Shown here: positions 1 through 64,000 of the stretch, piece after piece | Position numbering within the stretch: position 1 is the stretch's first letter | Layout of the letters: each line of letters opens with the position of its first letter | Virus record (IMG/VR): IMGVR_UViG_3300005512_000001 | Location: 192,001 to 256,000 of that record | DNA: 64,000 nucleotides | Strand: one strand, 5' to 3' | Source: a virus | Taxonomy: Duplodnaviria; Caudoviricetes | The notes under the pieces: model-generated | What the model saw: the letters and a program-made list of their open reading frames with translations, nothing else | Database searches by the model: none | Told to the model about the DNA's origin: nothing | Position numbers and translations under genes: made by a program

Positions 1-1
1 G

Positions 2-307
2 ACTGCTAAATTTATTAAAAAGATTCGCAACGATTTTCAAAATGCAAAAGCTATAATTGCATTTGCAGATTTGTCGCACAACCATGTTGGTACCATATAC
101 AAGGCCGGAAATTGGGAGTTCAATGGTGTGGTGCCCCCCAGTTATTGGTATCTTGATGTTGATGGTTTTGTTTGGCACAAGAAAACTGTTTATAATAAAG
201 CTGTTAAATCAGATATGAAAGAATCTGAATTTGCATGCCAGAATGAGTTATCAAAAATCTATGGCAAGGAAAAATATCGATATATTTATTGGTTGCGACT
301 GTATTAG
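2..307 (+). CDS. C-terminal fragment (5' truncated by window) of a Mom-like GNAT protein, paralog of the endonuclease-GNAT fusions
   Basis: Frame open from nt 2: AIIAFADLSHNHVGTIYKAGNW..PSYWY..WHKKT.Y..A matches the C-termini of 1626-3089, 31965-33593 and 47623-49101. Confidence 0.75.
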   Translation, partial: TAKFIKKIRNDFQNAKAIIAFADLSHNHVGTIYKAGNWEFNGVVPPSYWYLDVDGFVWHKKTVYNKAVKSDMKESEFACQNELSKIYGKEKYRYIYWLRLY

Positions 308-345
308 GATTTCTTCAAATATATTTACAGAATTGGAGAACAGAT

Positions 346-912
346 ATGCCTAATAGAGTACCATTTACAGCCTATTTCAAGATTGTTCCGGAGCGTGGCA
401 GCGGAAAGAGATTCGAGATTCAGCGGAGTCGTGAACGATTTGCCCGTTTAGTCTGGAATGATTTAAATACGAACCTGGAAAATGCTATCCCCGGTGCTGG
501 AACTGGACTAGGAACGACTGTTGGTGCCAATTTCACAGTCCCTGGCGGCTCAATACATTGGGGCTTGGCTGCTAGTGATAGTTCGTTGTCAAGCAATATG
601 GGTGCTGTTGCGGTAAAACCTCAGTTCGGCGAGTCACCAGATACTCTGACGGTGGTGGGATTCTATGAAGGCTCTAATGTTATTCCGTATAGTGAAAAAC
701 AATTAATAAGCGGCGGTAGAGTATGGAATGGTCCGGCTACTGGCACACCCGCCTACACTATTAGCACTGAGCCAAATGCAGCTAATAGAAGTGCTGCTAG
801 AGCATTAAAGACGGCATTAGAAGGTGCCATAGAGTCAGTTGAAGTCGAGATGATTAAACTGGAAATAAACGGCGTTAAATATGGTCGTGGTGGATTACAT
901 TTTCCGTTATAA
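346..912 (+). CDS. hypothetical protein, probably late/virion
   Basis: ATG 346 with GGAG RBS and CAAATATA motif at 316. Confidence 0.6.
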   Translation: MPNRVPFTAYFKIVPERGSGKRFEIQRSRERFARLVWNDLNTNLENAIPGAGTGLGTTVGANFTVPGGSIHWGLAASDSSLSSNMGAVAVKPQFGESPDTLTVVGFYEGSNVIPYSEKQLISGGRVWNGPATGTPAYTISTEPNAANRSAARALKTALEGAIESVEVEMIKLEINGVKYGRGGLHFPL

Positions 913-918
913 TCTAAC

Positions 919-1356
919 ATGAAACTACCGATGCTATATGAGACAATGGGCAGCGCAGACCCTGTGGTTTTTCGGGCTGGGTCGTCAGAAGGTATTCTTC
1001 TTCATTTTGGAACTATGGCCGCAGCACAAAAAGCATCTATAGGACGTGATATTCATCGTGGAATTTTGAAATTAAATAGCCCGGCAACTATGGTGGATTC
1101 TGGACGGTCTCATAATATTAATCCAGTTGCATTAGCACAAGATATTGTTGCAGGAAACAATCCAGGCATAACAGCGGACCTTATTCCTGTTATTAAGAAG
1201 ATTTTAGATAATAAGGGCATTAAGGCTGCTTTTGAAGGAATCCGAGATGCACTGAAAAATCATGAGTATGATGGTGTTGCGTATGTTAATACTAATGAGG
1301 ACCCTGGGTCAATTTCATATATCGCATTAGATGGTAATCAATTCATGAAAGGATAA
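919..1356 (+). CDS. ADP-ribosyltransferase-like (ART-PolyVal type) protein with N-terminal MKLxxLYE peptide
   Basis: LHFGT..AA and L..HEYDGVAYVN..EDPGSISYIAL..NQ pattern typical of ART-PolyVal domains. Confidence 0.5.
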   Translation: MKLPMLYETMGSADPVVFRAGSSEGILLHFGTMAAAQKASIGRDIHRGILKLNSPATMVDSGRSHNINPVALAQDIVAGNNPGITADLIPVIKKILDNKGIKAAFEGIRDALKNHEYDGVAYVNTNEDPGSISYIALDGNQFMKG

Positions 1357-1357
1357 G

Positions 1358-1579
1358 ATGATGGCGTTACCAGCATTTGGTTTTGGAAGAGGTTTTGGCT
1401 TTAAGAGAGGTTTAGGTTTGGGTAGAGGCTTCGGTGGCGGTAGAGGCCAAGGCGTGAAAGATGGCACTGGCGGTGGTGTGGGGCGAGGTACTGGCAGACG
1501 TGCACAGTCTCTTGCTAAGAAGCAAGAGCGGGCAGCACGCAGAGCAACATGCCCACGCCGGAATACACCTGAGAAATAA
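1358..1579 (+). CDS. small Gly/Arg-rich basic protein
   Basis: GRGFG repeats; AGGA RBS; directly follows previous stop. Confidence 0.5.
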   Translation: MMALPAFGFGRGFGFKRGLGLGRGFGGGRGQGVKDGTGGGVGRGTGRRAQSLAKKQERAARRATCPRRNTPEK

Positions 1580-1625
1580 GAGCATTGCAAGACGGCAATA
1601 TATGTTGACGCATACCCTGTGATGT

Positions 1626-3089
1626 TTAAAGATGTTTAATGAACCTTAGGACTTCTAGGCCCTTTATTTTATGCAGACCGTTTGTATTTGCATAATCTTG
1701 TTCTTTCATTCTCAGCCGCTTAGCTTGATCCCATACTGATTTTTTGTAATATCTTGTACCATTAGAATCAATATACCAGTAAGACGGTTTTGTCCTCCCG
1801 TCTTCTTGCCACCCAGCTGCTTTATAAACGGTGCCGCTGTGTCCAGCCCCTATGTCTGAAAATGCTATTAATGTTTTGATATGCTTTGGAATAAATTTCA
1901 TAGATTTCGCTATAAACCACGATGCGAAATTCTTTTTATGATATTCAGGGTGGATGCATAACCGTTGCAACTCTAATATTTCTTTGTGTTCTAAATTCAA
2001 TCTAGCGGCCGTCTGTAATCTTGTGATGCCTGTATAATTTATTGCCGCTACTAATTTGTTGTCCAGAAATGCACCAATACCCAACCCCGCTCTACCTTTA
2101 GATAAGTAATGATATAGATTAAAGAAATCATTTATCACGCTTTTACGGATGATTTTAACTTCAACATGTTTGAGGTCAAATTGTTTTGATATATCCTCTT
2201 GATGTAGGACATTCTTTAAGATATGTCTAATACTATTTAAGCCATAAAACTGGTGTTCGTAAATATAATATAATTCCCATTTATCAGACAAATATTTGTC
2301 GAAATATGTCTTCTTTTGTTTGTCTCTAGTTATTCTAGATGGGCGTGAATGCCAATATTCTCCTTGGCATTCGATTAAAATATTGCGATCTTTATAGGAA
2401 AAACCGACATCAAATGACCATGGTCCTAGGCTTATTGGTTGTGCATCGATTCCCATGCTTTGCAGGGAATTAATAATTATGTTATCTAATATGGATATAG
2501 GTGACAAGTTAGATATAGCTGTAGCTTGTTTTTGTCTATATTGTTTTGACTTCCACATCCTCTTTGAATTGGCACTTACTTTTTGTTTGAATTCATCTGA
2601 ACTGGTTGCTAGGTTTATTCCTTGAGTTGTTTTAATAAAGTATTCTGAATCTTTCCACAACTTCACTGCCAGTTCTGATTGCAATTTTTTACGTGCTGGT
2701 GTCCAACTTTTCTTTAATGATTCAGATATCTTCTTCTTTTTTACGTCGGTTGTGGATTTTTTTATGCCAGCAATGATACTATCACGATTCTTTTCCCAAT
2801 TCTTTTTAGCTGATTCTGATAATTTTTGCTTTCTGTTGCTTTGTATCCTTTTCATTATTTCTGAATGTTTTGTCCTATTGGCTTTATTCGACCAGTGGTT
2901 TTTAGAACGTTGCGATATATGGTCGGATTTTAGTAACATTCCTTTACTTATGCTTCTGGTTTTAATGCCAAATTTCTTTACATAATATCGGATTGTAGCT
3001 GGAGACACTGAGCATCGCTTTGCTATGTCTCTGATACTCATTATTGAATATGCGGTTTGTAACTCATCTTTATTTTTGTGATTTATCAT
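1626..3089 (-). CDS. free-standing endonuclease: HTH + NUMOD3-like repeats + Vsr/DUF559-type nuclease + Mom-like GNAT domain
   Basis: (S)KxxW repeats; WSFD..LIECQGEYWHS..DxxK; YHYL, ELQRLCIHP..KNFASWFI, AFSD..HSGTVYKAAGW. Confidence 0.8.
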   Translation of the reverse strand: MINHKNKDELQTAYSIMSIRDIAKRCSVSPATIRYYVKKFGIKTRSISKGMLLKSDHISQRSKNHWSNKANRTKHSEIMKRIQSNRKQKLSESAKKNWEKNRDSIIAGIKKSTTDVKKKKISESLKKSWTPARKKLQSELAVKLWKDSEYFIKTTQGINLATSSDEFKQKVSANSKRMWKSKQYRQKQATAISNLSPISILDNIIINSLQSMGIDAQPISLGPWSFDVGFSYKDRNILIECQGEYWHSRPSRITRDKQKKTYFDKYLSDKWELYYIYEHQFYGLNSIRHILKNVLHQEDISKQFDLKHVEVKIIRKSVINDFFNLYHYLSKGRAGLGIGAFLDNKLVAAINYTGITRLQTAARLNLEHKEILELQRLCIHPEYHKKNFASWFIAKSMKFIPKHIKTLIAFSDIGAGHSGTVYKAAGWQEDGRTKPSYWYIDSNGTRYYKKSVWDQAKRLRMKEQDYANTNGLHKIKGLEVLRFIKHL

Positions 3090-3188
3090 TTAGTTTCAAT
3101 TTCCTTCATTTTTATATACTATGTTTGATTATGACGATTGCTCATGGGCATAATTGATTATTTGGCAAATATAATATGAGGTGCAACT

Positions 3189-3905
3189 ATGGCGATAGTA
3201 GGTCCGTCAGATTTACCATACATTTTGCAAGTTGATAGCGACCCAATGAAGAAATACGTATTATCTAAATTGGGTCACCCGGTGGTTGAGGTAGAAATCA
3301 CAGAAGACCAGTGGGAAACGGTCCTACGTACTACTGGCAATTTCATAGCTCATTACTTTTCAAAAGAGCAGATGTTTGCTGTTTTCTACACCACGCCTCT
3401 AGAGAACACATATGATTTACCGAATAATGCATATTGGATTCAAGAGGTGGCATGGGATCCAGTAACGACAATGATTGACCAAATATTCGGTGCGGAGAGC
3501 TTTTTATTCTGTTTTGGTCCTGGCACCAAAATTCTGCGGTCAGATGGTGAGATGATTCTTATTGATGAATGGCAAGAGGATTATAAGGCCAAAACACCAT
3601 TTGGCGACAAGAAGATTAAAATAGAAAAACATGATAAAGACCAGCAGTTGCTAGAAATTGAACATGAATATGGGAAAATTGTAGTCACGCCAAACCATCC
3701 ACTAAAGACGAGTAGTTTAGACGATATGATGGATGGATGGGTGCCTGCTGATGAATGTGTTGTTGGCTCCGATATAATGACGAGCGACGGACCATCTAAA
3801 GTTGTTAGTGTTAAAGAATTGAATGGCCCTACCAACTCTATTATTGTGCCTGGGGCACATTGTTTTTGGGCAAGTGTAGATGGACAACCTATATTGGTGA
3901 GTTAG
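3189..3905 (+). CDS. gp13: neck protein gp13-like, N-terminal part fused to a Hint/mini-intein that stops prematurely
   Basis: YVLSKLGHPVVEVEITEDQ is the gp13-family N-terminus; GAGG RBS; followed by gp14/gp15/gp18. Confidence 0.75.
   Translation: MAIVGPSDLPYILQVDSDPMKKYVLSKLGHPVVEVEITEDQWETVLRTTGNFIAHYFSKEQMFAVFYTTPLENTYDLPNNAYWIQEVAWDPVTTMIDQIFGAESFLFCFGPGTKILRSDGEMILIDEWQEDYKAKTPFGDKKIKIEKHDKDQQLLEIEHEYGKIVVTPNHPLKTSSLDDMMDGWVPADECVVGSDIMTSDGPSKVVSVKELNGPTNSIIVPGAHCFWASVDGQPILVS
3510..3902 (+). mobile_element. mini-intein/Hint domain (131 aa) lacking the terminal Asn
   Basis: Block A CFGPGTKI, block B VTPNHP, W..A, block F/G AHCFWAS..ILVS, then TAG. Confidence 0.8.
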
Positions 3906-4008
3906 ATGAATAATTTTTCGATATATTATGATGGAAGTATAACCGCTGGTGGCGTATTTGGCGATGATTCTGATTATCATACTTATATGGGCAATCAAAT
4001 ATAAATAT

Positions 4009-4995
4009 GTGAGCAATAAAATAGATATACAAGTAGATGAGTTAAAAGAATATTTCAAAAATCATACTTTAAAACAATGTGCAATTAAATTTAATTGCTC
4101 TAAAGTAACTATAAAACGCAAATTGCAGTTTGTTGGTGTCGACACTTCAATTCACAATCATAGTCAATTGGCTTTAGATGCACATCGTAAATCTTTAAAA
4201 GACACTTCTAAATTAACTAAGGAATTTTTATATCAAGAATATGTTGTTCAGAATAAGGATGCTAAGACAATAGCGGAAGAAACTGGATTCCATTTTAATA
4301 CTATTAGGAATCGAACGCGCGAATTTGGGTTTAAAAAAGACCCTAAAAATGCTTCAATTTCAATGCAGTTGCGATATATGAAAAAGACAGGGTATCTTCA
4401 TCCTGGGCATAATCCGATAAATATAGCCAAGATAAACAAAAGACGGTCAAGATTTGAATATCATCCAGTTAAATCAGAAAAGTTAGTATTGTTCAAGTCA
4501 TTGCATGAGCTATGTTATGCATTATTGCTTGATAACGACCCAGATGTTGAGTCATGGGATTATGAACTAATTAAAATCCCATATATGGATGTAATAAAGA
4601 GACGCATGAGAATGTATTATGTTGATTTTTCAATTCAAGCTAAAAGCGGCGACCGATGGGTTGAAGTTAAACCAGCCAATAAAATGGTTCCACATATGAA
4701 GCGGCTATACGCCTCATATGCAGCAAAAAAAGCTGGCATAAAGTTTAGAGGATTGACCAATGATGAACGTAAGTTAGGATATGATTTGTTTATTGGTGGG
4801 TATAATTATGACAGAATTGGTTTTAGAAATGTAAAATCATTAAAATTGGGGTCATGCTATACTTTGTGGCTCAAAGATATTAATGAATTAAAAGAGGTAG
4901 AACATGACCACTATAAATACACAGACCAACTTGGCCCATTTCACCGATGCAAGTTCAAAGCCAAGGCTAAAAATAAATCTGTCGCCTCTCACTAG
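4009..4995 (+). CDS. HTH + TnsA/gp4-like PD-(D/E)xK endonuclease inserted in the neck gene
   Basis: FKSLHE..ALLLDNDPDV..WDYE..IPY..YYVDF..VEVKP; two HTH segments; probable GTG start 4009 just after CAAATATA at 3996. Confidence 0.75.
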   Translation: MSNKIDIQVDELKEYFKNHTLKQCAIKFNCSKVTIKRKLQFVGVDTSIHNHSQLALDAHRKSLKDTSKLTKEFLYQEYVVQNKDAKTIAEETGFHFNTIRNRTREFGFKKDPKNASISMQLRYMKKTGYLHPGHNPINIAKINKRRSRFEYHPVKSEKLVLFKSLHELCYALLLDNDPDVESWDYELIKIPYMDVIKRRMRMYYVDFSIQAKSGDRWVEVKPANKMVPHMKRLYASYAAKKAGIKFRGLTNDERKLGYDLFIGGYNYDRIGFRNVKSLKLGSCYTLWLKDINELKEVEHDHYKYTDQLGPFHRCKFKAKAKNKSVASH

Positions 4996-5659
4996 TGTCA
5001 ATGCGTTTACAGATATTGATGAAGGCACAATTTATCTATCCCAATATCGTTATTGCAACGGTGACTTTCTAGATGTAATTGCTGATGAGATGGCCCATTT
5101 TATTTCTGGCGCAGACCATGATGAAGAATGGAAACAGACTTGCTTGCAGTCGTACGGAAAAATTCCGCCGCACAATTCTGAATTTGATAAGATAAGACGC
5201 AGGCTTGGAATACCGAGCAATATTGCGGGGAACATCGGAAATATTACTGGCATACAGCAAATTCTTACTGATTACCATCTGTTGCAGTCATATAGAAGGT
5301 TCAGTCAACGGTTATTGGGCAATGAGGGCCATTGGGAAGTTTTGGGCGATAATAAAATAAGATTGTATCCAACGCCGAAAGGTTCATTCCCTGTTACTGT
5401 TTTGTACATTCCACCTATTTCCACATGGCGTACCCCTGCCAACAAGCTACTGGCAATGGATATGCTATTGGCTGAAAGCATGATTATGTTAGGGAGCGCT
5501 AGAGGTAAGTTTAGTGGTATACCTAGCCCAGATGGTGGGTCATTGAGCTTAGATGGCGGTGACCTCAAGCAGAAAGGGCAAGAGTTGCGTGATAAAGTCA
5601 TGCAGGATGCTATCCTGCTCTCAGATGACCCATATGCTTCTGCAATTTACAGGTACTAA
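4904..5659 (+). CDS. gp13: neck protein gp13-like C-terminal part (from ~5231) preceded in frame by a degenerate SprT-like segment; start uncertain
   Basis: LGSARGKFSGIPSPDGGSLSLDGGDLKQKG is the gp13 C-terminal signature; upstream DEMAH..HDEEWK resembles SprT HExxH..H. Confidence 0.7.
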   Translation: MTTINTQTNLAHFTDASSKPRLKINLSPLTSVNAFTDIDEGTIYLSQYRYCNGDFLDVIADEMAHFISGADHDEEWKQTCLQSYGKIPPHNSEFDKIRRRLGIPSNIAGNIGNITGIQQILTDYHLLQSYRRFSQRLLGNEGHWEVLGDNKIRLYPTPKGSFPVTVLYIPPISTWRTPANKLLAMDMLLAESMIMLGSARGKFSGIPSPDGGSLSLDGGDLKQKGQELRDKVMQDAILLSDDPYASAIYRY

Positions 5660-5660
5660 T

Positions 5661-6065
5661 ATGGCTACAATTAATCGCAGATTAAATGTGATACGTGGTG
5701 ATAGGGTTCTTGTCCCAGGATGCGAGCCGACGAGTACATTGACTTCAACCAGGATGATGGCCGAGATGAACCGATTAGGATTGTGTCAATGTGCTATTGT
5801 TGATTTGGCTGATATTTTAGAGGCTATACCAGGTGCATACACTGAGTATATCCCAAATTCAGGCCATATGGGCAGTAGCAAGATATTAATTCTACCTAGT
5901 GAAGACCAAACTTGTCCATGCACCACTCATGAAGATTGGTATGAAACAATAAGAGGACTGTGCTCTGAATCAGCCACTGAGGAAGAGATTAATGAGATAC
6001 TTGGGTGTGATGCTTTTTCTATTGATCCATGTGTTACTAGGCCGCAATGGAGAGGCCAAGAATGA
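5661..6065 (+). CDS. hypothetical Cys-rich protein in neck cluster
   Basis: ATG directly after the gp13-C stop; overlaps next start. Confidence 0.55.
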   Translation: MATINRRLNVIRGDRVLVPGCEPTSTLTSTRMMAEMNRLGLCQCAIVDLADILEAIPGAYTEYIPNSGHMGSSKILILPSEDQTCPCTTHEDWYETIRGLCSESATEEEINEILGCDAFSIDPCVTRPQWRGQE

Positions 6066-6628
6066 TACACAGATTTTCAAAGTCGGCAGAGACAATCACC
6101 AGAATCGCACCAGGGCAGCAACGCATTGGGCATAGAGATGATATGTCTCAGTCTAATCCGCTTATACAATTACATGACAGCGAAAGTCTGGACCATGGTC
6201 TCGCAGGCAGTATAGCAGAAGAGATTATAAACATAAGCGGCGGCCAGGTTGTAGTATATGTTAGAACAGATAGTGAGGCATTTGATGATGTTTATGAAGA
6301 AGACCCCGACCCAACATATAAAGTTGGTAAAAGATTGAAGGCTTATTTCGTGCCGCAGCCTATCTCTGCACAACTTACACCGTGGGGGGTTGATGTTGAG
6401 AACCAAGCTACTATTGTCTTTTCGAAAGAACAAGTACGCGGTGAGTTTGGCGATAGGATGATACGGATTGGTGATGTGGTTGAGTTGCCATATAATGCGT
6501 CTGCATTGCGGCCTGATCGGTATAGAGTTTTAAATGCTTTTGACTCTGGAAACTTTAGATACAATTGGCTATATTGGAGTTGTACTGTCGAAAACCTGGC
6601 GGACGACATTACTATAGAACCAGAATGA
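6062..6628 (+). CDS. gp14: neck/head-closure protein gp14-like
   Basis: E.I.ISG..V.VY..DDVYEED, WGVD, IGDVVELP; position after gp13. Confidence 0.65.
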   Translation: MIHRFSKSAETITRIAPGQQRIGHRDDMSQSNPLIQLHDSESLDHGLAGSIAEEIINISGGQVVVYVRTDSEAFDDVYEEDPDPTYKVGKRLKAYFVPQPISAQLTPWGVDVENQATIVFSKEQVRGEFGDRMIRIGDVVELPYNASALRPDRYRVLNAFDSGNFRYNWLYWSCTVENLADDITIEPE

Positions 6629-6918
6629 TAAAATTTTCGACAAATTTAGAAGACCCAAAGATTTTAGACGTTATCAAAGAGCGTCTAAAATCTCAGATTG
6701 TCGATAAACTTGAAGCAGTCGGCAATAAGATTGCGATGAAGATGCGCAACGATAGCGGCGGTAAAGTAGAACCAGAAGTGATAGTATATGAGAAGAATCG
6801 CGACGGAAAAGATGCAGTTAAGATTTTCATAGGAAAGCCTGAAGAGGTGAAGGTAGCTGATAAGTTGAACTTGGTTAAACGGTCGTGGTCTGTTCTACCG
6901 ACACTATTGAAAGATTGA
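6625..6918 (+). CDS. hypothetical protein
   Basis: ATGA overlap coupling with upstream gene. Confidence 0.55.
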   Translation: MIKFSTNLEDPKILDVIKERLKSQIVDKLEAVGNKIAMKMRNDSGGKVEPEVIVYEKNRDGKDAVKIFIGKPEEVKVADKLNLVKRSWSVLPTLLKD

Positions 6919-6919
6919 T

Positions 6920-7726
6920 ATGCCAGTTTATGAATTTGGAAGCAGATTTACGTTTGTGAATACTCCGCGTGGCATTGGGCCAGCGGCAGTAGCAGGTGCT
7001 ACACAGCCGAATCCGCATATTAATCCATACGCGCCTGGTATGAGTCAGAATTCTCATGTTCAGAGTGGTCGGGTTGCTAACACTTGGGAGATTCACAGAG
7101 TAGAATCAAGCGATATAGAAGATTTTATAGACCCAGGGTTTAGATACTTAGATGCTGCTATGAAGAACTATTGGTCAGATATAAGAATTCCTACGAAAGA
7201 TTCTTATAGATTTTTAAGGACTAAGATTGCTGGTATGCGTCCGAGCTTACAAATTTGGAATGAAGAATTAAAACATGGTCGTGTGAAGCTGCCGGTTATA
7301 TCAATTAGTAGAACTGGACAAAACTATAACCCAGACAAATTTACCCCGCCATATAGGCCGTTAAGAAGAAGATTTGTTAATAGTGCTAAAACAATGGTGG
7401 CTTTATCATATAGACCAGTCCCATATATTGTAGATTATACGCTGAATATCTGGTCCGAACATAAACGTGATGCTGAATATGCACTATACCAGATACTTAC
7501 TAGATTCAACCCACTCGCTGAATTGGCTGTGACAGATGACCACAACTTTGGCTACGTACAGATGAAATTGATATCTTCATCTGATACCAGTGAAAAAGAG
7601 GCGTCTGCAGAACAACATGCTAAAGTAAAATATGAAATATCGTATTCTGCAGAGGCGTGGTTGTCTCTTCCAGAAAAGGTTATGCCAACTATAGTTGGCA
7701 CAGTCTTATCGATTGAGGTTGAGTAA
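6920..7726 (+). CDS. gp15: tail terminator / sheath stabiliser gp15-like
   Basis: LPVISISR, PVPYIVDYTLNIW, QILTRFNP motifs; upstream of sheath. Confidence 0.75.
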   Translation: MPVYEFGSRFTFVNTPRGIGPAAVAGATQPNPHINPYAPGMSQNSHVQSGRVANTWEIHRVESSDIEDFIDPGFRYLDAAMKNYWSDIRIPTKDSYRFLRTKIAGMRPSLQIWNEELKHGRVKLPVISISRTGQNYNPDKFTPPYRPLRRRFVNSAKTMVALSYRPVPYIVDYTLNIWSEHKRDAEYALYQILTRFNPLAELAVTDDHNFGYVQMKLISSSDTSEKEASAEQHAKVKYEISYSAEAWLSLPEKVMPTIVGTVLSIEVE

Positions 7727-7758
7727 ATATAATAAATTCTATTACAAGGGAATTCATC

Positions 7759-7971
7759 ATGCCAGCAAGTACAGATGTAGTGATTACCAACCGTAGCAGA
7801 CAAATGATTCCGTTGCAGGTAAGGCCGCCTAAGGGTGATTTCTTTTATGAGGAACACCAGGTAAGACTTAACCCAAATAAGTCAGTGACCCTACCTAAAA
7901 CGTATCTCAATTGGGCGCAAATCGAAAACTGTCGTGGTCGAGGCGATATTTCAATTATAGAAGAGAAATAA
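7759..7971 (+). CDS. small hypothetical protein
   Basis: Clean ORF with RBS between gp15 and sheath. Confidence 0.55.
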   Translation: MPASTDVVITNRSRQMIPLQVRPPKGDFFYEEHQVRLNPNKSVTLPKTYLNWAQIENCRGRGDISIIEEK

Positions 7972-7992
7972 TTTAAATTTCATGCTATCGCT

Positions 7993-8000
7993 CAAATATA
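7993..8000 (+). promoter_or_regulatory. putative late promoter CAAATATA (representative copy, before sheath)
   Basis: Same 8-mer at 316, 3166, 3996, 13785, 44036, 46834 and 49443, each shortly before a gene start. Confidence 0.65.
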
Positions 8001-8028
8001 ATGCAGTGATGATTGACAGGAGCTAACA

Positions 8029-10887
8029 ATGGCAGTCTTTCTAAGTCCAGGTGTATTTACGAGAGAAGTTGACCTCAGCATTCTGCCCGCAGCGACAGGT
8101 GCATTGAGGCCAGCTTTTATAGGCGTGGCCAGCAAAGGCCCGTTGAATGAGCCAACATTAATAACATCTGCCCAGCAGTTTGTTGATACTTTCGGCAACC
8201 CATTCCCAGAGAGCTATTTAGGTTATGCTGTGATAGCATTTCTAGAAGAGGGTGCTTCATGTTATGTAGAACGTGTCGGGGTTGAACACCAAGACGGCAT
8301 GGATGCAGATTTGGCAGATATTGCTATTGATACATCTGGAACGAAAGTGGAAGGCTGGGGCCGAAAATCGGTCTTTTCTGGTATTGACCACGGTATTATC
8401 AGGTTCAGGCAGGTCGGGGATGGTACTGGCAATAACCCTGCTCCAGTGGTATTGCATGATGCCGGGATTATTGGTACTACAACTACAGGCGCAGGTGAAT
8501 TACTACAAGGTGCATATAATGACGCAGAGATTGCAGATGAGTCTGCAGGGGCTGTAACTGCAGATGTAGTATTCACTAATGTTGATTATAGCGGATGCTT
8601 GGATGAGGTCTACACCTTTTTAGTAACTGGTGACCCCACTGGCACAGGCCCACTTGAGGGTGCTACATATACAATTACAGACAGTGCTGGTGACACTATA
8701 ACTTCAGGTACTTTGACGGCTGGCACAGGCCCAGATACCCAAAGTGATGTTATCACGCTTCCTGACTTAGGTGTTACTTTTTATATTGTTGTTAGCGGGG
8801 CTGTTGGAACGAATGATACAATTATCTTCACGGCCCAGCCGGATAATATGACTGCGACTGTTGTTGTAGAAGGTGCGACCGCAGAGACTTTGACACTTGC
8901 GGCGGGAACGTACACTACTGCGACAGCCTTCGCAGCAGCCATTAATTCTGCTGGGCCGGTTGATTTTGATGCGGTTGTTTCTGAGGATGCTGATGGCAAT
9001 GAAGTTCCCGCTATCAGGACTGATACAGCTGGAGAATGGATACAATTAACTGGTACTTGCGCATTTGCTGGTGAAGTTGGCATTGATCAATATACTTATG
9101 ATATTCCGAGAAGCTATTTGATTGGCACGAACCAAGAGTTGTATGGGTTTAGTAGTTCAAATAACCGTGTTGTTCTAGATGTGATTGGCGCGGAAGAGAC
9201 TGTGCAATTTGATTTCAGCATTCCTGTTGCTACTGGTACGACAGCTAGTGCAGTTGCGGCTAATATTGATGCCAATAATACTTGGCAGGGTACGGCTTAC
9301 TTTGAGTCGTTCGCGCTAACTGTACCAGGCGGCACTGAGCATGTCGTGATTGTTACGTCAACTACCAGGCATTTTGACCAATTAAAGTTGCAGGCCACAT
9401 TTTCATATTTAGCGACTCTAAGATTTGCTGAAGAGCTTGGCATTAACTTCCCATATACTCTAAATTACAGAACATTTACTGATACGAGAGTAGAACTACC
9501 AACGTCGAGTTCTACCACTCCGAGCCAACCAGCATCATGTGATACTGACCCTCTTAGCACGCAGTGCGAGCTAGACTCAGATTATTACGCCAATATCGTT
9601 GGGTGGTTCGTTGCTAAGTACCCTGGCACTTGGATTGATGACTATACGATTGATTTGGCAGTCTTCACTGAGGGTGTTGGTGATGCGGCTGGTCGGTTTA
9701 AAGTTACTTTAAAGGACGGTAGCGGCACTACTCTGGATGTTGTTGAAGATGTGAGTTTTGATTCTACCGACACTAGATATATTGGAAATGTGGTTAATCC
9801 AGGCACCTCGCTTGGTGGTGAGAATGGTAATGATTTCTATACATGGGAAAATAGACCATCGTACCTAGGGACCACTGTTAGAAATCCAAGCCCATTCTCC
9901 AGTGGCGAATTCACCGGCGGTGCTAATGGCATTCCGACCGAAGCAGCAGATAGTACTGAGCTTGATTCTGTTGTTATTGGCAACCCATCATTGTCGACTG
10001 GCATTTATGCATACCAGAATCCAGAATCATTTGACTTCAATCTGCTATTGATTCCTGGCTTTGCTAGTGGTCCGGTCATCGCCCAAGCAGTCCAATTCTG
10101 CGAGAATAGAGGTGACTGTCTGTATATCGTTGACCCGCCATTTGGTTTGAGGCCGCAGCAAGCCATCGACTGGCATAATGGTATGCTAACTAGTGATTTA
10201 ACGGCTGCGATTAATACCAGCTATGCTGCATTATATTGGAGTTGGCTGAAGACGAATGATGTGTTTAATGGCGGCACTATTTGGGTCCCACCATGCGGCC
10301 ATGTTGCTGCCGTATTCGCACGCACTGAACGCGAAACAGAGCAATGGTTTGCACCTGCTGGCTTGAATAGAGGGCAGCTGTTGAGTGCATTGGATATTGA
10401 ATATAATCCAACCCAAGGCGAGCGGGATGCATTATATGGTAGTGGGAATGCTGTTAACCCAGTCGTAAACTTTATACAACAAGGTATTACGGTTTGGGGT
10501 CAGAGAACGCTCCAAAGAACATCAACAGCTCTTGATAGAGTTAATGTTAGAATGTTATTGATTTATTTGAAGAAGAATCTATCTATAACATTGAATAATT
10601 TTGTGTTCGAGCAGAACGACCAGGCAACTAGAGCACAGATTGTTAGTACTATCAACCCATTCCTGGGCGATATTGCTGCTAGACGTGGTGTGACTGCATT
10701 TAATGTTGTATGCGACGAAACAAACAACACACCGGAGCGTATTGACCGCAACGAGCTTTGGGTGAGCGTATTCATCAAGCCTACTAGGGTTGCTGAATTT
10801 ATCGTGTTAAACTTGGTTGTACTTAGAACTGGTGCAAACTTCGGCGCGCAGGAAGTCCTAGCTGCTGGCGGCGTTGTGACTGCATAA
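8029..10887 (+). CDS. gp18: tail sheath protein (952 aa, large internal insertion)
   Basis: SPGVFTREVD, KGPLNEP, WFAPAGLNRG, WGQRTL..SALDRVNVR-like, IKPTRVAEFI. Confidence 0.97.
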   Translation: MAVFLSPGVFTREVDLSILPAATGALRPAFIGVASKGPLNEPTLITSAQQFVDTFGNPFPESYLGYAVIAFLEEGASCYVERVGVEHQDGMDADLADIAIDTSGTKVEGWGRKSVFSGIDHGIIRFRQVGDGTGNNPAPVVLHDAGIIGTTTTGAGELLQGAYNDAEIADESAGAVTADVVFTNVDYSGCLDEVYTFLVTGDPTGTGPLEGATYTITDSAGDTITSGTLTAGTGPDTQSDVITLPDLGVTFYIVVSGAVGTNDTIIFTAQPDNMTATVVVEGATAETLTLAAGTYTTATAFAAAINSAGPVDFDAVVSEDADGNEVPAIRTDTAGEWIQLTGTCAFAGEVGIDQYTYDIPRSYLIGTNQELYGFSSSNNRVVLDVIGAEETVQFDFSIPVATGTTASAVAANIDANNTWQGTAYFESFALTVPGGTEHVVIVTSTTRHFDQLKLQATFSYLATLRFAEELGINFPYTLNYRTFTDTRVELPTSSSTTPSQPASCDTDPLSTQCELDSDYYANIVGWFVAKYPGTWIDDYTIDLAVFTEGVGDAAGRFKVTLKDGSGTTLDVVEDVSFDSTDTRYIGNVVNPGTSLGGENGNDFYTWENRPSYLGTTVRNPSPFSSGEFTGGANGIPTEAADSTELDSVVIGNPSLSTGIYAYQNPESFDFNLLLIPGFASGPVIAQAVQFCENRGDCLYIVDPPFGLRPQQAIDWHNGMLTSDLTAAINTSYAALYWSWLKTNDVFNGGTIWVPPCGHVAAVFARTERETEQWFAPAGLNRGQLLSALDIEYNPTQGERDALYGSGNAVNPVVNFIQQGITVWGQRTLQRTSTALDRVNVRMLLIYLKKNLSITLNNFVFEQNDQATRAQIVSTINPFLGDIAARRGVTAFNVVCDETNNTPERIDRNELWVSVFIKPTRVAEFIVLNLVVLRTGANFGAQEVLAAGGVVTA

Positions 10888-10898
10888 GAGGAGTTATT

Positions 10899-11438
10899 AT
10901 GCCCGGCTTCGTAATTAATGGTGAAGGAACTGGCCCGAATGCCTTGTCTGAGGTCAGACGTACGCATAGGTGGCTTTTTGAGTCATTAGGCCCAGGGAAT
11001 CTGTTGGCTCGAGAAGTTCGATTAGTTTTAAAATCGGCTTCTAGGCCATCATTGACCTTTGAAGAGCCACCGATGCACCACAATCAAGAACAGGTCTATT
11101 TCGCTGGGAAGCATACATGGGAAGCTCTTGCGCTTTCATGGTATGATATTGAGCAAGACCCGGATGTATCCGGCGCGATGCACGATTGGGTTGAGAAATG
11201 CCTGACATTGGCTGGTGGTAACGCAATGAATGTGAGTGTGCCGAGGGAATATAAGGCCACTGAGTCAATCCTAAAAATGACTAAAGGCGATGGTAGTGAT
11301 AGCGAAAGATGGGCAATCTATAATGGTTGGCCACAGGCTGTCAACTGGGGGGCATTGGATTATACTTCCAGTGACCTGCAGTTAATCGAAGTCAAATTCA
11401 GGTTCGACCGTGCTGTAAGGGTCGGTGGCTCTGCGTAA
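10899..11438 (+). CDS. gp19: tail tube protein
   Basis: R.HRW, ASRPSL, YFAGKHTW, WPQAVNWGALDY..S; follows sheath. Confidence 0.9.
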   Translation: MPGFVINGEGTGPNALSEVRRTHRWLFESLGPGNLLAREVRLVLKSASRPSLTFEEPPMHHNQEQVYFAGKHTWEALALSWYDIEQDPDVSGAMHDWVEKCLTLAGGNAMNVSVPREYKATESILKMTKGDGSDSERWAIYNGWPQAVNWGALDYTSSDLQLIEVKFRFDRAVRVGGSA

Positions 11439-11450
11439 TTAGAGAATGGT

Positions 11451-12020
11451 ATGCCAGGTTTTAATATCAATGGTGATGGCAGCGGCCCTGCCAGTCTTAC
11501 GGAGGTTGTACGCACTCACCGTTGGCGTTTAGAATTTGACCAAATCCATAAGTTGTCGAATGTACAACTATATGCATTGTCGTGTCAGCGACCATCGATG
11601 CAAATAGACACGAATAATATGCACTATAAGCAAAATCAAATTCGTATGCCTGCTAAGTATAGATGGAATCCTATCAATGTCAAATTCTATGAAACTGCAG
11701 ATTTTGAATTAGGTGTTACTACTAGTTCAATATTTGATTATTGGGCCAATAATAACCCAGTAGTTAATTTCAATACTAACACTATAAATAATAAATTTAG
11801 GACTAATACGTCGATTTATTTGGAGACTGGCGATGGCTCAGATATTCATTTATATGTTTTAAATAATGCATGGCCATCGAAAGTAGACCCATCTGAATTA
11901 TCATATGCTAATAGCGACATATCGACGATTCAAGTTACATTGACGTATGATTCTGCATCCGAGAAAAAATTGCTGGAACGGCCAGCGTCACCAACTCCAT
12001 CGACTCCTGGAACAGTATAA
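11451..12020 (+). CDS. tail tube-like paralog 2
   Basis: MPGF start, RTHRW, QRPS, WNPI.VKFY, AWPSKV..LSY. Confidence 0.8.
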   Translation: MPGFNINGDGSGPASLTEVVRTHRWRLEFDQIHKLSNVQLYALSCQRPSMQIDTNNMHYKQNQIRMPAKYRWNPINVKFYETADFELGVTTSSIFDYWANNNPVVNFNTNTINNKFRTNTSIYLETGDGSDIHLYVLNNAWPSKVDPSELSYANSDISTIQVTLTYDSASEKKLLERPASPTPSTPGTV

Positions 12021-12520
12021 TGCCTGGGTTTGTAATAGCGCAAGAGCAACAAGGCCAAAAACAACTTCCACGGAATGTTGTATATACTTATACTTGGGAT
12101 GTCACTAGGTTGCTTGGTGAAGACGTTGATAAAGCAGTTGTGTTCTTAAAAGAGGCTAATCTACCTAGTTTTACGATCAGTACTGAATCAATTAAAACCG
12201 GGCATGCTACATATGAATTCGCAAAAGGCATCAAATGGCAAGACATAAAACTATCATTTTATGATACGCAGGGTCTTGGTGCTAAGCTTGATGCATTATC
12301 GCGTAAAGTATGGAATCAAGAGCAAGGCATTAAAACAGCAAATTCCTATATGGCACAAACCACTATCGCTATGGAATATATGGATGGCACACCTGCTTAT
12401 AGTTGGGTGTTACATAATAGTTGGGTCAAATCAATTTCATTCTCAAGATTGACATATGAGTCTAGCGGCATTAATAATGCCAATGTGACTCTGGCATATA
12501 CGTGGGCAATCTTGAATTAA
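12020..12520 (+). CDS. tail tube-like paralog 3
   Basis: MPGF start, NLPSF, WQDIKLSFYD, SWVKSISF..LTY. Confidence 0.75.
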   Translation: MPGFVIAQEQQGQKQLPRNVVYTYTWDVTRLLGEDVDKAVVFLKEANLPSFTISTESIKTGHATYEFAKGIKWQDIKLSFYDTQGLGAKLDALSRKVWNQEQGIKTANSYMAQTTIAMEYMDGTPAYSWVLHNSWVKSISFSRLTYESSGINNANVTLAYTWAILN

Positions 12521-12572
12521 GTAACCATCACATCAGATAGTAAATAAAACCAGCAAATAATGGAGAACTATT

Positions 12573-13562
12573 ATGCTAGATGAGCTTGGCCCAGAAGACC
12601 AAAACGAAGAAGAAGTATCTATGACGCAGCAACCAGAGGAGTCTAAAGTCCCTCAACACAAAGTAGACTTGTCTAATAAAGTAAGGGGTGCTTCTACTGC
12701 TGAATCGTTGTTAGAAGAAATCATTAGTATGAATGAGGATGACTTTATTCCATGGGAAGAAGTCACTCTTCCGAGCCGAGGTGAATATTATAGCGGCAGG
12801 ATACCTGGTGGCGTGGTGCGAGTTCGTGCGATGGGCATACATGCTGATAAAATTTTAGCAACACAGCGTTTGGCTCAAACTGGACAGTCAATTGATTATT
12901 TATTCAAATACTGTGTGCAATTACCAGATGAATTTGACCAATCAGACCTGCTTTCTGGCGATAGAATATTCTTATTGTATGTTTTAAGAGGCATTACGCA
13001 TGGCAATATTTATGAATTCCTTATGAAATGTCCGAATTGCGGAACAAATGCTGTACAGCAATATGATCTCAATGAGTTAGCGCAAACGATTACTTTCCCG
13101 GATTCGTCATTGGGAGACGAGCCGTTTAAAATTGTTCTGCCGTACATGTCCGAAGTTCTTGGTCGAGAGGTATGGGTTAAGGTCAGGTTTATGCGTGGGC
13201 GTGATGTTTCTACTATTGCTGGTAGGCAGAAGTTTAACAAGAGAGTACGCTCTGGGGCACCCAATAAACAACAGAGGCAAATTGTTATTGACCAGACCGT
13301 TACAGAAAATCTGTCATTAGTGATTACAGCGTTTGGTGGGGCTAACGCTGAGGGTGAAGTTCGCAGCAGGGCCAGCATCAAGGCATTAGTTGACCGCATG
13401 CACGCGAAGGATACAGCTACAATTAGGCAATTCTTAAAAGAAAGCAGTCCAGGGATTGACACCACTATAATGGTTGAATGCCCGGATTGTGCGGCAGAAT
13501 TCCGCGCGGAGTTGCCGATTACGGAAAGCTTTTTTCGTCCAACGAGCGATAGACAATCCTGA
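12573..13562 (+). CDS. baseplate hub / tail assembly chaperone gp26-like with zinc fingers
   Basis: VTLPSRG, LLSGDRIFLL..LR, CPNC, CPDC..LPITESFFRP. Confidence 0.8.
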   Translation: MLDELGPEDQNEEEVSMTQQPEESKVPQHKVDLSNKVRGASTAESLLEEIISMNEDDFIPWEEVTLPSRGEYYSGRIPGGVVRVRAMGIHADKILATQRLAQTGQSIDYLFKYCVQLPDEFDQSDLLSGDRIFLLYVLRGITHGNIYEFLMKCPNCGTNAVQQYDLNELAQTITFPDSSLGDEPFKIVLPYMSEVLGREVWVKVRFMRGRDVSTIAGRQKFNKRVRSGAPNKQQRQIVIDQTVTENLSLVITAFGGANAEGEVRSRASIKALVDRMHAKDTATIRQFLKESSPGIDTTIMVECPDCAAEFRAELPITESFFRPTSDRQS

Positions 13563-13758
13563 AGAGTTAGAGAATGAATATAACCATGTATTGGAACAAA
13601 TGTTCCAGCTGAAGATGCACGGTAATATGTCTTTTTCCGAAATGGATTCATTGACTGCGGAAGACAGAGAGTGGTGGGTTAATAGGCTAAAGAAGTACCA
13701 CGAAGAGCAAAATAAAGCCGCAAAAAGTCAGGGTCCTGGGAGAACCCAAAGTATCTGA
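13528..13758 (+). CDS. gp51-like chaperone, possibly a frameshift extension of the upstream gene (alternative ATG at 13600)
   Basis: FQLKMHGNMSFSEMDSL..EDREWWVNRL; +1 frame overlapping the T6 run of the upstream gene. Confidence 0.65.
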   Translation, partial: AFFVQRAIDNPEELENEYNHVLEQMFQLKMHGNMSFSEMDSLTAEDREWWVNRLKKYHEEQNKAAKSQGPGRTQSI

Positions 13759-13808
13759 TTGTAGCCAGGCATAATATACATATTCAAATATATAGCAAAG
13801 GATTTATA

Positions 13809-14651
13809 ATGGCTACATATAATCGTATTTCTGCTAGGCGCGGGCAAGATGTGGCGTTAGATGCTACGTTCTATATGGGTGGCCAACTGGCAGACCCATA
13901 TGCAATTTATCGAGTAGAAATATTTAGGGGGAGTGTTTCGGCCCAAAATATTGTTGATGCTATCGATATAGCAGACCCAGCAGCCTCATCTTATCCATCC
14001 CCGTTGGTTAGACAGCCAGACCCAGCAACACCAGCGGAGAATTGTCCGACGCCGCCGGACTGTGATTCTGGCGATATTGAAGGGTCTGATGCGTCTACTG
14101 GCCGATTTAGACTTGTGTGGTCAGTGCCGTCTGATGCTGTTGTCCCTGATGTTTATTTCGACCAATGGTACTTCTTTTCGACCCAACCAAGTGGCACCGA
14201 TGACTTGTCGTCACATGAAGACGAGCTTTTAACACAATGTAATCAATTTTGGGTTTATCCAGATAATTGGTATGTTGATGGCGGCTTGGATACAATTCGG
14301 TTAGGGTTTGAACCATTAGATATTAAGTTCCGCAAGCCAGAGCGAAGACCATTGGAAGTTGGTATAATGCCACTTCCATTATATGACTACAATTACAACT
14401 TAGTTGCACCAATAATACCATATCTAACACCTACAATATCTATATGGACTGATGCGGGTGAAGTGGTTGTTTCTAATGAGGCTGCAACCATTAAGCGAAG
14501 ACAAGGTTCGTTTAGAAGTAATCCGTGGGTTATTAGTTATGTGCTCGATACATGCCGATTTTTTATTGGTACGTATCGATATAGAGTGAAAGTGTTGTTG
14601 CCAGATGGCTCGACTAGAATTAGCGGTGACTTTTATATGACGGTTTCCTAA
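13809..14651 (+). CDS. virion structural protein (beta-rich)
   Basis: CAAATATA at 13785, AAGGA RBS; context. Confidence 0.55.
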   Translation: MATYNRISARRGQDVALDATFYMGGQLADPYAIYRVEIFRGSVSAQNIVDAIDIADPAASSYPSPLVRQPDPATPAENCPTPPDCDSGDIEGSDASTGRFRLVWSVPSDAVVPDVYFDQWYFFSTQPSGTDDLSSHEDELLTQCNQFWVYPDNWYVDGGLDTIRLGFEPLDIKFRKPERRPLEVGIMPLPLYDYNYNLVAPIIPYLTPTISIWTDAGEVVVSNEAATIKRRQGSFRSNPWVISYVLDTCRFFIGTYRYRVKVLLPDGSTRISGDFYMTVS

Positions 14652-14652
14652 C

Positions 14653-15435
14653 ATGAATATATCAAATTACCTAGAACACCAACTCATTAGACATACTTTA
14701 GGGATAGCTGCCTATACCCCACCAACATCTACATATATAGGAATATTATCTGATTTATCTAATGATGGCGACATTATTACAGAATTTTCAGGGTCGAATT
14801 ATCAGCGGCAGCAGGTGACAGCGACTGGATTTTCCTCGGCGGCTAGTGGTGCAACTGCTAATGTCAGTAGTATTGTATGGCCAGCTGCCTTAGCAAATTG
14901 GGGCAGTGCAAGCTATATCGGTGTTTTTGACTCAATTGCAGCTGGAAATCTGCTGTGGTGGGGTGCGCTTACTATTGCAAAGGCTGTGTCAACTAGTGCA
15001 ATATTCCGAATTGATGCTGGTGAGTTAGATATTGGTGCGGCTGGTGCGTTTAGTCTTTATTCTAGGAATGGGATTCTGAATTTAACTTTGCGAAATAATA
15101 GCCCAGCATTTTCTTCACCGGCTGCTATATATGCAGGTATTGGTACGATATCTGGAGCATATAACGATTCTCTTTCCGAACCGTCCGCTGGGTACAGTAG
15201 GACCCTGGTGACTGCATTTACAAGCGCCGGGAACGGTGTCTACACTATTTCTGCACCGCAGATTGAATTCACAGCCTCTGGTGGGAACTGGGGTTTGATG
15301 ACACATCTGGGGTTGTTCGATGCGGCATCGGGTGGGAATTTAATATATGCACTTCAATTAAATCCTAGTAGGTCAGTATATGATGGTGACGGAATATTGT
15401 TTGAGGCAGGTTCTGTAGTTATTAGAGTACAATAA
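14653..15435 (+). CDS. tail-associated protein with two tandem copies of one ~130-aa domain
   Basis: Both halves show P..Y.G..E.S..Y.R..NWG..G.FD...GNL...L....V. Confidence 0.7.
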   Translation: MNISNYLEHQLIRHTLGIAAYTPPTSTYIGILSDLSNDGDIITEFSGSNYQRQQVTATGFSSAASGATANVSSIVWPAALANWGSASYIGVFDSIAAGNLLWWGALTIAKAVSTSAIFRIDAGELDIGAAGAFSLYSRNGILNLTLRNNSPAFSSPAAIYAGIGTISGAYNDSLSEPSAGYSRTLVTAFTSAGNGVYTISAPQIEFTASGGNWGLMTHLGLFDAASGGNLIYALQLNPSRSVYDGDGILFEAGSVVIRVQ

Positions 15436-16274
15436 TGGCCATTACCAATGTCATCGTTACTAGGACCCCAGCTGGTGATATAGACCAGGGAGATACAGTA
15501 CTTCTGCGCGTTAGGTGGACGGGCATTGCTGCTGACCATGAAGTTCGTATAACTTGGGGTGATGGCGAACATGAGGTCAACACAGTTCTTGCCGCTGGCC
15601 CAGCATACGATGAAACATATGGGCACACTTATAATGATGGTGGGTCGTTTGATATAAGGGCTGATATTTATGCTGGCGCGGCCTCCAATAATGGCGGTCT
15701 GTTGATTGATGTAAATAACAAGCCACCCACAATAACTAGTAGCTCTGGTATATTAAATAATAACACTGGCGTAGTGAATATTGCAGTTATCTTCACTGAC
15801 CCTGGTACTGATGAAGTTTTTACTATTACTATCAACTGGGGTGATGGAAGCTCTGATGTCTCTAGTTTGACGGCAGTTGGCACCTTTAATGCTAGCCATA
15901 CGTATACAACGCGTATTGGCGACACATTTAGGAGGCAGATTATTGCGACTGTGACAGATAGCAGCAATGAAAGTGATATAAGTAGGTTTTATCCTGCGAC
16001 CTCGTACCCAGATGATGTGGACGATACTGGTATTGGTATTGTCACGCCATATGGTATTGTGCTATATGATTTAAGCGTTGATAAATCTGGTGTCGGTGGC
16101 GTGATAGTTGATGGCACTCCATTTTACACACTTGCTGCTGACGACACAATATCTGGTGTAGTGGTCGCGGCAGCTGCTGTTGATTATACATCGGTGTTTG
16201 TAATATCGACAATCGATGTTGAATGTGAGCAGGTTGGCAATATACCATTTACAGAATTGATACCACCAGCATGA
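15435..16274 (+). CDS. PKD/Ig-domain virion protein
   Basis: Two ITWGDG/INWGDG..HTY motifs. Confidence 0.75.
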   Translation: MAITNVIVTRTPAGDIDQGDTVLLRVRWTGIAADHEVRITWGDGEHEVNTVLAAGPAYDETYGHTYNDGGSFDIRADIYAGAASNNGGLLIDVNNKPPTITSSSGILNNNTGVVNIAVIFTDPGTDEVFTITINWGDGSSDVSSLTAVGTFNASHTYTTRIGDTFRRQIIATVTDSSNESDISRFYPATSYPDDVDDTGIGIVTPYGIVLYDLSVDKSGVGGVIVDGTPFYTLAADDTISGVVVAAAAVDYTSVFVISTIDVECEQVGNIPFTELIPPA

Positions 16275-17260
16275 CTACAGTAGCACAAAATAGATGGGCG
16301 GAGCTAATTACTATTGAATCAGCGACTGAAGTTGTTGGCTCAAATTCTGAAGTTTTAGGCGGCTGGAGATGGTGTAGAACTTCTACATGTGTTTCTGATG
16401 CTGATGGTGGTACAGCCACTGCGATTGATATAGATTACACTAGCAATACATATGGTAGTGTTGCTTTGCCACGACCGTCATTGAATAGAGGCTCGCTGAT
16501 TGGCTTTTGGGCTGGCACTGATGCAAGCCTATTCCATCTCGAACTTGGGGAATTATATAGACTAAGCGTGGATGAATTGTTTGGCTTATCGTTGGGTGAC
16601 CAAGATGCGATAGTTAGTGAACCTTTCTTTATTGGGTCAGATTACGTGGCTGAAGTCCCATTATCAGCAGATGAGCTGGTGTTGGGGTTTCATGACCAAA
16701 ATCAATGGAATAACAATTATGGGTCGCAAACCGTCACAATAACTTTCGAAGGTTGCAACCCACAGACCCATACGGTCTATGCTACGCAATGTGTATATTT
16801 TAGATATGCCCCTGCTGGTCTATTAGGCCCAGCTCCTTATTATGAAGATATTGATAATGGCACAGCACAAGGCCCTCACAGGCCACAGATTGTAACTGTG
16901 CCATCTGGTGCATTATATGTTGCCATACAATCAAGTAGCGACTCGGTAAGGACAGAACAAGTTCCAAATCAATTTCCATATTTAAAGTTGGAACGGTATT
17001 TATTTGACCGTGCAAAATACCAATCATTGCAGGCTAGAGTCATGCTTTGGAAGCGTGGAAGAAACATAGAAGATTATTATATGTTTGTGTTGCGAAATGA
17101 TACTTTGGATAATATTCCGATTACATATGATGTTACTACATGCTATTTAAATGGTCCGACGATTGTGGCTATTAAAAAAGATGTTCGTTCATCATTGGTA
17201 CATATCATGAACAAGATTAAGCGGTCGCCGATACTACCGCAAAGAACACCAACAATATGA
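16271..17260 (+). CDS. virion protein with LecA/PA-IL-like carbohydrate-binding segment
   Basis: GSLIG..FFIG..LVLGFHD..WNNNYGS.TVTI. Confidence 0.45.
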   Translation: MTTVAQNRWAELITIESATEVVGSNSEVLGGWRWCRTSTCVSDADGGTATAIDIDYTSNTYGSVALPRPSLNRGSLIGFWAGTDASLFHLELGELYRLSVDELFGLSLGDQDAIVSEPFFIGSDYVAEVPLSADELVLGFHDQNQWNNNYGSQTVTITFEGCNPQTHTVYATQCVYFRYAPAGLLGPAPYYEDIDNGTAQGPHRPQIVTVPSGALYVAIQSSSDSVRTEQVPNQFPYLKLERYLFDRAKYQSLQARVMLWKRGRNIEDYYMFVLRNDTLDNIPITYDVTTCYLNGPTIVAIKKDVRSSLVHIMNKIKRSPILPQRTPTI

Positions 17261-17496
17261 TAAAACACACTTGGGATTATTGCGGTGTTTGTTGTGACGC
17301 ATTTGTAAGATGCGGAAAATGTGGCAATAACTGTTGCAACGGAGGCTATGGCGAAATAGACGGCAAGCCATGTGACGCTTGTAGCTTTGCTTATGAGATG
17401 CAGTGCAGTGAAAAGCCACCCAAATTCTCTGAAGAATATAAAGCACAAAAAGTTAAAGAATTCGATGCAGTATTTCGCGATCTGTTCAGCTCATAG
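17257..17496 (+). CDS. small Cys-rich zinc-binding protein
   Basis: CxxC, CxxC, CC, CxxC. Confidence 0.55.
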   Translation: MIKHTWDYCGVCCDAFVRCGKCGNNCCNGGYGEIDGKPCDACSFAYEMQCSEKPPKFSEEYKAQKVKEFDAVFRDLFSS

Positions 17497-17508
17497 TATT
17501 TGACGTAT

Positions 17509-18534
17509 ATGGGTAAACTGAAGTTCAAGCCGAAACCGGCACAAATCCGAGCATGGATAGAGGCGAATTTTGATTACAAAACGCGTAAAAATGGTGACGA
17601 ATATTTAATTAATAGTCCGTTTTGCGATGATACCGGGTATAAATTCAATATATCTATTTCTAAAGCCATAGCACATGATTGGCGCGGCGATGATTGGGCT
17701 AAAGGCAAGTCACGCACATTTCTTAGGTTCGTACAGCTGTATAGAAACTGCTCATTTGTAGAGGCATTTAAAGAGGTCTGTGGTAAAGATGTTACTATGG
17801 GTTCTATATATGCGAAGCTGAGAAACGAACGAAAAGTAGAAGAAGAAGAACGCAAATATGATATTGCATTGCCAGCAGGTAGTGAGCCTTTGGCTGATGC
17901 CAGTACTACAACTGCCAAGATGTTGACGTCGTGGCTTGCTAGTCGTGGTATTAATTTAGATGGCATCGAGAAATATAACCTATACTATCATTCAATGAAT
18001 GTGGTATGGCCATATTATGAATACGATTCATTAGTATATTGGCAAGAGAGAAATAGGCTAAACAAAGTATTTAGGTTTCCTTCTGAAAATGTTGGCGTCA
18101 CGAAGGGCATGTTTTTATATGGCTTTGATATGGTAGAGCCAAGTGATTATGTGATTGTTACTGAAGCTATATTTGATAGCATAACTCTAGATGACCAATG
18201 CATCGCAAGTGGTGGTGCTGTACTTACTAATGCACAAGTTAAGAAGATTCGAATACTAAATCCGGTCAATGGAGTTATATTGTCGCCAGATAACGACAAA
18301 GCTGGGATTGACAGTATAATTTCTAATTACCAATTATTGTCACCATACTTTAATAAGTTATATTACGCCACACCGCCTGTAATAAAATATGGCGACGACC
18401 AATATACTAAAGATTGGAATGATTTAGGCAGCAAGAAAGTAATGGATTGGTCAGAAATCCGTGATATATTTGAAAATTCGATAAGGCCACTGACACAGAG
18501 CGATATAATCGAATTTATTATGAACTCGAATTGA
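17509..18534 (+). CDS. DNA primase (Zn-finger remnant + TOPRIM)
   Basis: SPFC.D..HDW; VTEAIFDS; SPDNDKAG; KDWND. Confidence 0.88.
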   Translation: MGKLKFKPKPAQIRAWIEANFDYKTRKNGDEYLINSPFCDDTGYKFNISISKAIAHDWRGDDWAKGKSRTFLRFVQLYRNCSFVEAFKEVCGKDVTMGSIYAKLRNERKVEEEERKYDIALPAGSEPLADASTTTAKMLTSWLASRGINLDGIEKYNLYYHSMNVVWPYYEYDSLVYWQERNRLNKVFRFPSENVGVTKGMFLYGFDMVEPSDYVIVTEAIFDSITLDDQCIASGGAVLTNAQVKKIRILNPVNGVILSPDNDKAGIDSIISNYQLLSPYFNKLYYATPPVIKYGDDQYTKDWNDLGSKKVMDWSEIRDIFENSIRPLTQSDIIEFIMNSN

Positions 18535-18808
18535 TACTATATTCTTTGTCGACAACAAAATTACTAGTACTTATTGTTCTGTAGCACTTCATTACGCTTG
18601 GTCTTACATCTCTTAGTTGTGTGATTCGGTCCTCTAGACCTAATTTGCTAAAATAATTATTCCTAGACCTAATAAATTCTTTGTCTGAACTATTCAGTTT
18701 GTCTGTGTCTAGGCAATATAATTTATTATCTTTAGTTCCAAGAACTAACACTAGCATTCGCTTGGGGCTGTTATTGCCACGCTGATATCTAATCCAATAA
18801 AGTTTCAT
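18518..18808 (-). CDS. small basic hypothetical protein
   Basis: Fills the gap; TAAATATA motif upstream on the minus strand. Confidence 0.55.
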   Translation of the reverse strand: MKLYWIRYQRGNNSPKRMLVLVLGTKDNKLYCLDTDKLNSSDKEFIRSRNNYFSKLGLEDRITQLRDVRPSVMKCYRTISTSNFVVDKEYSINSSS

Positions 18809-18874
18809 AGTATTCGTATATATATTTACTACTAATAAGTGATTGATAAAATATACTTTGGATAAGGAGTATTT

Positions 18875-20257
18875 ATGGGCACGCCTTCAGGCGCAACTTG
18901 GGCAGTTAAGTGCAAAATAGGCGATAGACGCGTAGATGTTAGTGGCCATGTGATTCGGTTAGAATGGAAAAGCATGGTTAATGGCGGATATGTGATTCGT
19001 GTTAAAGTAGAAGACCCATATTTCCAAATTCTAGATACTGTAATTGAAGATAATGGTGCGTTATTGGAGACCGGCAGGCAGTCCGATAAACTCACATTAG
19101 TGGAATTTAAGCTGCAATGGATGTCGCAACCAGTCTTCGAAACTAAGACGATGATTGCGTTGATTTCTGATTTACATGCATCTGGTAAAGATTCAATGCT
19201 TGGGTCGTTTGAATTCATAGCAGTAGACCCAATATCTTATTTTGTTAATTCTGGAGACTGCTCTGGTACAGCTTATAATGGGAAGATTGGTGGGCCTGGT
19301 GGTGTAATAAGCCAAGTGTTGAAAGATTATATTCCGAAGTCAATAGGCGGATTTACAACTAAGTTTGAAGTTGGTGAAACAAATGATGAAGCTAGCACAT
19401 ATTGGATGATGCGGCAGGACCCAAAGACATTTATTTCGTCGTTATTGGATTGGTCTAGCCCATTTACGAAGCATAAAACATCGTGGCTTGTTGCAAATGG
19501 TCAAGATTCACAAGAGAAGATTATTTCTATAAATGTGCAGGAATCATATACTCCGTCATTGAAATATCCAGTTGGGATACCTGGCGATGATGGGCCATTT
19601 GTGTTGTCATATGGTGGCGGTGGCAATAATGCACCTGATATTTTGAAGTGGGAGATTTTGGCTGATAATTTTATATCGGCATTGAATGTTAAATTGCTGA
19701 CGAGTGGTATGTCGGCAATGTCTGGCCAATATTTCGATAAAATTTTGGACGATAAAGAGAATATAGTATATGTAAAAGATGAAAATACTAGCAACAAAGT
19801 AAGCCCAAAAATCAATAAACGACAGAGTTTTACTAAGCCTAAAACAGATACTGGCACAATATCTGGCACTGGTATTTTTCGGCCATATTCGAAGAGAGGT
19901 TGGACGCATATTTCCTCTATTCCTGAGGCTTATAGTGGTGGCGAGATTGGACATAAATATGAAAAGTATATCGATGGCCGTGCCCGCCAAAAGTATATGG
20001 AAATGCTTAATATGTTGATGCGTCTTAGGGTGACTGCTAGAGGGCAACCTAGGTTGTATGATTCTACTGAACTAGGTAGGTCTAAAGTAACTGTTAGATG
20101 GTTAAAGCCTAATGACGAAGATGGCGGCGGAACTAAACCTCGATTTTTGGATGGTGATTGGCTTCTTTATGGTTGGCATCATATTTTGTCGGCTCGTGGG
20201 TGGGACACTGATGTGTATCTTGCGAGGCTCGACTGGAATGCTAGTGCGATAGGATAA
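18875..20257 (+). CDS. baseplate hub protein (gp27/gpD-like)
   Basis: C-terminal ARGQP.L..G.WLLYGWHH pattern; precedes tape measure. Confidence 0.55.
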   Translation: MGTPSGATWAVKCKIGDRRVDVSGHVIRLEWKSMVNGGYVIRVKVEDPYFQILDTVIEDNGALLETGRQSDKLTLVEFKLQWMSQPVFETKTMIALISDLHASGKDSMLGSFEFIAVDPISYFVNSGDCSGTAYNGKIGGPGGVISQVLKDYIPKSIGGFTTKFEVGETNDEASTYWMMRQDPKTFISSLLDWSSPFTKHKTSWLVANGQDSQEKIISINVQESYTPSLKYPVGIPGDDGPFVLSYGGGGNNAPDILKWEILADNFISALNVKLLTSGMSAMSGQYFDKILDDKENIVYVKDENTSNKVSPKINKRQSFTKPKTDTGTISGTGIFRPYSKRGWTHISSIPEAYSGGEIGHKYEKYIDGRARQKYMEMLNMLMRLRVTARGQPRLYDSTELGRSKVTVRWLKPNDEDGGGTKPRFLDGDWLLYGWHHILSARGWDTDVYLARLDWNASAIG

Positions 20258-20261
20258 TAGT

Positions 20262-23144
20262 ATGGACGGCGTTAGTGAATTATCTATAATGATGTCTATT
20301 GATGAGCAAAGCCTTGGCGATATGTTTAAGGCTTTACAGCAAGCTGCGCAAGAAGTGCAGGCTCTAAATGTGGCTTTTGACGAAATGCATAAGGTTGGTG
20401 GCGAGCAAGTCAAACAGACTCAAACCATACTCGCGCTTCAGGAGGATTTAATTAAACGTGCCGATATGATGGTTAGGTTGCATAAAGACGACACTGAGGA
20501 GATGCAAAATGTCTTGCGAACTTTGGAAGGTGTCGAAGTTATATTGAAGGGAATTTCCAAAGAAGATATGGAGTTATTCCCAGGTCAGCCAGCCAAAATA
20601 TCTACTTTGGCTGGTGATATAACTAGGATTAGGAAAGAGATTAATGGTGCTGTGGACTCCACTAGCGCATGGGCTAAGGCATTTGAAGAGGTTGGATTAG
20701 GGAAGCAATATGATAATCTAGTAAAATTTGGAACGTTGCTTGGGCAGATATCGTTTTGGTCTAAGATGTTCGCTGAGAATGCAAAACAGGCTGCAAACTG
20801 GAGGAATCAAAACTATCAACTATATGGCAGTTTGCAAGATATGGCAAGTATGACACGCAAAATAGCTACGGAATCTGCTTTGCTTCAAAAGGAAGCTGAG
20901 GCTGCAGCTAAAGCACTGGCTGATGTGGCGATAGACAAGGATAGCATGAAAGCGGCGGCTACGACGATTGGGCTATTCACGCTTAGAACAGGGGCGTCTG
21001 TAGAACAAACAGCCAAACTCGCAAAGTCATGGCAGGCATTGGGGATAGAGAATGCCTCGCTACAGAAACATTTAGATAAGACTGAAAATGCTATGGCGCA
21101 GTACGGCATTACAGGCAAAGATGCTGATGTACTCAATAAAGTTATGGCGGACAATGCTAGATTGCTGGCAACTGGGTTTGATGATATTGAAGAAGGAATA
21201 ACAAAAGCATCAGAACAGATGGTGATTTGGGCCGGAGAAGCTAAGGCTGCTGGTATGGATATGAGTGAATTATCTCAAATATTCGACCAATTAAATAAAG
21301 ATGCTAAGAAATATATTGTTTTGTTAGGGGAAGCAATAGATTTAGAGGACCCTGGCCAGCAATTTGCTATTATGGCTAGCAACGCTGGTGAGTGGATGAA
21401 TATAATAGATGGCCTGCCGAAGCATATGCGAGAGAGTTTCTCCAAAGATATGCTTGGTGTATCGGTCAAGCAGTTGTCAGAGATGACTGATGCGTTCGAA
21501 AATGCTGCTAAGGCCAGGGGGATAGATACTGCTGAATTACAGAAGCGAATAGATGCTGGGCAGGTATCTATAGAACAAATCAGTGAAGAGGCACGTAAAG
21601 AGCGAATATTACAAGATGCTACACGATCGCTTGCTGGGGCATTGGATTATCTTAAACAAGAGTTTGTCGAATTCATTACACCAATAGTAATAGCGACTGC
21701 TAAGTTTACGATATGGGTTAAGACCCTTCAAGACACATACCCAACGATATCTGGTATTGTTATGTGGATAATGAAATGGGGTATGGCTGCGGTCGCTTTG
21801 GGTGTTGTGTTGAAGAAATTAATGATATTGAAGTTTGTTGGTTGGCTTTGGAGTCTTCGTAGTGCTGCCAAGGGCGCAAGCACAGCAATTGAAAGTGTTG
21901 CTAAGCCAAGCCTATTTAAGAAGCTTGGGCAGGGCATAAGGGCTTTTATCGACTCATTCCAAGGTGCTATGAAATCTGCCGCAGCTATGGTGGTGGTTGG
22001 TGCAGCGATTCTGATATTCGCTGGCGCTTTGATTCTTATGGGTTGGGGATTTAAAACCTATGGCGCAGATATGTGGTATGGGCTGATAGCAATAATAGCA
22101 CTGATGGCTGCGGCAGCTATTACAATGTCATTATTGGCACCGCTTGGGCCAGCATTAATAGTGGTTGCTGCTGCATTTGTGGTATTCGGCGTTGCGTTGA
22201 TTCTTATAGCCACCTCAATTTTAATTGCTGCACATGCATTTTCTGTGATGGCAGAGATTCCACTAGTTCAGCTTGGCACAGATTTGTTATTCTTTGGCAC
22301 CACTTCAGTTGCGGCTGGTGTATTGCTGGTGGCAGGCATGGCTATGTTATCAGCAGCAATGTTGGTGGGTGCTGCACTCATAGTGCCAGGTGCAATATTT
22401 TATGCAGCTAGCATAATAATGGCTGGCGGAATTAATAATATATTTGGTGCATTGTCTGGCCGAGAGGCTACATTGGAAGCAACTAGTAAGCATTTTTATA
22501 ATGCTATGCGGGCTATCAATGCTGGCTCTTGGCAAATAGCAGACGCCTCGTGGGTTAAGTTCCGGGCTGGGGCTAAAATTCTATCTGGTGGTATAGAGCA
22601 GATTCTTGATGCTATAGATTCATCAGCTGTCGATAGGCTGCCAACATTTAATGCTGAATTTGCTAAGCTCGCGAGACTACCAGATGAAATAACTAGTAGC
22701 AATAAGATGCTGCATATGGCACGTGGAATTTCCATGGCTTTATGGACTATTAGCAACGGAATGCGGGCATATGCATATTATGTTGAGAATTCTGCTGCGC
22801 GGGTTAGCTCTGCGATAATGGAAGTAACTCGTTCAATGTGGCTACTGAAATTGTCTGGGCTAGATGAGATGGTACGCACAGCGGCCACTGTGACTGTTAA
22901 GACAGAACTCGAAGATAAACAAAGAGAGGCTGAAGATAGGGCTGGACAGACCGAACTACTTGAGGACATAAAGGGTGCGTTAGGAACATTAACATCTATA
23001 GTTGCAGATATAATTGTTGGTGGTGAAACTACAGCACACCTTGAAGAAATTAGGAAGCAGGTAGTACTGTGGCTGCCTGAGATTGCTGAAAAAGACAAGG
23101 GTTTGGCGACACAAACTAACCAATGGGGTTCTGGTCTTGGGTGA
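20262..23144 (+). CDS. tape measure protein
   Basis: 960 aa, helical and Ala-rich with long hydrophobic block; between hub and baseplate genes. Confidence 0.8.
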   Translation: MDGVSELSIMMSIDEQSLGDMFKALQQAAQEVQALNVAFDEMHKVGGEQVKQTQTILALQEDLIKRADMMVRLHKDDTEEMQNVLRTLEGVEVILKGISKEDMELFPGQPAKISTLAGDITRIRKEINGAVDSTSAWAKAFEEVGLGKQYDNLVKFGTLLGQISFWSKMFAENAKQAANWRNQNYQLYGSLQDMASMTRKIATESALLQKEAEAAAKALADVAIDKDSMKAAATTIGLFTLRTGASVEQTAKLAKSWQALGIENASLQKHLDKTENAMAQYGITGKDADVLNKVMADNARLLATGFDDIEEGITKASEQMVIWAGEAKAAGMDMSELSQIFDQLNKDAKKYIVLLGEAIDLEDPGQQFAIMASNAGEWMNIIDGLPKHMRESFSKDMLGVSVKQLSEMTDAFENAAKARGIDTAELQKRIDAGQVSIEQISEEARKERILQDATRSLAGALDYLKQEFVEFITPIVIATAKFTIWVKTLQDTYPTISGIVMWIMKWGMAAVALGVVLKKLMILKFVGWLWSLRSAAKGASTAIESVAKPSLFKKLGQGIRAFIDSFQGAMKSAAAMVVVGAAILIFAGALILMGWGFKTYGADMWYGLIAIIALMAAAAITMSLLAPLGPALIVVAAAFVVFGVALILIATSILIAAHAFSVMAEIPLVQLGTDLLFFGTTSVAAGVLLVAGMAMLSAAMLVGAALIVPGAIFYAASIIMAGGINNIFGALSGREATLEATSKHFYNAMRAINAGSWQIADASWVKFRAGAKILSGGIEQILDAIDSSAVDRLPTFNAEFAKLARLPDEITSSNKMLHMARGISMALWTISNGMRAYAYYVENSAARVSSAIMEVTRSMWLLKLSGLDEMVRTAATVTVKTELEDKQREAEDRAGQTELLEDIKGALGTLTSIVADIIVGGETTAHLEEIRKQVVLWLPEIAEKDKGLATQTNQWGSGLG

Positions 23145-23149
23145 TAATT

Positions 23150-23758
23150 ATGGGATTTGAACTAACTACAATTGATAATAAACTGATAAGCCAGGTTGTC
23201 TTAGATATGAGGGGTGAGGTAGAGCCATGGGTTGTTAAGTTTCAATTTCCGCCTGTCCTTAAATCAGATAATAAGGGCATAGATTATGAAGAGCGGAGTA
23301 TGTTTAATGTTGAACCAATGGCCATATTCAAAGGGTCTAAACCAAGGTCCATAACACTCAAATGGGTGTATATAGTTACTGGCTCGAAGCATAGTAATAA
23401 CTATGTGTGGAATTGTGAAAATATCGCTAAGGCAGTTAAGAGGATTCGCGGTTTTTATTACCAAACGAATAATGCATTTAAGAGTAAAGACCAAAGTATT
23501 CATTTCCAATGCTATGATGTTATCGGTTTGGTTACAAGCACAGATGGGATATCATTTAGGTCAGAGAGCATTGATATTAGCCATAGTGATACTATAGTCA
23601 ATGACGGTACTGGTGTCTATCCACTAAAGACTGAATTTTCCATGAAATTAAAATTGTGGTCAAATGGAGAGATACGAGAAGGCGGAGAAATAAAAGAAAT
23701 GATTAAACTTCCGTGGTTAAGTGAAGTCTCGACTATATTGCAACCTCAATGGAGATAA
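23150..23758 (+). CDS. tail tube initiator / baseplate-tube junction-like protein
   Basis: FQFPP..SD.K..YE..EP..FKGS.PRSITL; follows TMP. Confidence 0.55.
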   Translation: MGFELTTIDNKLISQVVLDMRGEVEPWVVKFQFPPVLKSDNKGIDYEERSMFNVEPMAIFKGSKPRSITLKWVYIVTGSKHSNNYVWNCENIAKAVKRIRGFYYQTNNAFKSKDQSIHFQCYDVIGLVTSTDGISFRSESIDISHSDTIVNDGTGVYPLKTEFSMKLKLWSNGEIREGGEIKEMIKLPWLSEVSTILQPQWR

Positions 23759-24054
23759 TGATGGTTGATGTGCCGTTAAATTCTAGATATTTGAATACCA
23801 GTGCTATCAAACACAATGGGAAAGAAACATTAGGTTTGTGGTCTGGCGAAGATTGGTTGGAATCAACACCAACATCTACTATAGTAGCTACTGCAAGCCA
23901 AGCTGGTAGGGCAGATTTGATTGCTGCCCAATATTTGGGTTCAGTAGATTTCTGGTGGGCTATTTTGTACTACAATAACAAGACAGATATAAATTGGCCT
24001 AGGGCTGGTGACGAAGTGCAAATACCCAGTGCTGCTTATGTGCTTGGAACATAA
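23758..24054 (+). CDS. baseplate wedge gp53/LysM-like protein
   Basis: GRADLIAAQYLGS..WWAILYYN..GDEVQIP. Confidence 0.8.
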   Translation: MMVDVPLNSRYLNTSAIKHNGKETLGLWSGEDWLESTPTSTIVATASQAGRADLIAAQYLGSVDFWWAILYYNNKTDINWPRAGDEVQIPSAAYVLGT

Positions 24055-26150
24055 TGAGCGACAACCTTTCGCAAGTTTGGGACAGCTTTTTTGCCCAACG
24101 AATTAAGCCGCTGCAGATTCGGTTTAATGGGACATATCGTGCCGTGGTTGTCGAAACAAACGACCCACTACGGATGCGGCGTGTTCGGTTTAAAATGCCG
24201 GAATTGCATGACTGGGACCTAAAACCAGATGATTGCCCGTGGGCGGTGCCAGCATATGATTTGGGCACGAAAAGATGCGGTCGATTCTCTTATCCATGCA
24301 TAGGGGACCATATATGGATAACTTTTGAGAAGAACCATCCATATGGCCCTATTTATACTGGATTCGCCGACCCAACAAGGCGAAAATTTTATGCGCTACC
24401 ATCTCTGTACGGCAAAACACAAATCCCAGTGGACCAGAATAGCAATGTCACTCAACCACCAGATGATTATGATGAAGCATATCTACCAAAAGATGAAAGG
24501 CCAATGAGCCATGGTTGGCAAGACCGATATGGAAGTTTAGATATCCACAATGCAACGGGGTTTTTCCCGGCTGAGCATGCCGAGAAGACGCCGCCGCCGG
24601 ATGCAGACCCACTGACTAAGAGCGATTTCAAGCAATCGCAACATATACCAGAATCAAACAATCCTGATTCTAAAATGATGTGTCGTCTTACTAAGTATGG
24701 GATGCTGATTCTGCAAGCTGATATGGGCTATGTTTGGAAAAAAGAAGGCGGGTTGGGTGAATTTGAAGGTGATTTTGATAATGATGAAGAATTTGAAATC
24801 GCACGTTGGAAATACATGCAGCGAGTCTTGCATGAAGATAACCCAACAGGCCATGACCAACGCCGCATAATGCAACTCACAAGATATGGCCACAAGTTTG
24901 AAATGCGTGACGTTGGGTGGAACAAAACCAGAGAGGGTGAATTTTCGTCTGATGTGCGTATTATTGGTGATGGGGACGACCAGCGTTGGGTTAAAATGCG
25001 CACCAAAGGTGGTCATTTAATCCAATTATGTGATGTTGGCTCAGACCCAGAAGAAGATGAATTTATAAAGCGGCTGCTGATAGATGAAGCTAAAGAGCCA
25101 AATCTTGATGATGAAGACAAATTTGGTGACGATGCTAGATTTATTCGTTTCGTCACTAGGAGCGGCATAAAAATAGCTTTAGATGACCGCACTAGTGATA
25201 ATAAAAAAGCACAGAATCCAGATTTAAAGAATACCGACATTGGTATAGGGGTGTTGGTTAAAGGCCGAGCGACTCCTGGTACTATAGCTGACCCATATAG
25301 TGAGCAGTCTGGCAACCCAATTGGGTATTATTGGCAATTTGATGAACGCCCAGATAGAAATAGCACTACTTGGGGCACACCGATGGGCCAATTGATGGAG
25401 ATGGATGATAACGAAGAATTCTTGGCTATTTGTAGTAGGCTTCCATCTTTCCCGTCGTCTTGGAAAAATTTAGAAGACAATGAATTTCTAGAAAGTTCTG
25501 CTGAGGGCCAGAATCTGGCTTCATCTACACACCATCTTATTTTAGACCATGGCAGGGAGGCGATTAGATTAAAAAGTAGGGCTGGTTCTGGCGACCCGTC
25601 AAGAACCCAGAAATTGGGGGCTGCTGCGTCTGGTGAACACGCTGGGATTGAAATCCATGACGCGCCAGAAGACAACCCATGGACTGAAATTGTTGACATA
25701 GATAAACGTGGTATCTGGTTTAGTAGGCAAGAATCTGTTGGGATATGGCGGGCCAAAGATGGTTCGAATATTCATATTTGGCTCGACGACAATGATAATA
25801 ATATAGTACTACATAATGCAGAATCATCTGGGAAAGTACAAATATATTGTGCTGGGAATGTAGAAATTATATCTGATAAAGTAGTTGGATTGCGTGGTAA
25901 TGCTATAGAGATGAGTGGTAACCAGATACGGATGGATGCTGGCGGAACGAATTATACATTTGGGCCAGATGCTTTGCGTACAAATGGCAGTATTCACGCA
26001 ACAAATGTTTTTGCACGACTTCCGAACGCAGAACGGCCCGCAGTGGTTAGTGGCAGAGGGATTGGTGAGGCATCTGGAGGTGGAGACCCAGTATCAAATT
26101 TACAAGTGGAAGCATTACCTGGTAAAGTAGAACCAGAAAATAGACTATGA
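24054..26150 (+). CDS. baseplate hub/spike gp5-like (OB fold + beta repeats, no lysozyme domain evident)
   Basis: YRAVVVETNDPL..RVRF..PWA.P..P.IGD.IWITFE; repeated TxxGH..D. Confidence 0.8.
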   Translation: MSDNLSQVWDSFFAQRIKPLQIRFNGTYRAVVVETNDPLRMRRVRFKMPELHDWDLKPDDCPWAVPAYDLGTKRCGRFSYPCIGDHIWITFEKNHPYGPIYTGFADPTRRKFYALPSLYGKTQIPVDQNSNVTQPPDDYDEAYLPKDERPMSHGWQDRYGSLDIHNATGFFPAEHAEKTPPPDADPLTKSDFKQSQHIPESNNPDSKMMCRLTKYGMLILQADMGYVWKKEGGLGEFEGDFDNDEEFEIARWKYMQRVLHEDNPTGHDQRRIMQLTRYGHKFEMRDVGWNKTREGEFSSDVRIIGDGDDQRWVKMRTKGGHLIQLCDVGSDPEEDEFIKRLLIDEAKEPNLDDEDKFGDDARFIRFVTRSGIKIALDDRTSDNKKAQNPDLKNTDIGIGVLVKGRATPGTIADPYSEQSGNPIGYYWQFDERPDRNSTTWGTPMGQLMEMDDNEEFLAICSRLPSFPSSWKNLEDNEFLESSAEGQNLASSTHHLILDHGREAIRLKSRAGSGDPSRTQKLGAAASGEHAGIEIHDAPEDNPWTEIVDIDKRGIWFSRQESVGIWRAKDGSNIHIWLDDNDNNIVLHNAESSGKVQIYCAGNVEIISDKVVGLRGNAIEMSGNQIRMDAGGTNYTFGPDALRTNGSIHATNVFARLPNAERPAVVSGRGIGEASGGGDPVSNLQVEALPGKVEPENRL

Positions 26151-26872
26151 TAATTAATTATCCAACAGGCTCGTATGTAACAGTTCTCCCACAAGACCCG
26201 GATGAGTCTACTAGTGTGGTGTATACTGTAAGTGATACTGACCCGCCAAGATTGCCATTAAATACTAGCCAAATACCAACTGGTATCGAGGCTAGAGCAA
26301 GAAGCCCAAGAACTATGTCTGATGCTGTTCGAAGGGCAAATTTGGGTGAGTTGATATTTACTATTAAGAATAATCAACCAGCAGATACAGTCGTGGGCGG
26401 CCAATTGTTTTATGTGGGGGAGGTTTTAGAATTTACTAATGAGACCACTAATTCTGTGGGAACAATAAATAGTGCTATTGAGACACAACACGATTTATTG
26501 CGGGTTGGGCCAGAAAATATTGGGCTAAATAATGATGAACTTTTAAATATCGAGGCAAATGCTGTTGCAGTACAAACACAAACTTTGTTAGAATTGGAAG
26601 GTTTGCAGAAGCGCAAAGATGATTTAGAAGTTGATATTATAAGCCAACAAAAAATTATCAACGAGGCTAATAGGGTTATTAGTGGTTTGGATATCATTTT
26701 AGATAAAGACCCTGGCAATATAGGAATTCAGAATGCAAAGGCTCAAGTAGAACAATCAAAAAACACTGCACAGGAAACCATAGATAATGATATTGTAGAA
26801 TTGAACACGTTGCCCGACTCAATCAGGGCTAAGCACGACGAACTTAGGTCTCTAGCTACGTTGATAACTTAA
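26147..26872 (+). CDS. hypothetical coiled-coil baseplate-region protein
   Basis: ATGA coupling; heptad-rich C-terminus. Confidence 0.55.
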   Translation: MIINYPTGSYVTVLPQDPDESTSVVYTVSDTDPPRLPLNTSQIPTGIEARARSPRTMSDAVRRANLGELIFTIKNNQPADTVVGGQLFYVGEVLEFTNETTNSVGTINSAIETQHDLLRVGPENIGLNNDELLNIEANAVAVQTQTLLELEGLQKRKDDLEVDIISQQKIINEANRVISGLDIILDKDPGNIGIQNAKAQVEQSKNTAQETIDNDIVELNTLPDSIRAKHDELRSLATLIT

Positions 26873-26873
26873 T

Positions 26874-27263
26874 ATGGCAATTAATTACTACGGTTATAAT
26901 CCGCCTTTTTTCGGAGGCCATCAGAATGTTATGTCAAGGCAATCTGGTGACCAAATTATTGTTAATGATGTTTTGCAATTACTATTAACGAATAAAGGTG
27001 AACGTGTGATGCGTCCTGATTGGGGCACATTAATCAATGCGTCTGTATTCGACCCATTAGATGACCAGTTAACTAACCAATTAAAAGGCGACATCATAAG
27101 GCAATTGTCGGTAAATGAGCCACGTGTGGATATTAATGTTTCATTTGTTGTGAATGAAGATGAGTCTATACTGCGTATTAAGTTGAGTGGCACATTTACT
27201 AATGAGCCCAATCATATATTCGAAGAAGAGATAGAAGTACCTATCGTTAGGTTGGAGACATAA
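26874..27263 (+). CDS. gp25: baseplate wedge gp25-like
   Basis: LLLTNKGERVMRPDWGT..FDP..EPRV. Confidence 0.92.
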   Translation: MAINYYGYNPPFFGGHQNVMSRQSGDQIIVNDVLQLLLTNKGERVMRPDWGTLINASVFDPLDDQLTNQLKGDIIRQLSVNEPRVDINVSFVVNEDESILRIKLSGTFTNEPNHIFEEEIEVPIVRLET

Positions 27264-27264
27264 T

Positions 27265-28842
27265 ATGACAAGTGAAGGCACGTTATTTCAGCTACCAACT
27301 GACCCAGAAGAGTTTAGTGTACTTCTTCCGCCATCAGAACTTCGGAAAATAGATTTTAGTGCATTAGAATTTTCTACTGCAAGACGTGCATTAATTGAGT
27401 ATATCAAGACGTATTTCCCAAATGATTTTAATGATTTTGTTAATAATAATGGCGTGATGATGTTGGTAGAATTACTGTCGTATCTTACGGCAGTTCTTAG
27501 TTTGCGGTCCGATATGCTAACGAATGAGTCATTCTTGCCAACTGCTACTACAGAGGAAGCGGTTGCAAATCATTTGGCATTGATTGGGCAAGCTGTTCGG
27601 CGTGCGACACCAGCAGTTACTGATGTTGAATGTTCGGTTGTGAACCCAGTTGGCTCTGATGTGCGTATTACTGCCGGGTCGCAATTTTCAATTATTGGTG
27701 AAGATGGTGATGCTGTGGTGTATGAGTTGTTTAGGTCGCCCACTGATTTGACTAGCCAAATAGTAATTCCGTCTGGAAAACGTGGTGTGGTTGCATATGG
27801 TGTTGAGGGTACTACTACCAACACTAAAGTCACCAGTGATGGCGGGGCAAATCAAAAGATAACCATCAATTTGAGCGATAATGCTATTGAATCACCTATT
27901 AAAGTTGAAATCACTAGTAGTGGCATCACAGAAGAATGGAATCAAATTGACTTTATAGAACGTGCTAATGCTAATGATAAAGCTTATGAAGTTAGATTTT
28001 TTGATAATCGAATAGAGTTTATATTCGGCGACAATAGCACCGGTGTCATCCCTGTAGCTGGCTCAGAAATTTCGATGACATACCGCGTGGGCGGTGGTCT
28101 TAGAGGTCGCATTGGTGCTGGAGTTATAAATGAACAGCGGTCCGCTACGCCTGATTTCCCATTTACAGCCCCAGTGATAGTCACTTTTAGGAATATCACC
28201 CCGAGTTCTGGTGGCACTGATAAAGAGAATATTGAAGAAGCAAAAAAGAGGGCACCACGAGATTTTGCTACGCATGAAGCGATTATTACTGAAACCGATT
28301 ATGCACAATTGGTGGGGTCTTACAGCCATCCTGTGTTTGGTACAGTATCTAAAGCAGTTGCGACAGTTCGTACTGGTTTAAATGCGAATAGAGTTGAATT
28401 ATATATCCTGGCTGAGGGCGCTAGTGGGCCGATAGCACCGACCGCCGGATTGAAACGTGCAGTTGAAAGCTATGTTGATGAATTAAATGCGTTAACTGAT
28501 GACGCTGTGGTTCTAGACGGTAAGATAAGAGCTATAGATATAGACGCTACTGTGGCTATTAGTAGGAGTTCTGATGCGTCTATCGTGAGGATTAATGTTG
28601 ATAAGGCCATTGAAGATTTCTTCGCCTTGAAGAATTGGGAATTGGGCGAAGCGTTGTTCGTTTCTCAATTATATGATGCAATTAACCAGGTTGATGGTGT
28701 CAAATATGTTGATATCTTCGCGCCAGCTGACAATATTCTGGTGACTGGCAAAGTAGATAGTGGCGACCCCGGTGTTGATATCAATGAATTAATCTCTTTA
28801 GGGAACAAAGAGATTAAATATTATTATGAAGCAGCAAGATAA
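27265..28842 (+). CDS. gp6: baseplate wedge gp6/J-like
   Basis: DFSALEF..NESFLPTA; FGDN..G.IP; YRVGGG..G; GG.D.E.IEE.K.RAP; T..DY. Confidence 0.9.
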   Translation: MTSEGTLFQLPTDPEEFSVLLPPSELRKIDFSALEFSTARRALIEYIKTYFPNDFNDFVNNNGVMMLVELLSYLTAVLSLRSDMLTNESFLPTATTEEAVANHLALIGQAVRRATPAVTDVECSVVNPVGSDVRITAGSQFSIIGEDGDAVVYELFRSPTDLTSQIVIPSGKRGVVAYGVEGTTTNTKVTSDGGANQKITINLSDNAIESPIKVEITSSGITEEWNQIDFIERANANDKAYEVRFFDNRIEFIFGDNSTGVIPVAGSEISMTYRVGGGLRGRIGAGVINEQRSATPDFPFTAPVIVTFRNITPSSGGTDKENIEEAKKRAPRDFATHEAIITETDYAQLVGSYSHPVFGTVSKAVATVRTGLNANRVELYILAEGASGPIAPTAGLKRAVESYVDELNALTDDAVVLDGKIRAIDIDATVAISRSSDASIVRINVDKAIEDFFALKNWELGEALFVSQLYDAINQVDGVKYVDIFAPADNILVTGKVDSGDPGVDINELISLGNKEIKYYYEAAR

Positions 28843-28845
28843 TAT

Positions 28846-29580
28846 TTAAATGCTTTTGAGCCTATTTAAAATATTTTGGGTGTAATTGGGGCTTAGCTCA
28901 ACACCAAAATAATTCCTATCTTCTTGTTTGGCCGCTATTAGACTTGCACCACTGCCTGGGAATGGGTCAAAAACTGTACCGCCAGGTTTGCACATGGAAC
29001 GAACCCAAATTCTTAATAAAGCAACTGGCATTTGAGTGGCAATACCTTTCACCCTCTCATGGTGGGTCCCGGCAATGCGTTTGAATACAAATGTATCATC
29101 TGGGCATTTCCCACGAGGGTCTGCACGCTTGTCGTTATATTGTCGTTGTCGGTCTGACGGAATTGCTACACTAGCGGCGTCGAAATACGGAGTTCGGCTT
29201 TTTGTATATCGCAATATGTGTACTTTGCTTTTAGTAAATCTTTTGCGTGTATCTAGTTTTCCGCTTTGCCCGAATTTATAATGCCATATAATCCAATTTT
29301 CGCGATTTAATTTCAGTTTACGGCACAAGATATCAATATCTGACACATATTCGTCGCCCATGCATACAAGCATATTGCCATCTGCGTGTAGCAATCTCTT
29401 GCATTCTGTTAACCATTTCCCACACCAACCAAGGTAATCGCTATCAGACCTATCATCATTATAGGAATCATATTGATATCCTATATTGAATGGAGGGTCT
29501 GCAATAATTAAGTCAGCAAAGGGATTGGTAGTCGATTGCATCCAACTGAGGCTGTCACTATTTAAACATGTATTTAACAT
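28846..29580 (-). CDS. beta-class N6A/N4C DNA methyltransferase
   Basis: Motif IV DPPFN precedes motif I FDPFPGSG. Confidence 0.9.
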   Translation of the reverse strand: MLNTCLNSDSLSWMQSTTNPFADLIIADPPFNIGYQYDSYNDDRSDSDYLGWCGKWLTECKRLLHADGNMLVCMGDEYVSDIDILCRKLKLNRENWIIWHYKFGQSGKLDTRKRFTKSKVHILRYTKSRTPYFDAASVAIPSDRQRQYNDKRADPRGKCPDDTFVFKRIAGTHHERVKGIATQMPVALLRIWVRSMCKPGGTVFDPFPGSGASLIAAKQEDRNYFGVELSPNYTQNILNRLKSI

Positions 29581-29861
29581 TATACTTCCAACTCTTGGTT
29601 TAAACGCGTTTTAAAATACTTCGCCATATCTACTGTGACTTTGGCTAGTTGGTATGTCGTTCCTCGACAGTATAAAATTGGTTGTTTTGATTTGGGGTCT
29701 ATAATAAATACAAACGCAACTTTGACATCTTCAGTGTTTAATTTCTCATCTAACTCTTTTACGAAAAAGTCACCACGTTGCTCATCTGTAGTGGTTGCGT
29801 CGTCGTTAGTATTTTGAGGTTGTTTAGTTTCTATTTGAGGGTCAATTATGTCATCTGACAT
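29580..29861 (-). CDS. hypothetical protein (93 aa)
   Basis: ATG 29861 with AGGAG RBS; coupled to MTase start. Confidence 0.6.
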   Translation of the reverse strand: MSDDIIDPQIETKQPQNTNDDATTTDEQRGDFFVKELDEKLNTEDVKVAFVFIIDPKSKQPILYCRGTTYQLAKVTVDMAKYFKTRLNQELEV

Positions 29862-30489
29862 TGTGCAAACTCCTGATATTAAAATTTGGAAGATTTTTAA
29901 ATACTGCCAAGATAAGTTCAGAAAGGCAGGTATTTCTTTAACATTTCCAAAGAATACTGACCCTAAAAAGACATATAAGTGGCGATATTTAGTTGGGTTT
30001 GTTAAAAAATTGGAAGAGATGGAGGCATCAACTGATGCTATACACCAACTAATTGAAGCGATAATTAAATATGCTACTAAAAACAAACAATTGCATAAGG
30101 GGCTTTCTCTATTAACGTCAGAGAGAGTGTTGTCAGAATGCTGCGATGTGATTTTGCAGGGTCATATTTCAGAAGATAAGTTAATAGATAGAGTTAAAGC
30201 GGATTATAAGTTGGTTGCACACGCTGATTTATTGGGGAAAAAGTATGCACGTGGTATGTCTAATATAGTACGATGGTATATTGAAGGGAATATTTCAGAA
30301 GTATATTTGTCATTGTCTGAGAAATGCCATGAGGCGATGATAAAGTTAGATAAATTAGAGCGGTGCATGATGCCTAGTGGCAAAGAATTGATATTGGCGC
30401 GTATGGATATTTTGAGTAATCATAAATTAAAAGGCAAGATTAAACGGGCTATGTTGAATGACTGGCGGAGAATTTTTGATGCTAGCTAG
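29848..30489 (+). CDS. hypothetical protein upstream of helicase
   Basis: Long ORF overlapping the helicase start. Confidence 0.6.
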   Translation: MSSDIVQTPDIKIWKIFKYCQDKFRKAGISLTFPKNTDPKKTYKWRYLVGFVKKLEEMEASTDAIHQLIEAIIKYATKNKQLHKGLSLLTSERVLSECCDVILQGHISEDKLIDRVKADYKLVAHADLLGKKYARGMSNIVRWYIEGNISEVYLSLSEKCHEAMIKLDKLERCMMPSGKELILARMDILSNHKLKGKIKRAMLNDWRRIFDAS

Positions 30490-32008
30490 GATTATTGACG
30501 ACAAATGGATATATATTGAACAAGCCTCGGTGGCTGAAGAAGGTATCTTAGATGATGAATTTAGTGTTAAGCATCCAAGAGCACAATATATAGATGCTGG
30601 TGTTGGGTTTTTTGATGGCGTATATCATAAATATAACAAATTTCATCATAGGTTGGCACGCCCGTTCTTACATGAATTGGAGGCTGCTTGTAATAAGCAT
30701 GGGCTGCCATTGATGATTGTGGATAATAGGCCATCGCCAAAATACAAACCAAAGGCATCAGATGTTACACCAGATTTGTTATCTGGGATTACATTAGACC
30801 AGCACCAGATAGATGGAATCAAATCAGTGTGTACTGAGGAAGTTGGGATTATTTCATGTCCTACTGGCGGTGGCAAATCGGAGATGATGGCTGGTATAGC
30901 CAAAATCATGAATTGCCCGACCATTATTTTATGTGATATGACAGTGGTGGTTGACCAGCTTAAAAATCGTCTTGAGTTAAGGGGCGTTACAGAAGAAGTT
31001 GGTATGTTTTATGCTGGTAGGAGGCCGAATGGGCAACAGATTATAGTTGGTTCGTTCCAATCATTGACTATACCATCAGTACCAAAGAAAACCAAAAAAG
31101 ATACGCCAGAGACGTATGCCAAGAAATTGAAAGCATTTAAAACTCGTCGCAGAAATGCCAGGAAGCTGCGAGAGATAGTTAGCAAATGCGATTTGTTATT
31201 AGTAGATGAATGTGACGTTGCTGGACGGCATTGGCGGAATTTATTCTGGCATTGGTTTAAAGGGCGTAGAAGATATGGCTTTTCGGGGACTCCATATGAC
31301 CCCAGCAAGCCTGTAAATAATATGCTTCTTAGGGAACATCTTGGGAATATAATTTTTGAAGTTGATCGCAGAGAATTAGAAAAAATTGGCAGAATCATCC
31401 CTGTGTCATATACAGCACTTGCAGTTGGCGACGATGCGAATATCAAAGACAAATCTGCTTATGATATTGCTATGAAAGAACATCTCATTGAAAGCCCATC
31501 ATTCCATAAGCTCGTTAAGGTAGTGACAGAAAAAAGCTTGATCGACCCATCATATGGTGCGTTAATTTTAGTTGAGAGCAAGCCGCTAGGTTATGCGTTA
31601 GAGAGTATAATAAGCGACTCTAAATTTATATGTGGCGACCATCGTATGACTGAACGCAAAAAAACAATACAAAGTTTTGAAAATCGAGAAACTAGAGTAT
31701 TGATAGGCGGTAAGATTGTCAAGCGTGGATTGGATTTGAAAGGTGGCTGTGAAATCCTAGTAATAGCAACTGGCGGCAAGCTGCAATCGGATTTTAATCA
31801 AAAAGTCGGGCGAGCTGTACGCAAAAATAAGCGTGGATGTGCACAGATATATGATTTCTTTTTTCTATGTAACCACTATTTATATGGGCATTCAAGAAAA
31901 AGATTAAAAACCATAGTTAGTATGGGATATGATGCTAAAGTAATATTTAAAAAAGGTGTTATTGATGCACAGAAATTCATTAAATCAAGATTTAGAAGAC
32001 CAAAATAA
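30479..32008 (+). CDS. SF2 DNA helicase, UvsW-like
   Basis: PTGGGKS, VDECD, FSGTP, RGLD, QKVGRAVR. Confidence 0.88.
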   Translation: MLARIIDDKWIYIEQASVAEEGILDDEFSVKHPRAQYIDAGVGFFDGVYHKYNKFHHRLARPFLHELEAACNKHGLPLMIVDNRPSPKYKPKASDVTPDLLSGITLDQHQIDGIKSVCTEEVGIISCPTGGGKSEMMAGIAKIMNCPTIILCDMTVVVDQLKNRLELRGVTEEVGMFYAGRRPNGQQIIVGSFQSLTIPSVPKKTKKDTPETYAKKLKAFKTRRRNARKLREIVSKCDLLLVDECDVAGRHWRNLFWHWFKGRRRYGFSGTPYDPSKPVNNMLLREHLGNIIFEVDRRELEKIGRIIPVSYTALAVGDDANIKDKSAYDIAMKEHLIESPSFHKLVKVVTEKSLIDPSYGALILVESKPLGYALESIISDSKFICGDHRMTERKKTIQSFENRETRVLIGGKIVKRGLDLKGGCEILVIATGGKLQSDFNQKVGRAVRKNKRGCAQIYDFFFLCNHYLYGHSRKRLKTIVSMGYDAKVIFKKGVIDAQKFIKSRFRRPK

Positions 32009-33593
32009 CTTTTATGCTTTTATTGACTGGGATAAAACATTCTCTATATATAAAATTACAAGAGACACCTCTAAATTATCAAACAAAAGAGTAATTTATA
32101 AATGCCCGAATTGTGGCAAGATTTATCATATTGTCTATAAAGAAATAAAACGGAAAAAGTCGCGATATTGCAAGAGCTGCTTCGGCAGTAAAATTTCCGA
32201 ATCGATGAAGCGGTTGGGCAATGACCCAGTACACAAAGCTAAGCTTTCATTACAATCAAAACAGCTATGGGAAGATGAGGAATATCGTCGCAGGCATAAA
32301 TTATCATGTAATACAGAGCAAGCTCGGAAGAGACGTTCTGCTGCAAATGTGGCGATGTGGTCTGACCCTGATTTTAGGAATGCTTTAATAGAGATTTTTC
32401 GCGGTGAGAAATTCCGCAAACAAGTTTCAGACAGAATGAAGGTTCAATGGAGCGATAAAGAATATAGGAAGAATATGGAAGAGATGTTGCATGATGAAGA
32501 ATTCATCAATATGGCCTCTAAGAGGTCATCTAATTTATGGAGAGACGCAGCATATAGGAAGAAAATACTCAACTCGAAATCATCAGAGGAATACAAACAA
32601 GAAATTGGTCATAAAATTTCAGATTCATTAAACCGTCCTGAAGTTAAGGAGAAAATGGCTGTTGCTAGGGCTAATTGCCCAAAAGTTTCTAATATTCAAG
32701 GTATTCTTTATTCGATTTTAGATGATTTAGGTGTGCAATATTATAGAGAATATAATGATAGGCTTGACGACCCACAATGTAAAATCGGACCATGGACTTT
32801 TGATTGTGTAGTCCCGAGAAGCAATAAACCAGACCTATTAATAGAATGCCAAGGCGATTATTGGCACTCTTTAAAAAAAAGTATTGTTAATGATAAATCT
32901 AAGGCTTCGTATATTGCGAATAACTTTCAAGGCCAATACGAACTTAAATACTTATGGGAACATGAATTTGCTAATTTCCATAGAATCAATGAATTAATAA
33001 AATATTGGTTAGGGATTACAGAATTAGAAACTATTAATTTTAATTTTAGTGATTTAGAAATAAGACGATGTTCTGCCAAAGATTACAAATTATTACTTTC
33101 GAAATATCATTATTTACCGAACGCCGGGCGTGGTGGAATTGCGTATGGTGCTTATCTTGTCAATGAATTGATCGCAGTCTGTGTCTTCTCACCATTAAGC
33201 AGGCAGAATATTAGAATAAAATCATGTGCTGTTAATCAAGTCAGGGATTTGTCTCGGTTATGTATCCATCCGAGGTATCAGAAAAAGAATTTTGCATCAT
33301 GGTTTGTTTCACGATGCATAAAGCAGCTAGATACAAAGTTTAAATGTGTTATTTCTTATTGTGATACAACTTTTAATCATGATGGCGCAGTTTACAAAGC
33401 AGCAAATTTTAAACTAGATGGCGAAGTAAGACCAGATTATTGGTATGCTTCAAAAGATGGGTGGGTGATGCATAAGAAAACTCTATATAATCATGCTGTC
33501 AAGATGAGGATGAAGGAGGGAGAATATGCCGAGGCTAATGGATATAAGAAGATATGGGGAGGAAAGAAGTTGAAGTTCATCTATGAGAGGTGA
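31965..33593 (+). CDS. Zn ribbon + NUMOD3-like repeats + Vsr/DUF559-type nuclease + Mom-like GNAT fusion
   Basis: CPNC/CKSC; WTFD..LIECQGDYWHS; YHYL.NAGRGG; DLSRLCIHP; SYCDTTFNHDGAVYKAANF. Confidence 0.8.
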   Translation: MHRNSLNQDLEDQNNFYAFIDWDKTFSIYKITRDTSKLSNKRVIYKCPNCGKIYHIVYKEIKRKKSRYCKSCFGSKISESMKRLGNDPVHKAKLSLQSKQLWEDEEYRRRHKLSCNTEQARKRRSAANVAMWSDPDFRNALIEIFRGEKFRKQVSDRMKVQWSDKEYRKNMEEMLHDEEFINMASKRSSNLWRDAAYRKKILNSKSSEEYKQEIGHKISDSLNRPEVKEKMAVARANCPKVSNIQGILYSILDDLGVQYYREYNDRLDDPQCKIGPWTFDCVVPRSNKPDLLIECQGDYWHSLKKSIVNDKSKASYIANNFQGQYELKYLWEHEFANFHRINELIKYWLGITELETINFNFSDLEIRRCSAKDYKLLLSKYHYLPNAGRGGIAYGAYLVNELIAVCVFSPLSRQNIRIKSCAVNQVRDLSRLCIHPRYQKKNFASWFVSRCIKQLDTKFKCVISYCDTTFNHDGAVYKAANFKLDGEVRPDYWYASKDGWVMHKKTLYNHAVKMRMKEGEYAEANGYKKIWGGKKLKFIYER

Positions 33594-33695
33594 ATTTAAC
33601 GTTACATTTTTGCCCGTCAATATATTCATATAGAATTGTAATTATAAATATAAATGACGCGCTTTATCGTCGCTTCATTAGTATATAAATTTACT

Positions 33696-35891
33696 ATGAG
33701 TAAAATTCCTGAAGTTATTATATTTCCTACCCCTACGTCGCCAGACCGAAAATTATATTTCGACAATAATAAGGTCGAAGATTTAATGTTGCGATATCGG
33801 TGGACTGGTTGCACCGATGCGGCTCTGCGCGACAATATCATGAAGAATACTGAGGAATTGATACGCCAGATTATAAGGGCACACAATCTACATCGCATCT
33901 ATCCAGGCCAGGAAGAATCGGCATTCATGGACCTATATCAAACGGCTTGGGTTCAAATAGAGAGGACATTATATAAATATAAAGCGAGGGTTCATTGTGC
34001 TAATTGCTATAATCCAATTCGCCCTGCAGAATCATGTATACACAACCCAGAACCAACCGAATACAATATCATAACACCTGAGGATGTTCTAAAAAAGCGG
34101 TTGAAATGCCCATCATGCAAAAAGATTCCAAGTAGAGTAATATATCGTGGGTGCTCTAAGATATTCAATATGTGGTGTGTGCGGCCTGATACATTGCTTC
34201 TTACGACAAATGGTATTAATAATATTAAGAATGTTTCTACTAGAAACAAGTATGATGATAAACAAGAAATTTGGACAATAGGGGAAGGTGGTAAGCCTAG
34301 TAAAGTAGTAGCTGGTTTGACGAAGACATCAAGACGTGTTTTAGACATAAAAACTGAACTCGGATTTGAAATAGGGTGTACACCTGAGCATTCTATTTTA
34401 TGCGATGGTGCTTGGAAGCAAGCAAATAAGATATCTATTGGCGATTTGGTAACTATACAGTATAACCAACAATTTTTTGTTGATGATAATAATTTATCAG
34501 ATATAGAGCTAACAGAAAATCGGGCTGGATGTAGTGGGGTCAAATCAATAGATTGGCAATTGCCGAATGTAATGAACTCAGAACTGGCATATATCATAGG
34601 ATTATATATTGCTGAAGGTTCGTGCTCACATGGACAATTAGCAATATATAATATAAATAGTGATGTTATAGATGCTTTAGTCAATAATAACCTTGGATTA
34701 AAATTTATACACTATCCAGATAGGCAATGTATAGTGTGTAACAATAAAAGATTTGTGGAATTTATAAAATTATTACAAATAGGAGATAGTGCTTGTGAGA
34801 AAATAATTCCACATAGAATGCTCATAGCGTCTAAAGACAACATCATATCGATGTTGTCTGGGTTGTTTGATGGTAATGGGCATTCATCGAAGCATAATGG
34901 GTGTGTTGGGTACACAAGTACATCTATTATGTTAATTAGACAATTGCGAATGGTTCTACTTAATTTGGGAATTTTAACAAAAATACAGATTGATAACCGC
35001 AGCATATCGCGATTCATAAAAAATAACAGACAGTATGATTCTAATAGACGTAGAACATATCAATTGATATGTTCTACGTCTGCGTCAATGAAATTTTATA
35101 GTTCGATAGGGTTTAAGGTCAGCTATAAACAAGCGAAGTCGCACCAATTAACGCCTAGCAGAGAATTCATATATGGTTTGAATTCGAGTTTTAGAAGATT
35201 ATATAAGAAATATGGCTGTGGTAAATTGGGGTATAACAAAATAAGAACAGCGATACGCGAAGATAGGATTAAATGTGAAGCAAATAAAGCCAGCGAATTA
35301 ATGGAAAATTGGGACAATCATATTGATGATCCAGACATAAAATTGATTAAATCTAGGCTTAATCAATATAATAGTAATAGTGTAAAAACTATTTGGCTCC
35401 CAGTTATAAGCATTGATGAGTCAGAAAGCCCAGTATGTGAAATATCAGTTGATTCAGACGATCACTCTTATGTTGCTAATGGAATTATATCACATAATTC
35501 ACAGGTTGCACGGACAGTAATATTGGCATATATTAAAAAAGAAAGCCGCGACCATAAAAATTCTGATGCATATAAAGTCCATTTAGATAATAAAAGAGCA
35601 CCGAAAACAGATGAAGCATTTTTAAGATTCCTATCTGAGGCCAAAGAGATATGCAAATATAATAAGAACCATATGGATATTATTGATGCTTTGGAATTTA
35701 TCATGAAGACTGATGATAGGCCATATGAAGGCATTATAGGCAAGTTGGTAAAATTATCTGATCAATCTAGGGCACAAGTTACTAATTTTTTGAAAATGAT
35801 TAGATTAAGAGGCAGCGAATTTACAGATTCGCCCATGAATGACCAACACCAAAAATTGGGGTCTGTGGCGTCAGAGGATGAATCATGGTAA
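33696..35891 (+). CDS. late-transcription sigma factor gp55-like with Zn-ribbon insert and intein
   Basis: LYFDN; spliced junction SKIFNMW|SQVARTVILAYIKKE resembles gp55 region 2; CANC/CPSC insert. Confidence 0.6.
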   Translation: MSKIPEVIIFPTPTSPDRKLYFDNNKVEDLMLRYRWTGCTDAALRDNIMKNTEELIRQIIRAHNLHRIYPGQEESAFMDLYQTAWVQIERTLYKYKARVHCANCYNPIRPAESCIHNPEPTEYNIITPEDVLKKRLKCPSCKKIPSRVIYRGCSKIFNMWCVRPDTLLLTTNGINNIKNVSTRNKYDDKQEIWTIGEGGKPSKVVAGLTKTSRRVLDIKTELGFEIGCTPEHSILCDGAWKQANKISIGDLVTIQYNQQFFVDDNNLSDIELTENRAGCSGVKSIDWQLPNVMNSELAYIIGLYIAEGSCSHGQLAIYNINSDVIDALVNNNLGLKFIHYPDRQCIVCNNKRFVEFIKLLQIGDSACEKIIPHRMLIASKDNIISMLSGLFDGNGHSSKHNGCVGYTSTSIMLIRQLRMVLLNLGILTKIQIDNRSISRFIKNNRQYDSNRRRTYQLICSTSASMKFYSSIGFKVSYKQAKSHQLTPSREFIYGLNSSFRRLYKKYGCGKLGYNKIRTAIREDRIKCEANKASELMENWDNHIDDPDIKLIKSRLNQYNSNSVKTIWLPVISIDESESPVCEISVDSDDHSYVANGIISHNSQVARTVILAYIKKESRDHKNSDAYKVHLDNKRAPKTDEAFLRFLSEAKEICKYNKNHMDIIDALEFIMKTDDRPYEGIIGKLVKLSDQSRAQVTNFLKMIRLRGSEFTDSPMNDQHQKLGSVASEDESW
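34176..35498 (+). mobile_element. intein with LAGLIDADG endonuclease (441 aa)
   Basis: CVRPDT..CTPEH..IIGLYIAEG..LSGLFDGNG..YVANGIISHN|S. Confidence 0.93.
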
Positions 35892-36748
35892 CAACGCAGC
35901 AACTAGTCGAAGGGCTTCAAAAACTAATACATCAATATGATTGTGGCCCTAATAAGATTGCCTCTATTGAGCTTATTGGAGACGATCAAATTAGGGTCCT
36001 AGGTACTTATGGTAATGGCGATGTTTTAGATTGCAAAATCACCATGGGACCATCAATAGAAGAATCTGATGTCCCTACGGGCGAAATCACTGAGACCCAG
36101 CGGCAGGGTGTTGATGAGAGAGTTGCACGCAAGGTTAGGGTCAAAAAAGTCACGCCTCGCACCAAGAATATCGACGCGACCCCACATAGACCGGCGAATA
36201 ACGACCCCACAAAAACAAGTGTAGGCAAAGCCGCCGTTAGGCGGCAGGGGAAGAGGAACAAAGCCCATCCGGAACGGTTTGCGGAGAATAAAATCGTATC
36301 AACTGCATTTATCGAAGCTGCAATTAATGCTACACGTGGCCAAATAGTCAAAATGGCGGAAAGTATTAATCCTATTTCAGAATCTATTGCTATCAGGAAA
36401 GCTGTGGAGCAATATGGTGATGGTGATGGTAAGTTATCTAAAATAGATGAGATTATACATAATGTATGGGGTGATACTTTAATCGTGGAGTATGCTGGGA
36501 TCGCGGTAGATAAGCAGAGTGATTTGACGACTTTTGATAATGCTGCCTCGATATTAAATGAGATGAATAATTGGGGGGTGGAATTTTGTTGGATTGAACG
36601 AATTCGCAATAATAATGCGAATATTTATAAAGTCTATGGCGACACAACGCCCAGCAAAACATACAGTGAGCATAAGGGATTGTCTGATAGAGATTTAATT
36701 CTCTCTGGTGATCGTGCAAATATAATTCAAATAATTTATGGAGCTTAG
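35885..36748 (+). CDS. hypothetical protein, possible head-internal protein
   Basis: GAGG RBS; multiple hydrophobic-x-E sites. Confidence 0.55.
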   Translation: MVTTQQLVEGLQKLIHQYDCGPNKIASIELIGDDQIRVLGTYGNGDVLDCKITMGPSIEESDVPTGEITETQRQGVDERVARKVRVKKVTPRTKNIDATPHRPANNDPTKTSVGKAAVRRQGKRNKAHPERFAENKIVSTAFIEAAINATRGQIVKMAESINPISESIAIRKAVEQYGDGDGKLSKIDEIIHNVWGDTLIVEYAGIAVDKQSDLTTFDNAASILNEMNNWGVEFCWIERIRNNNANIYKVYGDTTPSKTYSEHKGLSDRDLILSGDRANIIQIIYGA

Positions 36749-36749
36749 A

Positions 36750-37940
36750 ATGTCTGATAAAGATATCCTTAAAATTGCAGAAGAAATGAATGAATTCGGC
36801 GAGCCAACGATGCCGACTAAAATCCCCGGTTATGAAATGGGCATGGGGCCTGAAGATATGGGGCCTGACACGGAGCCTGAATATGCTAGCCCAGATGGTA
36901 TTGGTATGGCACAGCAAGTTATTAGCCTTGATAAAGATTTACTTCTAGCATTGGTAAAGCTCGTGAAAGAAAAGGGGTATGAGTGCGCTGCTGACCCGGA
37001 ATGTGGTTCGATGCAAGAGGAAGATGAAGAAACTGAAACTGAGACTGAAGTTGAAGACGAAGAAGCTGAGACTGAAGGCGATGATGAAGCCGAAGATGAC
37101 GAAGACGAGACTGAAGAAGTGGATGAACAAATTAATAAAGATAAAAAGCCGGTAAATGAAGAGGCCGAAGAAGAGGCCGAAGAAGAGGCCGAAGAAGAGG
37201 CCGAAGAAGAGGCCGAAGAAGAGGCCGAAGTAAGCGACGAAGAAGTTGATGATATTGAAGATGCCGCCGAAGGCGAACTAGATCATACTGATTGCGAGCA
37301 ATTGGTTGATAAGATCGGTGAGTTGGCAATTGACGGCACCCTAACTATAGCGGACCTGCCAGAAATCAAGCAATGTTGCTTCCCGGAGCCTGAAGCGGAA
37401 GAAGCCGCTGAATTTGGTGGCGAAGAAGGCGAAGCTGAAGAAGGCGGAGACGAAGCTGTAGACGGAGACGAAGCTGTAGACGGAGACGAAGCTGTAGACG
37501 GAGATGCTGGGGAGGTTGAGGATTCTGAGGACGCCGAGGAAGGTCTCCCATTTGAATCTACTATAAAGCCAGTTGACGAGATTACTGAAGGTAAGCCGTG
37601 GGAAGATAAAGATGAGAAAGAAGAATCAGAGGAGGATGACGACAAAGAATCCGATGAGACTGATTGCGAAGCTGCTGATAAAGGCATGGGGCTAGCTGAA
37701 TCTGTCACTAAGTTTGCTGCTGGTAAAGGCATTGAAGTTGTAGTACGGTCAGCACAGAAAGATAATGGTATAGAATTCTTGAGTGATGATGAATCATTTA
37801 AAAAATTATGCGAAGCTATAAATTCAGAGTTTGATGCCATTAGTGAAGGTAAGAGCAAGGGCATAGTTGGTGCGATGAGCAAGTATGCTAGGTGCTACCC
37901 CGTAGGTGCTGCGGGACGTTTGTTCTACGTTTTTAAGTAA
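36750..37940 (+). CDS. highly acidic low-complexity protein, possible prohead core component
   Basis: E/D-rich with internal tandem repeats. Confidence 0.65.
   Translation: MSDKDILKIAEEMNEFGEPTMPTKIPGYEMGMGPEDMGPDTEPEYASPDGIGMAQQVISLDKDLLLALVKLVKEKGYECAADPECGSMQEEDEETETETEVEDEEAETEGDDEAEDDEDETEEVDEQINKDKKPVNEEAEEEAEEEAEEEAEEEAEEEAEVSDEEVDDIEDAAEGELDHTDCEQLVDKIGELAIDGTLTIADLPEIKQCCFPEPEAEEAAEFGGEEGEAEEGGDEAVDGDEAVDGDEAVDGDAGEVEDSEDAEEGLPFESTIKPVDEITEGKPWEDKDEKEESEEDDDKESDETDCEAADKGMGLAESVTKFAAGKGIEVVVRSAQKDNGIEFLSDDESFKKLCEAINSEFDAISEGKSKGIVGAMSKYARCYPVGAAGRLFYVFK
37158..37229 (+). repeat. 12-bp tandem repeat GAAGAGGCCGAA x6 (EEAE)
   Basis: Direct reading. Confidence 0.95.
37446..37504 (+). 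repeat. 18-bp tandem repeat GGAGACGAAGCTGTAGAC x3 (GDEAVD)
   Basis: Direct reading. Confidence 0.95.
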
Positions 37941-37944
37941 TCGT

Positions 37945-37975
37945 ACATGAGGCCCCGTTTATCGGGGCCTCATGT
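37945..37975. terminator. hairpin between convergent genes
   Basis: ACATGAGGCCCCG / CGGGGCCTCATGT 13-bp stem overlapping the terminase stop. Confidence 0.7.
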
Positions 37976-40361
37976 CTATACGTGGTTTCTTGACTATTGG
38001 CACCTTGGATGGTGTTGTTATCAACTGCTGTGCAAATGCCCCTAATTGTTCTTCAGGAGATGGATTGCCTTTATGCATTGTGTTGTATGTCAATGGGATG
38101 ATTGTGTTATAATCAGTTGTGCTCATTATCTTCTTTTGTTGCTCTTGTGGGCTTGGTCGAGTTTCTTGTGTTGATGTTTTCACACGCCCTAATTGTTTGC
38201 TTCCAGTTGGCACTAAACCCATTGGGTCTAGGTCAATAGCATCTGGAGCAGCAACGAATGCGAGAGCTGCTGCTATTGTTAAGTCATCATGGTTTCCACG
38301 ACCTTCTTGGGCACCAGTTTTCTTGGTCTCAATCCCTTGCCTATTCCTATGCCTGATATAAATCTGCAATTGTTTATACAAACGCGGGCTATAGATTGTG
38401 TATCCTTCGCCCTCATGGCCCCCAAGATAGCTTATTAATGCTTTATTGAGTGTTGGCTTGCTGGGGCCGGTTGTTGGGAATCCATACGGGCCATATGTAT
38501 ACCCAACTTGCGATGACCGGGCCTTGGCTCCGGGCCTTGGCGTTTTCCGTTTTTTGGCTCTCCAGATGCTAGGATATATTATGTTTTGAAGGTCTTGTAT
38601 GAATGGTATGCCGATGCCAGTACGCTCTGGATTGACTAATGCGGTATTATACCACCTACCAACCCAATCAACCATTTTGGCGAACTCTGCGACTTGAGGG
38701 CGTCCCATGAATTCTGCTACTTGTTCCATAGTAGTGATATCAAAAACTTCTATGGCACTATAATCATTGTTTTCACCCGTTGCGATATCAACCCCAATAA
38801 CATATGTGTGGCCCGGTTCACCACGGTCTACCATTCTACCGTTTTTGTATTTTGCTGGTGACCCAGCTACCGGTTCGGCCCATATCCATAGCCCTTCTCT
38901 TTCATCTTCACCTACGAAATCTAACTCCTCTTGGTCACCTGTGGCTTGGTTTGTCCATGTGACAGGTTCTGCTATGGTCATAACTTCTGGCGTGTCATCA
39001 GACCCTACTGATTTACCTATGGCATGTAACGCTGATGCACTCAATATTGTGCCGCCGCTACCAATAAACTCTCCAAGTACTTCTTGTCTAAAGAGATGTG
39101 ATTCACCCCTGGCTTGCAAGCCTTGGAATTCTTTCTCAAGCCATGGAGACCAGAATTTTCCAAATCTTTCTATTTCAGCCTTAGTTTTTGATTTTCTTAT
39201 ACCGTCTGTTGGCGCGATTCGAACTTTCTTATTGCTAATTGGGTCCTTTGCTTCGATTACCCAATCCATATTCCACCAATGAATAAGAATTGGATTAAAT
39301 AAGCCGCCCTCTTCAGCGTCTGTCCATTTGTCCCAATACCAGTTGCCAACACCGTTTGGCGTGGAGATCACTATCACAGATCCACCATGCTGCAACGTAG
39401 ACCAGCCTCCAGCCCACATAGCTTCCATGTCCGGCATAAACGCTGCCTCATCGATGATGTTTAGAAATGACGCATTTGACCGCAGTGTATCTGCACTTGA
39501 TGTTAATGACCGAATAATAGACCCATTGCCAAATCCTAATTCGTGCTCATTCTCTATGGTGGCTGGCCAGATTCCATGCATCCATGCTGGTAAATTGTTA
39601 TACACGAGTTTTACATTTTCTTTTAGGAATTCTTTTGCGTCTTGGTCACGTTTGGATACGATAAGTATCTTTTTGTTGCCAAAGAACATAGCAACCCAGA
39701 GAGCGTATATACCTGTAAGAGTTGATGCACCGCAGTTGTGTACAACTGCACCATCAACTATATAATTATGATGTGGTGGGGTAGTCAAATCATAAACTTT
39801 GGCAACATCGTTTAGCTGTGTTACCGACTTGACTTGGCTTGGTAATATTGGTTTAGAGCCATCTAAATCGTCTTTATAAGATTTTGGTTCTGCAATTTGT
39901 ATTACAATATCATTTGGTGTCAGTTCTTTTGCTGCTTTGTATCCGGATATTGTATAAAACTTATGGTCTGGTGTGCATATAGATTTGTGCCCAGCTTTGG
40001 TCTGGACTTCTATAAGGTTCGCTATGCCGTTATCATATGATGCCGATACTTTTGTTATTTCTAATTTACCAGTGCCCTCATTTAATGTATATATAATGTC
40101 GTTAGGTTTTATGCTTTCGATAGGAACCGGGCCATTTGGGGTCCAAACTGGAGTACCAGCGATAAAGCACTGCCTGCATTTTCTGAATATGTTGAATCGA
40201 TTTTCACGGAATGCACGCAGACTAGTAAGCTGGTATTTAAATAACTTAAATGGTATAATGCCAATTAATGGGTGCTTGATTTTACAGCATGATTGCATAA
40301 AAAAAGATGCTGATTTTTTGCACTTACCAATAAATTCTATTATTTGCGCTTTATTTGCCAT
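37959..40361 (-). CDS. gp17: terminase large subunit with mini-intein
   Basis: PFKLFKYQ, KCRQ|CGAST, IIDEAAF, ISTPNG, FRQE, GVDIATG..DYS, HDDL. Confidence 0.95.
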   Translation of the reverse strand: MANKAQIIEFIGKCKKSASFFMQSCCKIKHPLIGIIPFKLFKYQLTSLRAFRENRFNIFRKCRQCFIAGTPVWTPNGPVPIESIKPNDIIYTLNEGTGKLEITKVSASYDNGIANLIEVQTKAGHKSICTPDHKFYTISGYKAAKELTPNDIVIQIAEPKSYKDDLDGSKPILPSQVKSVTQLNDVAKVYDLTTPPHHNYIVDGAVVHNCGASTLTGIYALWVAMFFGNKKILIVSKRDQDAKEFLKENVKLVYNNLPAWMHGIWPATIENEHELGFGNGSIIRSLTSSADTLRSNASFLNIIDEAAFMPDMEAMWAGGWSTLQHGGSVIVISTPNGVGNWYWDKWTDAEEGGLFNPILIHWWNMDWVIEAKDPISNKKVRIAPTDGIRKSKTKAEIERFGKFWSPWLEKEFQGLQARGESHLFRQEVLGEFIGSGGTILSASALHAIGKSVGSDDTPEVMTIAEPVTWTNQATGDQEELDFVGEDEREGLWIWAEPVAGSPAKYKNGRMVDRGEPGHTYVIGVDIATGENNDYSAIEVFDITTMEQVAEFMGRPQVAEFAKMVDWVGRWYNTALVNPERTGIGIPFIQDLQNIIYPSIWRAKKRKTPRPGAKARSSQVGYTYGPYGFPTTGPSKPTLNKALISYLGGHEGEGYTIYSPRLYKQLQIYIRHRNRQGIETKKTGAQEGRGNHDDLTIAAALAFVAAPDAIDLDPMGLVPTGSKQLGRVKTSTQETRPSPQEQQKKIMSTTDYNTIIPLTYNTMHKGNPSPEEQLGAFAQQLITTPSKVPIVKKPRIDMRPR
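39735..40169 (-). mobile_element. mini-intein (145 aa) in the terminase Walker A region
   Basis: CFIAGTPV..CTPDHKF..VYDL..HNYIVDGAVVHN|C. Confidence 0.95.
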
Positions 40362-40404
40362 AATATTATATTTACAGCAAACTTAAAATGGGAGTGTACT
40401 TATT

Positions 40405-40944
40405 ATGGTTGACAACCCAGACTTTGATTTAGATGACGTTATAAACCAAATAGAGAATGGTGGTGATGACATACCAGAAGCACCAGAAGCACCAGAAGTA
40501 GAGGAAGACCCGATTGCAAGCCATGAGCCGCAGCTGATACAAATAGATGTTGGTGATATCGACGATGCTGCACCATCAGGGCAACCCAGTGATGCTGTGG
40601 CTAAATTGACAGATGAAATAATATCACAATTCGGCGACAAGATTGGGCAAATTTGGAATAAATTACAGGTTGACCGAGAACAACTCGACCATTATATTGG
40701 TATTTTTACCGATAGAATTGTTGACCACGAAAGTACGAAGACTTGTTATGTTGAGGCTTTAACCACGCTGTTAACTACCAAAGCTAGCACATCGATAAAT
40801 GCCAGTAAGTTATTGGATTCCATAGCCAAAATGACTGGAGTTATCAAAAATATAAAAATAGAGAATACTGACGTTGGTGGCTTAAATGCGTTGCTAGACG
40901 AGAGTGTGCCCGATAACGAAGGATTTGACCCTAACGCCCCATAA
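40405..40944 (+). CDS. hypothetical protein, candidate terminase small subunit
   Basis: Helical protein between TerL and portal; positional inference only. Confidence 0.4.
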   Translation: MVDNPDFDLDDVINQIENGGDDIPEAPEAPEVEEDPIASHEPQLIQIDVGDIDDAAPSGQPSDAVAKLTDEIISQFGDKIGQIWNKLQVDREQLDHYIGIFTDRIVDHESTKTCYVEALTTLLTTKASTSINASKLLDSIAKMTGVIKNIKIENTDVGGLNALLDESVPDNEGFDPNAP

Positions 40945-40952
40945 GGTATAGC

Positions 40953-43900
40953 ATGAGTTGGCATTTATTTGATAGAATTCGATCGTTAGTCCGAACTGCT
41001 GGGATATACCAACAAGAGCGGCTGTTCCAGGACCAGTCATCTATAGACCGTATAATGGCTGGTGGGGATTTGTTAGACTTCAGCCAGCAGCAAGCACTAT
41101 TAGACCAAACTAATTTACAAATAAACCGTTTAGAACGGTATAAAGATTATGACCAGATGGATGAAACTGGTGAGATGTCATTAGCATTAGACTTATATGC
41201 TGATGAATCGAGCCTTGTTGACCCAGAACGTAAGCATACGATCATAATTAAAGCACAAAGTAAGACCGTTAAAGAAGAATTAGAGAATTTATTCTTCAAC
41301 CAATTGCTTATTGACAACAATGTAAGGCCGATGGTGCGATATTTATGTAAGTACGGCGACGCGCCGTTTGAAATCGTACCAACAGTAGACCGTGATGGTG
41401 TCGCATCTATACGATTTGTAAATGTCTATAATTTTACACGCGTCGAAACTAAGCATGGCGATTTGGTTGGGTTCTTTTACCAAGATGAGGTCATGGAAGA
41501 ACCACAATTCCTGCATCCATGGCAAACCATGCATTTAAGATTAACTGATTATGGCAATCAATATCATCCATATGGGAGGTGTAAGGATTCTAATTCGCCG
41601 GTTTGGACGCCAAATGGCTGGAAACGGCTGAAGGACCTTAAACCTGGTGACGATGTATTCGCCTGGGATGGCAAAAAAGCTGTGCCTACTAAAGTCGTTA
41701 AATATGTTTCTAATGGTATCAAGAAGACTATTAAAGTTAAGACTAGACATTATTCAGAAGTAATTACACCTGAACATCCTGTTCTGGTGCATAAAGATGG
41801 TGTGCAGGACTATGTACTTGCAAAAAATCTTAAAGTTGGTGACGAGCTTGTTATACCTAAATTGGCATTTAATGATGTGGCGACCCCGATAAAAAGGCAG
41901 TATCGTAGATACAAGCTAAATGAGAAGTATCGTACTATCATTGAATCACATAGCATAGGATATAAGAAATGTGCCAACTTATCTGGAATTAGTAGAAATA
42001 TAACGAGGGGCTTTTTAAGAAGAAATACAGCAGTCTCCAAGGAAAATGCTGACAAGATTATTAAGTTATATGGTTTGGCGGATGATGCTAAAATTGGTGC
42101 TGGTTGGGGTACATCATTAGATTGTAGTTTACCAGAATTTGTTGACGACGAATTTGCAAGATTTTTTGGATTTATGATTGGCGACGGTTGGCTATCGTCG
42201 ACCTGTGTCCAGTTTGCATTGGGTGAGGATGACAAACTGAATGAATATTATATTAATATTCTGGCGAGATATTCTGGCGAATCTAAGATTAATTTTAGGT
42301 ATGACAGAAACAACAAACCCATAGCTGTTATGGCGAATAATACTGTTTTAGCAGATACGCTATTCGACATGGGATTGAATGCGAAAGCTGCTCATAAACA
42401 AATACCAGAATGGGTTTTTAATTCTAGTAAAGATATTGCTATTAATTTTGTACAAGGGTTGTTGGATTCTGATGGTTGCGCCTACTTAGATAGAGAAAAA
42501 TATTTAAGATTCCATCATGTTACTGCTAGTATGAACTTGATAACTAGTTTAAAAATTTTGCTGCATAAAATTGGTGTGAAGTGTGGGCATATTTGTACTG
42601 GGCATAATCACAAATTTAATTCTGATGAACTTGGTGCGTTAAGACATCAATTAACATATTATCAGTCTGAATTGCCTTTTGAAGGTAATGCGTTATTTGA
42701 GAGAGTAATTTCAATAGAGGAAGGCGATGAAATAGAAGTTGGTGATATTCAGGTTGAATCTGAATATCATAATTTTGTCGCAGATGGCATAGTTATACAT
42801 AATTCGATTATGGAGGGTGGTAGGAAAGCATTTAAACAGTTGCGCTTAATGGAAGATGCTGCGTTGATTTATAGGATTACTAGAGCACCAGAAAAAAGAA
42901 TATTCAAGATTCCAATTGGAAATATTGCAGCGAAAGATGTCCCTGAGTTTATGCAAAGCATCGCACGAACATTCAAGCAGCAACGATTTTATGACCCTAG
43001 AACCGGGAAGTTCAACGAAAGATTCTCCCCATTGATTCAAGAAGATGATTTCTTCCTTCCTGTTAGACCGGACGGGACCAGCCCAGATATTACTACTCTT
43101 AAGGGTGCTGAGAATCTTGACCAAATTGCTGATATTGAATATTTTAAAAAGAAGATGATTGCCCCGACTAAAATCCCATTTAAACGTGTGGGTGTCGGTG
43201 AAGGCTCTGGGGAAGAACAAGAGAAATCATTATCATCAAGCGATGCACAATTCGCCAAAGCAGTACAGTGGGTGCAGCGCGAAATTTCTATTGGGTTAAC
43301 CAAGGTTGCAATTTGTCATCTGGCCATGGCTGGATATTCGATTGATGATTTGAAGAATTTCGAAATCAGTATGAGTGCAACCAGCGCAATTGATGAATTA
43401 TATAGAATGGAAACATGGCAAGGACGCACTGCTGTTATGTCTGACCTTAAAGACCTCGGTTGGTTCCCGCGTGAATGGATTGTGACGCGGTTTACAGACC
43501 TAAGCCCGGACGAAATAGATGAGTTATCTGAGATTATGTCCAAACAGACTGAATTGCCGACGGAAGAAGAGGGTGGCGGCCTTGGCGGCCTCGGGGGCCT
43601 TGGCCTTCCCGGTGGTGGCGAAGAGTTGCCAGGTCTTGAAGGTGAGGGCGGACTAGAAGGGTTAGAAGGTGCAGAAGCCGAAGGTGGAGCTGAAGCTGCT
43701 GCAGCGGAGCCACCAGAGGCTGATTTGGCGGGGTTAGGCGAGGTGGGCGAGCGACTAGATAAACGCAATAAGAATATATTAATAGAAATAGCGAATCAGA
43801 ATAAATATGAATTATTGCGTGAATTTATATCTCGTGTCAATAAGCGAGTAAATTCTCCAAGCTTGTCAGCATATATTAACTTGTTAAATAATAATGAGTT

Positions 43901-44012
43901 AGACGGATTAAAACGCAAGGATAGCGAAAACGTACTTATTGAGTCTATTATAGACAAAGAGGTACGTGATAAAGTAGTGATGGAATTTCGGGATGTGTTG
44001 GTAGAGAGATAG
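40953..44012 (+). CDS. gp20: portal protein with intein
   Basis: ALDLYADE, PYGR|SIME, LRLMEDAALIYRITRAPEKRIF, EDDFFLP, DIEYFKKK. Confidence 0.96.
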   Translation: MSWHLFDRIRSLVRTAGIYQQERLFQDQSSIDRIMAGGDLLDFSQQQALLDQTNLQINRLERYKDYDQMDETGEMSLALDLYADESSLVDPERKHTIIIKAQSKTVKEELENLFFNQLLIDNNVRPMVRYLCKYGDAPFEIVPTVDRDGVASIRFVNVYNFTRVETKHGDLVGFFYQDEVMEEPQFLHPWQTMHLRLTDYGNQYHPYGRCKDSNSPVWTPNGWKRLKDLKPGDDVFAWDGKKAVPTKVVKYVSNGIKKTIKVKTRHYSEVITPEHPVLVHKDGVQDYVLAKNLKVGDELVIPKLAFNDVATPIKRQYRRYKLNEKYRTIIESHSIGYKKCANLSGISRNITRGFLRRNTAVSKENADKIIKLYGLADDAKIGAGWGTSLDCSLPEFVDDEFARFFGFMIGDGWLSSTCVQFALGEDDKLNEYYINILARYSGESKINFRYDRNNKPIAVMANNTVLADTLFDMGLNAKAAHKQIPEWVFNSSKDIAINFVQGLLDSDGCAYLDREKYLRFHHVTASMNLITSLKILLHKIGVKCGHICTGHNHKFNSDELGALRHQLTYYQSELPFEGNALFERVISIEEGDEIEVGDIQVESEYHNFVADGIVIHNSIMEGGRKAFKQLRLMEDAALIYRITRAPEKRIFKIPIGNIAAKDVPEFMQSIARTFKQQRFYDPRTGKFNERFSPLIQEDDFFLPVRPDGTSPDITTLKGAENLDQIADIEYFKKKMIAPTKIPFKRVGVGEGSGEEQEKSLSSSDAQFAKAVQWVQREISIGLTKVAICHLAMAGYSIDDLKNFEISMSATSAIDELYRMETWQGRTAVMSDLKDLGWFPREWIVTRFTDLSPDEIDELSEIMSKQTELPTEEEGGGLGGLGGLGLPGGGEELPGLEGEGGLEGLEGAEAEGGAEAAAAEPPEADLAGLGEVGERLDKRNKNILIEIANQNKYELLREFISRVNKRVNSPSLSAYINLLNNNELDGLKRKDSENVLIESIIDKEVRDKVVMEFRDVLVER
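41580..42803 (+). mobile_element. intein with LAGLIDADG endonuclease (408 aa)
   Basis: CKDSNSPV..ITPEHP..FFGFMIGDG..VQGLLDSDG..HNFVADGIVIHN|S. Confidence 0.94.
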
Positions 44013-44079
44013 ATAGTATTTTTATGCTGTCTGTTCAAATATATTTATAAGTTTGGGTAACTAGTTATTGGAGCGTGTA

Positions 44080-46773
44080 ATGGCTAATAGAAATCAGGAG
44101 TCTACTGCATCCGTCATTGATGAGAAAATGACAATGGATACCAGGAAGTTCTTGTCTGCCATCAATAATTCTGCGCAATCTCAAGTGGCATTTTTTGAAG
44201 ATGCTGTTAGACGATTGGGTGGGCGTTATGGCCGCGAGTGGGAACTTACCGCATTACAAAGCAATAGGATGATTATTGAAGACGTTGAATCACACGACTT
44301 CATGGTCGCCGAACATGCACGTGAAAAAGGCGGTAGGGTCAAGATTACTAATGTCAAAATGATTGAGCTGCATGAAGATAAAAAGCCAGAACTATTTGAG
44401 CAATCTTGCCTTGCTCTAGTTGAGGCGATTGAGACAGGTGATGCGAAAGCTGTCGATGCGGCTTTCAATAAAATTGCAGCCAGTCGATTTAGGTCTACCG
44501 CAGTGCCTACTAGCGGCATTGTGAAGACAAAAGATGGAATTATTCGCCATATTGCGGTCAGCGAAGACAGCAATGGACGCACGCTAGCGGATAGAATTAT
44601 TGAATGTCTATCTGATAAAGTTACTCTGAATGAGTCTGGCCAAATAGAGGCTTCATTTATTGATGATGATTTCCGCGACTTGAAATTAGGTGTGACGGAG
44701 CTTACGACCCGCAAGCTAGTCGCTCGTCACATGCAAGAAGCGGCCAAGGGTGCATATCAAAGTAGTAATTTCCAAACGCTTGTAGAGACCATCGCTGGAT
44801 TAATCTGCAAAGACAATCTTGAGCAGGCTGTAGAATATGCTGGCAAATTCTTGCGCGAACACCAGGAATTTTGTCTGCTAGATGCCCATAATTGGAATAC
44901 ATTGGTTGCGAATACCTTAGCAACCAAGGCGTGTTTTAATGAAGACCTGATTGGCGATGTTGCTACGTTGATGCGCAAGACTAATTTAAAGGCAAACCGC
45001 ATTGACCTGATTGAAGCTTGGCGTAAGACAGCCGAACGTGCAAATCATCCAGTAATGCTAGAAAATGTTGACACGTTATCTGAAGCTAAGGACTTTGAAG
45101 AGGCATACGACCAATTCTTAGGTGTGATACTAGAAGCTACTGGTGAAGTCACTAAGGGTGCACTGATAAGTGGTTTGGAAATGCTGAAGCAGAAGGTCGA
45201 AAGTGGCGATGTTGATGACCCAACTAAGGAAGAGTTGGATGCCATGATTCAGGACCTGAGGCAGACTGGAGATTCTCAAGCTGTATGGAAAGCTATGGAG
45301 ACTCTAGACTCAGTGAGACGCCATATCGATAAGATGCAAGGGATGGATGACTTCGATGAAATGCCTGGCCCACTAGAGGATGAGCCAGCTGGCGACCTTG
45401 ATGCTGATGCAGGGCTTGGCGAGGCTGGTAGTCTTGATGCGGCAACAGTTAGTGGTGGTGGAGATAAACCGCTTAAAGTTAGCATAGAGATGGATCCAGT
45501 CGCAATGGCACAAGGTGCACAGGCATCAGCCCCAGCCCCGGCCTTGGAGCCGTCTGCTGAAGAAGAGGGCAGCAAGTTTGATTTATCATCGCTTGATGAT
45601 ATAGACTTGGAAGGCGAAGACATTGGTGATGAGGAAGAGGAAGAGAAGCTAAATTTAGCCGCCTCGAAAGAGAAAGACGATGAGCCAATTTCTGAATCTG
45701 CGGAATCCGATGATGCGGTAGCTGATTTTTTGAAGAGTGAAGGCATTGATGGTGGCGTAATTGATATTACACAAGATAGTGTAGATGAAAGTGTAGAAGT
45801 AGAGGAAGTTGAGACTGAAGAAGTAGAAGAAGTTGTAGAAGAATCAGACGACCCATATAGCCTTCCGGCGGACATTGAATTAGAAGATGTCCAAATCGAT
45901 AAGAGCTACCAGACATTTATGGAAGAGATTTCTGATTCCGACGCTGTAGCATTTGGCGATTCTCTAGAAAATCCAGAAGAAGAAGACCCGGATGCATTGC
46001 AGGCACATGCTGAAGCATGGGTTCGCGATAAGATGAAAGCCAAAATTGGTGGTGTTCAAGACCCAAAACAACAGCAGCAAGATGTCACTGATTTGGCTGG
46101 CCAATTACTTGCTAAGAGGCTAGAGGCTAGGAAACAGGGCATGGGTGAGGGTAAGGATTCTGATGATGGGATAAGTGAGAATCAATATAAGAGTCCATTG
46201 GTGCAATTATCAAAGCGCGGGCTGAAGAAGGCTGCTGTAAGTAAGCTAGTTAAAGAAGGCAAATTCCAGTGGCTTGATAAAATGGATAATGCAGTTTTAG
46301 GGCAGTTTAAAGATGTTAAATTCGTCCTGGACCACACTGAAAAGCCTACCGCTGTTTTAAGTGAGAATGGCGAAGTCCAGGTGCCAGTACCAGATGAGTT
46401 AGTCGCTGGCGCGTTGTTCCTGTCGGCTATGTCCGACCAGGAAGCTGAAGCAGATGCTTTTGTGGAATGGTTGGATCAACATATTGAATCCTTAAGAATT
46501 ACAGAGGACTCGATTGATGAGACAGCAAAAATTATGGAAGAGCAGGCTGATGGGCCAGATGCTATGGAGCGGGTTGAAGAACTCACTGCTGAGCCAGACG
46601 GCGAAGAGGTAGTTGAGGAGTCTGAAGCCAGTGAAGAAGCAGAAGGGTCTGAGGCAGTGTCAGAAAGTTTACCTCCAGCGTTAGAAAAGCACAAATTCAA
46701 AGCTAAGGGCGAAGCTGAAGAGAACGACGAAGATGATAGTGAAGACGAAGCTGAAGAGAACGACGAAGAATAA
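44080..46773 (+). CDS. large acidic prohead core/scaffold-like protein
   Basis: Between portal and protease; CAAATATA at 44036; many hydrophobic-x-E sites. Confidence 0.6.
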   Translation: MANRNQESTASVIDEKMTMDTRKFLSAINNSAQSQVAFFEDAVRRLGGRYGREWELTALQSNRMIIEDVESHDFMVAEHAREKGGRVKITNVKMIELHEDKKPELFEQSCLALVEAIETGDAKAVDAAFNKIAASRFRSTAVPTSGIVKTKDGIIRHIAVSEDSNGRTLADRIIECLSDKVTLNESGQIEASFIDDDFRDLKLGVTELTTRKLVARHMQEAAKGAYQSSNFQTLVETIAGLICKDNLEQAVEYAGKFLREHQEFCLLDAHNWNTLVANTLATKACFNEDLIGDVATLMRKTNLKANRIDLIEAWRKTAERANHPVMLENVDTLSEAKDFEEAYDQFLGVILEATGEVTKGALISGLEMLKQKVESGDVDDPTKEELDAMIQDLRQTGDSQAVWKAMETLDSVRRHIDKMQGMDDFDEMPGPLEDEPAGDLDADAGLGEAGSLDAATVSGGGDKPLKVSIEMDPVAMAQGAQASAPAPALEPSAEEEGSKFDLSSLDDIDLEGEDIGDEEEEEKLNLAASKEKDDEPISESAESDDAVADFLKSEGIDGGVIDITQDSVDESVEVEEVETEEVEEVVEESDDPYSLPADIELEDVQIDKSYQTFMEEISDSDAVAFGDSLENPEEEDPDALQAHAEAWVRDKMKAKIGGVQDPKQQQQDVTDLAGQLLAKRLEARKQGMGEGKDSDDGISENQYKSPLVQLSKRGLKKAAVSKLVKEGKFQWLDKMDNAVLGQFKDVKFVLDHTEKPTAVLSENGEVQVPVPDELVAGALFLSAMSDQEAEADAFVEWLDQHIESLRITEDSIDETAKIMEEQADGPDAMERVEELTAEPDGEEVVEESEASEEAEGSEAVSESLPPALEKHKFKAKGEAEENDEDDSEDEAEENDEE

Positions 46774-46789
46774 ATAGCAAATCTCAAAT

Positions 46790-46823
46790 GAAACGGCGTA
46801 AGATTTTGGTCTTACGCCGTTTC
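46790..46823 (+). terminator. intrinsic terminator-like hairpin
   Basis: GAAACGGCGTAAGA / TCTTACGCCGTTTC. Confidence 0.75.
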
Positions 46824-46859
46824 TATATGCCAGCAAATATAAATTAACAGGAGTAAAAT

Positions 46860-47555
46860 ATGATTACTAGGCAGTATAGTACATTTAATAGAGGGTTGGT
46901 TGCACAAACTGGGGCTATTCCTACTGGTGCACAATTCTTACAAGAGACTTACCCGCTTGAGATAAAAGACATCAAACAGGTCGTCTCAGAAGCTAGTGGC
47001 GATGGCAAGCCAGCTTTGAGGATTACTGGAGTCTTCCAGAAGTCAGATGACTTGAATCAAAACGGCCGACAGTATCCGCATGATATCTTGTCTGAAGCTG
47101 TGGGGGCGATTCAGGATGATATTGGGCGTCGAGTTGTTATGGGTGAGTTTGACCACCCGCCGGATGCTAAGATTCACTTAGAACGAGTCAGCCATCTAAT
47201 CACTAAGGTATGGATGGAAGGGAAATATGTTTATGGTGAGGCGGAAGTAGTAGAAGGCACCACACATGGCCGCAATTTATCTGCCTTATTGAGAGCTGGT
47301 GTAAAAATTGGTATTTCGTCACGCGGTGTTGGTGACATGGAATGTGTAAATGAGGGAATGGACGATGAACGGTATATTGTCCAGCCTGGCTATAGATTCG
47401 TGACATGGGATGTGGTTGGTGAGCCTTCTGTGCAAGAGGCAACTATGTCCGTAATGGAAAGCAAGAATAGAGGCATCATTACAAGAGCTAAGTTACGTCA
47501 GAGTGACCCAGAACTTGCTTTGCTAGACGAATTGCGGCGTACATTAGAACTTTGA
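46860..47555 (+). CDS. gp21: prohead core protease
   Basis: NQNGRQYP, GEFDHP, VSHLIT, GISSRGVG, TWDVVGEPS. Confidence 0.95.
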   Translation: MITRQYSTFNRGLVAQTGAIPTGAQFLQETYPLEIKDIKQVVSEASGDGKPALRITGVFQKSDDLNQNGRQYPHDILSEAVGAIQDDIGRRVVMGEFDHPPDAKIHLERVSHLITKVWMEGKYVYGEAEVVEGTTHGRNLSALLRAGVKIGISSRGVGDMECVNEGMDDERYIVQPGYRFVTWDVVGEPSVQEATMSVMESKNRGIITRAKLRQSDPELALLDELRRTLEL

Positions 47556-47588
47556 AAAATAATGCCCCATTAATGGGGCATTATTTTT
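47555..47588. terminator. perfect 34-bp palindrome, bidirectional terminator-like
   Basis: AAAAATAATGCCCCATT AATGGGGCATTATTTTT. Confidence 0.8.
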
Positions 47589-47622
47589 ATGTATTAATTA
47601 ACCAGCAATGTACGGAGATATT

Positions 47623-49101
47623 ATGAAGCATAATATAAACGCCGAAGAAGTAATAGCTCGATATAAATCTGGGATGTCAATCTATCAAGTAGCTAAAAAA
47701 CTTGGTATAGGCAAGAGCACTGCTCATAGAATCCTGAAAGAGAATAACATACCAACAAATAAAAAACAAAAGAAGAAGCGTCAGAATGCACAGCAAATAT
47801 GTGATTATTATGTTGCTGGAAACTCTGCAATTAAGACTGCTGTTGAATTTGGTGTAAGCCCTAGTGAGATTTATAGAATTTTGAAATGCAATGATATAAA
47901 ATCACGCTCTTTAGCCGAAGCCGAGAAAGTATCACAACCTTCTAGATATATTTCTAAATCAAGGTCGCAGTCAGTTGATGAAGAATGGTTGCGCATACGA
48001 TTCGTAGACCAAAAAATGACATGTGGTGAAATCTCCGACAAATATGGTATTAATATTTCGACGTTGAATTACTATAAACGAAAATTTGGCATAAAACGCC
48101 CACCCGAGCAGAAAGCCATAATCCAATCTAGAATAAGTAAGAGATTATGGAAAGATGATAATTATAAAAACCAAATGTCACTTGCTATAGCCTCTACACA
48201 AAAGGTCTCAGTAATTCAAGAAGCTCTGTATTCTATGCTTGATGATTTACAAGTTGCTTATTATAGGGAATATAATGATAAAGAAGATGATGTGCAATGC
48301 CGGATAGGCCCATATAGCTTCGACTGTGTGGTTCCTAGAGATAACAGACCAACTTTATTAATAGAAGTGCAAGGCGAGTATTGGCATTCATTAAAAAGGA
48401 CTATAGAAAAAGATGTTCAGAAGGCTTCGTATATCTCGAATAATTTCCAAGGCCAATATGAGTTGAAATATATTTGGGAACATGAATTTTCTAATAAGAA
48501 CCATGTTTTAACATCGATAAAGCATTGGTTGGGTTTAGAACAGCCTATATTGATAGATTTTGACTTTGCAGATTTGCAGATTAGGAAATCACCAAGGTCC
48601 GATTATAAATTGTTGTTGTCTAAATACCACTATCTTGCGAATGCCGGGCGTGGTGGCATATCATATGGCGCTTATTTGGGCGATAAACTAATCGCTGTAT
48701 GTATTTTCTCACCTCCGATAAGGCAGAACGTTGACGATTCGCAAAATACACGTGAGTTATCGAGGTTTTGTATTAACCCAAGTTATCAGAAGAAGAATTT
48801 TGCATCATGGTTTATCAGTAGATGTATTAAAAAACTACCGAAGCAATATTCCAAAGTTACTGCTTATAGTGATACGACATTTGAACACTATGGGACTATA
48901 TATTTAGCTGCTAACTTCAAGCAGGTCAGTACAATTAAGCCTGATTATTGGTATAGCTCGCCAAAGGAATGGATAATGCATAAGAGAACATTATATGGTA
49001 GGGCTAAAGCGATGGCTATGACGGAAAAAGAATATGCTACTAAACATTCTTATAAGAAAGTCTACGGTAAGGAAAAATTAAAATTTTTATATGAGCGGTA
49101 A
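47623..49101 (+). CDS. 3xHTH + Vsr/DUF559-type nuclease + Mom-like GNAT fusion
   Basis: YSFD..LIEVQGEYWHS; YHYLANAGRGG; ELSRFCINP; AYSDTTFEHYGTIYLAANF. Confidence 0.8.
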   Translation: MKHNINAEEVIARYKSGMSIYQVAKKLGIGKSTAHRILKENNIPTNKKQKKKRQNAQQICDYYVAGNSAIKTAVEFGVSPSEIYRILKCNDIKSRSLAEAEKVSQPSRYISKSRSQSVDEEWLRIRFVDQKMTCGEISDKYGINISTLNYYKRKFGIKRPPEQKAIIQSRISKRLWKDDNYKNQMSLAIASTQKVSVIQEALYSMLDDLQVAYYREYNDKEDDVQCRIGPYSFDCVVPRDNRPTLLIEVQGEYWHSLKRTIEKDVQKASYISNNFQGQYELKYIWEHEFSNKNHVLTSIKHWLGLEQPILIDFDFADLQIRKSPRSDYKLLLSKYHYLANAGRGGISYGAYLGDKLIAVCIFSPPIRQNVDDSQNTRELSRFCINPSYQKKNFASWFISRCIKKLPKQYSKVTAYSDTTFEHYGTIYLAANFKQVSTIKPDYWYSSPKEWIMHKRTLYGRAKAMAMTEKEYATKHSYKKVYGKEKLKFLYER

Positions 49102-49431
49102 TTATAGGTCTGTTATAGATTTAATAATTTCGCGGGCTATAGCTTTGCCAGTAATAGTCCCAGCATAATCGGGAGATTGCCAGAATCGTAAACTACGGTT
49201 CCTGGCAATCTCCTTTTTTGTAGGTGTCCACCCCTTCTTACCAGCACAGGATTTGCAGATATATTTGTCATTTCCTCGTTTGTGTTGTCGGTATACTGCT
49301 TCAGCCGACACAACTACTTCTTTTTGGCATTTTGAGCATCTGATGCAGACTTCGTTCCTTAGCAAAACTGGGTCTTCGCTGACGATATTATTAGCACCCA
49401 TAGATTTTAATATATTTAATATTTTGTTCAT
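49102..49431 (-). CDS. Zn-ribbon protein resembling the N-terminus of 31965-33593
   Basis: CSKC..YICKSC..RSLRFW..Y; AGGAG RBS. Confidence 0.6.
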   Translation of the reverse strand: MNKILNILKSMGANNIVSEDPVLLRNEVCIRCSKCQKEVVVSAEAVYRQHKRGNDKYICKSCAGKKGWTPTKKEIARNRSLRFWQSPDYAGTITGKAIAREIIKSITDL

Positions 49432-49501
49432 ATAGCTCCTATCAAATATAACTTGGATATGATGGACGAGATTCATCTATTAAATACAATAGGAGAAAAT
49501 A

Positions 49502-49819
49502 ATGGCCAAACAAAAGAAAACATTGGAAGGTTTCGGCTCACCTAGCACTAGCGGTCAAAACAACCTCGCTGGCACGCTGAAGAATCTTGGCAAAATGCTA
49601 AGCACGAAGGGTGTTCGTCCGGTTGGTGGCAATGTTACTGGTGTAACTAGTGGTGGAAAGGCTGCAAGTGGTGATGTTAAACTAAAGCCACTTGGTGGTA
49701 AAGGCATTGCTGGCGGCGGCCAAGGGCCAAAGGAAATGCCGAAGGCGAATGTTGGTTTGAAGACGACTAATCTTGGTGGCAAGAATCTTGGTGGCAAGAA
49801 TGTAAGAGAACAGCCATAA
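49502..49819 (+). CDS. Gly/Lys-rich basic low-complexity protein in head cluster
   Basis: AGGAG RBS; NLGGK repeats. Confidence 0.65.
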   Translation: MAKQKKTLEGFGSPSTSGQNNLAGTLKNLGKMLSTKGVRPVGGNVTGVTSGGKAASGDVKLKPLGGKGIAGGGQGPKEMPKANVGLKTTNLGGKNLGGKNVREQP

Positions 49820-49880
49820 TGGTTGTAATAGGTAATTTAATAATTCAAATTCCACGCAAAAATAGATTTGGAGATTCAAG

Positions 49881-50621
49881 ATGGATAAGATTAGGGCATT
49901 GCTTGAACAAATAGGCGGTTCTAAAGAGCTGGTCACTCAGATTATCGAGTCTCTGAGTGCCTACAAGACTAAGGTTGAAGAGGATATCAAAAACCAATAT
50001 AGCCAACGTCTTAATACAGCTAAAGAAGCTTGCTTAGAAGAAGTAGAAACTTACAAACGAGATTTAGCTCAAAAAACGCAGATTTTCTTCGAATCCAGAG
50101 TGGAGAAAATCGAGCAGCAAATTGCGAAGCAAGTGGCAATTAAGGATTCTGCCGCTGAAACCAAACTTCACGCTATAGCATCCTTATTGGAAGGCGTAGA
50201 AGTAAATGGCGAAGGCAACAATGCAGACCTCCAAGCCGCACAAAAGCAGGTTAAAGAGCTGCGTGAGCAAATCCGCAAGGTCGAGTCTCAGAACAAGATA
50301 CTCGCGGAAAAGGCGAATCGTTCGCATTCTATCGCCGAAAAGACTCTGGATAGGAATAAGGTTCTTTCCAAGGAACTAGCTGAAGCTGCCAAGCGTAGTG
50401 AGACTCCAATTGCAGAATCTAAGGCCAAAAAGACCGAAGATAAAGGCAAGAAGAAGTCCAAAAAGACTATCGCTGAAGGACGCAAGGCGCAGAAGCCAGT
50501 GACTTCCAGGAAGACAAGCGAAGGCCAACTTGCTAAGCCGCAGAAGAAGGTCGATGATTCGCCAGCCCCAGCTGCTTTAGGTGGATTCACACCTCATGGC
50601 ATCGCGGCCCAGATGGACTAA
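49881..50621 (+). CDS. prohead scaffold gp22-like
   Basis: Coiled coil immediately upstream of the MCP. Confidence 0.7.
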   Translation: MDKIRALLEQIGGSKELVTQIIESLSAYKTKVEEDIKNQYSQRLNTAKEACLEEVETYKRDLAQKTQIFFESRVEKIEQQIAKQVAIKDSAAETKLHAIASLLEGVEVNGEGNNADLQAAQKQVKELREQIRKVESQNKILAEKANRSHSIAEKTLDRNKVLSKELAEAAKRSETPIAESKAKKTEDKGKKKSKKTIAEGRKAQKPVTSRKTSEGQLAKPQKKVDDSPAPAALGGFTPHGIAAQMD

Positions 50622-50649
50622 TAATTTAAAATTAACTAGGAGTTGAATC

Positions 50650-52197
50650 ATGCCAGAGCATGTAAACACAATCACTGAGCAAAATGATGCTCACCAGAAG
50701 GCTGTAATTACGGAAGCACGTAAGAATTCGGATGTCAAGAGATGGTCAGCCGTTCTTCAGAAGTGCAAAGAGATTCCGCAGAAGAAACTCGGCCTAATGG
50801 CGTCTTTGCTGGAAAACCAGCATAAGGCTTGGGACCCGAAGAACAGGACTGTCCTGTTTGAGGATATTACTACTACCGGCAATGTCGCCGATTTTACGCG
50901 GTTTGCTCTGCCACTCATTCGCAAGAGTTACGCCCGCCTGATTTCCGATAATCTGGTTGGTGTGCAGCCGATGAGCCAACCAGCATCCCTGATTTTCTAT
51001 ATCAGGTACCGTTATGCCCTGTCCAAGGGCCAGACTGTTGCTGGCACGCAAATCATGCGTCAGAACACCAGCCAAGCTTTCGCCAAGCAAAACGGCTGGG
51101 CGCTTGACCCATATTACAGCTCGCAGCAGGTTCGCGACGAAGACCTGACTACGGCTGCAGCTAGTGATGGTGGCACCATTTCCGGTACCCTGCAACACCG
51201 CCCAATTCTTGCGGGTACAGTTGTAGTCAATATTTTCGAGGCTGACCAGCTGACCGAGAACTGCGATAATCTAGTTCCGTTCCTGCAGGTTACCTTCGAT
51301 GCTGACGGTGCAGTTGATGTCGTTATTACGCGTGACGACACTGATGTGACTTCCGGCCTGACTGTTGATACCACCAACAGTACGTTCGATTCGAGCGATG
51401 GTTCGGTCACCGTTATCTTGACTGGTGGTGCCATCCCAACAGGTGCATTCGCAAGAGCCAACTACGAATACGACCTGGAAGCCAACCCATTCCAGCCTGA
51501 GTTGACCCTCAGCATCGATAGCGACAGCGTTGCTGCTGTTACTCGTAAGCTGAAGACTGCTTGGTCGCTGGAAGCCGCTCAGGACCTCAAGGCCGTTCAC
51601 AATATCGACGCCGAGAGCACCCTGACCGACCTTATGGCTGACGAGATGGTCGCGGAAATTGACCGTGAAATTATCAATGACCTAATTATTGCAGCCGCAA
51701 TTAGGGCACAGCATAATTTCGCTACAGCCGCCGGAGCATCTGTCAACTTTACTGACCGCAACATTGCGTTGCTGTACAAGGTCCTTGAAGTTGCCAATAT
51801 CATCCACCGTACCACACTGCGTGGCCCGGCGAACTGGATGGTAACCTCCGCCGATATCAGCTCGAAGTTCGAGCAGCTAAATGACTTCAGAGGCAGTGAT
51901 GCCTTTGTCGACGAAGGTCTAGACATTGGCATTATGAACGCCGGTACGATACAGGGCAAGATGCACCTGTACAAAGACCCACTGTTCCCGAACTGCAAAA
52001 TCCTGCTGGGATACAAGGGTGGTAGCGTTCTGGATGCCGGTTACTTCTACGCTCCGTACATACCATTGCTGAGTACTCCTACTGTACTTGATCCTAATTC
52101 CTTTACCCCGAATAAGGGAATCATGACGAGATACGGTAAAAAGTTGATTGAGGATGGCGGCCTCTATTATGGTGTCGTAACAGTTTCTAACCTGTAG
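50650..52197 (+). CDS. gp23: major capsid protein
   Basis: LLENQ, VGVQPMSQP..IFY, TRKLK..WS.E.AQDL.A.H, EIDREI, YAPYIPL, MTRYG. Confidence 0.97.
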   Translation: MPEHVNTITEQNDAHQKAVITEARKNSDVKRWSAVLQKCKEIPQKKLGLMASLLENQHKAWDPKNRTVLFEDITTTGNVADFTRFALPLIRKSYARLISDNLVGVQPMSQPASLIFYIRYRYALSKGQTVAGTQIMRQNTSQAFAKQNGWALDPYYSSQQVRDEDLTTAAASDGGTISGTLQHRPILAGTVVVNIFEADQLTENCDNLVPFLQVTFDADGAVDVVITRDDTDVTSGLTVDTTNSTFDSSDGSVTVILTGGAIPTGAFARANYEYDLEANPFQPELTLSIDSDSVAAVTRKLKTAWSLEAAQDLKAVHNIDAESTLTDLMADEMVAEIDREIINDLIIAAAIRAQHNFATAAGASVNFTDRNIALLYKVLEVANIIHRTTLRGPANWMVTSADISSKFEQLNDFRGSDAFVDEGLDIGIMNAGTIQGKMHLYKDPLFPNCKILLGYKGGSVLDAGYFYAPYIPLLSTPTVLDPNSFTPNKGIMTRYGKKLIEDGGLYYGVVTVSNL

Positions 52198-52211
52198 AAG
52201 TCATAGTACGT

Positions 52212-52249
52212 AAAAAAGACCCCGGCTATTTTGATCGGGGTCTTTTTTT
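52212..52249 (+). terminator. intrinsic terminator after MCP
   Basis: AAAAAAGACCCCG / CGGGGTCTTTTTT. Confidence 0.88.
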
Positions 52250-52332
52250 ATTTTTGATTGAATACTTCTACGGAAATTTCAATAGGCTACAATAGTTCTA
52301 TTCTTCGTAGAAGTATTCAATCAAAAATAAAA
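52246..52332. repeat. 27-bp perfect inverted repeat (33-nt spacer) upstream of the endonuclease gene
   Basis: TTTTATTTTTGATTGAATACTTCTACG (52246-52272) / CGTAGAAGTATTCAATCAAAAATAAAA (52306-52332). Confidence 0.9.
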
Positions 52333-52365
52333 TATTGTAAACGAATACTTCTACAGGATACTTCT

Positions 52366-54093
52366 ATGAAACTAGCAATTGAAAATCAAATTCAAGAATT
52401 ACATCAAATAGGGAAAACACAAAAAGAAATGGCCAAAATTTTAAAATGTAGTATTACTACTATACGCAGGAAGATGCGCGAATTGAAATTATATGGGAAA
52501 AGTAAAGGAACTAGAAAGTACAAAATCAATGAAGATGTCTTTAAAATAATTGATACTGAAGAAAAGGCATATTGGTTGGGTTTTCTTTTGGCCGATGGAT
52601 GTATAGCAAAATCTGGTGGTACTAAAAGGGCTATTCGTGTGTTTTTGAAACGTGGTGATATGCCGCATTTAAAAAAGTTGGCGAAATTTTTTAATTATAA
52701 AGGGAAATTCCATCCTGATAATAGAGATAATCATCCTAGGGTTGGAATAGTGTTTAATTCTATAAAATTATGTAGATCCTTAATTAATAGTGGGTGGATG
52801 GAATATAAACAATCTGGGGACTGCTCAATCATCAATACTGTGCCGCCTATTTTATTTAATCATTTTATTAGGGGATATTTTGATGGTGATGGGTGCATAA
52901 GTTATGGTATTCGGAAATCTGTAGATGGTGGTTTGCGTCCGAATAAAGATTGGTATATCAATATAGTATGTAAATATGAAGCTCCTCTGGTTTTGTTTGG
53001 GCAAAAATTAGAACAAGTTTGGGGGGAGATTAAAAAACCATATAGGAGGAAGTCAGTATATTCACTAACCTATAATGGCAATAACAAATTAGTCAATTTC
53101 CTTGATTGGCTTTATAGTGATGCTACTGTATATTTAGATAGAAAATTTGTTAGAAAGTTAGAATTCAGTGATACTAAGATATATTCGTTTAATAATATAT
53201 GGGATTTTGAGTTTATTTATAGCACAAACCATGTAATTAATAGAAAAGATTGTAGTGATATTGTTGATGGTTTTACGGATAGGCTGATTAATTCTGGGTG
53301 GGCAAATCCTACTATCGACGCATCTGATGATTGGGATAAATGTAAATCGATAAACATAGATAGATATATTGTTGATAATCATGTACGTACTGGATTATCT
53401 CCCGGCAATCGAATTATTGAGAAGTTCCAACCATCCATCTGGTATGTCGCTATAAATAATAATACTGCTATTGCTGAATTCACTAACAATAGGAAGATGG
53501 TAAAAAAAGCTGTTAATGCGTTGCTTACTACTCCTAATAAACACATATATCCACGTAGACTTATACGTGAAATGCTGTTCGCCGGATTTACCCGTGCGTC
53601 TCTGACCAGTGTTCCAGTTTTCTTGGCTGCCATCAAATTATTTAAACTTAGTGGTAATTGGTACGACCCATGCGCCGGGTGGGGCAATAGGCTTATCGCA
53701 TCATATTTGGCCGGGATTGATTATGAATGCACAGACCCAGGTGTAAGTTATGATGGACTGGTCAAAATAGCTGAAGAATTCAATATCAATGCCACGATCA
53801 ATAATAATAAGTGGCAAGACCACGCACCAAAAAATTATGATTTTATGCTTACTTCTCCGCCATTTTGGAATAAGGAAAACTATTTAGATGGTGTTGATTA
53901 TGGCCTATTTGATAAATGGTACAAAGATTTCATTGTGGGCTTGATAGAATCTTCATGTGGTCGTACAATCCTTCATGTAGATAATCGCATTAAAAACAAG
54001 TTGGTAGATGATTTTGATGTCAGCATCACTGATGTTGCCTCCATCAATAGAAGTAAAGCTCCTACAGAATTTTTTGTGGAGATATTTAAATAA
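52366..54093 (+). CDS. HTH + LAGLIDADG endonuclease fused to an amino-DNA-methyltransferase domain
   Basis: AYWLGFLLADG, FIRGYFDGDG; C-terminal YDPCAGWGNR (motif I) and TSPPFW..E.Y (motif IV). Confidence 0.85.
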   Translation: MKLAIENQIQELHQIGKTQKEMAKILKCSITTIRRKMRELKLYGKSKGTRKYKINEDVFKIIDTEEKAYWLGFLLADGCIAKSGGTKRAIRVFLKRGDMPHLKKLAKFFNYKGKFHPDNRDNHPRVGIVFNSIKLCRSLINSGWMEYKQSGDCSIINTVPPILFNHFIRGYFDGDGCISYGIRKSVDGGLRPNKDWYINIVCKYEAPLVLFGQKLEQVWGEIKKPYRRKSVYSLTYNGNNKLVNFLDWLYSDATVYLDRKFVRKLEFSDTKIYSFNNIWDFEFIYSTNHVINRKDCSDIVDGFTDRLINSGWANPTIDASDDWDKCKSINIDRYIVDNHVRTGLSPGNRIIEKFQPSIWYVAINNNTAIAEFTNNRKMVKKAVNALLTTPNKHIYPRRLIREMLFAGFTRASLTSVPVFLAAIKLFKLSGNWYDPCAGWGNRLIASYLAGIDYECTDPGVSYDGLVKIAEEFNINATINNNKWQDHAPKNYDFMLTSPPFWNKENYLDGVDYGLFDKWYKDFIVGLIESSCGRTILHVDNRIKNKLVDDFDVSITDVASINRSKAPTEFFVEIFK

Positions 54094-54114
54094 CTTAATC
54101 ACTATATAATTTCT

Positions 54115-54406
54115 AAAAGCGATCGCCGAAAGCACTAATAAGCATGAGGCCGCTAGAACAAGTCCCTGATGATGAGAGTCAACTTTTGAGCCTATATTGA
54201 TATTTAAATGATTGCTAGTCCCTGGCGATTTTACCGACGCTATTATCAACGAGAGGTCTTTACTACGGTGTCGTTACTGTGACTTATAAATCCTATTTAT
54301 GGATTTATGAATATAAAATGAGACTAAAACTTGTAGACACTGCAACCAGGACAAGCCATTAGATAGGTTCTATAAAGGCAAAGCCAAATGCAAGGATTGT
54401 TTGGCT
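54115..54406 (+). ncRNA. candidate structured non-coding RNA (strand uncertain)
   Basis: ~300 nt without long ORF; TATAAT at 54105; nested stems GAGCCTAT/ATAGGTTC, GTCCCTGG/CCAGGAC, CGACGCT/GGTGTCG, ATAAATCC/GGATTTAT; terminal hairpin. Confidence 0.4.
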
Positions 54407-54833
54407 ATTGACATGCATTCACATCAAAGTTGCCCAGCAAGTTTTTGCACATTGCCACTTCTATCTCATTGATATTGGCTCTATTGCCAAGATGTGGGCG
54501 GTCAACACCAAATACAATACCAAACGCTGAAATTTCTTCTCGAACTGCAGGGTTATAATCTTCTAGCACTCTCCAAAAATGTTTGCAGTCACGCGTAATG
54601 TAGTGATTATCATCATTAAATTGCACATAGATTAAAAAATACAATTCTGCACCGTCTGGCTCAGCAACATCGTCTGACAATACGTAATAATCATTTGTGC
54701 CACTATCTATCAGGCGTACGAGCCCTAATACTTTGCCATATGAGGATAGGTCATGGGATATTGTTAATGGTCGAACGTGGTTAGGCATTCGCGTGAGCTT
54801 CTTGCCAGTTATTGGTCCATAATTGCTATTCAC
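54405..54833 (-). CDS. hypothetical, family B
   Basis: YVLSDD..PDG..LYFLI..YIT...FW.V shared with 55451-55894. Confidence 0.65.
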   Translation of the reverse strand: MNSNYGPITGKKLTRMPNHVRPLTISHDLSSYGKVLGLVRLIDSGTNDYYVLSDDVAEPDGAELYFLIYVQFNDDNHYITRDCKHFWRVLEDYNPAVREEISAFGIVFGVDRPHLGNRANINEIEVAMCKNLLGNFDVNACQ

Positions 54834-55137
54834 CAGGCACCACCAATCTTTCCACCATATCGAGCAAATCTTGACAGTTCACTGCGTTTGAACAATGTAT
54901 GTGTAGCTTGTTCTTAAGCTCTAGCATACTTTTGAAATATAATGCCATAGATGAGGCGGCATTAAATATAAGTACTATTTGGAAGTGAACTTTAGAAGCT
55001 GGGTCAGAAATTTCCCCATATGATACTATAGATAAATTAAACGAAGAAATCGAAGAATTTCTATATTCTGCACCTGGTAGGCATGCCCAACCTTCTGTTA
55101 GGCTGATTCTATTTAAGAATTTTCTCAATTTTGGCAC
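54826..55137 (-). CDS. hypothetical, family A (~105 aa)
   Basis: ISSF.L..V..GEI.DP.S...F.IV. Confidence 0.65.
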   Translation of the reverse strand: MPKLRKFLNRISLTEGWACLPGAEYRNSSISSFNLSIVSYGEISDPASKVHFQIVLIFNAASSMALYFKSMLELKNKLHIHCSNAVNCQDLLDMVERLVVPGE

Positions 55138-55139
55138 AC

Positions 55140-55460
55140 TTATGCTTGCAAGAAATTATCAATTTCACTTTGTACTGCATCAAGAAGTATTTGTAAATTA
55201 GCTATATCGCCATGGCGGTCTAATATCAATAATTTAAGCATATCTAGACAGCTAAATTGGAATATCGATGAAGAAACGTTTCGCTGGCTCTCGTTCCATG
55301 CATGAATCACTATTCCAAAAAGCACTTCAGAAGATGGGTCTGCTATTTCGCCATTTGCCACCATATATAATCCAAATGAAGAAATACAGCTATCAAAGTG
55401 GCCGTCAACAGGAGTTACCGGTAGTTGAACATGACCAGATATGGCCTGTTTTATTTGCAT
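55140..55460 (-). CDS. hypothetical, family A
   Basis: ISSFGLYMVANGEIADPSS. Confidence 0.65.
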   Translation of the reverse strand: MQIKQAISGHVQLPVTPVDGHFDSCISSFGLYMVANGEIADPSSEVLFGIVIHAWNESQRNVSSSIFQFSCLDMLKLLILDRHGDIANLQILLDAVQSEIDNFLQA

Positions 55461-55894
55461 TTAATTGATTCAACTCCGTTGCAGTATCTCTTGATGGCTG
55501 CTTTACAAGCCTCAATCTCTGGCGTCATAATAATAGAACGCATTATGATTGACCGTCTCCATCCATAAGCAAGCGGTATATTGCGGTCATCATCAATTAG
55601 CGAGGCTGGCGTACCTATGCTAACACCCCAGAATCTACTCCCATCTGTAATATAATCGTGGCTATTATCGTAAGGACATGCATCTTGCCATACTTCTATA
55701 AGAAAATACAGCTTAGAACCATCTGGGTTTAATAAATCCTCAGAAAGAAAATATGAATCATCTCCCGGCTCTGCTGTGTTATTCCCATCCATCACAATAC
55801 GAACAGGCCCCACAACACGCGCTGTTATAGCATCGATTTCAGATGGTGGCACATCGTCTGGGATTTGTTTTAGCGGTTGTGTGTCCATTCGCAT
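55451..55894 (-). CDS. hypothetical, family B
   Basis: YFLSEDLLNPDGSKLYFLI; GGAG RBS. Confidence 0.65.
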   Translation of the reverse strand: MRMDTQPLKQIPDDVPPSEIDAITARVVGPVRIVMDGNNTAEPGDDSYFLSEDLLNPDGSKLYFLIEVWQDACPYDNSHDYITDGSRFWGVSIGTPASLIDDDRNIPLAYGWRRSIIMRSIIMTPEIEACKAAIKRYCNGVESIKCK

Positions 55895-56001
55895 ACTCCG
55901 TTAGTAATTTCTTAGCATATTGCATATGCTTGGTGCACTATGGTTTGCATGATGCATATGCTCATATGCTCTTATTTGCTTTCCCAAATAAGAGGGTACT
56001 T

Positions 56002-56274
56002 TCATATTTCTAAAGTCCTACCAGTATCCTTTGAGCCTGGTAAAGGTGGAGATAAGCTTGAAGGCTGTTGGCTCGGAGTAGGTTCCTCTATTGCATCTTG
56101 GTACCGGTTATATAAAAATGCCCCAGCAAACAATATCGGGGCCACAATAGCCAATATATAGCCCCCGCCATCTTCGCCCATGAACACCATACACAGACCG
56201 ATAAGCATAGGCAGTAATGACCCAAGCATTAGTAAAAAACCAAAAATGCCTAGCGTGATGTGTAGCAGCCGCAT
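56002..56274 (-). CDS. small membrane protein (2 TM)
   Basis: Two hydrophobic stretches. Confidence 0.6.
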   Translation of the reverse strand: MRLLHITLGIFGFLLMLGSLLPMLIGLCMVFMGEDGGGYILAIVAPILFAGAFLYNRYQDAIEEPTPSQQPSSLSPPLPGSKDTGRTLEI

Positions 56275-56303
56275 GCATGTTGGTATAATTGTGCGGGCGT
56301 ATC

Positions 56304-56350
56304 AGAAATTAGGCAGTTGCTGTATTCTTAGTAGCAACTGCCTAATTTCT
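56304..56350. repeat. 18-bp perfect inverted repeat
   Basis: AGAAATTAGGCAGTTGCT / AGCAACTGCCTAATTTCT. Confidence 0.9.
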
Positions 56351-56357
56351 TAATTTC

Positions 56358-56573
56358 CTAGCTCTTCTTTTTCAGACCACCACGTCCTTGCTCGTTGCGG
56401 ATATCTAGATACTCATCACACAAACCGTAAGCATTCCATAACGCTTTTTTCATGCTACGAAGAGCTTTTTGGTTCTGATTCCTGCATAATGCAGCTGTGA
56501 TTTTCTCAACAGCGCGTTGAATTTCTTGAAATTTGTCGTCTTGTTCTTCACTACCTATTACTGGCTTTGCCAT
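56358..56573 (-). CDS. hypothetical protein
   Basis: ORF with purine-rich RBS. Confidence 0.55.
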   Translation of the reverse strand: MAKPVIGSEEQDDKFQEIQRAVEKITAALCRNQNQKALRSMKKALWNAYGLCDEYLDIRNEQGRGGLKKKS

Positions 56574-56591
56574 AATGATTCTTTCTATTAG

Positions 56592-56987
56592 TTATGATAT
56601 CAAATTGGGCTTGGAAAGTCTTCTCTCTAGTTCATCTAAATGATTCTTTACACGCTTAGCGATGCCGTCCCGAGTATGTGTGCATTGGGCCATTATAATC
56701 CTAGCAAGGGTGTCTAATTCATCAGAATTGAAAGTTGCAAGCTTCTCGATGAGATTAGTACATGCTTCTTCTTTTTCAACAAAAGCCTGAACCCTATCAA
56801 GAACAACCTGCTTTTTCTCGGCTTCAGTCTTTTTGCCGCCAAAATCAGTCCTAATACTCATCTTCAATTGATGGATGACCTTACTGTTTGACCAAGTGCT
56901 ACGTTCTTCTAGCGTGGCGGCCTCACCGGTACGGCGGGTGGTTGGCTTGGTTTTTGCGCGTTTGAATTTAAATCCTAATGTGCTCAT
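56592..56987 (-). CDS. hypothetical protein
   Basis: ATG 56987 with AAGGA RBS. Confidence 0.6.
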   Translation of the reverse strand: MSTLGFKFKRAKTKPTTRRTGEAATLEERSTWSNSKVIHQLKMSIRTDFGGKKTEAEKKQVVLDRVQAFVEKEEACTNLIEKLATFNSDELDTLARIIMAQCTHTRDGIAKRVKNHLDELERRLSKPNLIS

Positions 56988-57009
56988 TTTCTGTCCTTCC
57001 TGGCCTCTG

Positions 57010-57052
57010 TGAGGCTCGTTTTGTATGAGTCTTAAATACAAAACGAGCCTCA
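57010..57052. repeat. 17-bp perfect inverted repeat in divergent intergenic region
   Basis: TGAGGCTCGTTTTGTAT / ATACAAAACGAGCCTCA. Confidence 0.9.
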
Positions 57053-57145
57053 TATATTATTCTCAGTTTATAGGGCTATAGACGGCGGGGTGTCTAATTT
57101 CTCGGACATATCGCTTGAGACAAAACCACACGGAACATAATAATA

Positions 57146-57457
57146 ATGAATATTAGTGACGCCCCTAAATTTCTGCCGCGTACTGAATTAAATGTCCGAC
57201 GTGAATTTGTGGTCAGGTCATTTCATATAGAACTAATTGCCGATGGCGACATATGTAATCCATCTAGCACTCCCGCTTTTTCTGTGGAGGCAGTTTGTTA
57301 TATGTATGGTAAGCAATATTTTAGTTATTGTGCGGCTATTATAGACTTAGACGATTTGGATGATTATATGATTATAAACAATGCTAGATGCATAAATTTC
57401 CAAGAGTTTAAAAATGCTGTTGAATCAGAGATTAAGAAATTTATATCGGGGTTGTAA
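57146..57457 (+). CDS. hypothetical, family A
   Basis: SFHIELIADGDICNPSSTPAF. Confidence 0.65.
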   Translation: MNISDAPKFLPRTELNVRREFVVRSFHIELIADGDICNPSSTPAFSVEAVCYMYGKQYFSYCAAIIDLDDLDDYMIINNARCINFQEFKNAVESEIKKFISGL

Positions 57458-57771
57458 TGGGTGTTATATCTATCGCATGCGCTGTTGATGTCCCAGTTTG
57501 TATGCCGCAATTTGAACACCACATGTTAGTGATTGACTATTATCATTTGTGGCTTATATCCAATGAATCCACAGAAAATCCTGACTCAATTCCCTACTTT
57601 ATGATTGTTGTATGTTACTATTCTGTGGTTGGTGGCGTTAGGAGAACGCTTCAGTCGCCCCTATTTCGATTTGATGATATTAGTGTCTTGCAAGAGGAAT
57701 TTTCTGAACATGCGAATGTAACTGAGCTAATTGACTCAGTTGGGAACCTAGTTGGGAACCTCATTGATTAG
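57457..57771 (+). CDS. hypothetical, family A (divergent)
   Basis: YHLWLIS..ENPDSIPYFMIV..N..ELIDSV. Confidence 0.6.
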   Translation: MGVISIACAVDVPVCMPQFEHHMLVIDYYHLWLISNESTENPDSIPYFMIVVCYYSVVGGVRRTLQSPLFRFDDISVLQEEFSEHANVTELIDSVGNLVGNLID

Positions 57772-57785
57772 TCAAAAATATAGGT

Positions 57786-58028
57786 ATGAAGATTGATATA
57801 TTATTTGAAAATGAGTCAGCACGCAGAGAGGAAGCTCTTGTCAAAAATGCTGTGCAGGCTACAAAAGAAGACATTGGACATAGTTTGAAGCACTACGTCA
57901 CCGCATATAATTATTGGGTAAATAATAAAGATGAAGTTCCAGACCAAATATCACAATTAAGCGGCATATTACGCGGCATATTAATTACCTTACACCAAGC
58001 TGACGTGCCCATCGATATCATAATATGA
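57786..58028 (+). CDS. small protein with MKIxxLFE N-terminus, candidate head-internal protein
   Basis: CAAAAATATA directly upstream. Confidence 0.55.
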   Translation: MKIDILFENESARREEALVKNAVQATKEDIGHSLKHYVTAYNYWVNNKDEVPDQISQLSGILRGILITLHQADVPIDIII

Positions 58029-58029
58029 T

Positions 58030-58035
58030 GTATTT
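58030..58035 (+). promoter_or_regulatory. putative second promoter motif GTATTT (representative copy)
   Basis: GTATTT 7-8 nt before ATG at 17496, 58030, 58779 and 61494. Confidence 0.45.
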
Positions 58036-58042
58036 GTAGTGG

Positions 58043-58453
58043 ATGAGAGAGTTCGACTACATCCAAAAAGACACGTCTTTTACGAGTGGCGATTGCTTCA
58101 AAACTTGTGTTGCTTATTTGCTTGGTATCAATCCAGATATAGTCCCGAACTTCTGTGCCATGGAAGGTGATTGGATTCAACATCTCCAAGCCTGGTTAGA
58201 ACCGCGCGGTCTGATGTATCTTGAACTCGATTGTGATAAGAATGATATGCTTGATTGTCATGCTTTAATTGACGGCACACTGTGTATATTGACGGGCCAT
58301 AGTCCCCGGAATCCAGAGAAGTTCCATTGCATCATTGGTAAATATGTGTTGAAGGACAATGAGCAGCAGATGAAATATATCCATGACCCGCATCCAGATG
58401 GAACATGGATTACAGATTTTAAGCATTATGCTTTTATCATGAGAAGATTGTAA
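58043..58453 (+). CDS. papain-fold/C39-like peptidase domain protein
   Basis: Q..GDCFKTCVA..LG; HCII; IHDPHP (Cys-His-Asp). Confidence 0.55.
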   Translation: MREFDYIQKDTSFTSGDCFKTCVAYLLGINPDIVPNFCAMEGDWIQHLQAWLEPRGLMYLELDCDKNDMLDCHALIDGTLCILTGHSPRNPEKFHCIIGKYVLKDNEQQMKYIHDPHPDGTWITDFKHYAFIMRRL

Positions 58454-58455
58454 TA

Positions 58456-58770
58456 ATGCGTGATGTGCAATATATAGCTAATGAAGTGATTCCATTCCAA
58501 TGGAAAAGCCACAGTGCTTCTGAATTAAATATTTCGGGGTTTCATATATGTTTAATAGCAGACGGAGAATTGTGCGACCCGTCTGTGGTGCCTACATTGT
58601 GTGTAATTCTATATCACCGCATTGGGTTTCAACAAGCAGGCATGTTAATGCACAACATCTCTGAGATGGTTGAGTTAAACCAATCACCACTGAGAAGAGC
58701 TGAAAATTGGGGTGAGTGTGTAAAACTGATAAACCAAGCAATAGTATCATATGCAAACACGTTTCAATAA
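58456..58770 (+). CDS. hypothetical, family A
   Basis: ISGFHICLIADGELCDPSVVP. Confidence 0.65.
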   Translation: MRDVQYIANEVIPFQWKSHSASELNISGFHICLIADGELCDPSVVPTLCVILYHRIGFQQAGMLMHNISEMVELNQSPLRRAENWGECVKLINQAIVSYANTFQ

Positions 58771-58791
58771 TATTTGGTGTATTTTATTGTC

Positions 58792-59073
58792 ATGGTAAAA
58801 CTACTAAAATTAACGACGGGCGAGCTGGTTGTCGCAGAAACAGAAAATCTTGGGTCGGTCTATAAGCTAAAGAATGCGGTGCAGCTTGTCGGCCATGGAG
58901 AGGGTGTGGCTGTGGTGCCGATGTGCCCGTTTTCTGATGGTGATTATATTGAGATAGATAAACTGCATGTTATCTATACGACTAAGCCAAGTGAAGATGT
59001 TTTGAACCCATATAATATGCAATATGGTAGTGGCATTATTACACACGCACCAGCCAATATATTGCAAGAATAA
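58792..59073 (+). CDS. Sm-like small protein common in T4-like phages
   Basis: KLLKLTTGELVVAE..LKN..PFSD..N.YN..GSGII. Confidence 0.55.
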   Translation: MVKLLKLTTGELVVAETENLGSVYKLKNAVQLVGHGEGVAVVPMCPFSDGDYIEIDKLHVIYTTKPSEDVLNPYNMQYGSGIITHAPANILQE

Positions 59074-59137
59074 TATTGACATTTCTGAGATTTTGCTCAT
59101 AGAACTCGCAATTTCATATTGATTTCAAAGATATAAT

Positions 59138-59512
59138 ATGAAATTGCGAGTTCTATATGAGAATCAGATTATCCCATCCTTAGCTGATTTATATCGACTA
59201 AAACCATTAATAGCCGCTGAGGCACAAAGGCTCTATGACGAATGGGAGCAAGGGGAAGATTGTGGTGGCATATGCGATGTTATCGCATATGCCATTATGG
59301 GCGTAGTGGTTGACCATTTCGACATCAATATAGATATGGGTGGGCAAGATGGTGACGACCATGCGTTTGTTGTTATTCGAGACGACAATGAGATGCCAGT
59401 CGCAGGAATAGATATTCCACATCATATCTATGAGAGAGGTGGTGGGTATTGTTGGACTAAAATAGAAGGTGTCCGGTTTGTGCCTGATGATGTGGTAATT
59501 TGGGAATACTAA
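59138..59512 (+). CDS. protein with MKLxxLYE N-terminus and putative Cys-His-Asp triad
   Basis: GGICDVIA, DHAFV, IDIP; CAAAGATATA upstream. Confidence 0.55.
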   Translation: MKLRVLYENQIIPSLADLYRLKPLIAAEAQRLYDEWEQGEDCGGICDVIAYAIMGVVVDHFDINIDMGGQDGDDHAFVVIRDDNEMPVAGIDIPHHIYERGGGYCWTKIEGVRFVPDDVVIWEY

Positions 59513-59527
59513 TTAAGAGAGGTTCCA

Positions 59528-59905
59528 ATGTTTGAATTTAGAATAATAGCATCGGCTTTAGCTAGGCGAACTAAAGATAGTGAATTAGACGAATCTACTG
59601 ATTTAGATATTGCTCAATCTAGCCATGCTCTGAAGGTTCTCCGGGAGATTGCTGAGGAACAGCCGGATGCAGTATTAAAAGCCCTAAAATTATATAAATA
59701 CCAACCTATAACAGAGTCTTCATCTTCCGTACATACTCGCAACCCGATATTGAAACGCAAACCCAAACGTGCTAAAAAATCTAATCGCACCAACCGCACC
59801 AACCGCACCAACCGCAACCGCACCAACCGCACCAATAGGGCGCAACGCAGATTATTACGCGGTATGACATTAAGCACAGCTTATTTTCGCAGGCATCAAC
59901 AATAA
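59528..59905 (+). CDS. hypothetical protein with basic NRT-repeat tail
   Basis: GAGG RBS. Confidence 0.55.
   Translation: MFEFRIIASALARRTKDSELDESTDLDIAQSSHALKVLREIAEEQPDAVLKALKLYKYQPITESSSSVHTRNPILKRKPKRAKKSNRTNRTNRTNRNRTNRTNRAQRRLLRGMTLSTAYFRRHQQ
59783..59839 (+). repeat. 9-bp tandem repeat AACCGCACC (NRT), about 6 imperfect units
   Basis: Direct reading. Confidence 0.9.
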
Positions 59906-59981
59906 TATCACATAGGCCCGCTGTATTTAATCTGGGACAAGCCACTAAGAGCAAGAATCAGATTAAGGTTAGGAGCCTATC

Positions 59982-60713
59982 ATGCCGAAGTTATGCCAAA
60001 TCATCGCCGTCGCAACTGGCCGCAAGTCCGTCGTTCAAAAAGAGGTTACCAAGCAGCATCAGATGCTGCAAAAGCCAGCACTGCTTGATGGCATTTCGCG
60101 AACTTACACGCCTTCTGATGCAGAGGGAGAGACTTTACCTGCCGAATCGAAAAAGGTTCAGTTGAATGTTAACGATGCTATAAAGGCCGCAGCCGCTGCT
60201 TGGACCAGTATTTTTGATGTGGTCGCGACTCAAGATGCGGCGAATTGTAAGGCTTCCGCAGATGTGATTGTGGGTGGTTTTACAATTATTGAGAATGTGC
60301 CTGTTACACACTTGCTGTTCCTAGAGAAGCAGCTAGTTGATATTCATACTTTCATCGATAAACTTCCGACTCTTGATGCAGCACAAGATTGGACATATGA
60401 CGAGAACAAGGGCTGTTTCAAGACTGAGCCGACTGAGCAGATTAAGACCAAGAAGCATCAAAAGCCGGTGGTTATGTATGAAGCTACGAAGGAACATCCA
60501 GCCCAGGTCCAATTGGTAGGCGAAGATATTACTGTTGGAAAATGGACTACGGTCTATTTCTCTGGTGCGATTCCGGCCGACAAGAAGCGAGCTATGTTGG
60601 AGAAGGTACAAAAGTTGCAAGATGCTGTGAAGTTTGCCCGCGAACAAGCAAATACTATAGATGTTGAAGATGTCAAAGAAGGAGAGCAAATTTTTGAGTT
60701 TATAACCGCTTAG
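59982..60713 (+). CDS. conserved-looking uncharacterised protein (recalled as DUF7873-like), upstream of the tRNA-mimic RNA
   Basis: KL.QIIAV..G.K, GISRTY.P..EGE.LP.E...VQ, VP.T.LLFLEKQL, EAT.EHPAQV, FSGAIP, AVK.ARE.AN; AGGAG RBS; family name from memory, unverified. Confidence 0.75.
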   Translation: MPKLCQIIAVATGRKSVVQKEVTKQHQMLQKPALLDGISRTYTPSDAEGETLPAESKKVQLNVNDAIKAAAAAWTSIFDVVATQDAANCKASADVIVGGFTIIENVPVTHLLFLEKQLVDIHTFIDKLPTLDAAQDWTYDENKGCFKTEPTEQIKTKKHQKPVVMYEATKEHPAQVQLVGEDITVGKWTTVYFSGAIPADKKRAMLEKVQKLQDAVKFAREQANTIDVEDVKEGEQIFEFITA

Positions 60714-60727
60714 GCGGTTTGTGATAT

Positions 60728-61160
60728 TGGAGCGTAAGTTTAAATTTAAACTTAGATTTAAACAAAACTCCTGTGCAGGTTCGAATCCTGCCCCCGCTGT
60801 TGATGCTGTAACAACCTACTTAGCGGGGTGGCGGAATGGCAGACGCGCGGCTCCCTTATCAAGGGTCGTAGGAGTTTATTAAGTTCAAGCTATCGCTCCA
60901 GGTTTAGCAACTGTGCTGGCCATTAAATCGAGTTCTGGAGAAAACTAACTGCTTGTGTGCTTGTTCAAATCAAGCCCCTCGCGTTTCGACGCACCCAACA
61001 ACCCTGCGAGGGTAGCTCAATGGTAGAGCGTGGCAGTCTAAAACTGAAACTCCAGATTAAACGGAATCGTTAATGGTTCGAGACAGGCACTGGTAGACAT
61101 TACTATAATGATCACCAACATCGCTCCCCAGCGGGAAGGCTACGCGCTGGGGAGCCACTT
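60728..61160 (+). ncRNA. structured RNA with two circularly permuted tRNA-like domains (YrlA/Y-RNA-like topology)
   Basis: Unit 1: T-arm GCAGG-TTCGAAT-CCTGC (60775-91), CCCCGCT/AGCGGGG acceptor, D-arm TGGCGGAATGGCAGACGC. Unit 2: GCTTG-TTCAAAT-CAAGC (60959-75), CCCTCGC/GCGAGGG, TAGCTCAATGGTAGAGC. Closing stems TGGAGCG/CGCTCCA and CTGGAG/CTCCAG. Confidence 0.85.
61123..61155. terminator. GC-rich hairpin closing the RNA locus
   Basis: GCTCCCCAGCG / CGCTGGGGAGC; between RNA and convergent gene. Confidence 0.7.
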
Positions 61161-61519
61161 TATATATCTAATTCATCAGTGAATCGTTTGACGGCTTTAT
61201 CTAGGGTGGTTTTATCTGATTTACATGGCAGATTGATGCCACCCATAATACTAATTCCGGCATAAATATATCTATATATAGACCCATCATATATGATGGT
61301 CTTCACGGTAGCACGGTTTGTGTGAAGAAATTCACATTCCATTAAGAACCATATTGATTTGTAAGGGTCGTCTATCGAGTGGCTTATAGAATTGTTCCGT
61401 ACCGACACCATATTGATGACGCGGGCGTACGTTATGCGGACTGTCTTCTGCATGGGTTCTAGTGCTACATATAATCTGTGCCGATAACTATATGTATTTA
61501 AATCTCTATGGCAAGACAA
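61160..61519 (-). CDS. hypothetical, possibly distant family B; start uncertain
   Basis: SIDDP..IWFL.E..IYDGS weakly parallels family B. Confidence 0.4.
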   Translation of the reverse strand: MSCHRDLNTYSYRHRLYVALEPMQKTVRITYARVINMVSVRNNSISHSIDDPYKSIWFLMECEFLHTNRATVKTIIYDGSIYRYIYAGISIMGGINLPCKSDKTTLDKAVKRFTDELDI

Positions 61520-61966
61520 GAAAAACGTGATTTAAAATGGCTTAAATTAGCAGCATATTTTGCTGATGAGAATAGCAAAGACCCAAGTACTAAGGTTGGA
61601 TGTGTGATTGTTGGCCCAGATAATGAGATAAGGACGACTGGGTATAATGGGCTAGTCCGCGACATTGACGATAACGTTCCAGCTAGGAATGAACGCCCCA
61701 CAAAATATCTATGGTATGAGCACGCTGAGCGGAATGCTATTTATAATTCATCGAGGTGTGGTATTCCATTAAAAGGATGCACCGCATACGTCAATTGGCA
61801 TCCGTGCGCAGATTGCACGCGTGCATTGATACAAACTGGCATTGTCCGAGTTGTTGCGTATGAAACTCCGCCAGAGCTATTAGATAGATGGTGTGATCAC
61901 ATACAAGTTAGCGATGAGATGATGGGTGAAGCTGGCGTTGAGTATATAGAATATCCGAAGTCGTAA
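61508..61966 (+). CDS. dCMP deaminase
   Basis: SKDPSTKVG, GYNG, HAERNAI, PCADC. Confidence 0.93.
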   Translation: MARQEKRDLKWLKLAAYFADENSKDPSTKVGCVIVGPDNEIRTTGYNGLVRDIDDNVPARNERPTKYLWYEHAERNAIYNSSRCGIPLKGCTAYVNWHPCADCTRALIQTGIVRVVAYETPPELLDRWCDHIQVSDEMMGEAGVEYIEYPKS

Positions 61967-62060
61967 TAATAATATCTAGCAGTATTTAGGCAAAAGTAAT
62001 ATGGACCGATTAGCGGTCCGTGAATGCAGCAATCGGCTGCGTAGAAGAAGGAGTAGTAGA

Positions 62061-62933
62061 ATGGGAATTATTGAGAAGTTCCAGGCTGTATTGTCGATTA
62101 TTGAAGAGCACAATTCTGCAATCGGGGGCAAGGATAAACCAGGATATGTTGACCCGTCTGGTTTTGAGGACTCCATCAAGATTATTGGTGGCACCAGTGA
62201 ATCACGACTTAAAAGGCTTAGCTACGAAGACATTTTGCAATGTCTTCCTGGTTCTGGCCAGCTGAAGCCAGTCGCCTTAGCGAAGGAAATTGCTGCTGTT
62301 TTTCGGGGCAATGATGACACTAAGCGACCAATTAGTACTCACCGGGTGTCATTTATGAACCCGGAAGAATTGATTAAAGCATTTGACCCGGAAGAATACA
62401 CCAATGCTGTCGGTAAACGGCTAAAGGACATGAGTCGTGGCGAGGCATTTATTGTTTTTGAATCTGGTAGAATAGTTGATGTCGATATATCAATGAAACT
62501 GCTGAAAGAGGTAAAGCAAGGATATCGCGGAAGGGATAAAGTTTCTGTTAATGGCGATATAAAGCCAGTGTATAGAGTCGGGCAATTACCAGATGCATAT
62601 GCTGATGAGAATCCGCTATATCGCAACCGGCCTTTGAGGCCAGACGGTACTTGCGATCAGACTGGAAGGTCTTGGGACGGCATATCGCTTGAGATACGAC
62701 AGTTGGTGTATTTAGCAGTTCAAGTGGGCGATCTGAAGGTCAGTATAGAGACGGCCCATAATACAATCGACGCTGCATTAAGAGATGATGCTGTTAGATT
62801 TTTCCGCGAGCGTTATCAGAAGGCAGCAATGCGATTCAACAAGCTGCAGAGACTTAATGACCTACCGAAACTCACAGTCCCCATGAATGCTGAACATTCG
62901 ACTAGTATCAATAAAGGCACGAAAGTTTTATAA
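62061..62933 (+). CDS. hypothetical protein
   Basis: AGGAG RBS before ATG 62061; ENPLY..RPLRPDGTC..TGRSW. Confidence 0.65.
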   Translation: MGIIEKFQAVLSIIEEHNSAIGGKDKPGYVDPSGFEDSIKIIGGTSESRLKRLSYEDILQCLPGSGQLKPVALAKEIAAVFRGNDDTKRPISTHRVSFMNPEELIKAFDPEEYTNAVGKRLKDMSRGEAFIVFESGRIVDVDISMKLLKEVKQGYRGRDKVSVNGDIKPVYRVGQLPDAYADENPLYRNRPLRPDGTCDQTGRSWDGISLEIRQLVYLAVQVGDLKVSIETAHNTIDAALRDDAVRFFRERYQKAAMRFNKLQRLNDLPKLTVPMNAEHSTSINKGTKVL

Positions 62934-62941
62934 GGAAGAGA

Positions 62942-63736
62942 ATGATGACTAAGAAAGAAGACGCACTCAGAACGTATGTTGCGATTATCCTTGATAGGTC
63001 TGGGTCGATGGGTAATGACCATCATAACCCAAATCGTGTTGATATGACTATCGCTGGATTCAATGAACAAGTGCAACAGATTAAAATGAATTCTGAAGAT
63101 ATGGAGACATTTGTGTCATTAGTGACGTTTAATGGCAATGTTTATGAGCATCTTTGGAACCAGCCAGCAGCTGAATTATACGAAACTACAGCTGAAGACT
63201 ACCGACCTAGTGGCTCGACAGCCATGAGGGATGCACTTGGTTATGTAATCGAGAAGCTGCAAAAGACGACCGACATTGCTGATGAGAATAATGCTTATCT
63301 TGTGGTTGTTATCTCGGATGGTGATGATAATACATCTCATCATTATAGTATTCCAGCACTGCGTGAATTAGTGGAATCAACTAAAAAGGACGATAATTGG
63401 ACTATAACTTATATGGGTTGCAGTGAGGAATACCTTAAGGAAGTAGAAAAGCAAACTGCGATTCCAACTTCGAACATGGCTGCCTTTGACCCCTCTGCGG
63501 TAGGAATACGCAAGGGATATGCAGCTAGCGGCGGGAAAATAGGTGAGTATCTAAGAAGTCGTAAATGCGATGGCGTAAAATCGTTGGCTACATTCTACTC
63601 AGACACTGCAGGTGTGGCGGCTGATTTTACTGAGGCAGCACTTAACCATGTTGCGATTAAGGACACAATCATTGATTCGACAGCATCGAATCTTTTGGGG
63701 TCCGGAGTCGCCGTGGCCTGGGATGATGGCCAATAG
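62942..63736 (+). CDS. von Willebrand factor A domain protein
   Basis: MIDAS ILDRSGSM, T.MRDALG, ISDG..N.S. Confidence 0.9.
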   Translation: MMTKKEDALRTYVAIILDRSGSMGNDHHNPNRVDMTIAGFNEQVQQIKMNSEDMETFVSLVTFNGNVYEHLWNQPAAELYETTAEDYRPSGSTAMRDALGYVIEKLQKTTDIADENNAYLVVVISDGDDNTSHHYSIPALRELVESTKKDDNWTITYMGCSEEYLKEVEKQTAIPTSNMAAFDPSAVGIRKGYAASGGKIGEYLRSRKCDGVKSLATFYSDTAGVAADFTEAALNHVAIKDTIIDSTASNLLGSGVAVAWDDGQ

Positions 63737-63744
63737 CAGTTAAG

Positions 63745-63788
63745 TAAAAGGGTTGGGAATCAACTCCAACTGATTCCCAACCCTTTTA
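63745..63788. terminator. 18-bp inverted repeat between convergent genes
   Basis: TAAAAGGGTTGGGAATCA / TGATTCCCAACCCTTTTA. Confidence 0.75.
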
Positions 63789-63987
63789 GTATTTCCACTG
63801 CATCTGGTGTGAATGCGAGCCATTTTTGAAACAACACTAGTGGGCCAATAGCTTTGTTGCGTGCCGCATCTTTAGCCATTTTTTCCAGTTGTGCGGTTTG
63901 TGCTGCTGGCTTGTAACCGAAATCTTCGATTAGTTTTTGCTCAAGCCCGTCGCAAACCGCCCGCATATTTGGCTTTGTCTTTGTCAT
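63760..63987 (-). CDS. hypothetical protein
   Basis: ORF convergent on the vWA gene. Confidence 0.5.
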   Translation of the reverse strand: MTKTKPNMRAVCDGLEQKLIEDFGYKPAAQTAQLEKMAKDAARNKAIGPLVLFQKWLAFTPDAVEILKGLGISWS

Positions 63988-64000
63988 GCTAAATGTTGTA

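What the first reader, a model, noticed from the sequence alone, without database searches (positions are those of the whole stretch)
2..49101. Four dispersed members of an endonuclease + Mom-like acetyltransferase fusion family: possible self-protecting mobile nuclease
Seen: 1626-3089(-), 31965-33593 and 47623-49101 share variable DNA-binding N-termini (HTH, Zn ribbon, KxxW repeats), a FD..IE.QG.YWHS..D..K nuclease and a C-terminal HYL..(E/D)LxR..ASWF..D..H.G..Y.A domain. The fragment at 2-307 shows only the C-terminal domain. The three complete copies sit beside conserved genes (neck, helicase/sigma, protease). 31965 and 47623 share near-identical blocks (DYKLLLSKYHYL.NAGRGG), suggesting recent spread. 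Known: Mu Mom is a GNAT-fold adenine-modifying enzyme; free-standing homing endonucleases in T4-like phages lie next to their targets; related nuclease-GNAT fusions probably exist in databases as Hef-like proteins. Inference: one polypeptide both marks and cuts, a single-gene restriction-modification-like homing element that spares its own genome and excludes co-infecting relatives; alternatively the GNAT fold reads modified DNA.
Basis: partly seen in the sequence, partly recalled or inferred. Interest (0 to 1): 0.78.

Follow-up and report, generated by a model that had tools for sequence, protein, structure and literature searches.

The report
Hef homing endonucleases carrying Mom domains
The four genes are copies of a widespread and already described selfish phage gene, the Hef-type homing endonuclease, which joins a DNA cutter to a relative of phage Mu's DNA-modifying enzyme Mom; they are real and look mobile, but nobody has tested what the Mom half does.

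Summary
The window lies in a 113-kb fragment of an uncultured jumbo phage. That fragment holds six paralogs, not four. Each has a variable DNA-binding head, a Vsr-like (EDxHD) nuclease and a Mom-family GNAT domain. The 2-307 "fragment" is the tail of a full 514-aa copy cut by the window edge.

Both folds are supported. The best structural matches are the Mu Mom crystal structure 8bv8 and the I-Bth0305I homing nuclease 3r3p. Both active sites are nearly invariant across 135 diverse cluster representatives.

The genes behave as free-standing homing elements:
- Five insertion sites are empty in syntenic relatives.
- A complete 395-kb relative has no Mom gene.
- Orthologs with the same head sit beside the same host gene in other phages.
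- The genes' GC content is below the genome's.

"Recent spread" is not supported: the paralogs are 29-58% identical. "Acetyltransferase" is probably wrong, because Mu Mom uses Gly-tRNAGly.

The fusion and the cut-and-protect idea were published for jumbo phages (Iyer et al. 2021), and Hef is a known homing endonuclease. This scan has already reported the same thing on other DNA (49 notes in at least 38 genomes). These are new members of a known kind. The role of the Mom domain remains untested.

The parts
2..307 (+). C-terminal 101 aa (Mom domain, last half) of a complete 514-aa Hef-Mom paralog (P0122) whose first 1.24 kb lies outside the window
   Evidence: Pfam Mom E 1.4e-14. The full ORF, with nuclease and Mom motifs, is seen in the genome record.
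1626..3089 (-). Hef-Mom paralog P0121 (487 aa), stop codon included
2514..3089 (-). P0121 N-terminal DNA-binding region: MerR-like HTH plus K..W repeats (aa 1-192)
   Evidence: Sub-threshold HTH matches (MerR, HTH_24) at aa 17-48. Repeats visible in the translation.
2175..2513 (-). P0121 Vsr-like EDxHD nuclease domain (aa 193-305)
   Evidence: REase_MTES_1575 match at aa 205-282. Aligned to the family profile, which matches 3r3p.
1629..2174 (-). P0121 Mom-family GNAT domain (aa 306-487)
   Evidence: Pfam Mom at aa 310-483, E 2.5e-20. Key residues kept.
31965..33593 (+). Hef-Mom paralog P0009 (542 aa from the ATG at 31965); overlaps the helicase stop (32008) by 44 nt
31965..32669 (+). P0009 N-terminal Zn ribbon plus four W-D-x-x-Y-R repeats (aa 1-235)
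   Evidence: Weak Zn-ribbon matches and a repeat-driven 'GerD' match. Translation.
32670..33047 (+). P0009 nuclease domain (aa 236-361)
33048..33590 (+). P0009 Mom domain (aa 362-542)
   Evidence: Pfam Mom E 9.7e-20; alignment A3
47623..49101 (+). Hef-Mom paralog P0001 (492 aa; an alternative ATG lies at 47608)
47623..48189 (+). P0001 N-terminal region with three HTH modules (aa 1-189)
   Evidence: HTH_23, HTH_7 and HTH_28 above their cut-offs
48190..48564 (+). P0001 nuclease domain (aa 190-314); D234, E248, H255, D264 and K267 are the putative catalytic set
   Evidence: AF2 model pLDDT 93.5. Best PDB match 3r3p I-Bth0305I, TM 0.81 by target. Residue conservation.
48565..49098 (+). P0001 Mom domain (aa 315-492); H336, Y337, R381, S395, D417 and Y427 correspond to Mu Mom H58, Y59, R111, S124, D149 and Y159
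   Evidence: AF2 model pLDDT 89. Best PDB match 8bv8 Mu Mom. hhalign and HMM alignments.

Best explanation
These are free-standing Hef-type homing endonuclease genes: selfish elements lodged in intergenic spacers next to conserved phage genes. SHOWN here: each protein has a lineage-specific DNA-binding head, a Vsr-like EDxHD nuclease and a Mom-family GNAT domain. Both catalytic residue sets are conserved. The genes are absent from the same sites in syntenic relatives. Orthologs with the same head sit by the same host gene in other phages. INFERRED: the head docks the protein on a site in or near the neighbouring conserved gene of a co-infecting relative that lacks the element. The nuclease breaks that DNA, and recombinational repair from the carrier genome copies the gene in. 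The Mom domain is as constrained as the nuclease and is kept in every paralog, so it most likely acts in cis with each nuclease. My preferred reading (about 40-45% on its own) is that it is an active aminoacyl-tRNA-dependent adenine-N6 modifier like Mu Mom. It would mark the element's own target site or genome so the carrier is spared, as in a single-chain restriction-modification enzyme. This is the mechanism Iyer et al. 2021 predicted.
For: Architecture and folds: Pfam and PHROG matches. The family profile matches 8bv8 Mom at E 2.9e-8 and 3r3p I-Bth0305I at E 6.9e-6. Foldseek top hits are 8bv8 (E 4.6e-9) and 3r3p (TM 0.81 by target).
Active sites: in 135 representatives of 50%-identity clusters, nuclease D234 is kept in 134, H255 in 131, D264 in 133 and K267 in 133. 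The Mom equivalents are H58 132, Y59 130, R111 133, S124 126 (plus 6 Thr), D149 135 and Y159 132. All are kept in the six paralogs, with S to T in one. The Mom domain is as conserved as the nuclease.
Mobility: helicase and sigma-like genes are adjacent with no Hef in L005, L006 and L007. The protease site is empty in seven loci. Three further sites are empty in L021. There are no Mom matches in relatives of 82, 75 and 50 kb, nor in a complete 395-kb relative. P0001-type orthologs abut the prohead protease gene in L014, L042 and L043, and a P0079-type ortholog abuts a Lyase_1 gene, as P0079 does here. Hef genes have 34-35% GC against 40.8% for the genome.
Literature: U5 Hef cleaves nrdB and is treated as a homing endonuclease (PMC2988022). 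Hef-type enzymes are placed in the Vsr-like EDxHD family (PMC3239194). Mom-REase fusions in jumbo phages were predicted to cut and protect (PMC7824862).
Against: No cleavage, homing or DNA modification was measured for any of these proteins; everything functional is inferred. More distant Hef-likes (Campylobacter NCTC12673, LIMEstone1) have the same two-domain layout but lack the Y59 and S124 equivalents. Hef mobility therefore does not generally need Mom catalysis. Mu Mom's essential R151 is Thr here, although most stand-alone phage Moms also lack it. Mu Mom's dimer residue W48 and its basic N-terminal tail have no counterpart. Comparing protease alleles of carriers and non-carriers gave no clue to a target site.
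Confidence: 0.55

Rival explanations
1. The genes are homing endonucleases, but the Mom domain does not modify DNA. It serves as a structural module for DNA clamping, base flipping or dimerisation of two nicking domains. The carrier is immune through sequence differences at the target, as in T4 seg and mob elements.
For: Campylobacter and LIMEstone Hef-likes keep the domain while losing the Y59 and S124 equivalents. Mu Mom is a tight dimer with a DNA-binding HTH-like insertion (PMC13219725). The I-Bth0305I nuclease needs dimerisation. R151 is not kept.
Against: In this subfamily every family-wide Mom active-site residue is nearly invariant across 135 diverse representatives. A scaffold role would not require that. 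The Mu dimer residue W48 is not conserved here.
Confidence: 0.22
2. The genes are primarily weapons, not homing elements. They form a set of single-chain restriction-modification-like enzymes that degrade host or superinfecting-phage DNA while momylation protects the phage. Their patchy distribution reflects gain and loss of accessory defence genes.
For: This is the prediction of Iyer et al. 2021. There are six copies with different DNA-binding heads. Relatives lack any Mom gene and so would be unprotected.
Against: Orthologs with the same head recur beside the same conserved gene in unrelated contigs. The insertions fill 8-300-nt spacers between conserved genes. The nuclease is closest to a proven homing enzyme, and Hef of U5 is a homing endonuclease. 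The two roles are not mutually exclusive.
Confidence: 0.12
3. Mark-then-cut: the Mom domain flips and aminoacylates an adenine in the target of the recipient genome. The Vsr-like domain, whose relatives nick at a damaged or mismatched base, then cuts next to that lesion.
For: Both active sites are conserved and always linked in cis. Vsr relatives are lesion-directed nickases. Mom is modelled to flip its adenine out.
Against: There is no direct support. I-Bth0305I cuts ordinary paired DNA. Hef-likes with degenerate Mom sites persist as multi-copy elements.
Confidence: 0.05

Closest known systems
Hef of T-even phage U5 and annotated 'Hef-like' free-standing homing endonucleases (Campylobacter Fletcherviruses, LIMEstone1 F-LimIII/VII/VIII/X, Acj9, Vibrio phage YC)
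   Same: Free-standing genes of about 450-600 aa lying between conserved genes, often several per genome. They have a variable Zn-ribbon or HTH head and a Vsr-like nuclease, followed by about 190 aa that align to the same Mom-like region. They fall in PHROG 559/3339.
   Different: Those relatives are only 24-29% identical to these genes. Their Mom-like region falls at or under the Pfam cut-off and lacks the Y59 and S124 equivalents. The copies here keep the full Mom residue set. I could not read the U5 paper or obtain its sequence here.
I-Bth0305I, prototype of the EDxHD (Vsr-like) homing endonucleases (PDB 3r3p)
   Same: Best sequence-profile and structural match of the nuclease domain. The Asp/His/Asp core aligns, and both have an N-terminal modular DNA-binding region.
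   Different: I-Bth0305I is intron-encoded, 266 aa long and has no GNAT domain.
Phage Mu Mom (PDB 8bv8), a Gly-tRNAGly-dependent adenine-N6 modifier
   Same: Pfam family, GNAT fold with the beta6-beta7 helical insertion, and the residues H58, Y59, R111, S124, D149 and Y159.
   Different: About 15-20% identical. R151 is Thr, with His at position 154, as in most non-Mu stand-alone Moms. There is no W48, no basic N-terminal tail and no C-terminal tail. The domain is fused behind a nuclease rather than standing alone under Com control.
Mom-REase fusions of 'group 2' jumbo phages described by Iyer, Anantharaman, Krishnan, Burroughs and Aravind 2021
   Same: The same architecture in the same kind of genome, with the same proposed cut-and-protect logic.
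   Different: That paper treats them as restriction-like systems against host or superinfecting DNA. The passage retrieved by a keyword search of that paper makes no link to Hef homing and reports no site-by-site presence or absence.
Single-chain Type IIG/IIL restriction-modification enzymes such as MmeI (recalled from general knowledge, not tested here)
   Same: A functional analogy only: one polypeptide carries target recognition, a nuclease and a protective base modifier.
   Different: Different folds, and SAM methylation rather than a GNAT with aminoacyl-tRNA. They are cellular defence genes, not homing elements.

Membership tests
EDxHD / Vsr-like homing endonucleases | Vsr-like nuclease fold | tested here: met
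   AF2 model pLDDT 93.5. Foldseek rank 1 is 3r3p (TM by target 0.81, rmsd 2.9), followed by NGO0050 and Vsr 1vsr/1cw0. The profile matches 3r3p at E 6.9e-6.
EDxHD / Vsr-like homing endonucleases | Catalytic Asp, x(Asn/His), His, Asp motif | tested here: met
   D234, Q250, H255 and D264 align to I-Bth0305I D196, N208, H213 and D222. They are kept in 131-134 of 135 representatives, with Q/N/H at the x position. The first Glu of the motif could not be placed with confidence; E216 is conserved where aligned.
EDxHD / Vsr-like homing endonucleases | Site-specific cleavage of the element-less allele and gene conversion | not testable with these tools
   Needs enzyme assays and mixed infections.
Hef-like free-standing homing endonuclease genes | Separate ORF in an intergenic spacer beside a conserved gene, absent at that site in relatives | tested here: met
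   Five of the six sites are empty in syntenic contigs. The genes are not inside an intron or intein.
Hef-like free-standing homing endonuclease genes | Homology to annotated Hef proteins | tested here: met
   tblastn hits Hef60 and Hef-like genes of Campylobacter phages and F-LimVII of Vibrio phage YC. Hef60 is annotated as similar to U5 Hef at its C-terminus. The family HMM aligns over nuclease plus Mom region at E about 1e-20.
Hef-like free-standing homing endonuclease genes | Association of a given specificity type with a given host gene | tested here: met
   P0001-type genes lie beside the prohead protease in L014, L042 and L043. P0079-type genes lie beside an adenylosuccinate-lyase-like gene in L044. 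Only two of the six types were tested.
Mom family (Pfam PF25680) | Profile match above the curated cut-off | tested here: met
   59.8-73.4 bits against a cut-off of 27.1 for the four window copies. All six copies in the record are above the cut-off.
Mom family (Pfam PF25680) | GNAT fold with the helical insertion between the last strands | tested here: met
   Foldseek top hit is 8bv8. Predicted helices at model residues 265-274 and 279-285 lie between strands. This region aligns to Mom 175-209.
Mom family (Pfam PF25680) | Residues needed for Mu Mom activity: H58, Y59, R111, S124, D149, Y159 | tested here: met
   The residue list comes from PMC13219725.
Mom family (Pfam PF25680) | R151 (essential in Mu Mom) | tested here: not met
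   Thr in 120 of 135 representatives. R151 is confined to the Mu-like clade among the eight stand-alone phage Moms aligned; the others carry His at position 154, as here. It is therefore not a family-defining feature.
Mom family (Pfam PF25680) | Dimer interface residue W48 | tested here: not met
   The aligned position is Lys, Tyr or another residue.
Mom family (Pfam PF25680) | Aminoacyl-tRNA-dependent modification of adenine N6 in dsDNA | not testable with these tools
   Needs LC-MS or SMRT on DNA exposed to the protein.
Acetyl-CoA-dependent GNAT acetyltransferases | Q/R-x-x-G-x-G/A pyrophosphate-binding loop | tested here: not met
   The loop reads K-K-N-F-A-S-W here and R-N-S-E-S-R-A in Mu Mom. 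Pfam Acetyltransf_1 matches are below its cut-off.

The most novel reading that the evidence does not exclude
The Mom domain is not an antidote but part of the cutting mechanism. Guided by the DNA-binding head, it flips and aminoacylates one adenine in the recipient's target. The Vsr-like, lesion-type nuclease then cuts beside that adduct. This would be a tRNA-dependent 'mark-then-cut' homing endonuclease.
Probability: 0.05. Interest if true: 0.8.

Novelty: new member of a known kind. Interest (0 to 1): 0.27.

Why it matters
As a discovery it matters little. The gene family, its homing behaviour, the Mom fusion and the cut-and-protect hypothesis are all in print, and this scan has met the same thing many times.

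What remains open is experimental: nobody has shown what a Mom domain does inside a homing endonuclease. The 2026 demonstration that Mu Mom transfers glycine from Gly-tRNAGly to adenine supplies a direct assay. This subfamily keeps every family-wide Mom active-site residue, so it is a better test case than the degenerate Campylobacter or LIMEstone Hefs. If the domain gives site-directed self-immunity, it would explain how such elements can target invariant sequences. It would also offer a DNA-binding-domain-guided adenine modifier.

Tried and rejected
1. Recent duplication or gene conversion among the copies is rejected: DNA identity is at most 67% and protein identity 29-58%.
2. 'R151 lost, so Mom is dead' is rejected. 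Most stand-alone phage Moms lack R151 and carry the same D-x4-H-x-G-x2-Y motif.
3. I looked for carrier-specific substitutions in the protease C-terminus as a hint of target-site immunity. No pattern emerged, and there were too few and too divergent sequences.
4. I searched for close stand-alone Mom relatives of the fused domain. It returned mostly short-contig fragments of the fusion and was uninformative.
5. Megablast of 20 kb of the window against GenBank phages found no match.
7. Pfam Adenylsucc_synt has no match in the 113-kb record, so I could not link a Z-genome to these nucleases.
8. There are no tRNA genes in the window.
9. The U5 Hef paper (Sandegren 2005) and Iyer 2009 are not held. 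Statements about U5 Hef therefore rest on secondary citations.
10. Literature searches for a tested function of the Mom domain in Hef found none.


Full report
WHAT IS THERE. The window is the minus strand of positions 42635-106634 of a 113,025-bp IMG/VR viral contig. CheckV rates it about 31% complete, which suggests a phage of roughly 350 kb.

All four match Pfam Mom (PF25680) well above its cut-off and PHROG 1384 'Mom-like DNA modification protein'. Three of the four also match PHROG 559 over much of their length and all four match PHROG 3339; both are annotated 'HNH/homing endonuclease'. The N-termini differ:
- P0001 has three HTH modules.
- P0121 has a MerR-like HTH plus K..W repeats.
- P0009 has a Zn ribbon plus four W-D-x-x-Y-R repeats.

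A search of the whole record finds six Mom matches, all inside 487-542-aa ORFs of the same architecture. The 2-307 'fragment' is the tail of one of them, a 514-aa gene cut by the window edge.

FOLDS AND ACTIVE SITES. I aligned the nuclease-plus-Mom region of 66 family members (A2). A profile of A2 finds two things among PDB sequences: the Mu Mom crystal structure 8bv8 (E 2.9e-8) and the catalytic domain of the homing endonuclease I-Bth0305I, 3r3p (E 6.9e-6).

An AlphaFold2 model of P0001 residues 190-492 has mean pLDDT 89. Its best Foldseek match is 8bv8, ahead of generic GNAT acetyltransferases. A model of the nuclease domain alone has pLDDT 93.5. Its best match is 3r3p (TM 0.81 by target), followed by a DUF559-like protein and Vsr itself.

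D234, Q250, H255 and D264 of P0001 align to the I-Bth0305I active-site residues D196, N208, H213 and D222 described by Taylor et al. 2011 (PMC3239194).

For the Mom domain I used the residue list of Silva et al. 2026 (PMC13219725). H58, Y59, R111, S124, D149 and Y159 correspond to H336, Y337, R381, S395, D417 and Y427. Mu's essential R151 is Thr here. I then aligned eight stand-alone phage Moms: Mu, a Pseudomonas Mu-like phage, Melnitz, Polaribacter P12002L, Bacillus Thornton, ICP1, RaK2 and Listeria LP-026. R151 is confined to the Mu-like pair. Most of the others carry D-x4-H-x-G-x2-Y, as these fusions do. Loss of R151 is therefore not evidence of inactivation.

An exhaustive profile search of 1.84 billion cluster representatives gives 486 hits at E <= 1e-30. 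Nearly all of the best 150 align over both domains in one stretch behind N-termini of very different lengths. In 135 of those diverse representatives, both residue sets are nearly invariant. Examples are D234 134/135, H255 131, D264 133, Mom D149 135, R111 133, H58 132, and S124 126 plus 6 Thr. The Mom domain is as conserved as the nuclease: 63% against 59% mean identity over 123 homologs, and 42% against 42% among the six paralogs.

The canonical acetyl-CoA loop of GNATs is absent, as in Mu Mom. Mu Mom is now known to use Gly-tRNAGly rather than acetyl-CoA. 'Acetyltransferase' is therefore probably the wrong label.

MOBILITY. Syntenic viral contigs, with about 50-90% protein identity in flanking genes, show empty sites.
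- In L005, L006 and L007 the helicase gene is followed after 32-295 nt by the sigma-like gene, with no Hef gene. Those relatives also lack the LAGLIDADG intein that splits the sigma-like gene here.
- In L012, L013, L015 and L016 the prohead protease gene is followed directly by the small convergent Zn-ribbon gene. In L017, L019 and L020 it is followed by the next conserved gene.
- In L021 the three sites occupied here by P0079, P0122 and P0121 are all empty.
- Relatives of 82, 75 and 50 kb, and a complete 395-kb relative with terminal repeats, have no Mom match at all. One relative has a single copy at a different site.

Orthologs that share the N-terminal head recur beside the same host gene in other phages. 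P0001-type genes (60-63% identical, heads about 50%) abut the 3' end of the prohead protease gene in L014, L042 and L043. P0090 is an ortholog of P0079 and lies just upstream of a Lyase_1 gene. P0079 lies the same way, upstream of an adenylosuccinate-lyase-like gene.

The six genes have 34-35% GC against 40.8% for the contig. They are old and divergent, at 29-58% protein identity and at most 67% DNA identity. The 'near-identical blocks' are conserved motifs, not signs of recent spread.

WHAT IS KNOWN.
- Hef ('homing endonuclease-like function') of T-even phage U5 cleaves nrdB and is listed among T4-type free-standing homing endonucleases (PMC2988022; PMC3296691).
- Taylor et al. 2011 placed Hef-type enzymes in the Vsr-like EDxHD family.
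- Iyer et al. [quoted passage not shown] They predict that momylation protects the phage while the nuclease attacks other DNA (PMC7824862).
- tblastn finds annotated Hef and Hef-like genes in Campylobacter phages and Vibrio phage YC. One Campylobacter gene is annotated as similar to U5 Hef at its C-terminus.
- The family HMM aligns across nuclease plus Mom region in six Campylobacter NCTC12673 Hef ORFs (Pfam Mom gives weak matches in nine there) and two LIMEstone1 Hef-likes. There the Y59 and S124 equivalents are missing, and Pfam Mom scores fall at or below the cut-off.
- I found no paper that tests the Mom-like half.
- This scan has 49 earlier notes on the same architecture in at least 38 genomes. 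Their follow-ups reached the same verdict.

MECHANISM. Shown: the architecture, the folds, conservation of both active sites, presence/absence polymorphism, and recurrence of a given head type beside a given host gene. Inferred: site-specific cleavage of element-less relatives followed by recombinational copying.

For the Mom domain I favour cis-acting, probably aminoacyl-tRNA-dependent adenine modification that spares the carrier (about 40-45%). The argument is that every paralog keeps an intact site. A genome-wide protective Mom would need only one copy. The main rival is a structural role, meaning DNA clamping, base flipping or dimerisation (about 22%). It is supported by the degenerate Hef-likes. 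A purely restriction-like weapon (about 12%) and a mark-then-cut mechanism (about 5%) are not excluded.

VERDICT. These are new members of a known kind. Interest is low to moderate. It rests only on the untested function of the Mom domain, which the 2026 Mom biochemistry now makes directly assayable.

Noticed in passing
window 33654-35891 (+): The sigma-like gene just downstream of the Hef copy at 31965 carries a LAGLIDADG intein (Pfam LAGLIDADG_3 and Intein_splicing), inserted after the residues ...FNMW. Relatives L005-L007 have the uninterrupted 289-aa gene, so two selfish elements sit side by side here.
   Followed up: partly
window 3189-5656 (+): The neck-like gene about 100 nt from the Hef copy at 1626-3089 is broken after ...GAESFLF by a Hint-like segment. 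An HTH/TnsA-like nuclease ORF follows at 3949-4995. The relative L021 has an intact 255-aa gene that is 84% identical over the N-terminal part.
   Followed up: partly
window 49102-49476 (-): A 124-aa ORF lies tail-to-tail with the Hef copy. It resembles the Zn-ribbon plus first W-x-x-P-x-Y repeat of the Hef heads P0079 and P0009 (pairwise E 1e-5 and 8e-5). It is conserved at 40-68% identity beside the protease in relatives that lack the Hef. It could be a remnant of an older Hef or a domesticated DNA-binding module at the same hotspot.
   Followed up: partly
L014:5329-6885 (-), L042:5001-6476 (+) versus window 47623-49101 (+): P0001-type Hef genes occupy the same spot at the 3' end of the prohead protease gene in three phages. 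In the other two they are convergent with the protease, overlapping it by 14-17 nt; here the gene is co-directional. Simple homology-driven homing would keep the orientation, so at least one insertion or inversion was independent.
   Followed up: no
L004:4941-6371 (+) (outside the window, about 3.3 kb before its start): A phage-encoded adenylosuccinate-lyase-like gene (Pfam Lyase_1 plus a sub-threshold ADSL_C match) lies directly after Hef copy P0079. A Lyase_1 gene also follows the Hef ortholog in another contig (L044).
   Followed up: partly
window 919-1579 (+): Two small ORFs lie between the conserved gene at 289-912 and the Hef copy: 919-1356, and the Gly/Arg-rich 1358-1579. Neither has a family match, and both are missing from the relative L021 together with the Hef gene. 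They may have arrived with it.
   Followed up: no

What the first reader, a model, noticed from the sequence alone, without database searches (positions are those of the whole stretch)
59982..61160. Candidate new ribonucleoprotein system: uncharacterised protein gene followed by a double permuted-tRNA-mimic RNA
Seen: within 15 nt of the stop of a 243-aa gene begins a ~430-nt ORF-free region with two tRNA-like modules in permuted order. Each has a T-arm with a canonical TTCRAAT loop, then the 3' acceptor strand, a linker, the 5' acceptor strand, and a D-arm with GG. Both acceptor stems are perfect 7 bp (CCCCGCT/AGCGGGG; CCCTCGC/GCGAGGG). Both linkers are exactly 23 nt, start with GTT and contain AACAACC. 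There is no CCA and no conventional anticodon arm; the position is occupied by long interrupted stems (AACTCCT/AGGAGTT then TGGAGCG/CGCTCCA; ACTGC/GCAGT, CTGGAG/CTCCAG, CCATTAA/TTAATGG). The two units differ in sequence but keep the pairing, which amounts to internal covariation. Known: the T-acceptor-D order with a closed acceptor is the topology of bacterial YrlA Y RNAs, which partner Ro60/TROVE proteins; no TROVE gene is in this window. Inference: the upstream protein is the partner of a Ro-independent RNP displaying two tRNA elbows, perhaps as a decoy for host anticodon nucleases, tRNA sensors or T-box/RNase P-type elbow readers, or as a ribosome ligand.
Basis: partly seen in the sequence, partly recalled or inferred. 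Interest (0 to 1): 0.93.

Follow-up and report, generated by a model that had tools for sequence, protein, structure and literature searches.

The report
Two-headed tRNA-mimic RNA with DUF7873 gene
A phage gene of unknown function (DUF7873) is followed by a roughly 430-base folded RNA carrying two back-to-front tRNA look-alikes; the same pair occurs in hundreds of bacteria and phages and is not in the RNA-family library or papers I could search, so it is probably an undescribed RNA-protein unit related to, but independent of, the Ro60/Y-RNA system.

Summary
Every stem, loop and 23-nt linker is at the stated coordinates. Folding gives the same architecture, and unit 2 aligns end to end with Rfam YrlA, below threshold (28.8 bits; gathering score 69).

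The RNA is conserved and strand-specific, with heavy covariation: 31 of 36 pairs show double changes, and 92.7% of cells pair against about 41% in slid controls. Both units keep U8 and a covarying 15:48 Levitt pair.

It is tightly linked to DUF7873 (PF25283).
- 78 of 78 evaluable bacterial loci and 72 of 74 viral loci carry it just downstream on the same strand.
- So do five far relatives (29-34% protein identity).
- Among 151 Actinomycetes genomes, full-length RNA hits occur in exactly the 5 that carry DUF7873.

Ro60/TROVE is missing from this 113-kb record, from 4 complete phages and from 4 of 9 bacterial carriers. Classical YrlA sits beside TROVE at other loci.

Best reading: a Ro-independent RNA-protein unit. 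Binding, transcription and processing are not shown. The protein fold matches nothing informative.

The decoy and ribosome ideas are untested, and the anticodon-nuclease decoy is unlikely because there is no anticodon loop.

This scan has found the same pair before on other DNA (110 notes, at least 63 genomes).

The parts
59982..60713 (+). DUF7873 protein gene (243 aa)
   Evidence: Pfam PF25283, E 4.3e-103, full length. No PHROG, PADLOC or significant NCBIfam match. AF2 mean pLDDT 87.7.
60728..61155 (+). Whole structured RNA: 5' domain with unit 1, linker, unit 2 module, terminal hairpin
   Evidence: MFE fold. Homologous RNAs align over this whole span, and 46 of 62 predicted pairs show compensatory changes.
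60728..60734 (+). Outer stem of unit 1, 5' strand TGGAGCG (pairs with 60894-60900)
   Evidence: GAGCG/CGCTC is nearly invariant in relatives; GAGC/GCUC is about 83% paired.
60737..60772 (+). Hexamer-phased A-rich track (AAGTTT AAATTT AAACTT AGATTT AAACAA AACTCC), 5' arm of unit 1
   Evidence: Read. In relatives an A and a T are invariant every 6 nt (A18/A24/A30/A42 and T22/T28/T40 in A4; A36 nearly invariant). The pairing register is ambiguous.
60766..60876 (+). Unit 1: anticodon-stem-like AACTCCT/AGGAGTT enclosing T-arm 60775-60791, closed acceptor 60792-60828 (23-nt loop 60799-60821), D-arm 60831-60846 and an extra hairpin at about 60848-60868
   Evidence: R1 hit 60745-60909, 32 bits. Partial Rfam YrlA hit, 13.8 bits.
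60894..60900 (+). Outer stem of unit 1, 3' strand CGCTCCA, within the conserved TATCGCTCC
60920..61076 (+). Unit 2 module (YrlA-like): CCATTAA/TTAATGG, conserved internal loops ATCGAGTT (60927-60934) and ATTAAACGG (from 61056), CTGGAG/CTCCAG, ACTGC/GCAGT, T-arm 60959-60975, closed acceptor 60976-61012 (23-nt loop 60983-61005), D-arm 61015-61029
   Evidence: Rfam YrlA, full length, 28.8 bits, E 4.5e-4. R1 98 bits, but the window was one of the 26 seed rows. Covariation.
61123..61155 (+). Terminal 11-bp hairpin (GCTCCCCAGCG / CGCTGGGGAGC), probable 3' end or terminator
   Evidence: An equivalent GC-rich hairpin ends the RNA in relatives, with covariation. The simple terminator scan did not call it, because the loop exceeds 8 nt and the T-run is weak.

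Best explanation
Positions 60728-61155 encode one conserved non-coding RNA of about 430 nt. It is probably transcribed with, or just after, the DUF7873 gene.

The RNA has two complete L-shaped tRNA bodies. In each, the acceptor stem is closed by a loop and the anticodon stem runs on as a long interrupted helix.
- Unit 2 with its basal helices is a distant YrlA-like module.
- Unit 1 sits on a track of six-nucleotide repeats.

I propose that DUF7873 is the dedicated protein partner, giving a ribonucleoprotein that works without Ro60. Likely contact sites are the sequence-conserved unpaired elements: AUCGAS and CUUAAACG around the unit 2 stem, the GAGCG/CGCUC stem, and the hexamer track.

The two tRNA-like heads would be handles read by tRNA-recognising host factors. 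By analogy with M. smegmatis YrlA (7-bp acceptor, G1:C72), RNase P may cut the acceptor loops and the 3' ends may be finished to CCA. That would leave three base-paired pieces.

Shown: the RNA structure, its conservation, its linkage to the gene, and the absence of Ro60 from several carrier genomes. Inferred: binding, transcription, processing and biological role.
For: RNA conservation.
- Covariation on the unit 2 module: 92.7% of cells paired against 39-45% in slid controls; 31 of 36 pairs with double changes; 0 of 500 shuffles reach the observed values.
- On the whole RNA, 46 of 62 pairs are compensatory.
- tRNA tertiary signature in both units: U8 kept, and the 15:48 pair is A:U in 75 (unit 1) and 70 (unit 2) of 82 RNAs, G:C in 4 and 11, with 3 and 1 exceptions.

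Linkage to DUF7873.
- A full-length R1 hit lies about 200 nt downstream on the same strand in 78 of 80 bacterial loci. The other two contigs end too soon.
- 72 of 74 viral loci have it, and all 128 hits are on the gene's strand. One more has it 8.4 kb downstream.
- Five far relatives (Rhizobium, Klebsiella, Ralstonia, Vibrio [weak, E 0.0016] and Microcoleus phages, 29-34% protein identity) also have it.

Reciprocal test in 151 Actinomycetes genomes.
- DUF7873 is in 5 genomes.
- R1 hits of 114 bits or more are in exactly those 5, next to the gene.

No other conserved neighbour was seen.

Ro independence.
- No TROVE in the 113-kb record, in 4 complete phages, or in 4 of 9 bacterial carriers.
- One carrier (G085) has its own YrlA-type hit beside its TROVE gene at another locus.
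- No RtcB in these phages.

Protein.
- It is strongly constrained: 52-65% identity to the window's protein across the aligned homologues (A1), which include members of several bacterial phyla.
- The most conserved motif, EATKEHPAQ, lies between the two long strands (151-166, 175-194) of the confident model. I infer this is the tip of a beta-hairpin.

Acceptor ends look 'read'.
- G1:C72 in 73 and 80 of 90 RNAs. Discriminator A in 79 of 90 unit 1 loops and U in 71 of 90 unit 2 loops.
- NCCA is kept in loops of phages whose own tRNA genes mostly lack encoded CCA.
- Chen et al. [quoted passage not shown]
Against: - There are no data on transcripts, binding or processing.
- DUF7873 is not basic (median pI 6.4). 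It has no recognisable RNA-binding fold: Foldseek PDB and BFVD gave nothing, and the best VIA Z of 8.8 is a generic helical bundle.
- Gene order alone cannot tell a partner RNA from a 3' UTR element of the same mRNA.
- A few DUF7873 genes lack a nearby RNA. L009-L011 have only 55 nt downstream, and L009 has no hit within 6 kb. L055 has none.
- TROVE is commoner in DUF7873 genomes (3 of 5) than in the others (12 of 146) in the Actinomycetes sample. A functional tie to Ro60 in some hosts is therefore not excluded, though genome size and lineage confound this.
- Many acceptor loops are only 6-8 nt and lack CCA. Cleavage is not required by the data.
- An earlier later-check in this scan priced the binding claim at 22 in 100.
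Confidence: 0.55

Rival explanations
1. It is an ordinary, divergent YrlA-type Y RNA that works with the host's Ro60 (Rsr). The phage supplies only the RNA, and DUF7873 is an unrelated neighbour.
For: - Rfam YrlA aligns full length to unit 2 here and in Phendrix and Mimi (28.8, 37.1 and 32.9 bits).
- My unit 2 model also finds classical YrlA beside TROVE genes.
- TROVE is in 3 of 5 DUF7873 genomes against 12 of 146 others.
- Tandem Y RNAs beside Ro60 are known (PMC4201824).
Against: - All scores are far below the gathering score of 69.
- The RNA tracks DUF7873, not TROVE: 5 of 5 against 0 of 146.
- Nocardia, Streptomyces and Micromonospora carriers and G070 have no TROVE.
- G085 has a separate YrlA at its TROVE locus.
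- The Ro-binding motif GNCGAAN0-1G on the basal-stem 5' strand is absent here. That stem covaries freely instead.
Confidence: 0.1
2. The RNA is a precursor. RNase P and 3' maturation open both acceptor loops to give split, CCA-ended tRNA-like molecules. These are the active form and may even be aminoacylated. DUF7873 may or may not be involved. This can coexist with the best explanation.
For: - Perfect 7-bp acceptors with G1:C72 and conserved discriminators, A for unit 1 and U for unit 2.
- Loops read NCCA in 37 and 15 of 90 RNAs. This holds even where the phage's own tRNA genes lack CCA.
- Long loops look like a trailer hairpin plus an unstructured C/A-rich leader.
- Precedent: M. smegmatis YrlA is cut by RNase P and receives CCA in vivo (PMC4201824).
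Against: - No read data.
- Many loops are 6-8 nt without CCA, and the window itself has none.
- Acceptor pairs 2-7 vary freely, so no synthetase identity set is conserved.
- ARAGORN finds neither a tRNA nor a permuted tmRNA.
Confidence: 0.3
3. It is a cis-acting 3' UTR element of the DUF7873 mRNA, for example a stabiliser against 3' exonucleases or a processing signal, with no function of its own in trans.
For: - It begins within 15-60 nt of the stop codon.
- No sigma-70-like promoter lies between gene and RNA in the window.
- It is always on the same strand, downstream.
Against: - About 430 nt with two full tRNA folds and sequence-invariant loops is far more than stabilisation needs.
- The RNA is separated from the gene by an inserted ORF in PA-SR01 and the Microcoleus phage, and by 8.4 kb in L022.
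- A promoter is annotated between gene and RNA in Klebsiella phage FBKp24.
Confidence: 0.08
4. It is a phage decoy or sponge for host tRNA-targeting defence nucleases or tRNA sensors.
For: - It lies inside tRNA gene arrays in Gordonia, Arthrobacter and Rhizobium phages.
- The tRNA elbow and acceptor are faithfully mimicked.
Against: - There is no anticodon loop, so it cannot be a substrate of anticodon nucleases.
- The same module is chromosomal in at least 591 bacterial species, in ordinary gene neighbourhoods.
- No PADLOC hit.
Confidence: 0.07

Closest known systems
YrlA-class bacterial and phage Y RNAs with Ro60/Rsr (Rfam RF02553; Chen et al. 2014, PMC4201824)
   Same: - Order T-arm, loop-closed acceptor stem, D-arm, with the anticodon stem continuing into basal helices formed by the 5' and 3' flanks.
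- U8, G18G19, the T-loop and a covarying 15:48 pair.
- Full-length though weak alignment of unit 2 to the Rfam model.
- A 7-bp acceptor, as in the RNase P-cleaved M. smegmatis YrlA.
- More than one such RNA in tandem is known beside Ro60.
   Different: - Scores are far below the gathering threshold.
- There is no Ro60 gene nearby, or in several carrier genomes at all.
- The constant neighbour is DUF7873, whose model matches no known fold.
- Two heads sit in one ~430-nt transcript, with a hexamer-repeat domain and conserved GAGCG/CGCUC, AUCGAS and CUUAAACG elements.
- The Ro-binding GNCGAA motif is absent.
- There is no RtcB or RtcA link.
Two-piece (circularly permuted) tmRNA
   Same: The gene order is permuted: T-arm and 3' acceptor strand come before the 5' acceptor strand, joined by a segment that is removed. 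A long helix takes the place of the anticodon arm. A small dedicated protein partner (SmpB) is part of the concept.
   Different: - No match by ARAGORN or Rfam.
- Full D-stems are present, whereas tmRNA has a reduced D-arm.
- There is no G3:U70; both units have standard pairs at 3:70.
- No conserved tag reading frame, and there are two heads.
Permuted and split tRNA genes of Cyanidioschyzon and some archaea
   Same: The 3' half of the tRNA body is encoded before the 5' half.
   Different: Those genes encode true tRNAs with anticodon loops and bulge-helix-bulge motifs, processed through circular intermediates. Here there is no anticodon loop, and the anticodon stem is continuous with conserved helices.
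Large structured RNAs often found near tRNA genes in phages (GOLLD, ROOL) and protein-linked RNAs such as HEARO with IscB
   Same: A large conserved structured RNA in phages and bacteria; position in tRNA arrays; a fixed neighbouring ORF in the case of HEARO.
   Different: No Rfam match to any of them. The architecture differs, being built from two tRNA bodies. DUF7873 has no recognisable nuclease domain.

Membership tests
YrlA / bacterial Y RNA (RF02553) | Reaches the Rfam gathering score (69 bits) | tested here: not met
   Unit 2 scores 28.8 bits and unit 1 13.8 bits. No hit at gathering threshold anywhere in the window.
YrlA / bacterial Y RNA (RF02553) | tRNA-like domain in the order T-arm, closed acceptor-like stem, D-arm, with tRNA tertiary signatures | tested here: met
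   The 15:48 pair covaries and U8 is kept.
YrlA / bacterial Y RNA (RF02553) | Encoded within about 4 kb of a Ro60/TROVE gene (the criterion of Chen et al. 2014) | tested here: not met
   No TROVE in the 113-kb record, though the record is only about 31% complete. None in 4 complete phages with the module.
YrlA / bacterial Y RNA (RF02553) | Ro-binding motif GNCGAAN0-1G on the 5' strand of the basal helix | tested here: not met
   The window's basal stem is CCATTAA, followed by an unpaired ATCGAGTT. In relatives the stem covaries freely and the conserved element is AUCGAS in the internal loop. One relative (PA-SR01) does read GTCGAAG.
YrlA / bacterial Y RNA (RF02553) | Bound by Ro60 in vivo | not testable with these tools
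   Needs immunoprecipitation.
tRNA (RF00005 / ARAGORN) | Open acceptor stem with 5' and 3' ends, and an anticodon arm with a 7-nt loop | tested here: not met
   ARAGORN finds 0 genes in the window and in the whole record. The only RF00005 match is 14.8 bits, E 5.2.
Permuted tmRNA (RF04321, ARAGORN permuted mode) | Detected as tmRNA; G3:U70 alanine identity; tag reading frame | tested here: not met
   No tmRNA call. Position 3:70 is C:G in unit 1 and G:C in unit 2.
DUF7873 (PF25283) | Full-length match above the Pfam gathering score | tested here: met
   344.7 bits against a cut-off of 27; residues 1-242 of 243.
Ro60 / TROVE (PF05731), as a possible distant identity of the protein | TROVE domain or HEAT-ring plus vWA fold | tested here: inconclusive
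   Pfam finds only DUF7873. Structure searches list no Ro60, which does not exclude remote similarity. At 243 aa it is about half the length of the 532-703-aa TROVE open frames found here.

The most novel reading that the evidence does not exclude
DUF7873 and the two-headed RNA form a new, widespread ribonucleoprotein machine. After RNase P cutting and CCA maturation it would present two open, tRNA-like acceptor ends with fixed discriminators (A and U), held at a set distance on a protein-coated hexamer track. It would act on translation or tRNA metabolism, for example by recruiting or titrating tRNA-reading enzymes, or as a charged amino-acid donor. Phages with large tRNA arrays would carry their own copy to keep that function running during infection.
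Probability: 0.15. Interest if true: 0.92.

Novelty: new variant of a known kind. Interest (0 to 1): 0.8.

Why it matters
Bacterial tRNA-mimic Y RNAs are known only as partners of Ro60. Why they copy tRNA is still an open question.

Here the same design is doubled and joined to a different, highly conserved protein. It is maintained in at least 591 bacterial species and several hundred phage contigs, including cultured Gordonia, Arthrobacter, Rhizobium, Klebsiella and Ralstonia phages and many Streptomyces.

That gives tractable systems for asking what a tRNA-shaped handle does outside translation. It also adds a large structured RNA class that is missing from Rfam. It would correct annotation errors too: one unit is called a suppressor tRNA in a Klebsiella phage record.

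Tried and rejected
- Rfam at gathering threshold over the whole window: nothing.
- blastn of the RNA against 50,697 phage records: no match, so sequence alone is too diverged.
- PHROGs, PADLOC and NCBIfam for the protein: nothing useful.
- PDB sequence profile search: only noise.
- Structure searches with a confident model. Foldseek PDB and BFVD gave no hit at E <= 0.001. The wide VIA search gave a best Z of 8.8 to designed helical bundles, within the noise range stated by the tool. The ESM Atlas returned only DUF7873 itself and unnamed ~213-aa proteins at TM about 0.5.
There is therefore no expression, processing or oligomer evidence.
- Papers: no hit for DUF7873. Nothing for tRNA-like + Y RNA + Streptomyces. 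The 'permuted tRNA' + bacteriophage hits were irrelevant. Burroughs and Aravind 2016 and Sim et al. 2020 are not held, so I could not check the claim that a Ro-independent tRNA-like RNA partner was proposed there.
- Resolving the helix register of the hexamer-repeat domain failed. The CUGA hexamers can pair with several UCAG copies equally well.
- RtcB is not present in this record or in 4 carrier phages. A CCA-adding enzyme is present only in phage Mimi.
- Degenerate tRNA pseudogenes or tandem tRNA artefacts: rejected. The acceptor strands pair with each other across the loop, and covariation maintains the permuted fold.
Full report
**What is in the window.** The stretch 59982-60713 (+) encodes a 243-aa protein. 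It matches Pfam DUF7873 (PF25283) over its full length, at E 4.3e-103. It has no PHROG, PADLOC or meaningful NCBIfam match.

The first conserved RNA element starts 15 nt after the stop codon, and the RNA runs to an 11-bp hairpin at 61123-61155.
- two T-arms with TTCGAAT and TTCAAAT loops;
- two perfect 7-bp acceptor stems, each closed by a 23-nt linker that starts GTT and contains AACAACC;
- two D-arms with GG;
- no CCA;
- long interrupted closing helices.

The minimum-free-energy fold of the + strand gives the same architecture. ARAGORN finds no tRNA or tmRNA in the window or in the whole record.

Rfam has no match at gathering threshold. In a permissive search, unit 2 aligns end to end with YrlA (28.8 bits, E 4.5e-4, gathering score 69), and the core of unit 1 aligns weakly.

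The window is part of a 113-kb IMG/VR virus record judged about 31% complete, so probably a jumbo phage.

**Small corrections to the observation.**
- The region holds a 53-aa GTG frame. I take it to be spurious but did not test it.
- Unit 1 has an extra hairpin between the D-arm and the closing stem.
- The shared AACAACC is not a motif. In many relatives, long acceptor loops consist of a hairpin followed by a C/A-rich unpaired tail. The window's linkers are instances of that.

**The RNA is conserved and structured.** tblastn found the protein in 75 phage records. In Gordonia phage Phendrix, Arthrobacter phage Mimi and Pseudanabaena phage PA-SR01, the unannotated stretch after the gene holds the same two permuted units.

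A strict pattern for one unit was found as follows:
- downstream of the gene in 149 of 165 loci;
- in none of 165 reverse complements;
- in 14 of 159 upstream flanks.

An alignment of 24 full RNAs gives 62 consensus pairs, 46 of them with compensatory changes. For the unit 2 module, with a structure I specified:
- 92.7% of cells pair, against 39-45% when partners are slid;
- 31 of 36 pairs change on both sides;
- no shuffle out of 500 reaches the observed values.

Both units keep U8. Both keep a covarying 15:48 Levitt pair: A:U in 75 and 70 of 82 RNAs, G:C in 4 and 11, with 3 and 1 exceptions. They are therefore selected to fold as tRNA L-shapes.

Sequence-invariant elements outside the tRNA bodies are:
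- GAGCG/CGCUC;
- AUCGAS and CUUAAACG, facing each other across the unit 2 basal helix;
- an A and a T recurring every six nucleotides on the 5' arm of unit 1.

I could not resolve the pairing register of that hexamer domain.

**Linkage to DUF7873.** The family is large. It has more than 5,000 clusters at 90% identity and 2,302 representatives at 50%. It gave 389 confirmed IMG/VR hits and at least 591 confirmed hits in bacterial species genomes. Among the 80 listed are Streptomyces, Actinomadura, Nocardia, Pirellulaceae, Ktedonobacteria, Deinococcales, Armatimonadota and Chloroflexota.

The neighbouring protein genes differ from place to place.

With a covariance model of the unit 2 module (R1), adjacency was:

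| Set | Result |
|---|---|
| 80 bacterial loci | 78 have a full-length hit about 200 nt downstream, same strand; the other two contigs end too early |
| 74 viral loci | 72 have it; all 128 hits lie on the gene's strand |
| Viral locus L022 | RNA is 8.4 kb downstream, same strand |
| Viral locus L055 | none |
| Five far relatives, 29-34% protein identity (Rhizobium TM30, Klebsiella FBKp24, Ralstonia RSL1, Vibrio D491 [weak], Microcoleus phage) | units downstream in all five |

The reverse test used 151 evenly drawn Actinomycetes genomes. DUF7873 is present in five of them. R1 hits of 114 bits or more occur in exactly those five, each next to the gene.

The window was one of the 26 seed rows of R1, so its own 98-bit score is not independent. 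The hits in non-seed loci are.

**Relation to Ro60.**
- No TROVE domain is encoded in the 113-kb record or in four complete phage genomes that carry the module.
- Of nine bacterial carriers tested, four have none: Nocardia, Streptomyces, Micromonospora and G070.
- In the same 151 genomes, the weak, core-only R1 hits (40-55 bits) lie beside TROVE genes. These are classical YrlA RNAs. One carrier (G085) has such a YrlA at its TROVE locus as well as the DUF7873 RNA elsewhere.
- The Ro-binding motif described by Chen et al. 2014 (GNCGAAN0-1G on the basal-stem 5' strand, figure legend quoted) is not conserved here. That stem covaries freely.
- RtcB is absent from these phages.

So the RNA shares its design, and perhaps its ancestry, with YrlA, but it follows a different gene.

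One caution: TROVE is more frequent among DUF7873 genomes (3 of 5) than among the rest (12 of 146). Genome size and lineage could explain this. I did not correct for them.

**The protein.** AlphaFold2 gives a confident model (mean pLDDT 87.7). It has four long helices with inserted strands, including two very long strands (151-166 and 175-194). The most conserved motif, EATKEHPAQ, lies between those two strands, which I read as the tip of a beta-hairpin.

No structure library gave an informative match. The family is near neutral (median pI 6.4), so charge gives no support for RNA binding. A function cannot be read from the fold.

**The acceptor ends.** Across 90 RNAs:
- pair 1:72 is G:C in 73 and 80;
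- the base after the 3' acceptor strand is A in 79 unit 1 loops and U in 71 unit 2 loops;
- NCCA is encoded in 37 and 15 loops.

In several phages whose own tRNA genes mostly lack an encoded CCA, the mimic loops still read ACCA or TCCA (the CCA test there is crude).

Chen et al. 2014 showed that M. smegmatis YrlA is cut by RNase P and receives CCA in vivo. It is the one YrlA they studied with a 7-bp acceptor stem. Cutting of both loops here is therefore plausible, but nothing in my data shows it. The window's own loops have no CCA.

**Verdict.** That idea is a Ro-independent unit of the upstream protein and a double tRNA mimic.

The functional guesses are untested.
- A decoy for anticodon nucleases is unlikely without an anticodon loop.
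- A purely anti-defence role fits poorly with the wide chromosomal distribution in bacteria.

I file it as a new variant of a known kind: YrlA-like tRNA-mimic RNA with a new partner and a two-headed architecture. It fails the YrlA membership tests on score, on Ro60 neighbourhood and on the Ro-binding motif.

I found no description in Rfam 15 or in the paper library.

This scan has met the same pair before on other DNA: 110 notes in at least 63 genomes.

The pieces I tested here myself are the reciprocal census, the far-relative test, the 78/78 and 72/74 adjacency counts, the Levitt-pair covariation, the loop anatomy and the CCA comparison.

Noticed in passing
L174 3518-3597 (Klebsiella phage vB_KpM_FBKp24, NC_061421.1): The record annotates 'tRNA-OTHER / tRNA-Sup-TTA' here. 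The call overlaps the R1 hit at 3551-3669 (E 1.4e-7; a second unit lies at 3370-3431), so it is probably a miscall of a permuted tRNA-mimic unit. The record also annotates a promoter between the DUF7873 stop and the RNA.
   Followed up: partly
L002 2072-2600 (Gordonia phage Phendrix): A tmRNA (RF00023, 89 bits) lies between tRNA-Asn and tRNA-Arg. It is not in the record's feature table. It sits in the same tRNA array as the DUF7873 module.
   Followed up: no
L004 4776-5250 and L004 6763-6942 (Pseudanabaena phage PA-SR01); L176 3684-4961 (Microcoleus phage): An extra ORF-sized stretch is inserted between the DUF7873 gene and its RNA in both cyanophages. PA-SR01 also has a sub-threshold permuted-tmRNA match (RF04321, 31.9 bits) 1.2 kb further on.
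   Followed up: no
window 60737-60772, 60870-60915, 61038-61076: A-rich six-nucleotide phasing in the arms around both units. In GC-rich relatives it reads RAGCTG on the 5' arm and TCAGNN on the 3' arm. These can pair in several registers, so the region could be a slippery helix or a repeated protein-binding register.
   Followed up: partly
Actinobacterial loci, e.g. L007 6760-6785 and L127 3235-3262: A GC-rich hairpin directly after the stop codon shows a second copy of GGAGCG in its loop. This is the same word as the 5' strand of the unit 1 outer stem, so it is a possible alternative pairing with CGCUCC.
   Followed up: no
G085, G033, G119 (Actinomycetes genomes): Three of five DUF7873 carriers also have a TROVE gene at a different locus, against 12 of 146 non-carriers. 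The enrichment may reflect large genomes or lineage.
   Followed up: partly
L114 4250-4407 and 4815-4964 (Ktedonobacterales MAG): Two full-length unit 2 modules (91 and 94 bits) lie downstream of one DUF7873 gene, further from the gene than usual. This may be a duplicated RNA.
   Followed up: no
L009-L011 (GCA_037025425 and relatives): The DUF7873 gene has only 55 nt before a convergent cytochrome bd operon, and no RNA hit lies within 6 kb (checked on L009). This lineage has the RNA either missing or elsewhere. The genome was not held for a search.
   Followed up: partly
window 59800-59835: A short tandem repeat (CAACCGCAC / CAACCG units) lies inside the 125-aa ORF 59528-59905, just upstream of the DUF7873 gene.
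   Followed up: no
whole record G000 (113 kb): No tRNA gene at all in 113 kb of a probable jumbo phage, although cultured relatives place the DUF7873 module inside large tRNA arrays.
   Followed up: partly

What the first reader, a model, noticed from the sequence alone, without database searches (positions are those of the whole stretch)
60735..61062. Hexamer-phased A-rich repeats in the internal loops of the tRNA-mimic RNA
Seen: the unpaired strands between the closing stems consist of 6-nt units: TAAGTT TAAATT TAAACT TAGATT TAAACA AAACT (60735-69), TAAGTT CAAGCT (60880-91), AAAACT AACT (60941-50), CAGTCT AAAACT GAAACT (61034-51). The consensus is about NARRYT. Inference: iterated binding sites for an oligomeric protein, most simply the adjacent gene product, one subunit per hexamer.
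Basis: partly seen in the sequence, partly recalled or inferred. Interest (0 to 1): 0.7.

Follow-up and report, generated by a model that had tools for sequence, protein, structure and literature searches.

The report
Conserved hexamer track in tRNA-mimic RNA
The six-base repeats are real and deeply conserved: the same A-R-N-Y-U-N units sit at fixed places in a roughly 430-base RNA with two tRNA look-alikes that follows an unknown-function gene (DUF7873) in bacteria of six phyla and in many phages. They behave like repeated docking sites for a protein rather than base-paired RNA, but no binding has been shown.

Summary
Observation confirmed. Window 60736-60759 holds four exact in-phase hexamers. 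Two more lie at 60881-60892, one at 60900-60905 and one at 61041-61046. All sit on the strands that flank the closing stems of a double permuted tRNA-mimic RNA (about 60729-61156).

An HMM finds this RNA directly 3' of the DUF7873 gene in 80/80 bacterial and 76/80 viral loci. In 147 distinct RNAs, position 1 is A in 91-100% and position 5 is U in 94-100%. Positions 2 and 4 are R and Y, and positions 3 and 6 are free. Unit length is 6 nt in at least 95% (h3: 86%).

The variable positions do not covary like helices, and RNAalifold leaves the units unpaired. A coding reading fails. The same motif also abuts the Shine-Dalgarno site of the DUF7873 mRNA, here and in 22% of phage loci.

Best reading (about 0.5): iterated single-stranded binding sites for a protein, most likely DUF7873. 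Binding, oligomeric state and "one subunit per hexamer" are untested.

Only the 60941-50 units lack family support. The RNA resembles YrlA Y RNAs but fails YrlA membership, with no Ro60 and a sub-threshold score.

This scan has already reported the DUF7873-RNA pair on at least eight other genomes. No paper describing it was found.

The parts
59955..59975 (+). Leader of the DUF7873 mRNA: in-phase units AGAATC AGATTA AGGTTA running into the GGAG Shine-Dalgarno site, 7 nt before the ATG at 59982
   Evidence: The motif is enriched in DUF7873 leaders against other gene leaders of the same loci: viral 14/63 vs 6/159, p = 6e-5.
59982..60713 (+). DUF7873 gene (243 aa), the only conserved neighbour of the RNA
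   Evidence: Pfam PF25283, E = 4e-103. More than 5000 homologues. AF2 model pLDDT 87, no convincing solved relative.
60701..60726 (+). Small hairpin spanning the stop codon, between the gene and the RNA; a hairpin at this place is conserved in the family HMM (columns 9-34)
60729..60734 (+). P1 closing stem, 5' strand (GGAGCG), pairs with 60894-60899
   Evidence: Covariation (for example CG 39 / UA 14 at one pair).
60736..60759 (+). Hexamers h1-h4 (AAGTTT AAATTT AAACTT AGATTT), followed by a degenerate fifth unit at 60760-65
60766..60876 (+). tRNA-like head 1. P2 is 60766-71/60871-76, the T arm 60776-90, the closed 7-bp acceptor 60792-98/60822-28 and the D arm 60831-46. A phage-specific extra hairpin lies at 60851-70.
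   Evidence: Covariation of the T, acceptor and D stems; map.
60881..60892 (+). Hexamers h5-h6 (AAGTTC AAGCTA) on the 3' strand of the same internal loop
60894..60899 (+). P1 closing stem, 3' strand (CGCTCC)
60900..60911 (+). Hexamer h7 (AGGTTT) and half unit h8 (AGCAAC) directly after P1
   Evidence: The h1/h2 junction is complementary to the h7/h8 junction more often than chance.
60935..61055 (+). tRNA-like head 2 with closing stem P3 at 60935-40/61050-55. The T arm is 60959-75, the acceptor 60976-82/61006-12 and the D arm 61015-29. This is the stretch with the weak YrlA match.
   Evidence: Rfam RF02553, 28.8 bits against a gathering score of 69; covariation; map.
61041..61047 (+). Hexamer h9 (AAACTG) plus the conserved A of the next unit, on the 3' strand of unit 2
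61056..61156 (+). 3' domain. It holds the conserved UUAAACG, the long-range helix P5 3' strand at 61070-78 (pairs with 60918-26) and a terminator hairpin at 61124-56.

Best explanation
The hexamers are a defining, conserved element of a roughly 430-nt non-coding RNA that directly follows the DUF7873 gene and carries two circularly permuted, anticodon-less tRNA look-alikes. Each unit reads A-R-N-Y-U-N. Four units form the 5' strand and two form the 3' strand of the large internal loop between closing stem P1 and the stem under head 1. One to two units follow P1, and one lies under head 2. I read them as single-stranded, iterated docking sites that are recognised base by base (A1 and U5 always, a purine at 2, a pyrimidine at 4) by copies of one protein. 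That protein is most likely DUF7873, so the RNA would assemble a multi-subunit particle that presents the two tRNA-like heads. The same units next to the ribosome-binding site of the DUF7873 mRNA would let surplus protein repress its own translation. What is shown: the repeats, their conservation, their fixed number and place, the lack of helix-type covariation, and the co-occurrence with DUF7873. What is inferred: protein binding, the identity of the protein, the stoichiometry and the autoregulation.
For: The RNA lies 3' of DUF7873 in 80/80 bacterial and 76/80 viral loci. A1 and U5 are invariant or nearly so, R2 and Y4 are class-conserved, and N3 and N6 are free in 147 distinct RNAs. Unit length and number are fixed. 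There is no covariation at the informative positions in any pairing register, whereas the real stems of the same alignment show 95-100% pairing and MI of 0.4-1.5. RNAalifold leaves the units unpaired. Counts for the named structures give 54% paired cells in register A. Register B gives 72%, carried only by the invariant A-U cells. The neighbours other than DUF7873 vary. The motif is enriched beside the Shine-Dalgarno site of the DUF7873 leader, including in this window.
Against: There is no binding, expression or structural data. DUF7873 is near-neutral (median pI 6.5) and has no recognisable RNA-binding fold. The invariant A1 and U5 can always pair with each other in an antiparallel register, so a non-canonical RNA-only structure cannot be excluded. 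The h1/h2 and h7/h8 junctions are complementary over 5 bp in 54% of RNAs against 35% in shuffles. Leader hexamers occur in only a minority of loci. The shuffle controls do not correct for relatedness of the sequences.
Confidence: 0.5

Rival explanations
1. The hexamers bind a conserved host factor rather than DUF7873. Candidates are ribosomal protein S1, the KH/S1 domains of PNPase, or an endoribonuclease. The RNA would then act as a sponge or tether, as Y RNAs tether PNPase.
For: The motif is the same in six phyla and in phages, as expected for a universal partner. Units next to a Shine-Dalgarno site could be S1-type translational enhancers. DUF7873 is not basic. Y RNA is known to tether PNPase to Ro60 (abstract of PMC4201824).
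Against: DUF7873 is itself conserved at 52-66% identity across the same range. It is the only gene that travels with the RNA. No host factor is known to read A-R-N-Y-U-N at a 6-nt period (my own knowledge).
Confidence: 0.2
2. The hexamers are an RNA-only structural device. The invariant A1 and U5 of units on opposite strands would form a periodic, mismatch-interrupted zipper, or a pseudoknot across P1 between the h1/h2 and h7/h8 junctions, that sets the geometry of the two heads.
For: In register B the A1-U5' cells pair in 52-55 of 55 sequences. Single-sequence partition functions give h1/h2 with h7/h8 a mean probability of about 0.35-0.39. Five-base complementarity of these junctions is seen in 54% against 35% in shuffles, z = 6.6. 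In this phage the units form an 11-bp hairpin in the minimum-energy fold.
Against: The informative positions pair at or near chance, 49-67% with MI of at most 0.25, against 95-100% in the true stems. In the window the h1/h2-h7/h8 pairing has a central U-U mismatch. The phage hairpin is not conserved. The model does not explain why R2 and Y4 are class-conserved without covarying, or why the motif recurs in the mRNA leader.
Confidence: 0.2
3. The hexamers are translated. A-R-N plus Y-U-N reads as (Lys/Arg)-(Leu/Phe) repeats with free third positions, as in a tmRNA-like tag frame.
For: Positions 3 and 6 are the free ones, a wobble-like pattern. The in-phase frame has no stop inside the units, and a mechanical 53-codon ORF at 60721-60882 is in frame with h1.
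Against: A-R-N and Y-U-N cannot be stop codons, so the open frame follows from the motif itself. h3 carries +1 or +2 insertions in 16 of 130 RNAs while the motif resumes in the new phase. No stop codon is conserved after the units, and the frame runs into the covarying T arm. The h6-to-h7 offset is 13 nt, and the motif also lies in a 5' UTR. The acceptor stems are closed by loops, with no CCA and no G3-U70.
Confidence: 0.03
4. The repeats are chance low-complexity sequence, or a DNA-level repeat such as slippage or a transcription-factor site in an AT-rich phage.
For: The motif is quasi-palindromic, so it is seen on both DNA strands. A similar run occurs by chance in a coding (Glu-Thr)n repeat at 37030.
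Against: Position-by-position conservation holds across 147 RNAs with GC contents from phage-like to actinomycete. The units are enclosed by covarying RNA stems. The shuffle p-value in the window is 0.003.
Confidence: 0.02

Closest known systems
YrlA-type bacterial and phage Y RNAs bound by Ro60/Rsr (Rfam RF02553; Chen et al. 2014, PMC4201824)
   Same: Both have a tRNA-like module built from a T arm, a closed acceptor stem and a D arm in permuted order, carried on a stem formed by the flanking strands. Head 2 gives the only Rfam match. The acceptor is 7 bp, as in M. smegmatis YrlA.
   Different: The score is far below the gathering threshold. No Ro60/TROVE gene is in the 113-kb record or in 3 of 5 host genomes. 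The window RNA lacks the GNCGAA(N)G Ro60-binding motif. It has two heads plus a 3' domain in one roughly 430-nt RNA, a different conserved partner gene, and hexamer arrays that the YrlA consensus lacks.
TRAP with the trp leader of Bacillus (11 G/UAG triplets at a 5-6 nt period around an 11-mer ring); CsrA with CsrB/RsmZ-type sponge RNAs (my own knowledge)
   Same: Short conserved motifs are repeated at a fixed period in single-stranded RNA, each read by one site of an oligomeric protein. The same motif near a ribosome-binding site gives translational control.
   Different: The motif, the protein fold and the RNA context all differ. Here the number of units is small and fixed, and the array is framed by stems under tRNA mimics. 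No binding has been shown.
Cas7 backbone subunits on crRNA (one subunit per 6 nt; my own knowledge)
   Same: Both show a 6-nt period, and a protein of about 27-40 kDa can pack at that spacing.
   Different: Cas7 binding is not sequence-specific. The structural resemblance is not supported: Foldseek gives E = 0.05-0.1 and TM = 0.11, and no Cas7 row appears in the VIA-align lists.
Two-piece (circularly permuted) tmRNA
   Same: It has a permuted tRNA-like domain joined to a stretch with triplet-compatible conservation.
   Different: There is no alanine identity pair, no CCA and no tag frame ending in a stop codon. Frame-breaking indels occur in the units.

Membership tests
YrlA / Y RNA-like (Rfam RF02553) | Covariance-model score at or above the curated gathering score (69 bits) | tested here: not met
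   Head 2 scores 28.8 bits (E = 5.8e-4) and head 1 has no hit. No hit at gathering score in the window or in 16 homologous loci.
YrlA / Y RNA-like (Rfam RF02553) | tRNA-like module: T arm, acceptor-like stem closed by a loop, and D arm, in that order, on a stem formed by the flanks | tested here: met
   Sequence. Covariation supports both T arms, both acceptor stems, the D arms, P1 and P3.
YrlA / Y RNA-like (Rfam RF02553) | Encoded within about 4 kb of a Ro60/TROVE gene on the same strand (PMC4201824) | tested here: not met
   No TROVE match in the 113-kb record, which is a fragment that CheckV rates 31% complete. There is none within 10 kb in two bacterial loci. TROVE is absent from 3 of 5 DUF7873-bearing genomes and distant in the other two.
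YrlA / Y RNA-like (Rfam RF02553) | Ro60-binding 5'-strand motif GNCGAAN0-1G (PMC4201824) | tested here: not met
   Absent from window 60701-61170. It is present somewhere in only 48 of 156 family RNAs and is not a conserved column of the HMM.
tRNA | Contiguous cloverleaf with an anticodon arm, recognised by tRNA finders | tested here: not met
   ARAGORN finds 0 genes. Rfam tRNA gives only 14.8 bits against 29. The halves are in permuted order and no anticodon loop is present.
tmRNA (including two-piece) | Alanine identity (G3-U70), a CCA end, and a tag reading frame ending in a stop codon | tested here: not met
   The acceptor stems are AGCGGGG/CCCCGCU and GCGAGGG/CCCUCGC, closed by loops, with no CCA. 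No stop codon is conserved and the units carry frame-breaking indels. ARAGORN finds no tmRNA.
DUF7873-associated double tRNA-mimic RNA (unnamed; defined here by the HMM) | Lies directly 3' of a DUF7873 gene on the same strand, with two permuted tRNA-like heads and A-R-N-Y-U-N units at h1-h7 and h9 | tested here: met
   nhmmer E = 5.9e-48 at window 60701-61156. All units are present at the family positions. The gene is Pfam PF25283, E = 4e-103.
Oligomer-binding repeat arrays (TRAP or CsrA type) | Demonstrated binding of one protein subunit or site per repeat | not testable with these tools
No biochemical data were found.

The most novel reading that the evidence does not exclude
The internal loop under head 1 is a closed ring of exactly six binding units, four on one strand and two on the other, clamped by P1 and P2. 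It would wrap a ring-shaped DUF7873 hexamer. The protein's long helical hairpins and long beta hairpin, which carries the family's most conserved motif (EATKEHPAQ) at its tip, faintly recall half a TolC protomer, six of which make a barrel. The result would be a new class of ribonucleoprotein particle, independent of Ro60 and shared by bacteria and phages. It would display two tRNA decoys, for example to soak up or redirect tRNA-targeting nucleases or tRNA-handling enzymes during phage-host conflict.
Probability: 0.1. Interest if true: 0.85.

Novelty: new variant of a known kind. Interest (0 to 1): 0.7.

Why it matters
Periodic single-stranded motif arrays are the signature of a few well-understood RNA-protein machines, such as TRAP, CsrA sponges and Cascade backbones. 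Here such an array is welded to two tRNA mimics and to a protein family with no known function, more than 5000 members, and about 55% identity between a phage and Streptomyces. The hexamers give a concrete, mutable handle for finding the partner, counting subunits and testing autoregulation. That makes a widespread, apparently undescribed RNA-protein system directly testable in tractable hosts such as Streptomyces, Nocardia or Micromonospora. It would also extend the Y-RNA idea of tRNA mimicry on a protein-binding stalk beyond Ro60.

Tried and rejected
- **Rfam:** at gathering score it finds nothing in the window or in 16 homologous loci.
- **ARAGORN:** finds nothing.
- **blastn of the RNA against GenBank phages:** no match.
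- **Papers:** searches for DUF7873, PF25283, YrlA with tRNA-like, and Y RNA with phage and Rsr found no description of this pair. The 2026 preprint on three tRNA-mimic families concerns other RNAs. The jumbo-phage review and the Listeria phage paper mention only Ro60-linked Y RNAs.
- **Fold of DUF7873:** Foldseek against PDB gives nothing at E of 0.001 or below. Several Cas7 rows appear at E = 0.05-0.1 with TM = 0.11, and neither VIA-align run supports them. The best rows are generic helical bundles and TolC, at Z = 7-8.5 with rmsd 12-15 Å for TolC, which is within the noise range the tool states.
- **ESM Atlas:** both searches return only DUF7873 itself. PHROGs gives no hit.
- **Split Ro60 downstream:** a divergent or split Ro60 in the 310-aa and VWA genes was considered, but no TROVE signal appears even at E = 10.
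- **Pairing registers tested and not supported:** h1:h6 with h2:h5 (register A); junction-centred pairing (register B); an intra-strand hairpin; and h4 with h5/h6.
- **Second hexamer run at 37030:** it lies inside a Glu-rich coding repeat and is unrelated.

Full report
**What is at the coordinates**

Window 60729-61156 (+) holds two tandem, circularly permuted tRNA look-alikes. In each, the order is T arm, 3' acceptor strand, a loop, 5' acceptor strand, then D arm. Each look-alike sits on a stem formed by its flanks. For head 1 the closing stem is P1, GGAGCG at 60729-34 with CGCTCC at 60894-99. For head 2 it is P3, CTGGAG at 60935-40 with CTCCAG at 61050-55.

ARAGORN finds no tRNA or tmRNA. 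Rfam finds nothing at gathering score. At relaxed thresholds the only meaningful match is YrlA (RF02553) on head 2, at 28.8 bits against a cut-off of 69.

The window is part of a 113-kb viral record that CheckV rates 31% complete. The gene directly upstream, 59982-60713, is a DUF7873 protein (Pfam E = 4e-103).

**Checking the observation**

The strands between the stems do consist of 6-nt units.
- In 60735-69 the lag-6 and lag-12 autocorrelations are 0.66 and 0.70, while lag 3 is 0.09.
- Shuffles give p = 0.0007 for lag 6 and p = 0.003 for any lag from 2 to 10.
- Strict runs of four or more in-phase units occur at only two places in the 64 kb, against 0.16 per strand expected.
- The second place, at 37030, lies in a Glu-Thr coding repeat of an acidic protein and is unrelated.

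**Homologous loci**

DUF7873 has more than 5000 relatives. I fetched 80 bacterial loci. By their record titles they come from Actinomycetota, Planctomycetota, Chloroflexota, Deinococcota, Armatimonadota and Acidobacteriota. I also fetched 80 viral loci.

A simple T-arm scan already showed two T arms about 100 and 250 nt after the gene in nearly every locus. An HMM built from 50 of these stretches finds the RNA in 80/80 bacterial and 76/80 viral loci. It matches the window at 60701-61156 with E = 5.9e-48. Other neighbours vary, and no Ro60 gene is nearby.

**The hexamers are a family feature**

In 147 distinct RNAs the units occupy fixed HMM columns.
- h1-h4 lie on the 5' strand, right after P1.
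- h5-h6 lie on the 3' strand, right before P1.
- h7 and a half unit h8 lie right after P1.
- h9 lies on the 3' strand under head 2.

For h1-h7, position 1 is A in 91-100% and position 5 is U in 94-100%. Position 2 is a purine in about 82-98% and position 4 a pyrimidine in 85-99%. Positions 3 and 6 are free.

Units are 6 nt long in at least 95% of RNAs (h3: 86%, with 7 nt in 11%). The h1-h4 block is exactly 24 nt in 102 of 130 RNAs.

The window's units map onto these columns.

**Are they paired?**

The same alignment gives strong covariation for several elements, with 95-100% pairing and MI of 0.4-1.5:
- P1, both T arms, both acceptor stems and the D arms;
- P3;
- a long-range helix linking the inter-head spacer to the 3' tail;
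- the terminator.

No hexamer column reaches that level with any other column, and informative positions pair at chance.

On a 55-sequence MAFFT alignment, RNAalifold recovers P1 and the three arms of head 1 and leaves all units unpaired. Counting named structures gives 54% paired cells for the unit-on-unit register. The junction-centred register gives 72%. The latter comes only from the invariant A-U cells, because its informative pairs are 49-67%.

One exception deserves note. The h1/h2 junction is complementary over 5 bp to the h7/h8 junction in 54% of RNAs, against 35% after shuffling (z = 6.6). Single-sequence folding gives it a probability of about 0.35-0.39. It would form a pseudoknot across P1. 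In the window it has a central U-U mismatch.

In this AT-rich phage the units are self-complementary and the minimum-energy fold makes an 11-bp hairpin from them. That hairpin is not conserved.

**Are they coding?**

The free positions are 3 and 6, so the units read as (Lys/Arg)-(Leu/Phe) repeats. A mechanical ORF at 60721-60882 is in frame with h1. Four results reject this reading.
- The motif cannot contain stop codons by construction.
- h3 carries +1 or +2 insertions in 16 of 130 RNAs while the motif resumes in the new phase.
- No stop codon is conserved, and the frame runs into the covarying T arm.
- The units recur out of frame with each other and in a 5' UTR.

**Link to DUF7873**

Besides strict co-occurrence, the motif appears again in the leader of the DUF7873 mRNA, abutting the Shine-Dalgarno site. 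In the window this reads AGAATC AGATTA AGGTTA GGAG at 59955-75.

Two or more strict in-phase units lie in the 60 nt upstream of the gene in 14 of 63 viral loci. The figure is 6 of 159 for other genes of the same loci (p = 6e-5). In bacteria it is 3 of 54 against 9 of 1029 (p = 0.019). This is what one expects if the factor that reads the units also controls DUF7873 synthesis.

**The protein**

AF2 gives a confident model (pLDDT 87) with four long helices and a sheet that includes a very long beta hairpin. By the residue numbering, the family's most conserved motif (EATKEHPAQ) lies at or near the tip of that hairpin.
- No solved structure matches convincingly.
- The weak Cas7 rows from Foldseek are not confirmed.
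- The TolC rows (Z about 7.5, rmsd 12-15 Å) are within the tool's stated noise.
- The protein is near-neutral, with a median pI of 6.5.

**Comparison with known systems**

The heads follow the YrlA plan (PMC4201824). The RNA nonetheless fails YrlA membership on four counts:
- score;
- Ro60 linkage;
- the Ro60-binding motif;
- architecture.

Functionally the array resembles TRAP- or CsrA-type repeat platforms, and its period matches Cas7 on crRNA. These are analogies, not homologies. I found no paper on DUF7873 or this RNA.

Earlier follow-ups in this scan reached the same general view of the gene-RNA pair on other genomes. This report adds several things specific to the hexamers:
- position-by-position conservation;
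- the fixed 4 + 2 + 1(+½) + 1 layout;
- the negative covariation tests;
- the rejection of a coding reading;
- the leader motif.

**Verdict**

I put about 0.5 on iterated binding sites for DUF7873. A host factor and an RNA-only structure each get about 0.2.

Noticed in passing
window 59955-59975: The 5' leader of the DUF7873 gene carries in-phase copies of the same hexamer, running into the Shine-Dalgarno site. This is enriched in DUF7873 leaders of phage loci (22% against 4% of control leaders) and suggests autoregulation.
   Followed up: yes
window 60738-60742 with 60904-60908; family HMM columns 46-50 with 174-178: The h1/h2 junction is complementary over 5 bp to the h7/h8 junction in 54% of RNAs, against 35% in shuffles. 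This could be a pseudoknot across P1. In the window it has a central U-U mismatch.
   Followed up: partly
window 60735-60754: A perfect 20-nt palindrome (TAAGTTTAAATTTAAACTTA) made of hexamers. The minimum-energy fold of the window RNA also pairs hexamers h1-h2 with h4 into an 11-bp hairpin. The self-complementarity is specific to this AT-rich phage and is not conserved.
   Followed up: yes
window 60851-60870: An extra small hairpin (CCCTT ATC AAGGG and flanks) is inserted between the D arm of head 1 and the P2 3' strand. It is absent from most bacterial homologues, and a few other phage RNAs carry insertions at the same spot.
   Followed up: partly
window 60701-60726: A hairpin encloses the DUF7873 stop codon just before the RNA. 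A GC-rich hairpin at the same place is conserved in the family, so it may be an attenuator or a processing site between gene and RNA.
   Followed up: no
window 60918-60926 with 61070-61078: A long-range helix, with covariation in the family, ties the spacer between the two heads to the tail after the conserved UUAAACG. The RNA is therefore one folded unit, not two independent mimics.
   Followed up: partly
L024 5509-5958 and 6028-6513: A Ktedonobacterales MAG carries two tandem copies of the whole RNA, lying about 800 nt beyond its DUF7873 gene.
   Followed up: no
window 36738-37940: A 400-aa, extremely acidic protein with (Glu-Thr)n, (Glu-Glu-Ala)n and (Asp-Gly-Asp-Glu-Ala-Val)n repeats. Its coding repeat mimics the hexamer motif by chance.
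   Followed up: partly
window 62001-63736: A 310-aa protein with no family match is followed by a VWA-domain protein (264 aa). I considered a split Ro60-like pair, but found no TROVE signal.
   Followed up: partly
DUF7873 residues about 155-176 (window 60444-60509): The most conserved protein motif (YEATKEHPAQ), preceded by a basic patch (KTKKHQK), lies at or near the tip of a very long predicted beta hairpin. It is a candidate contact surface.
   Followed up: no
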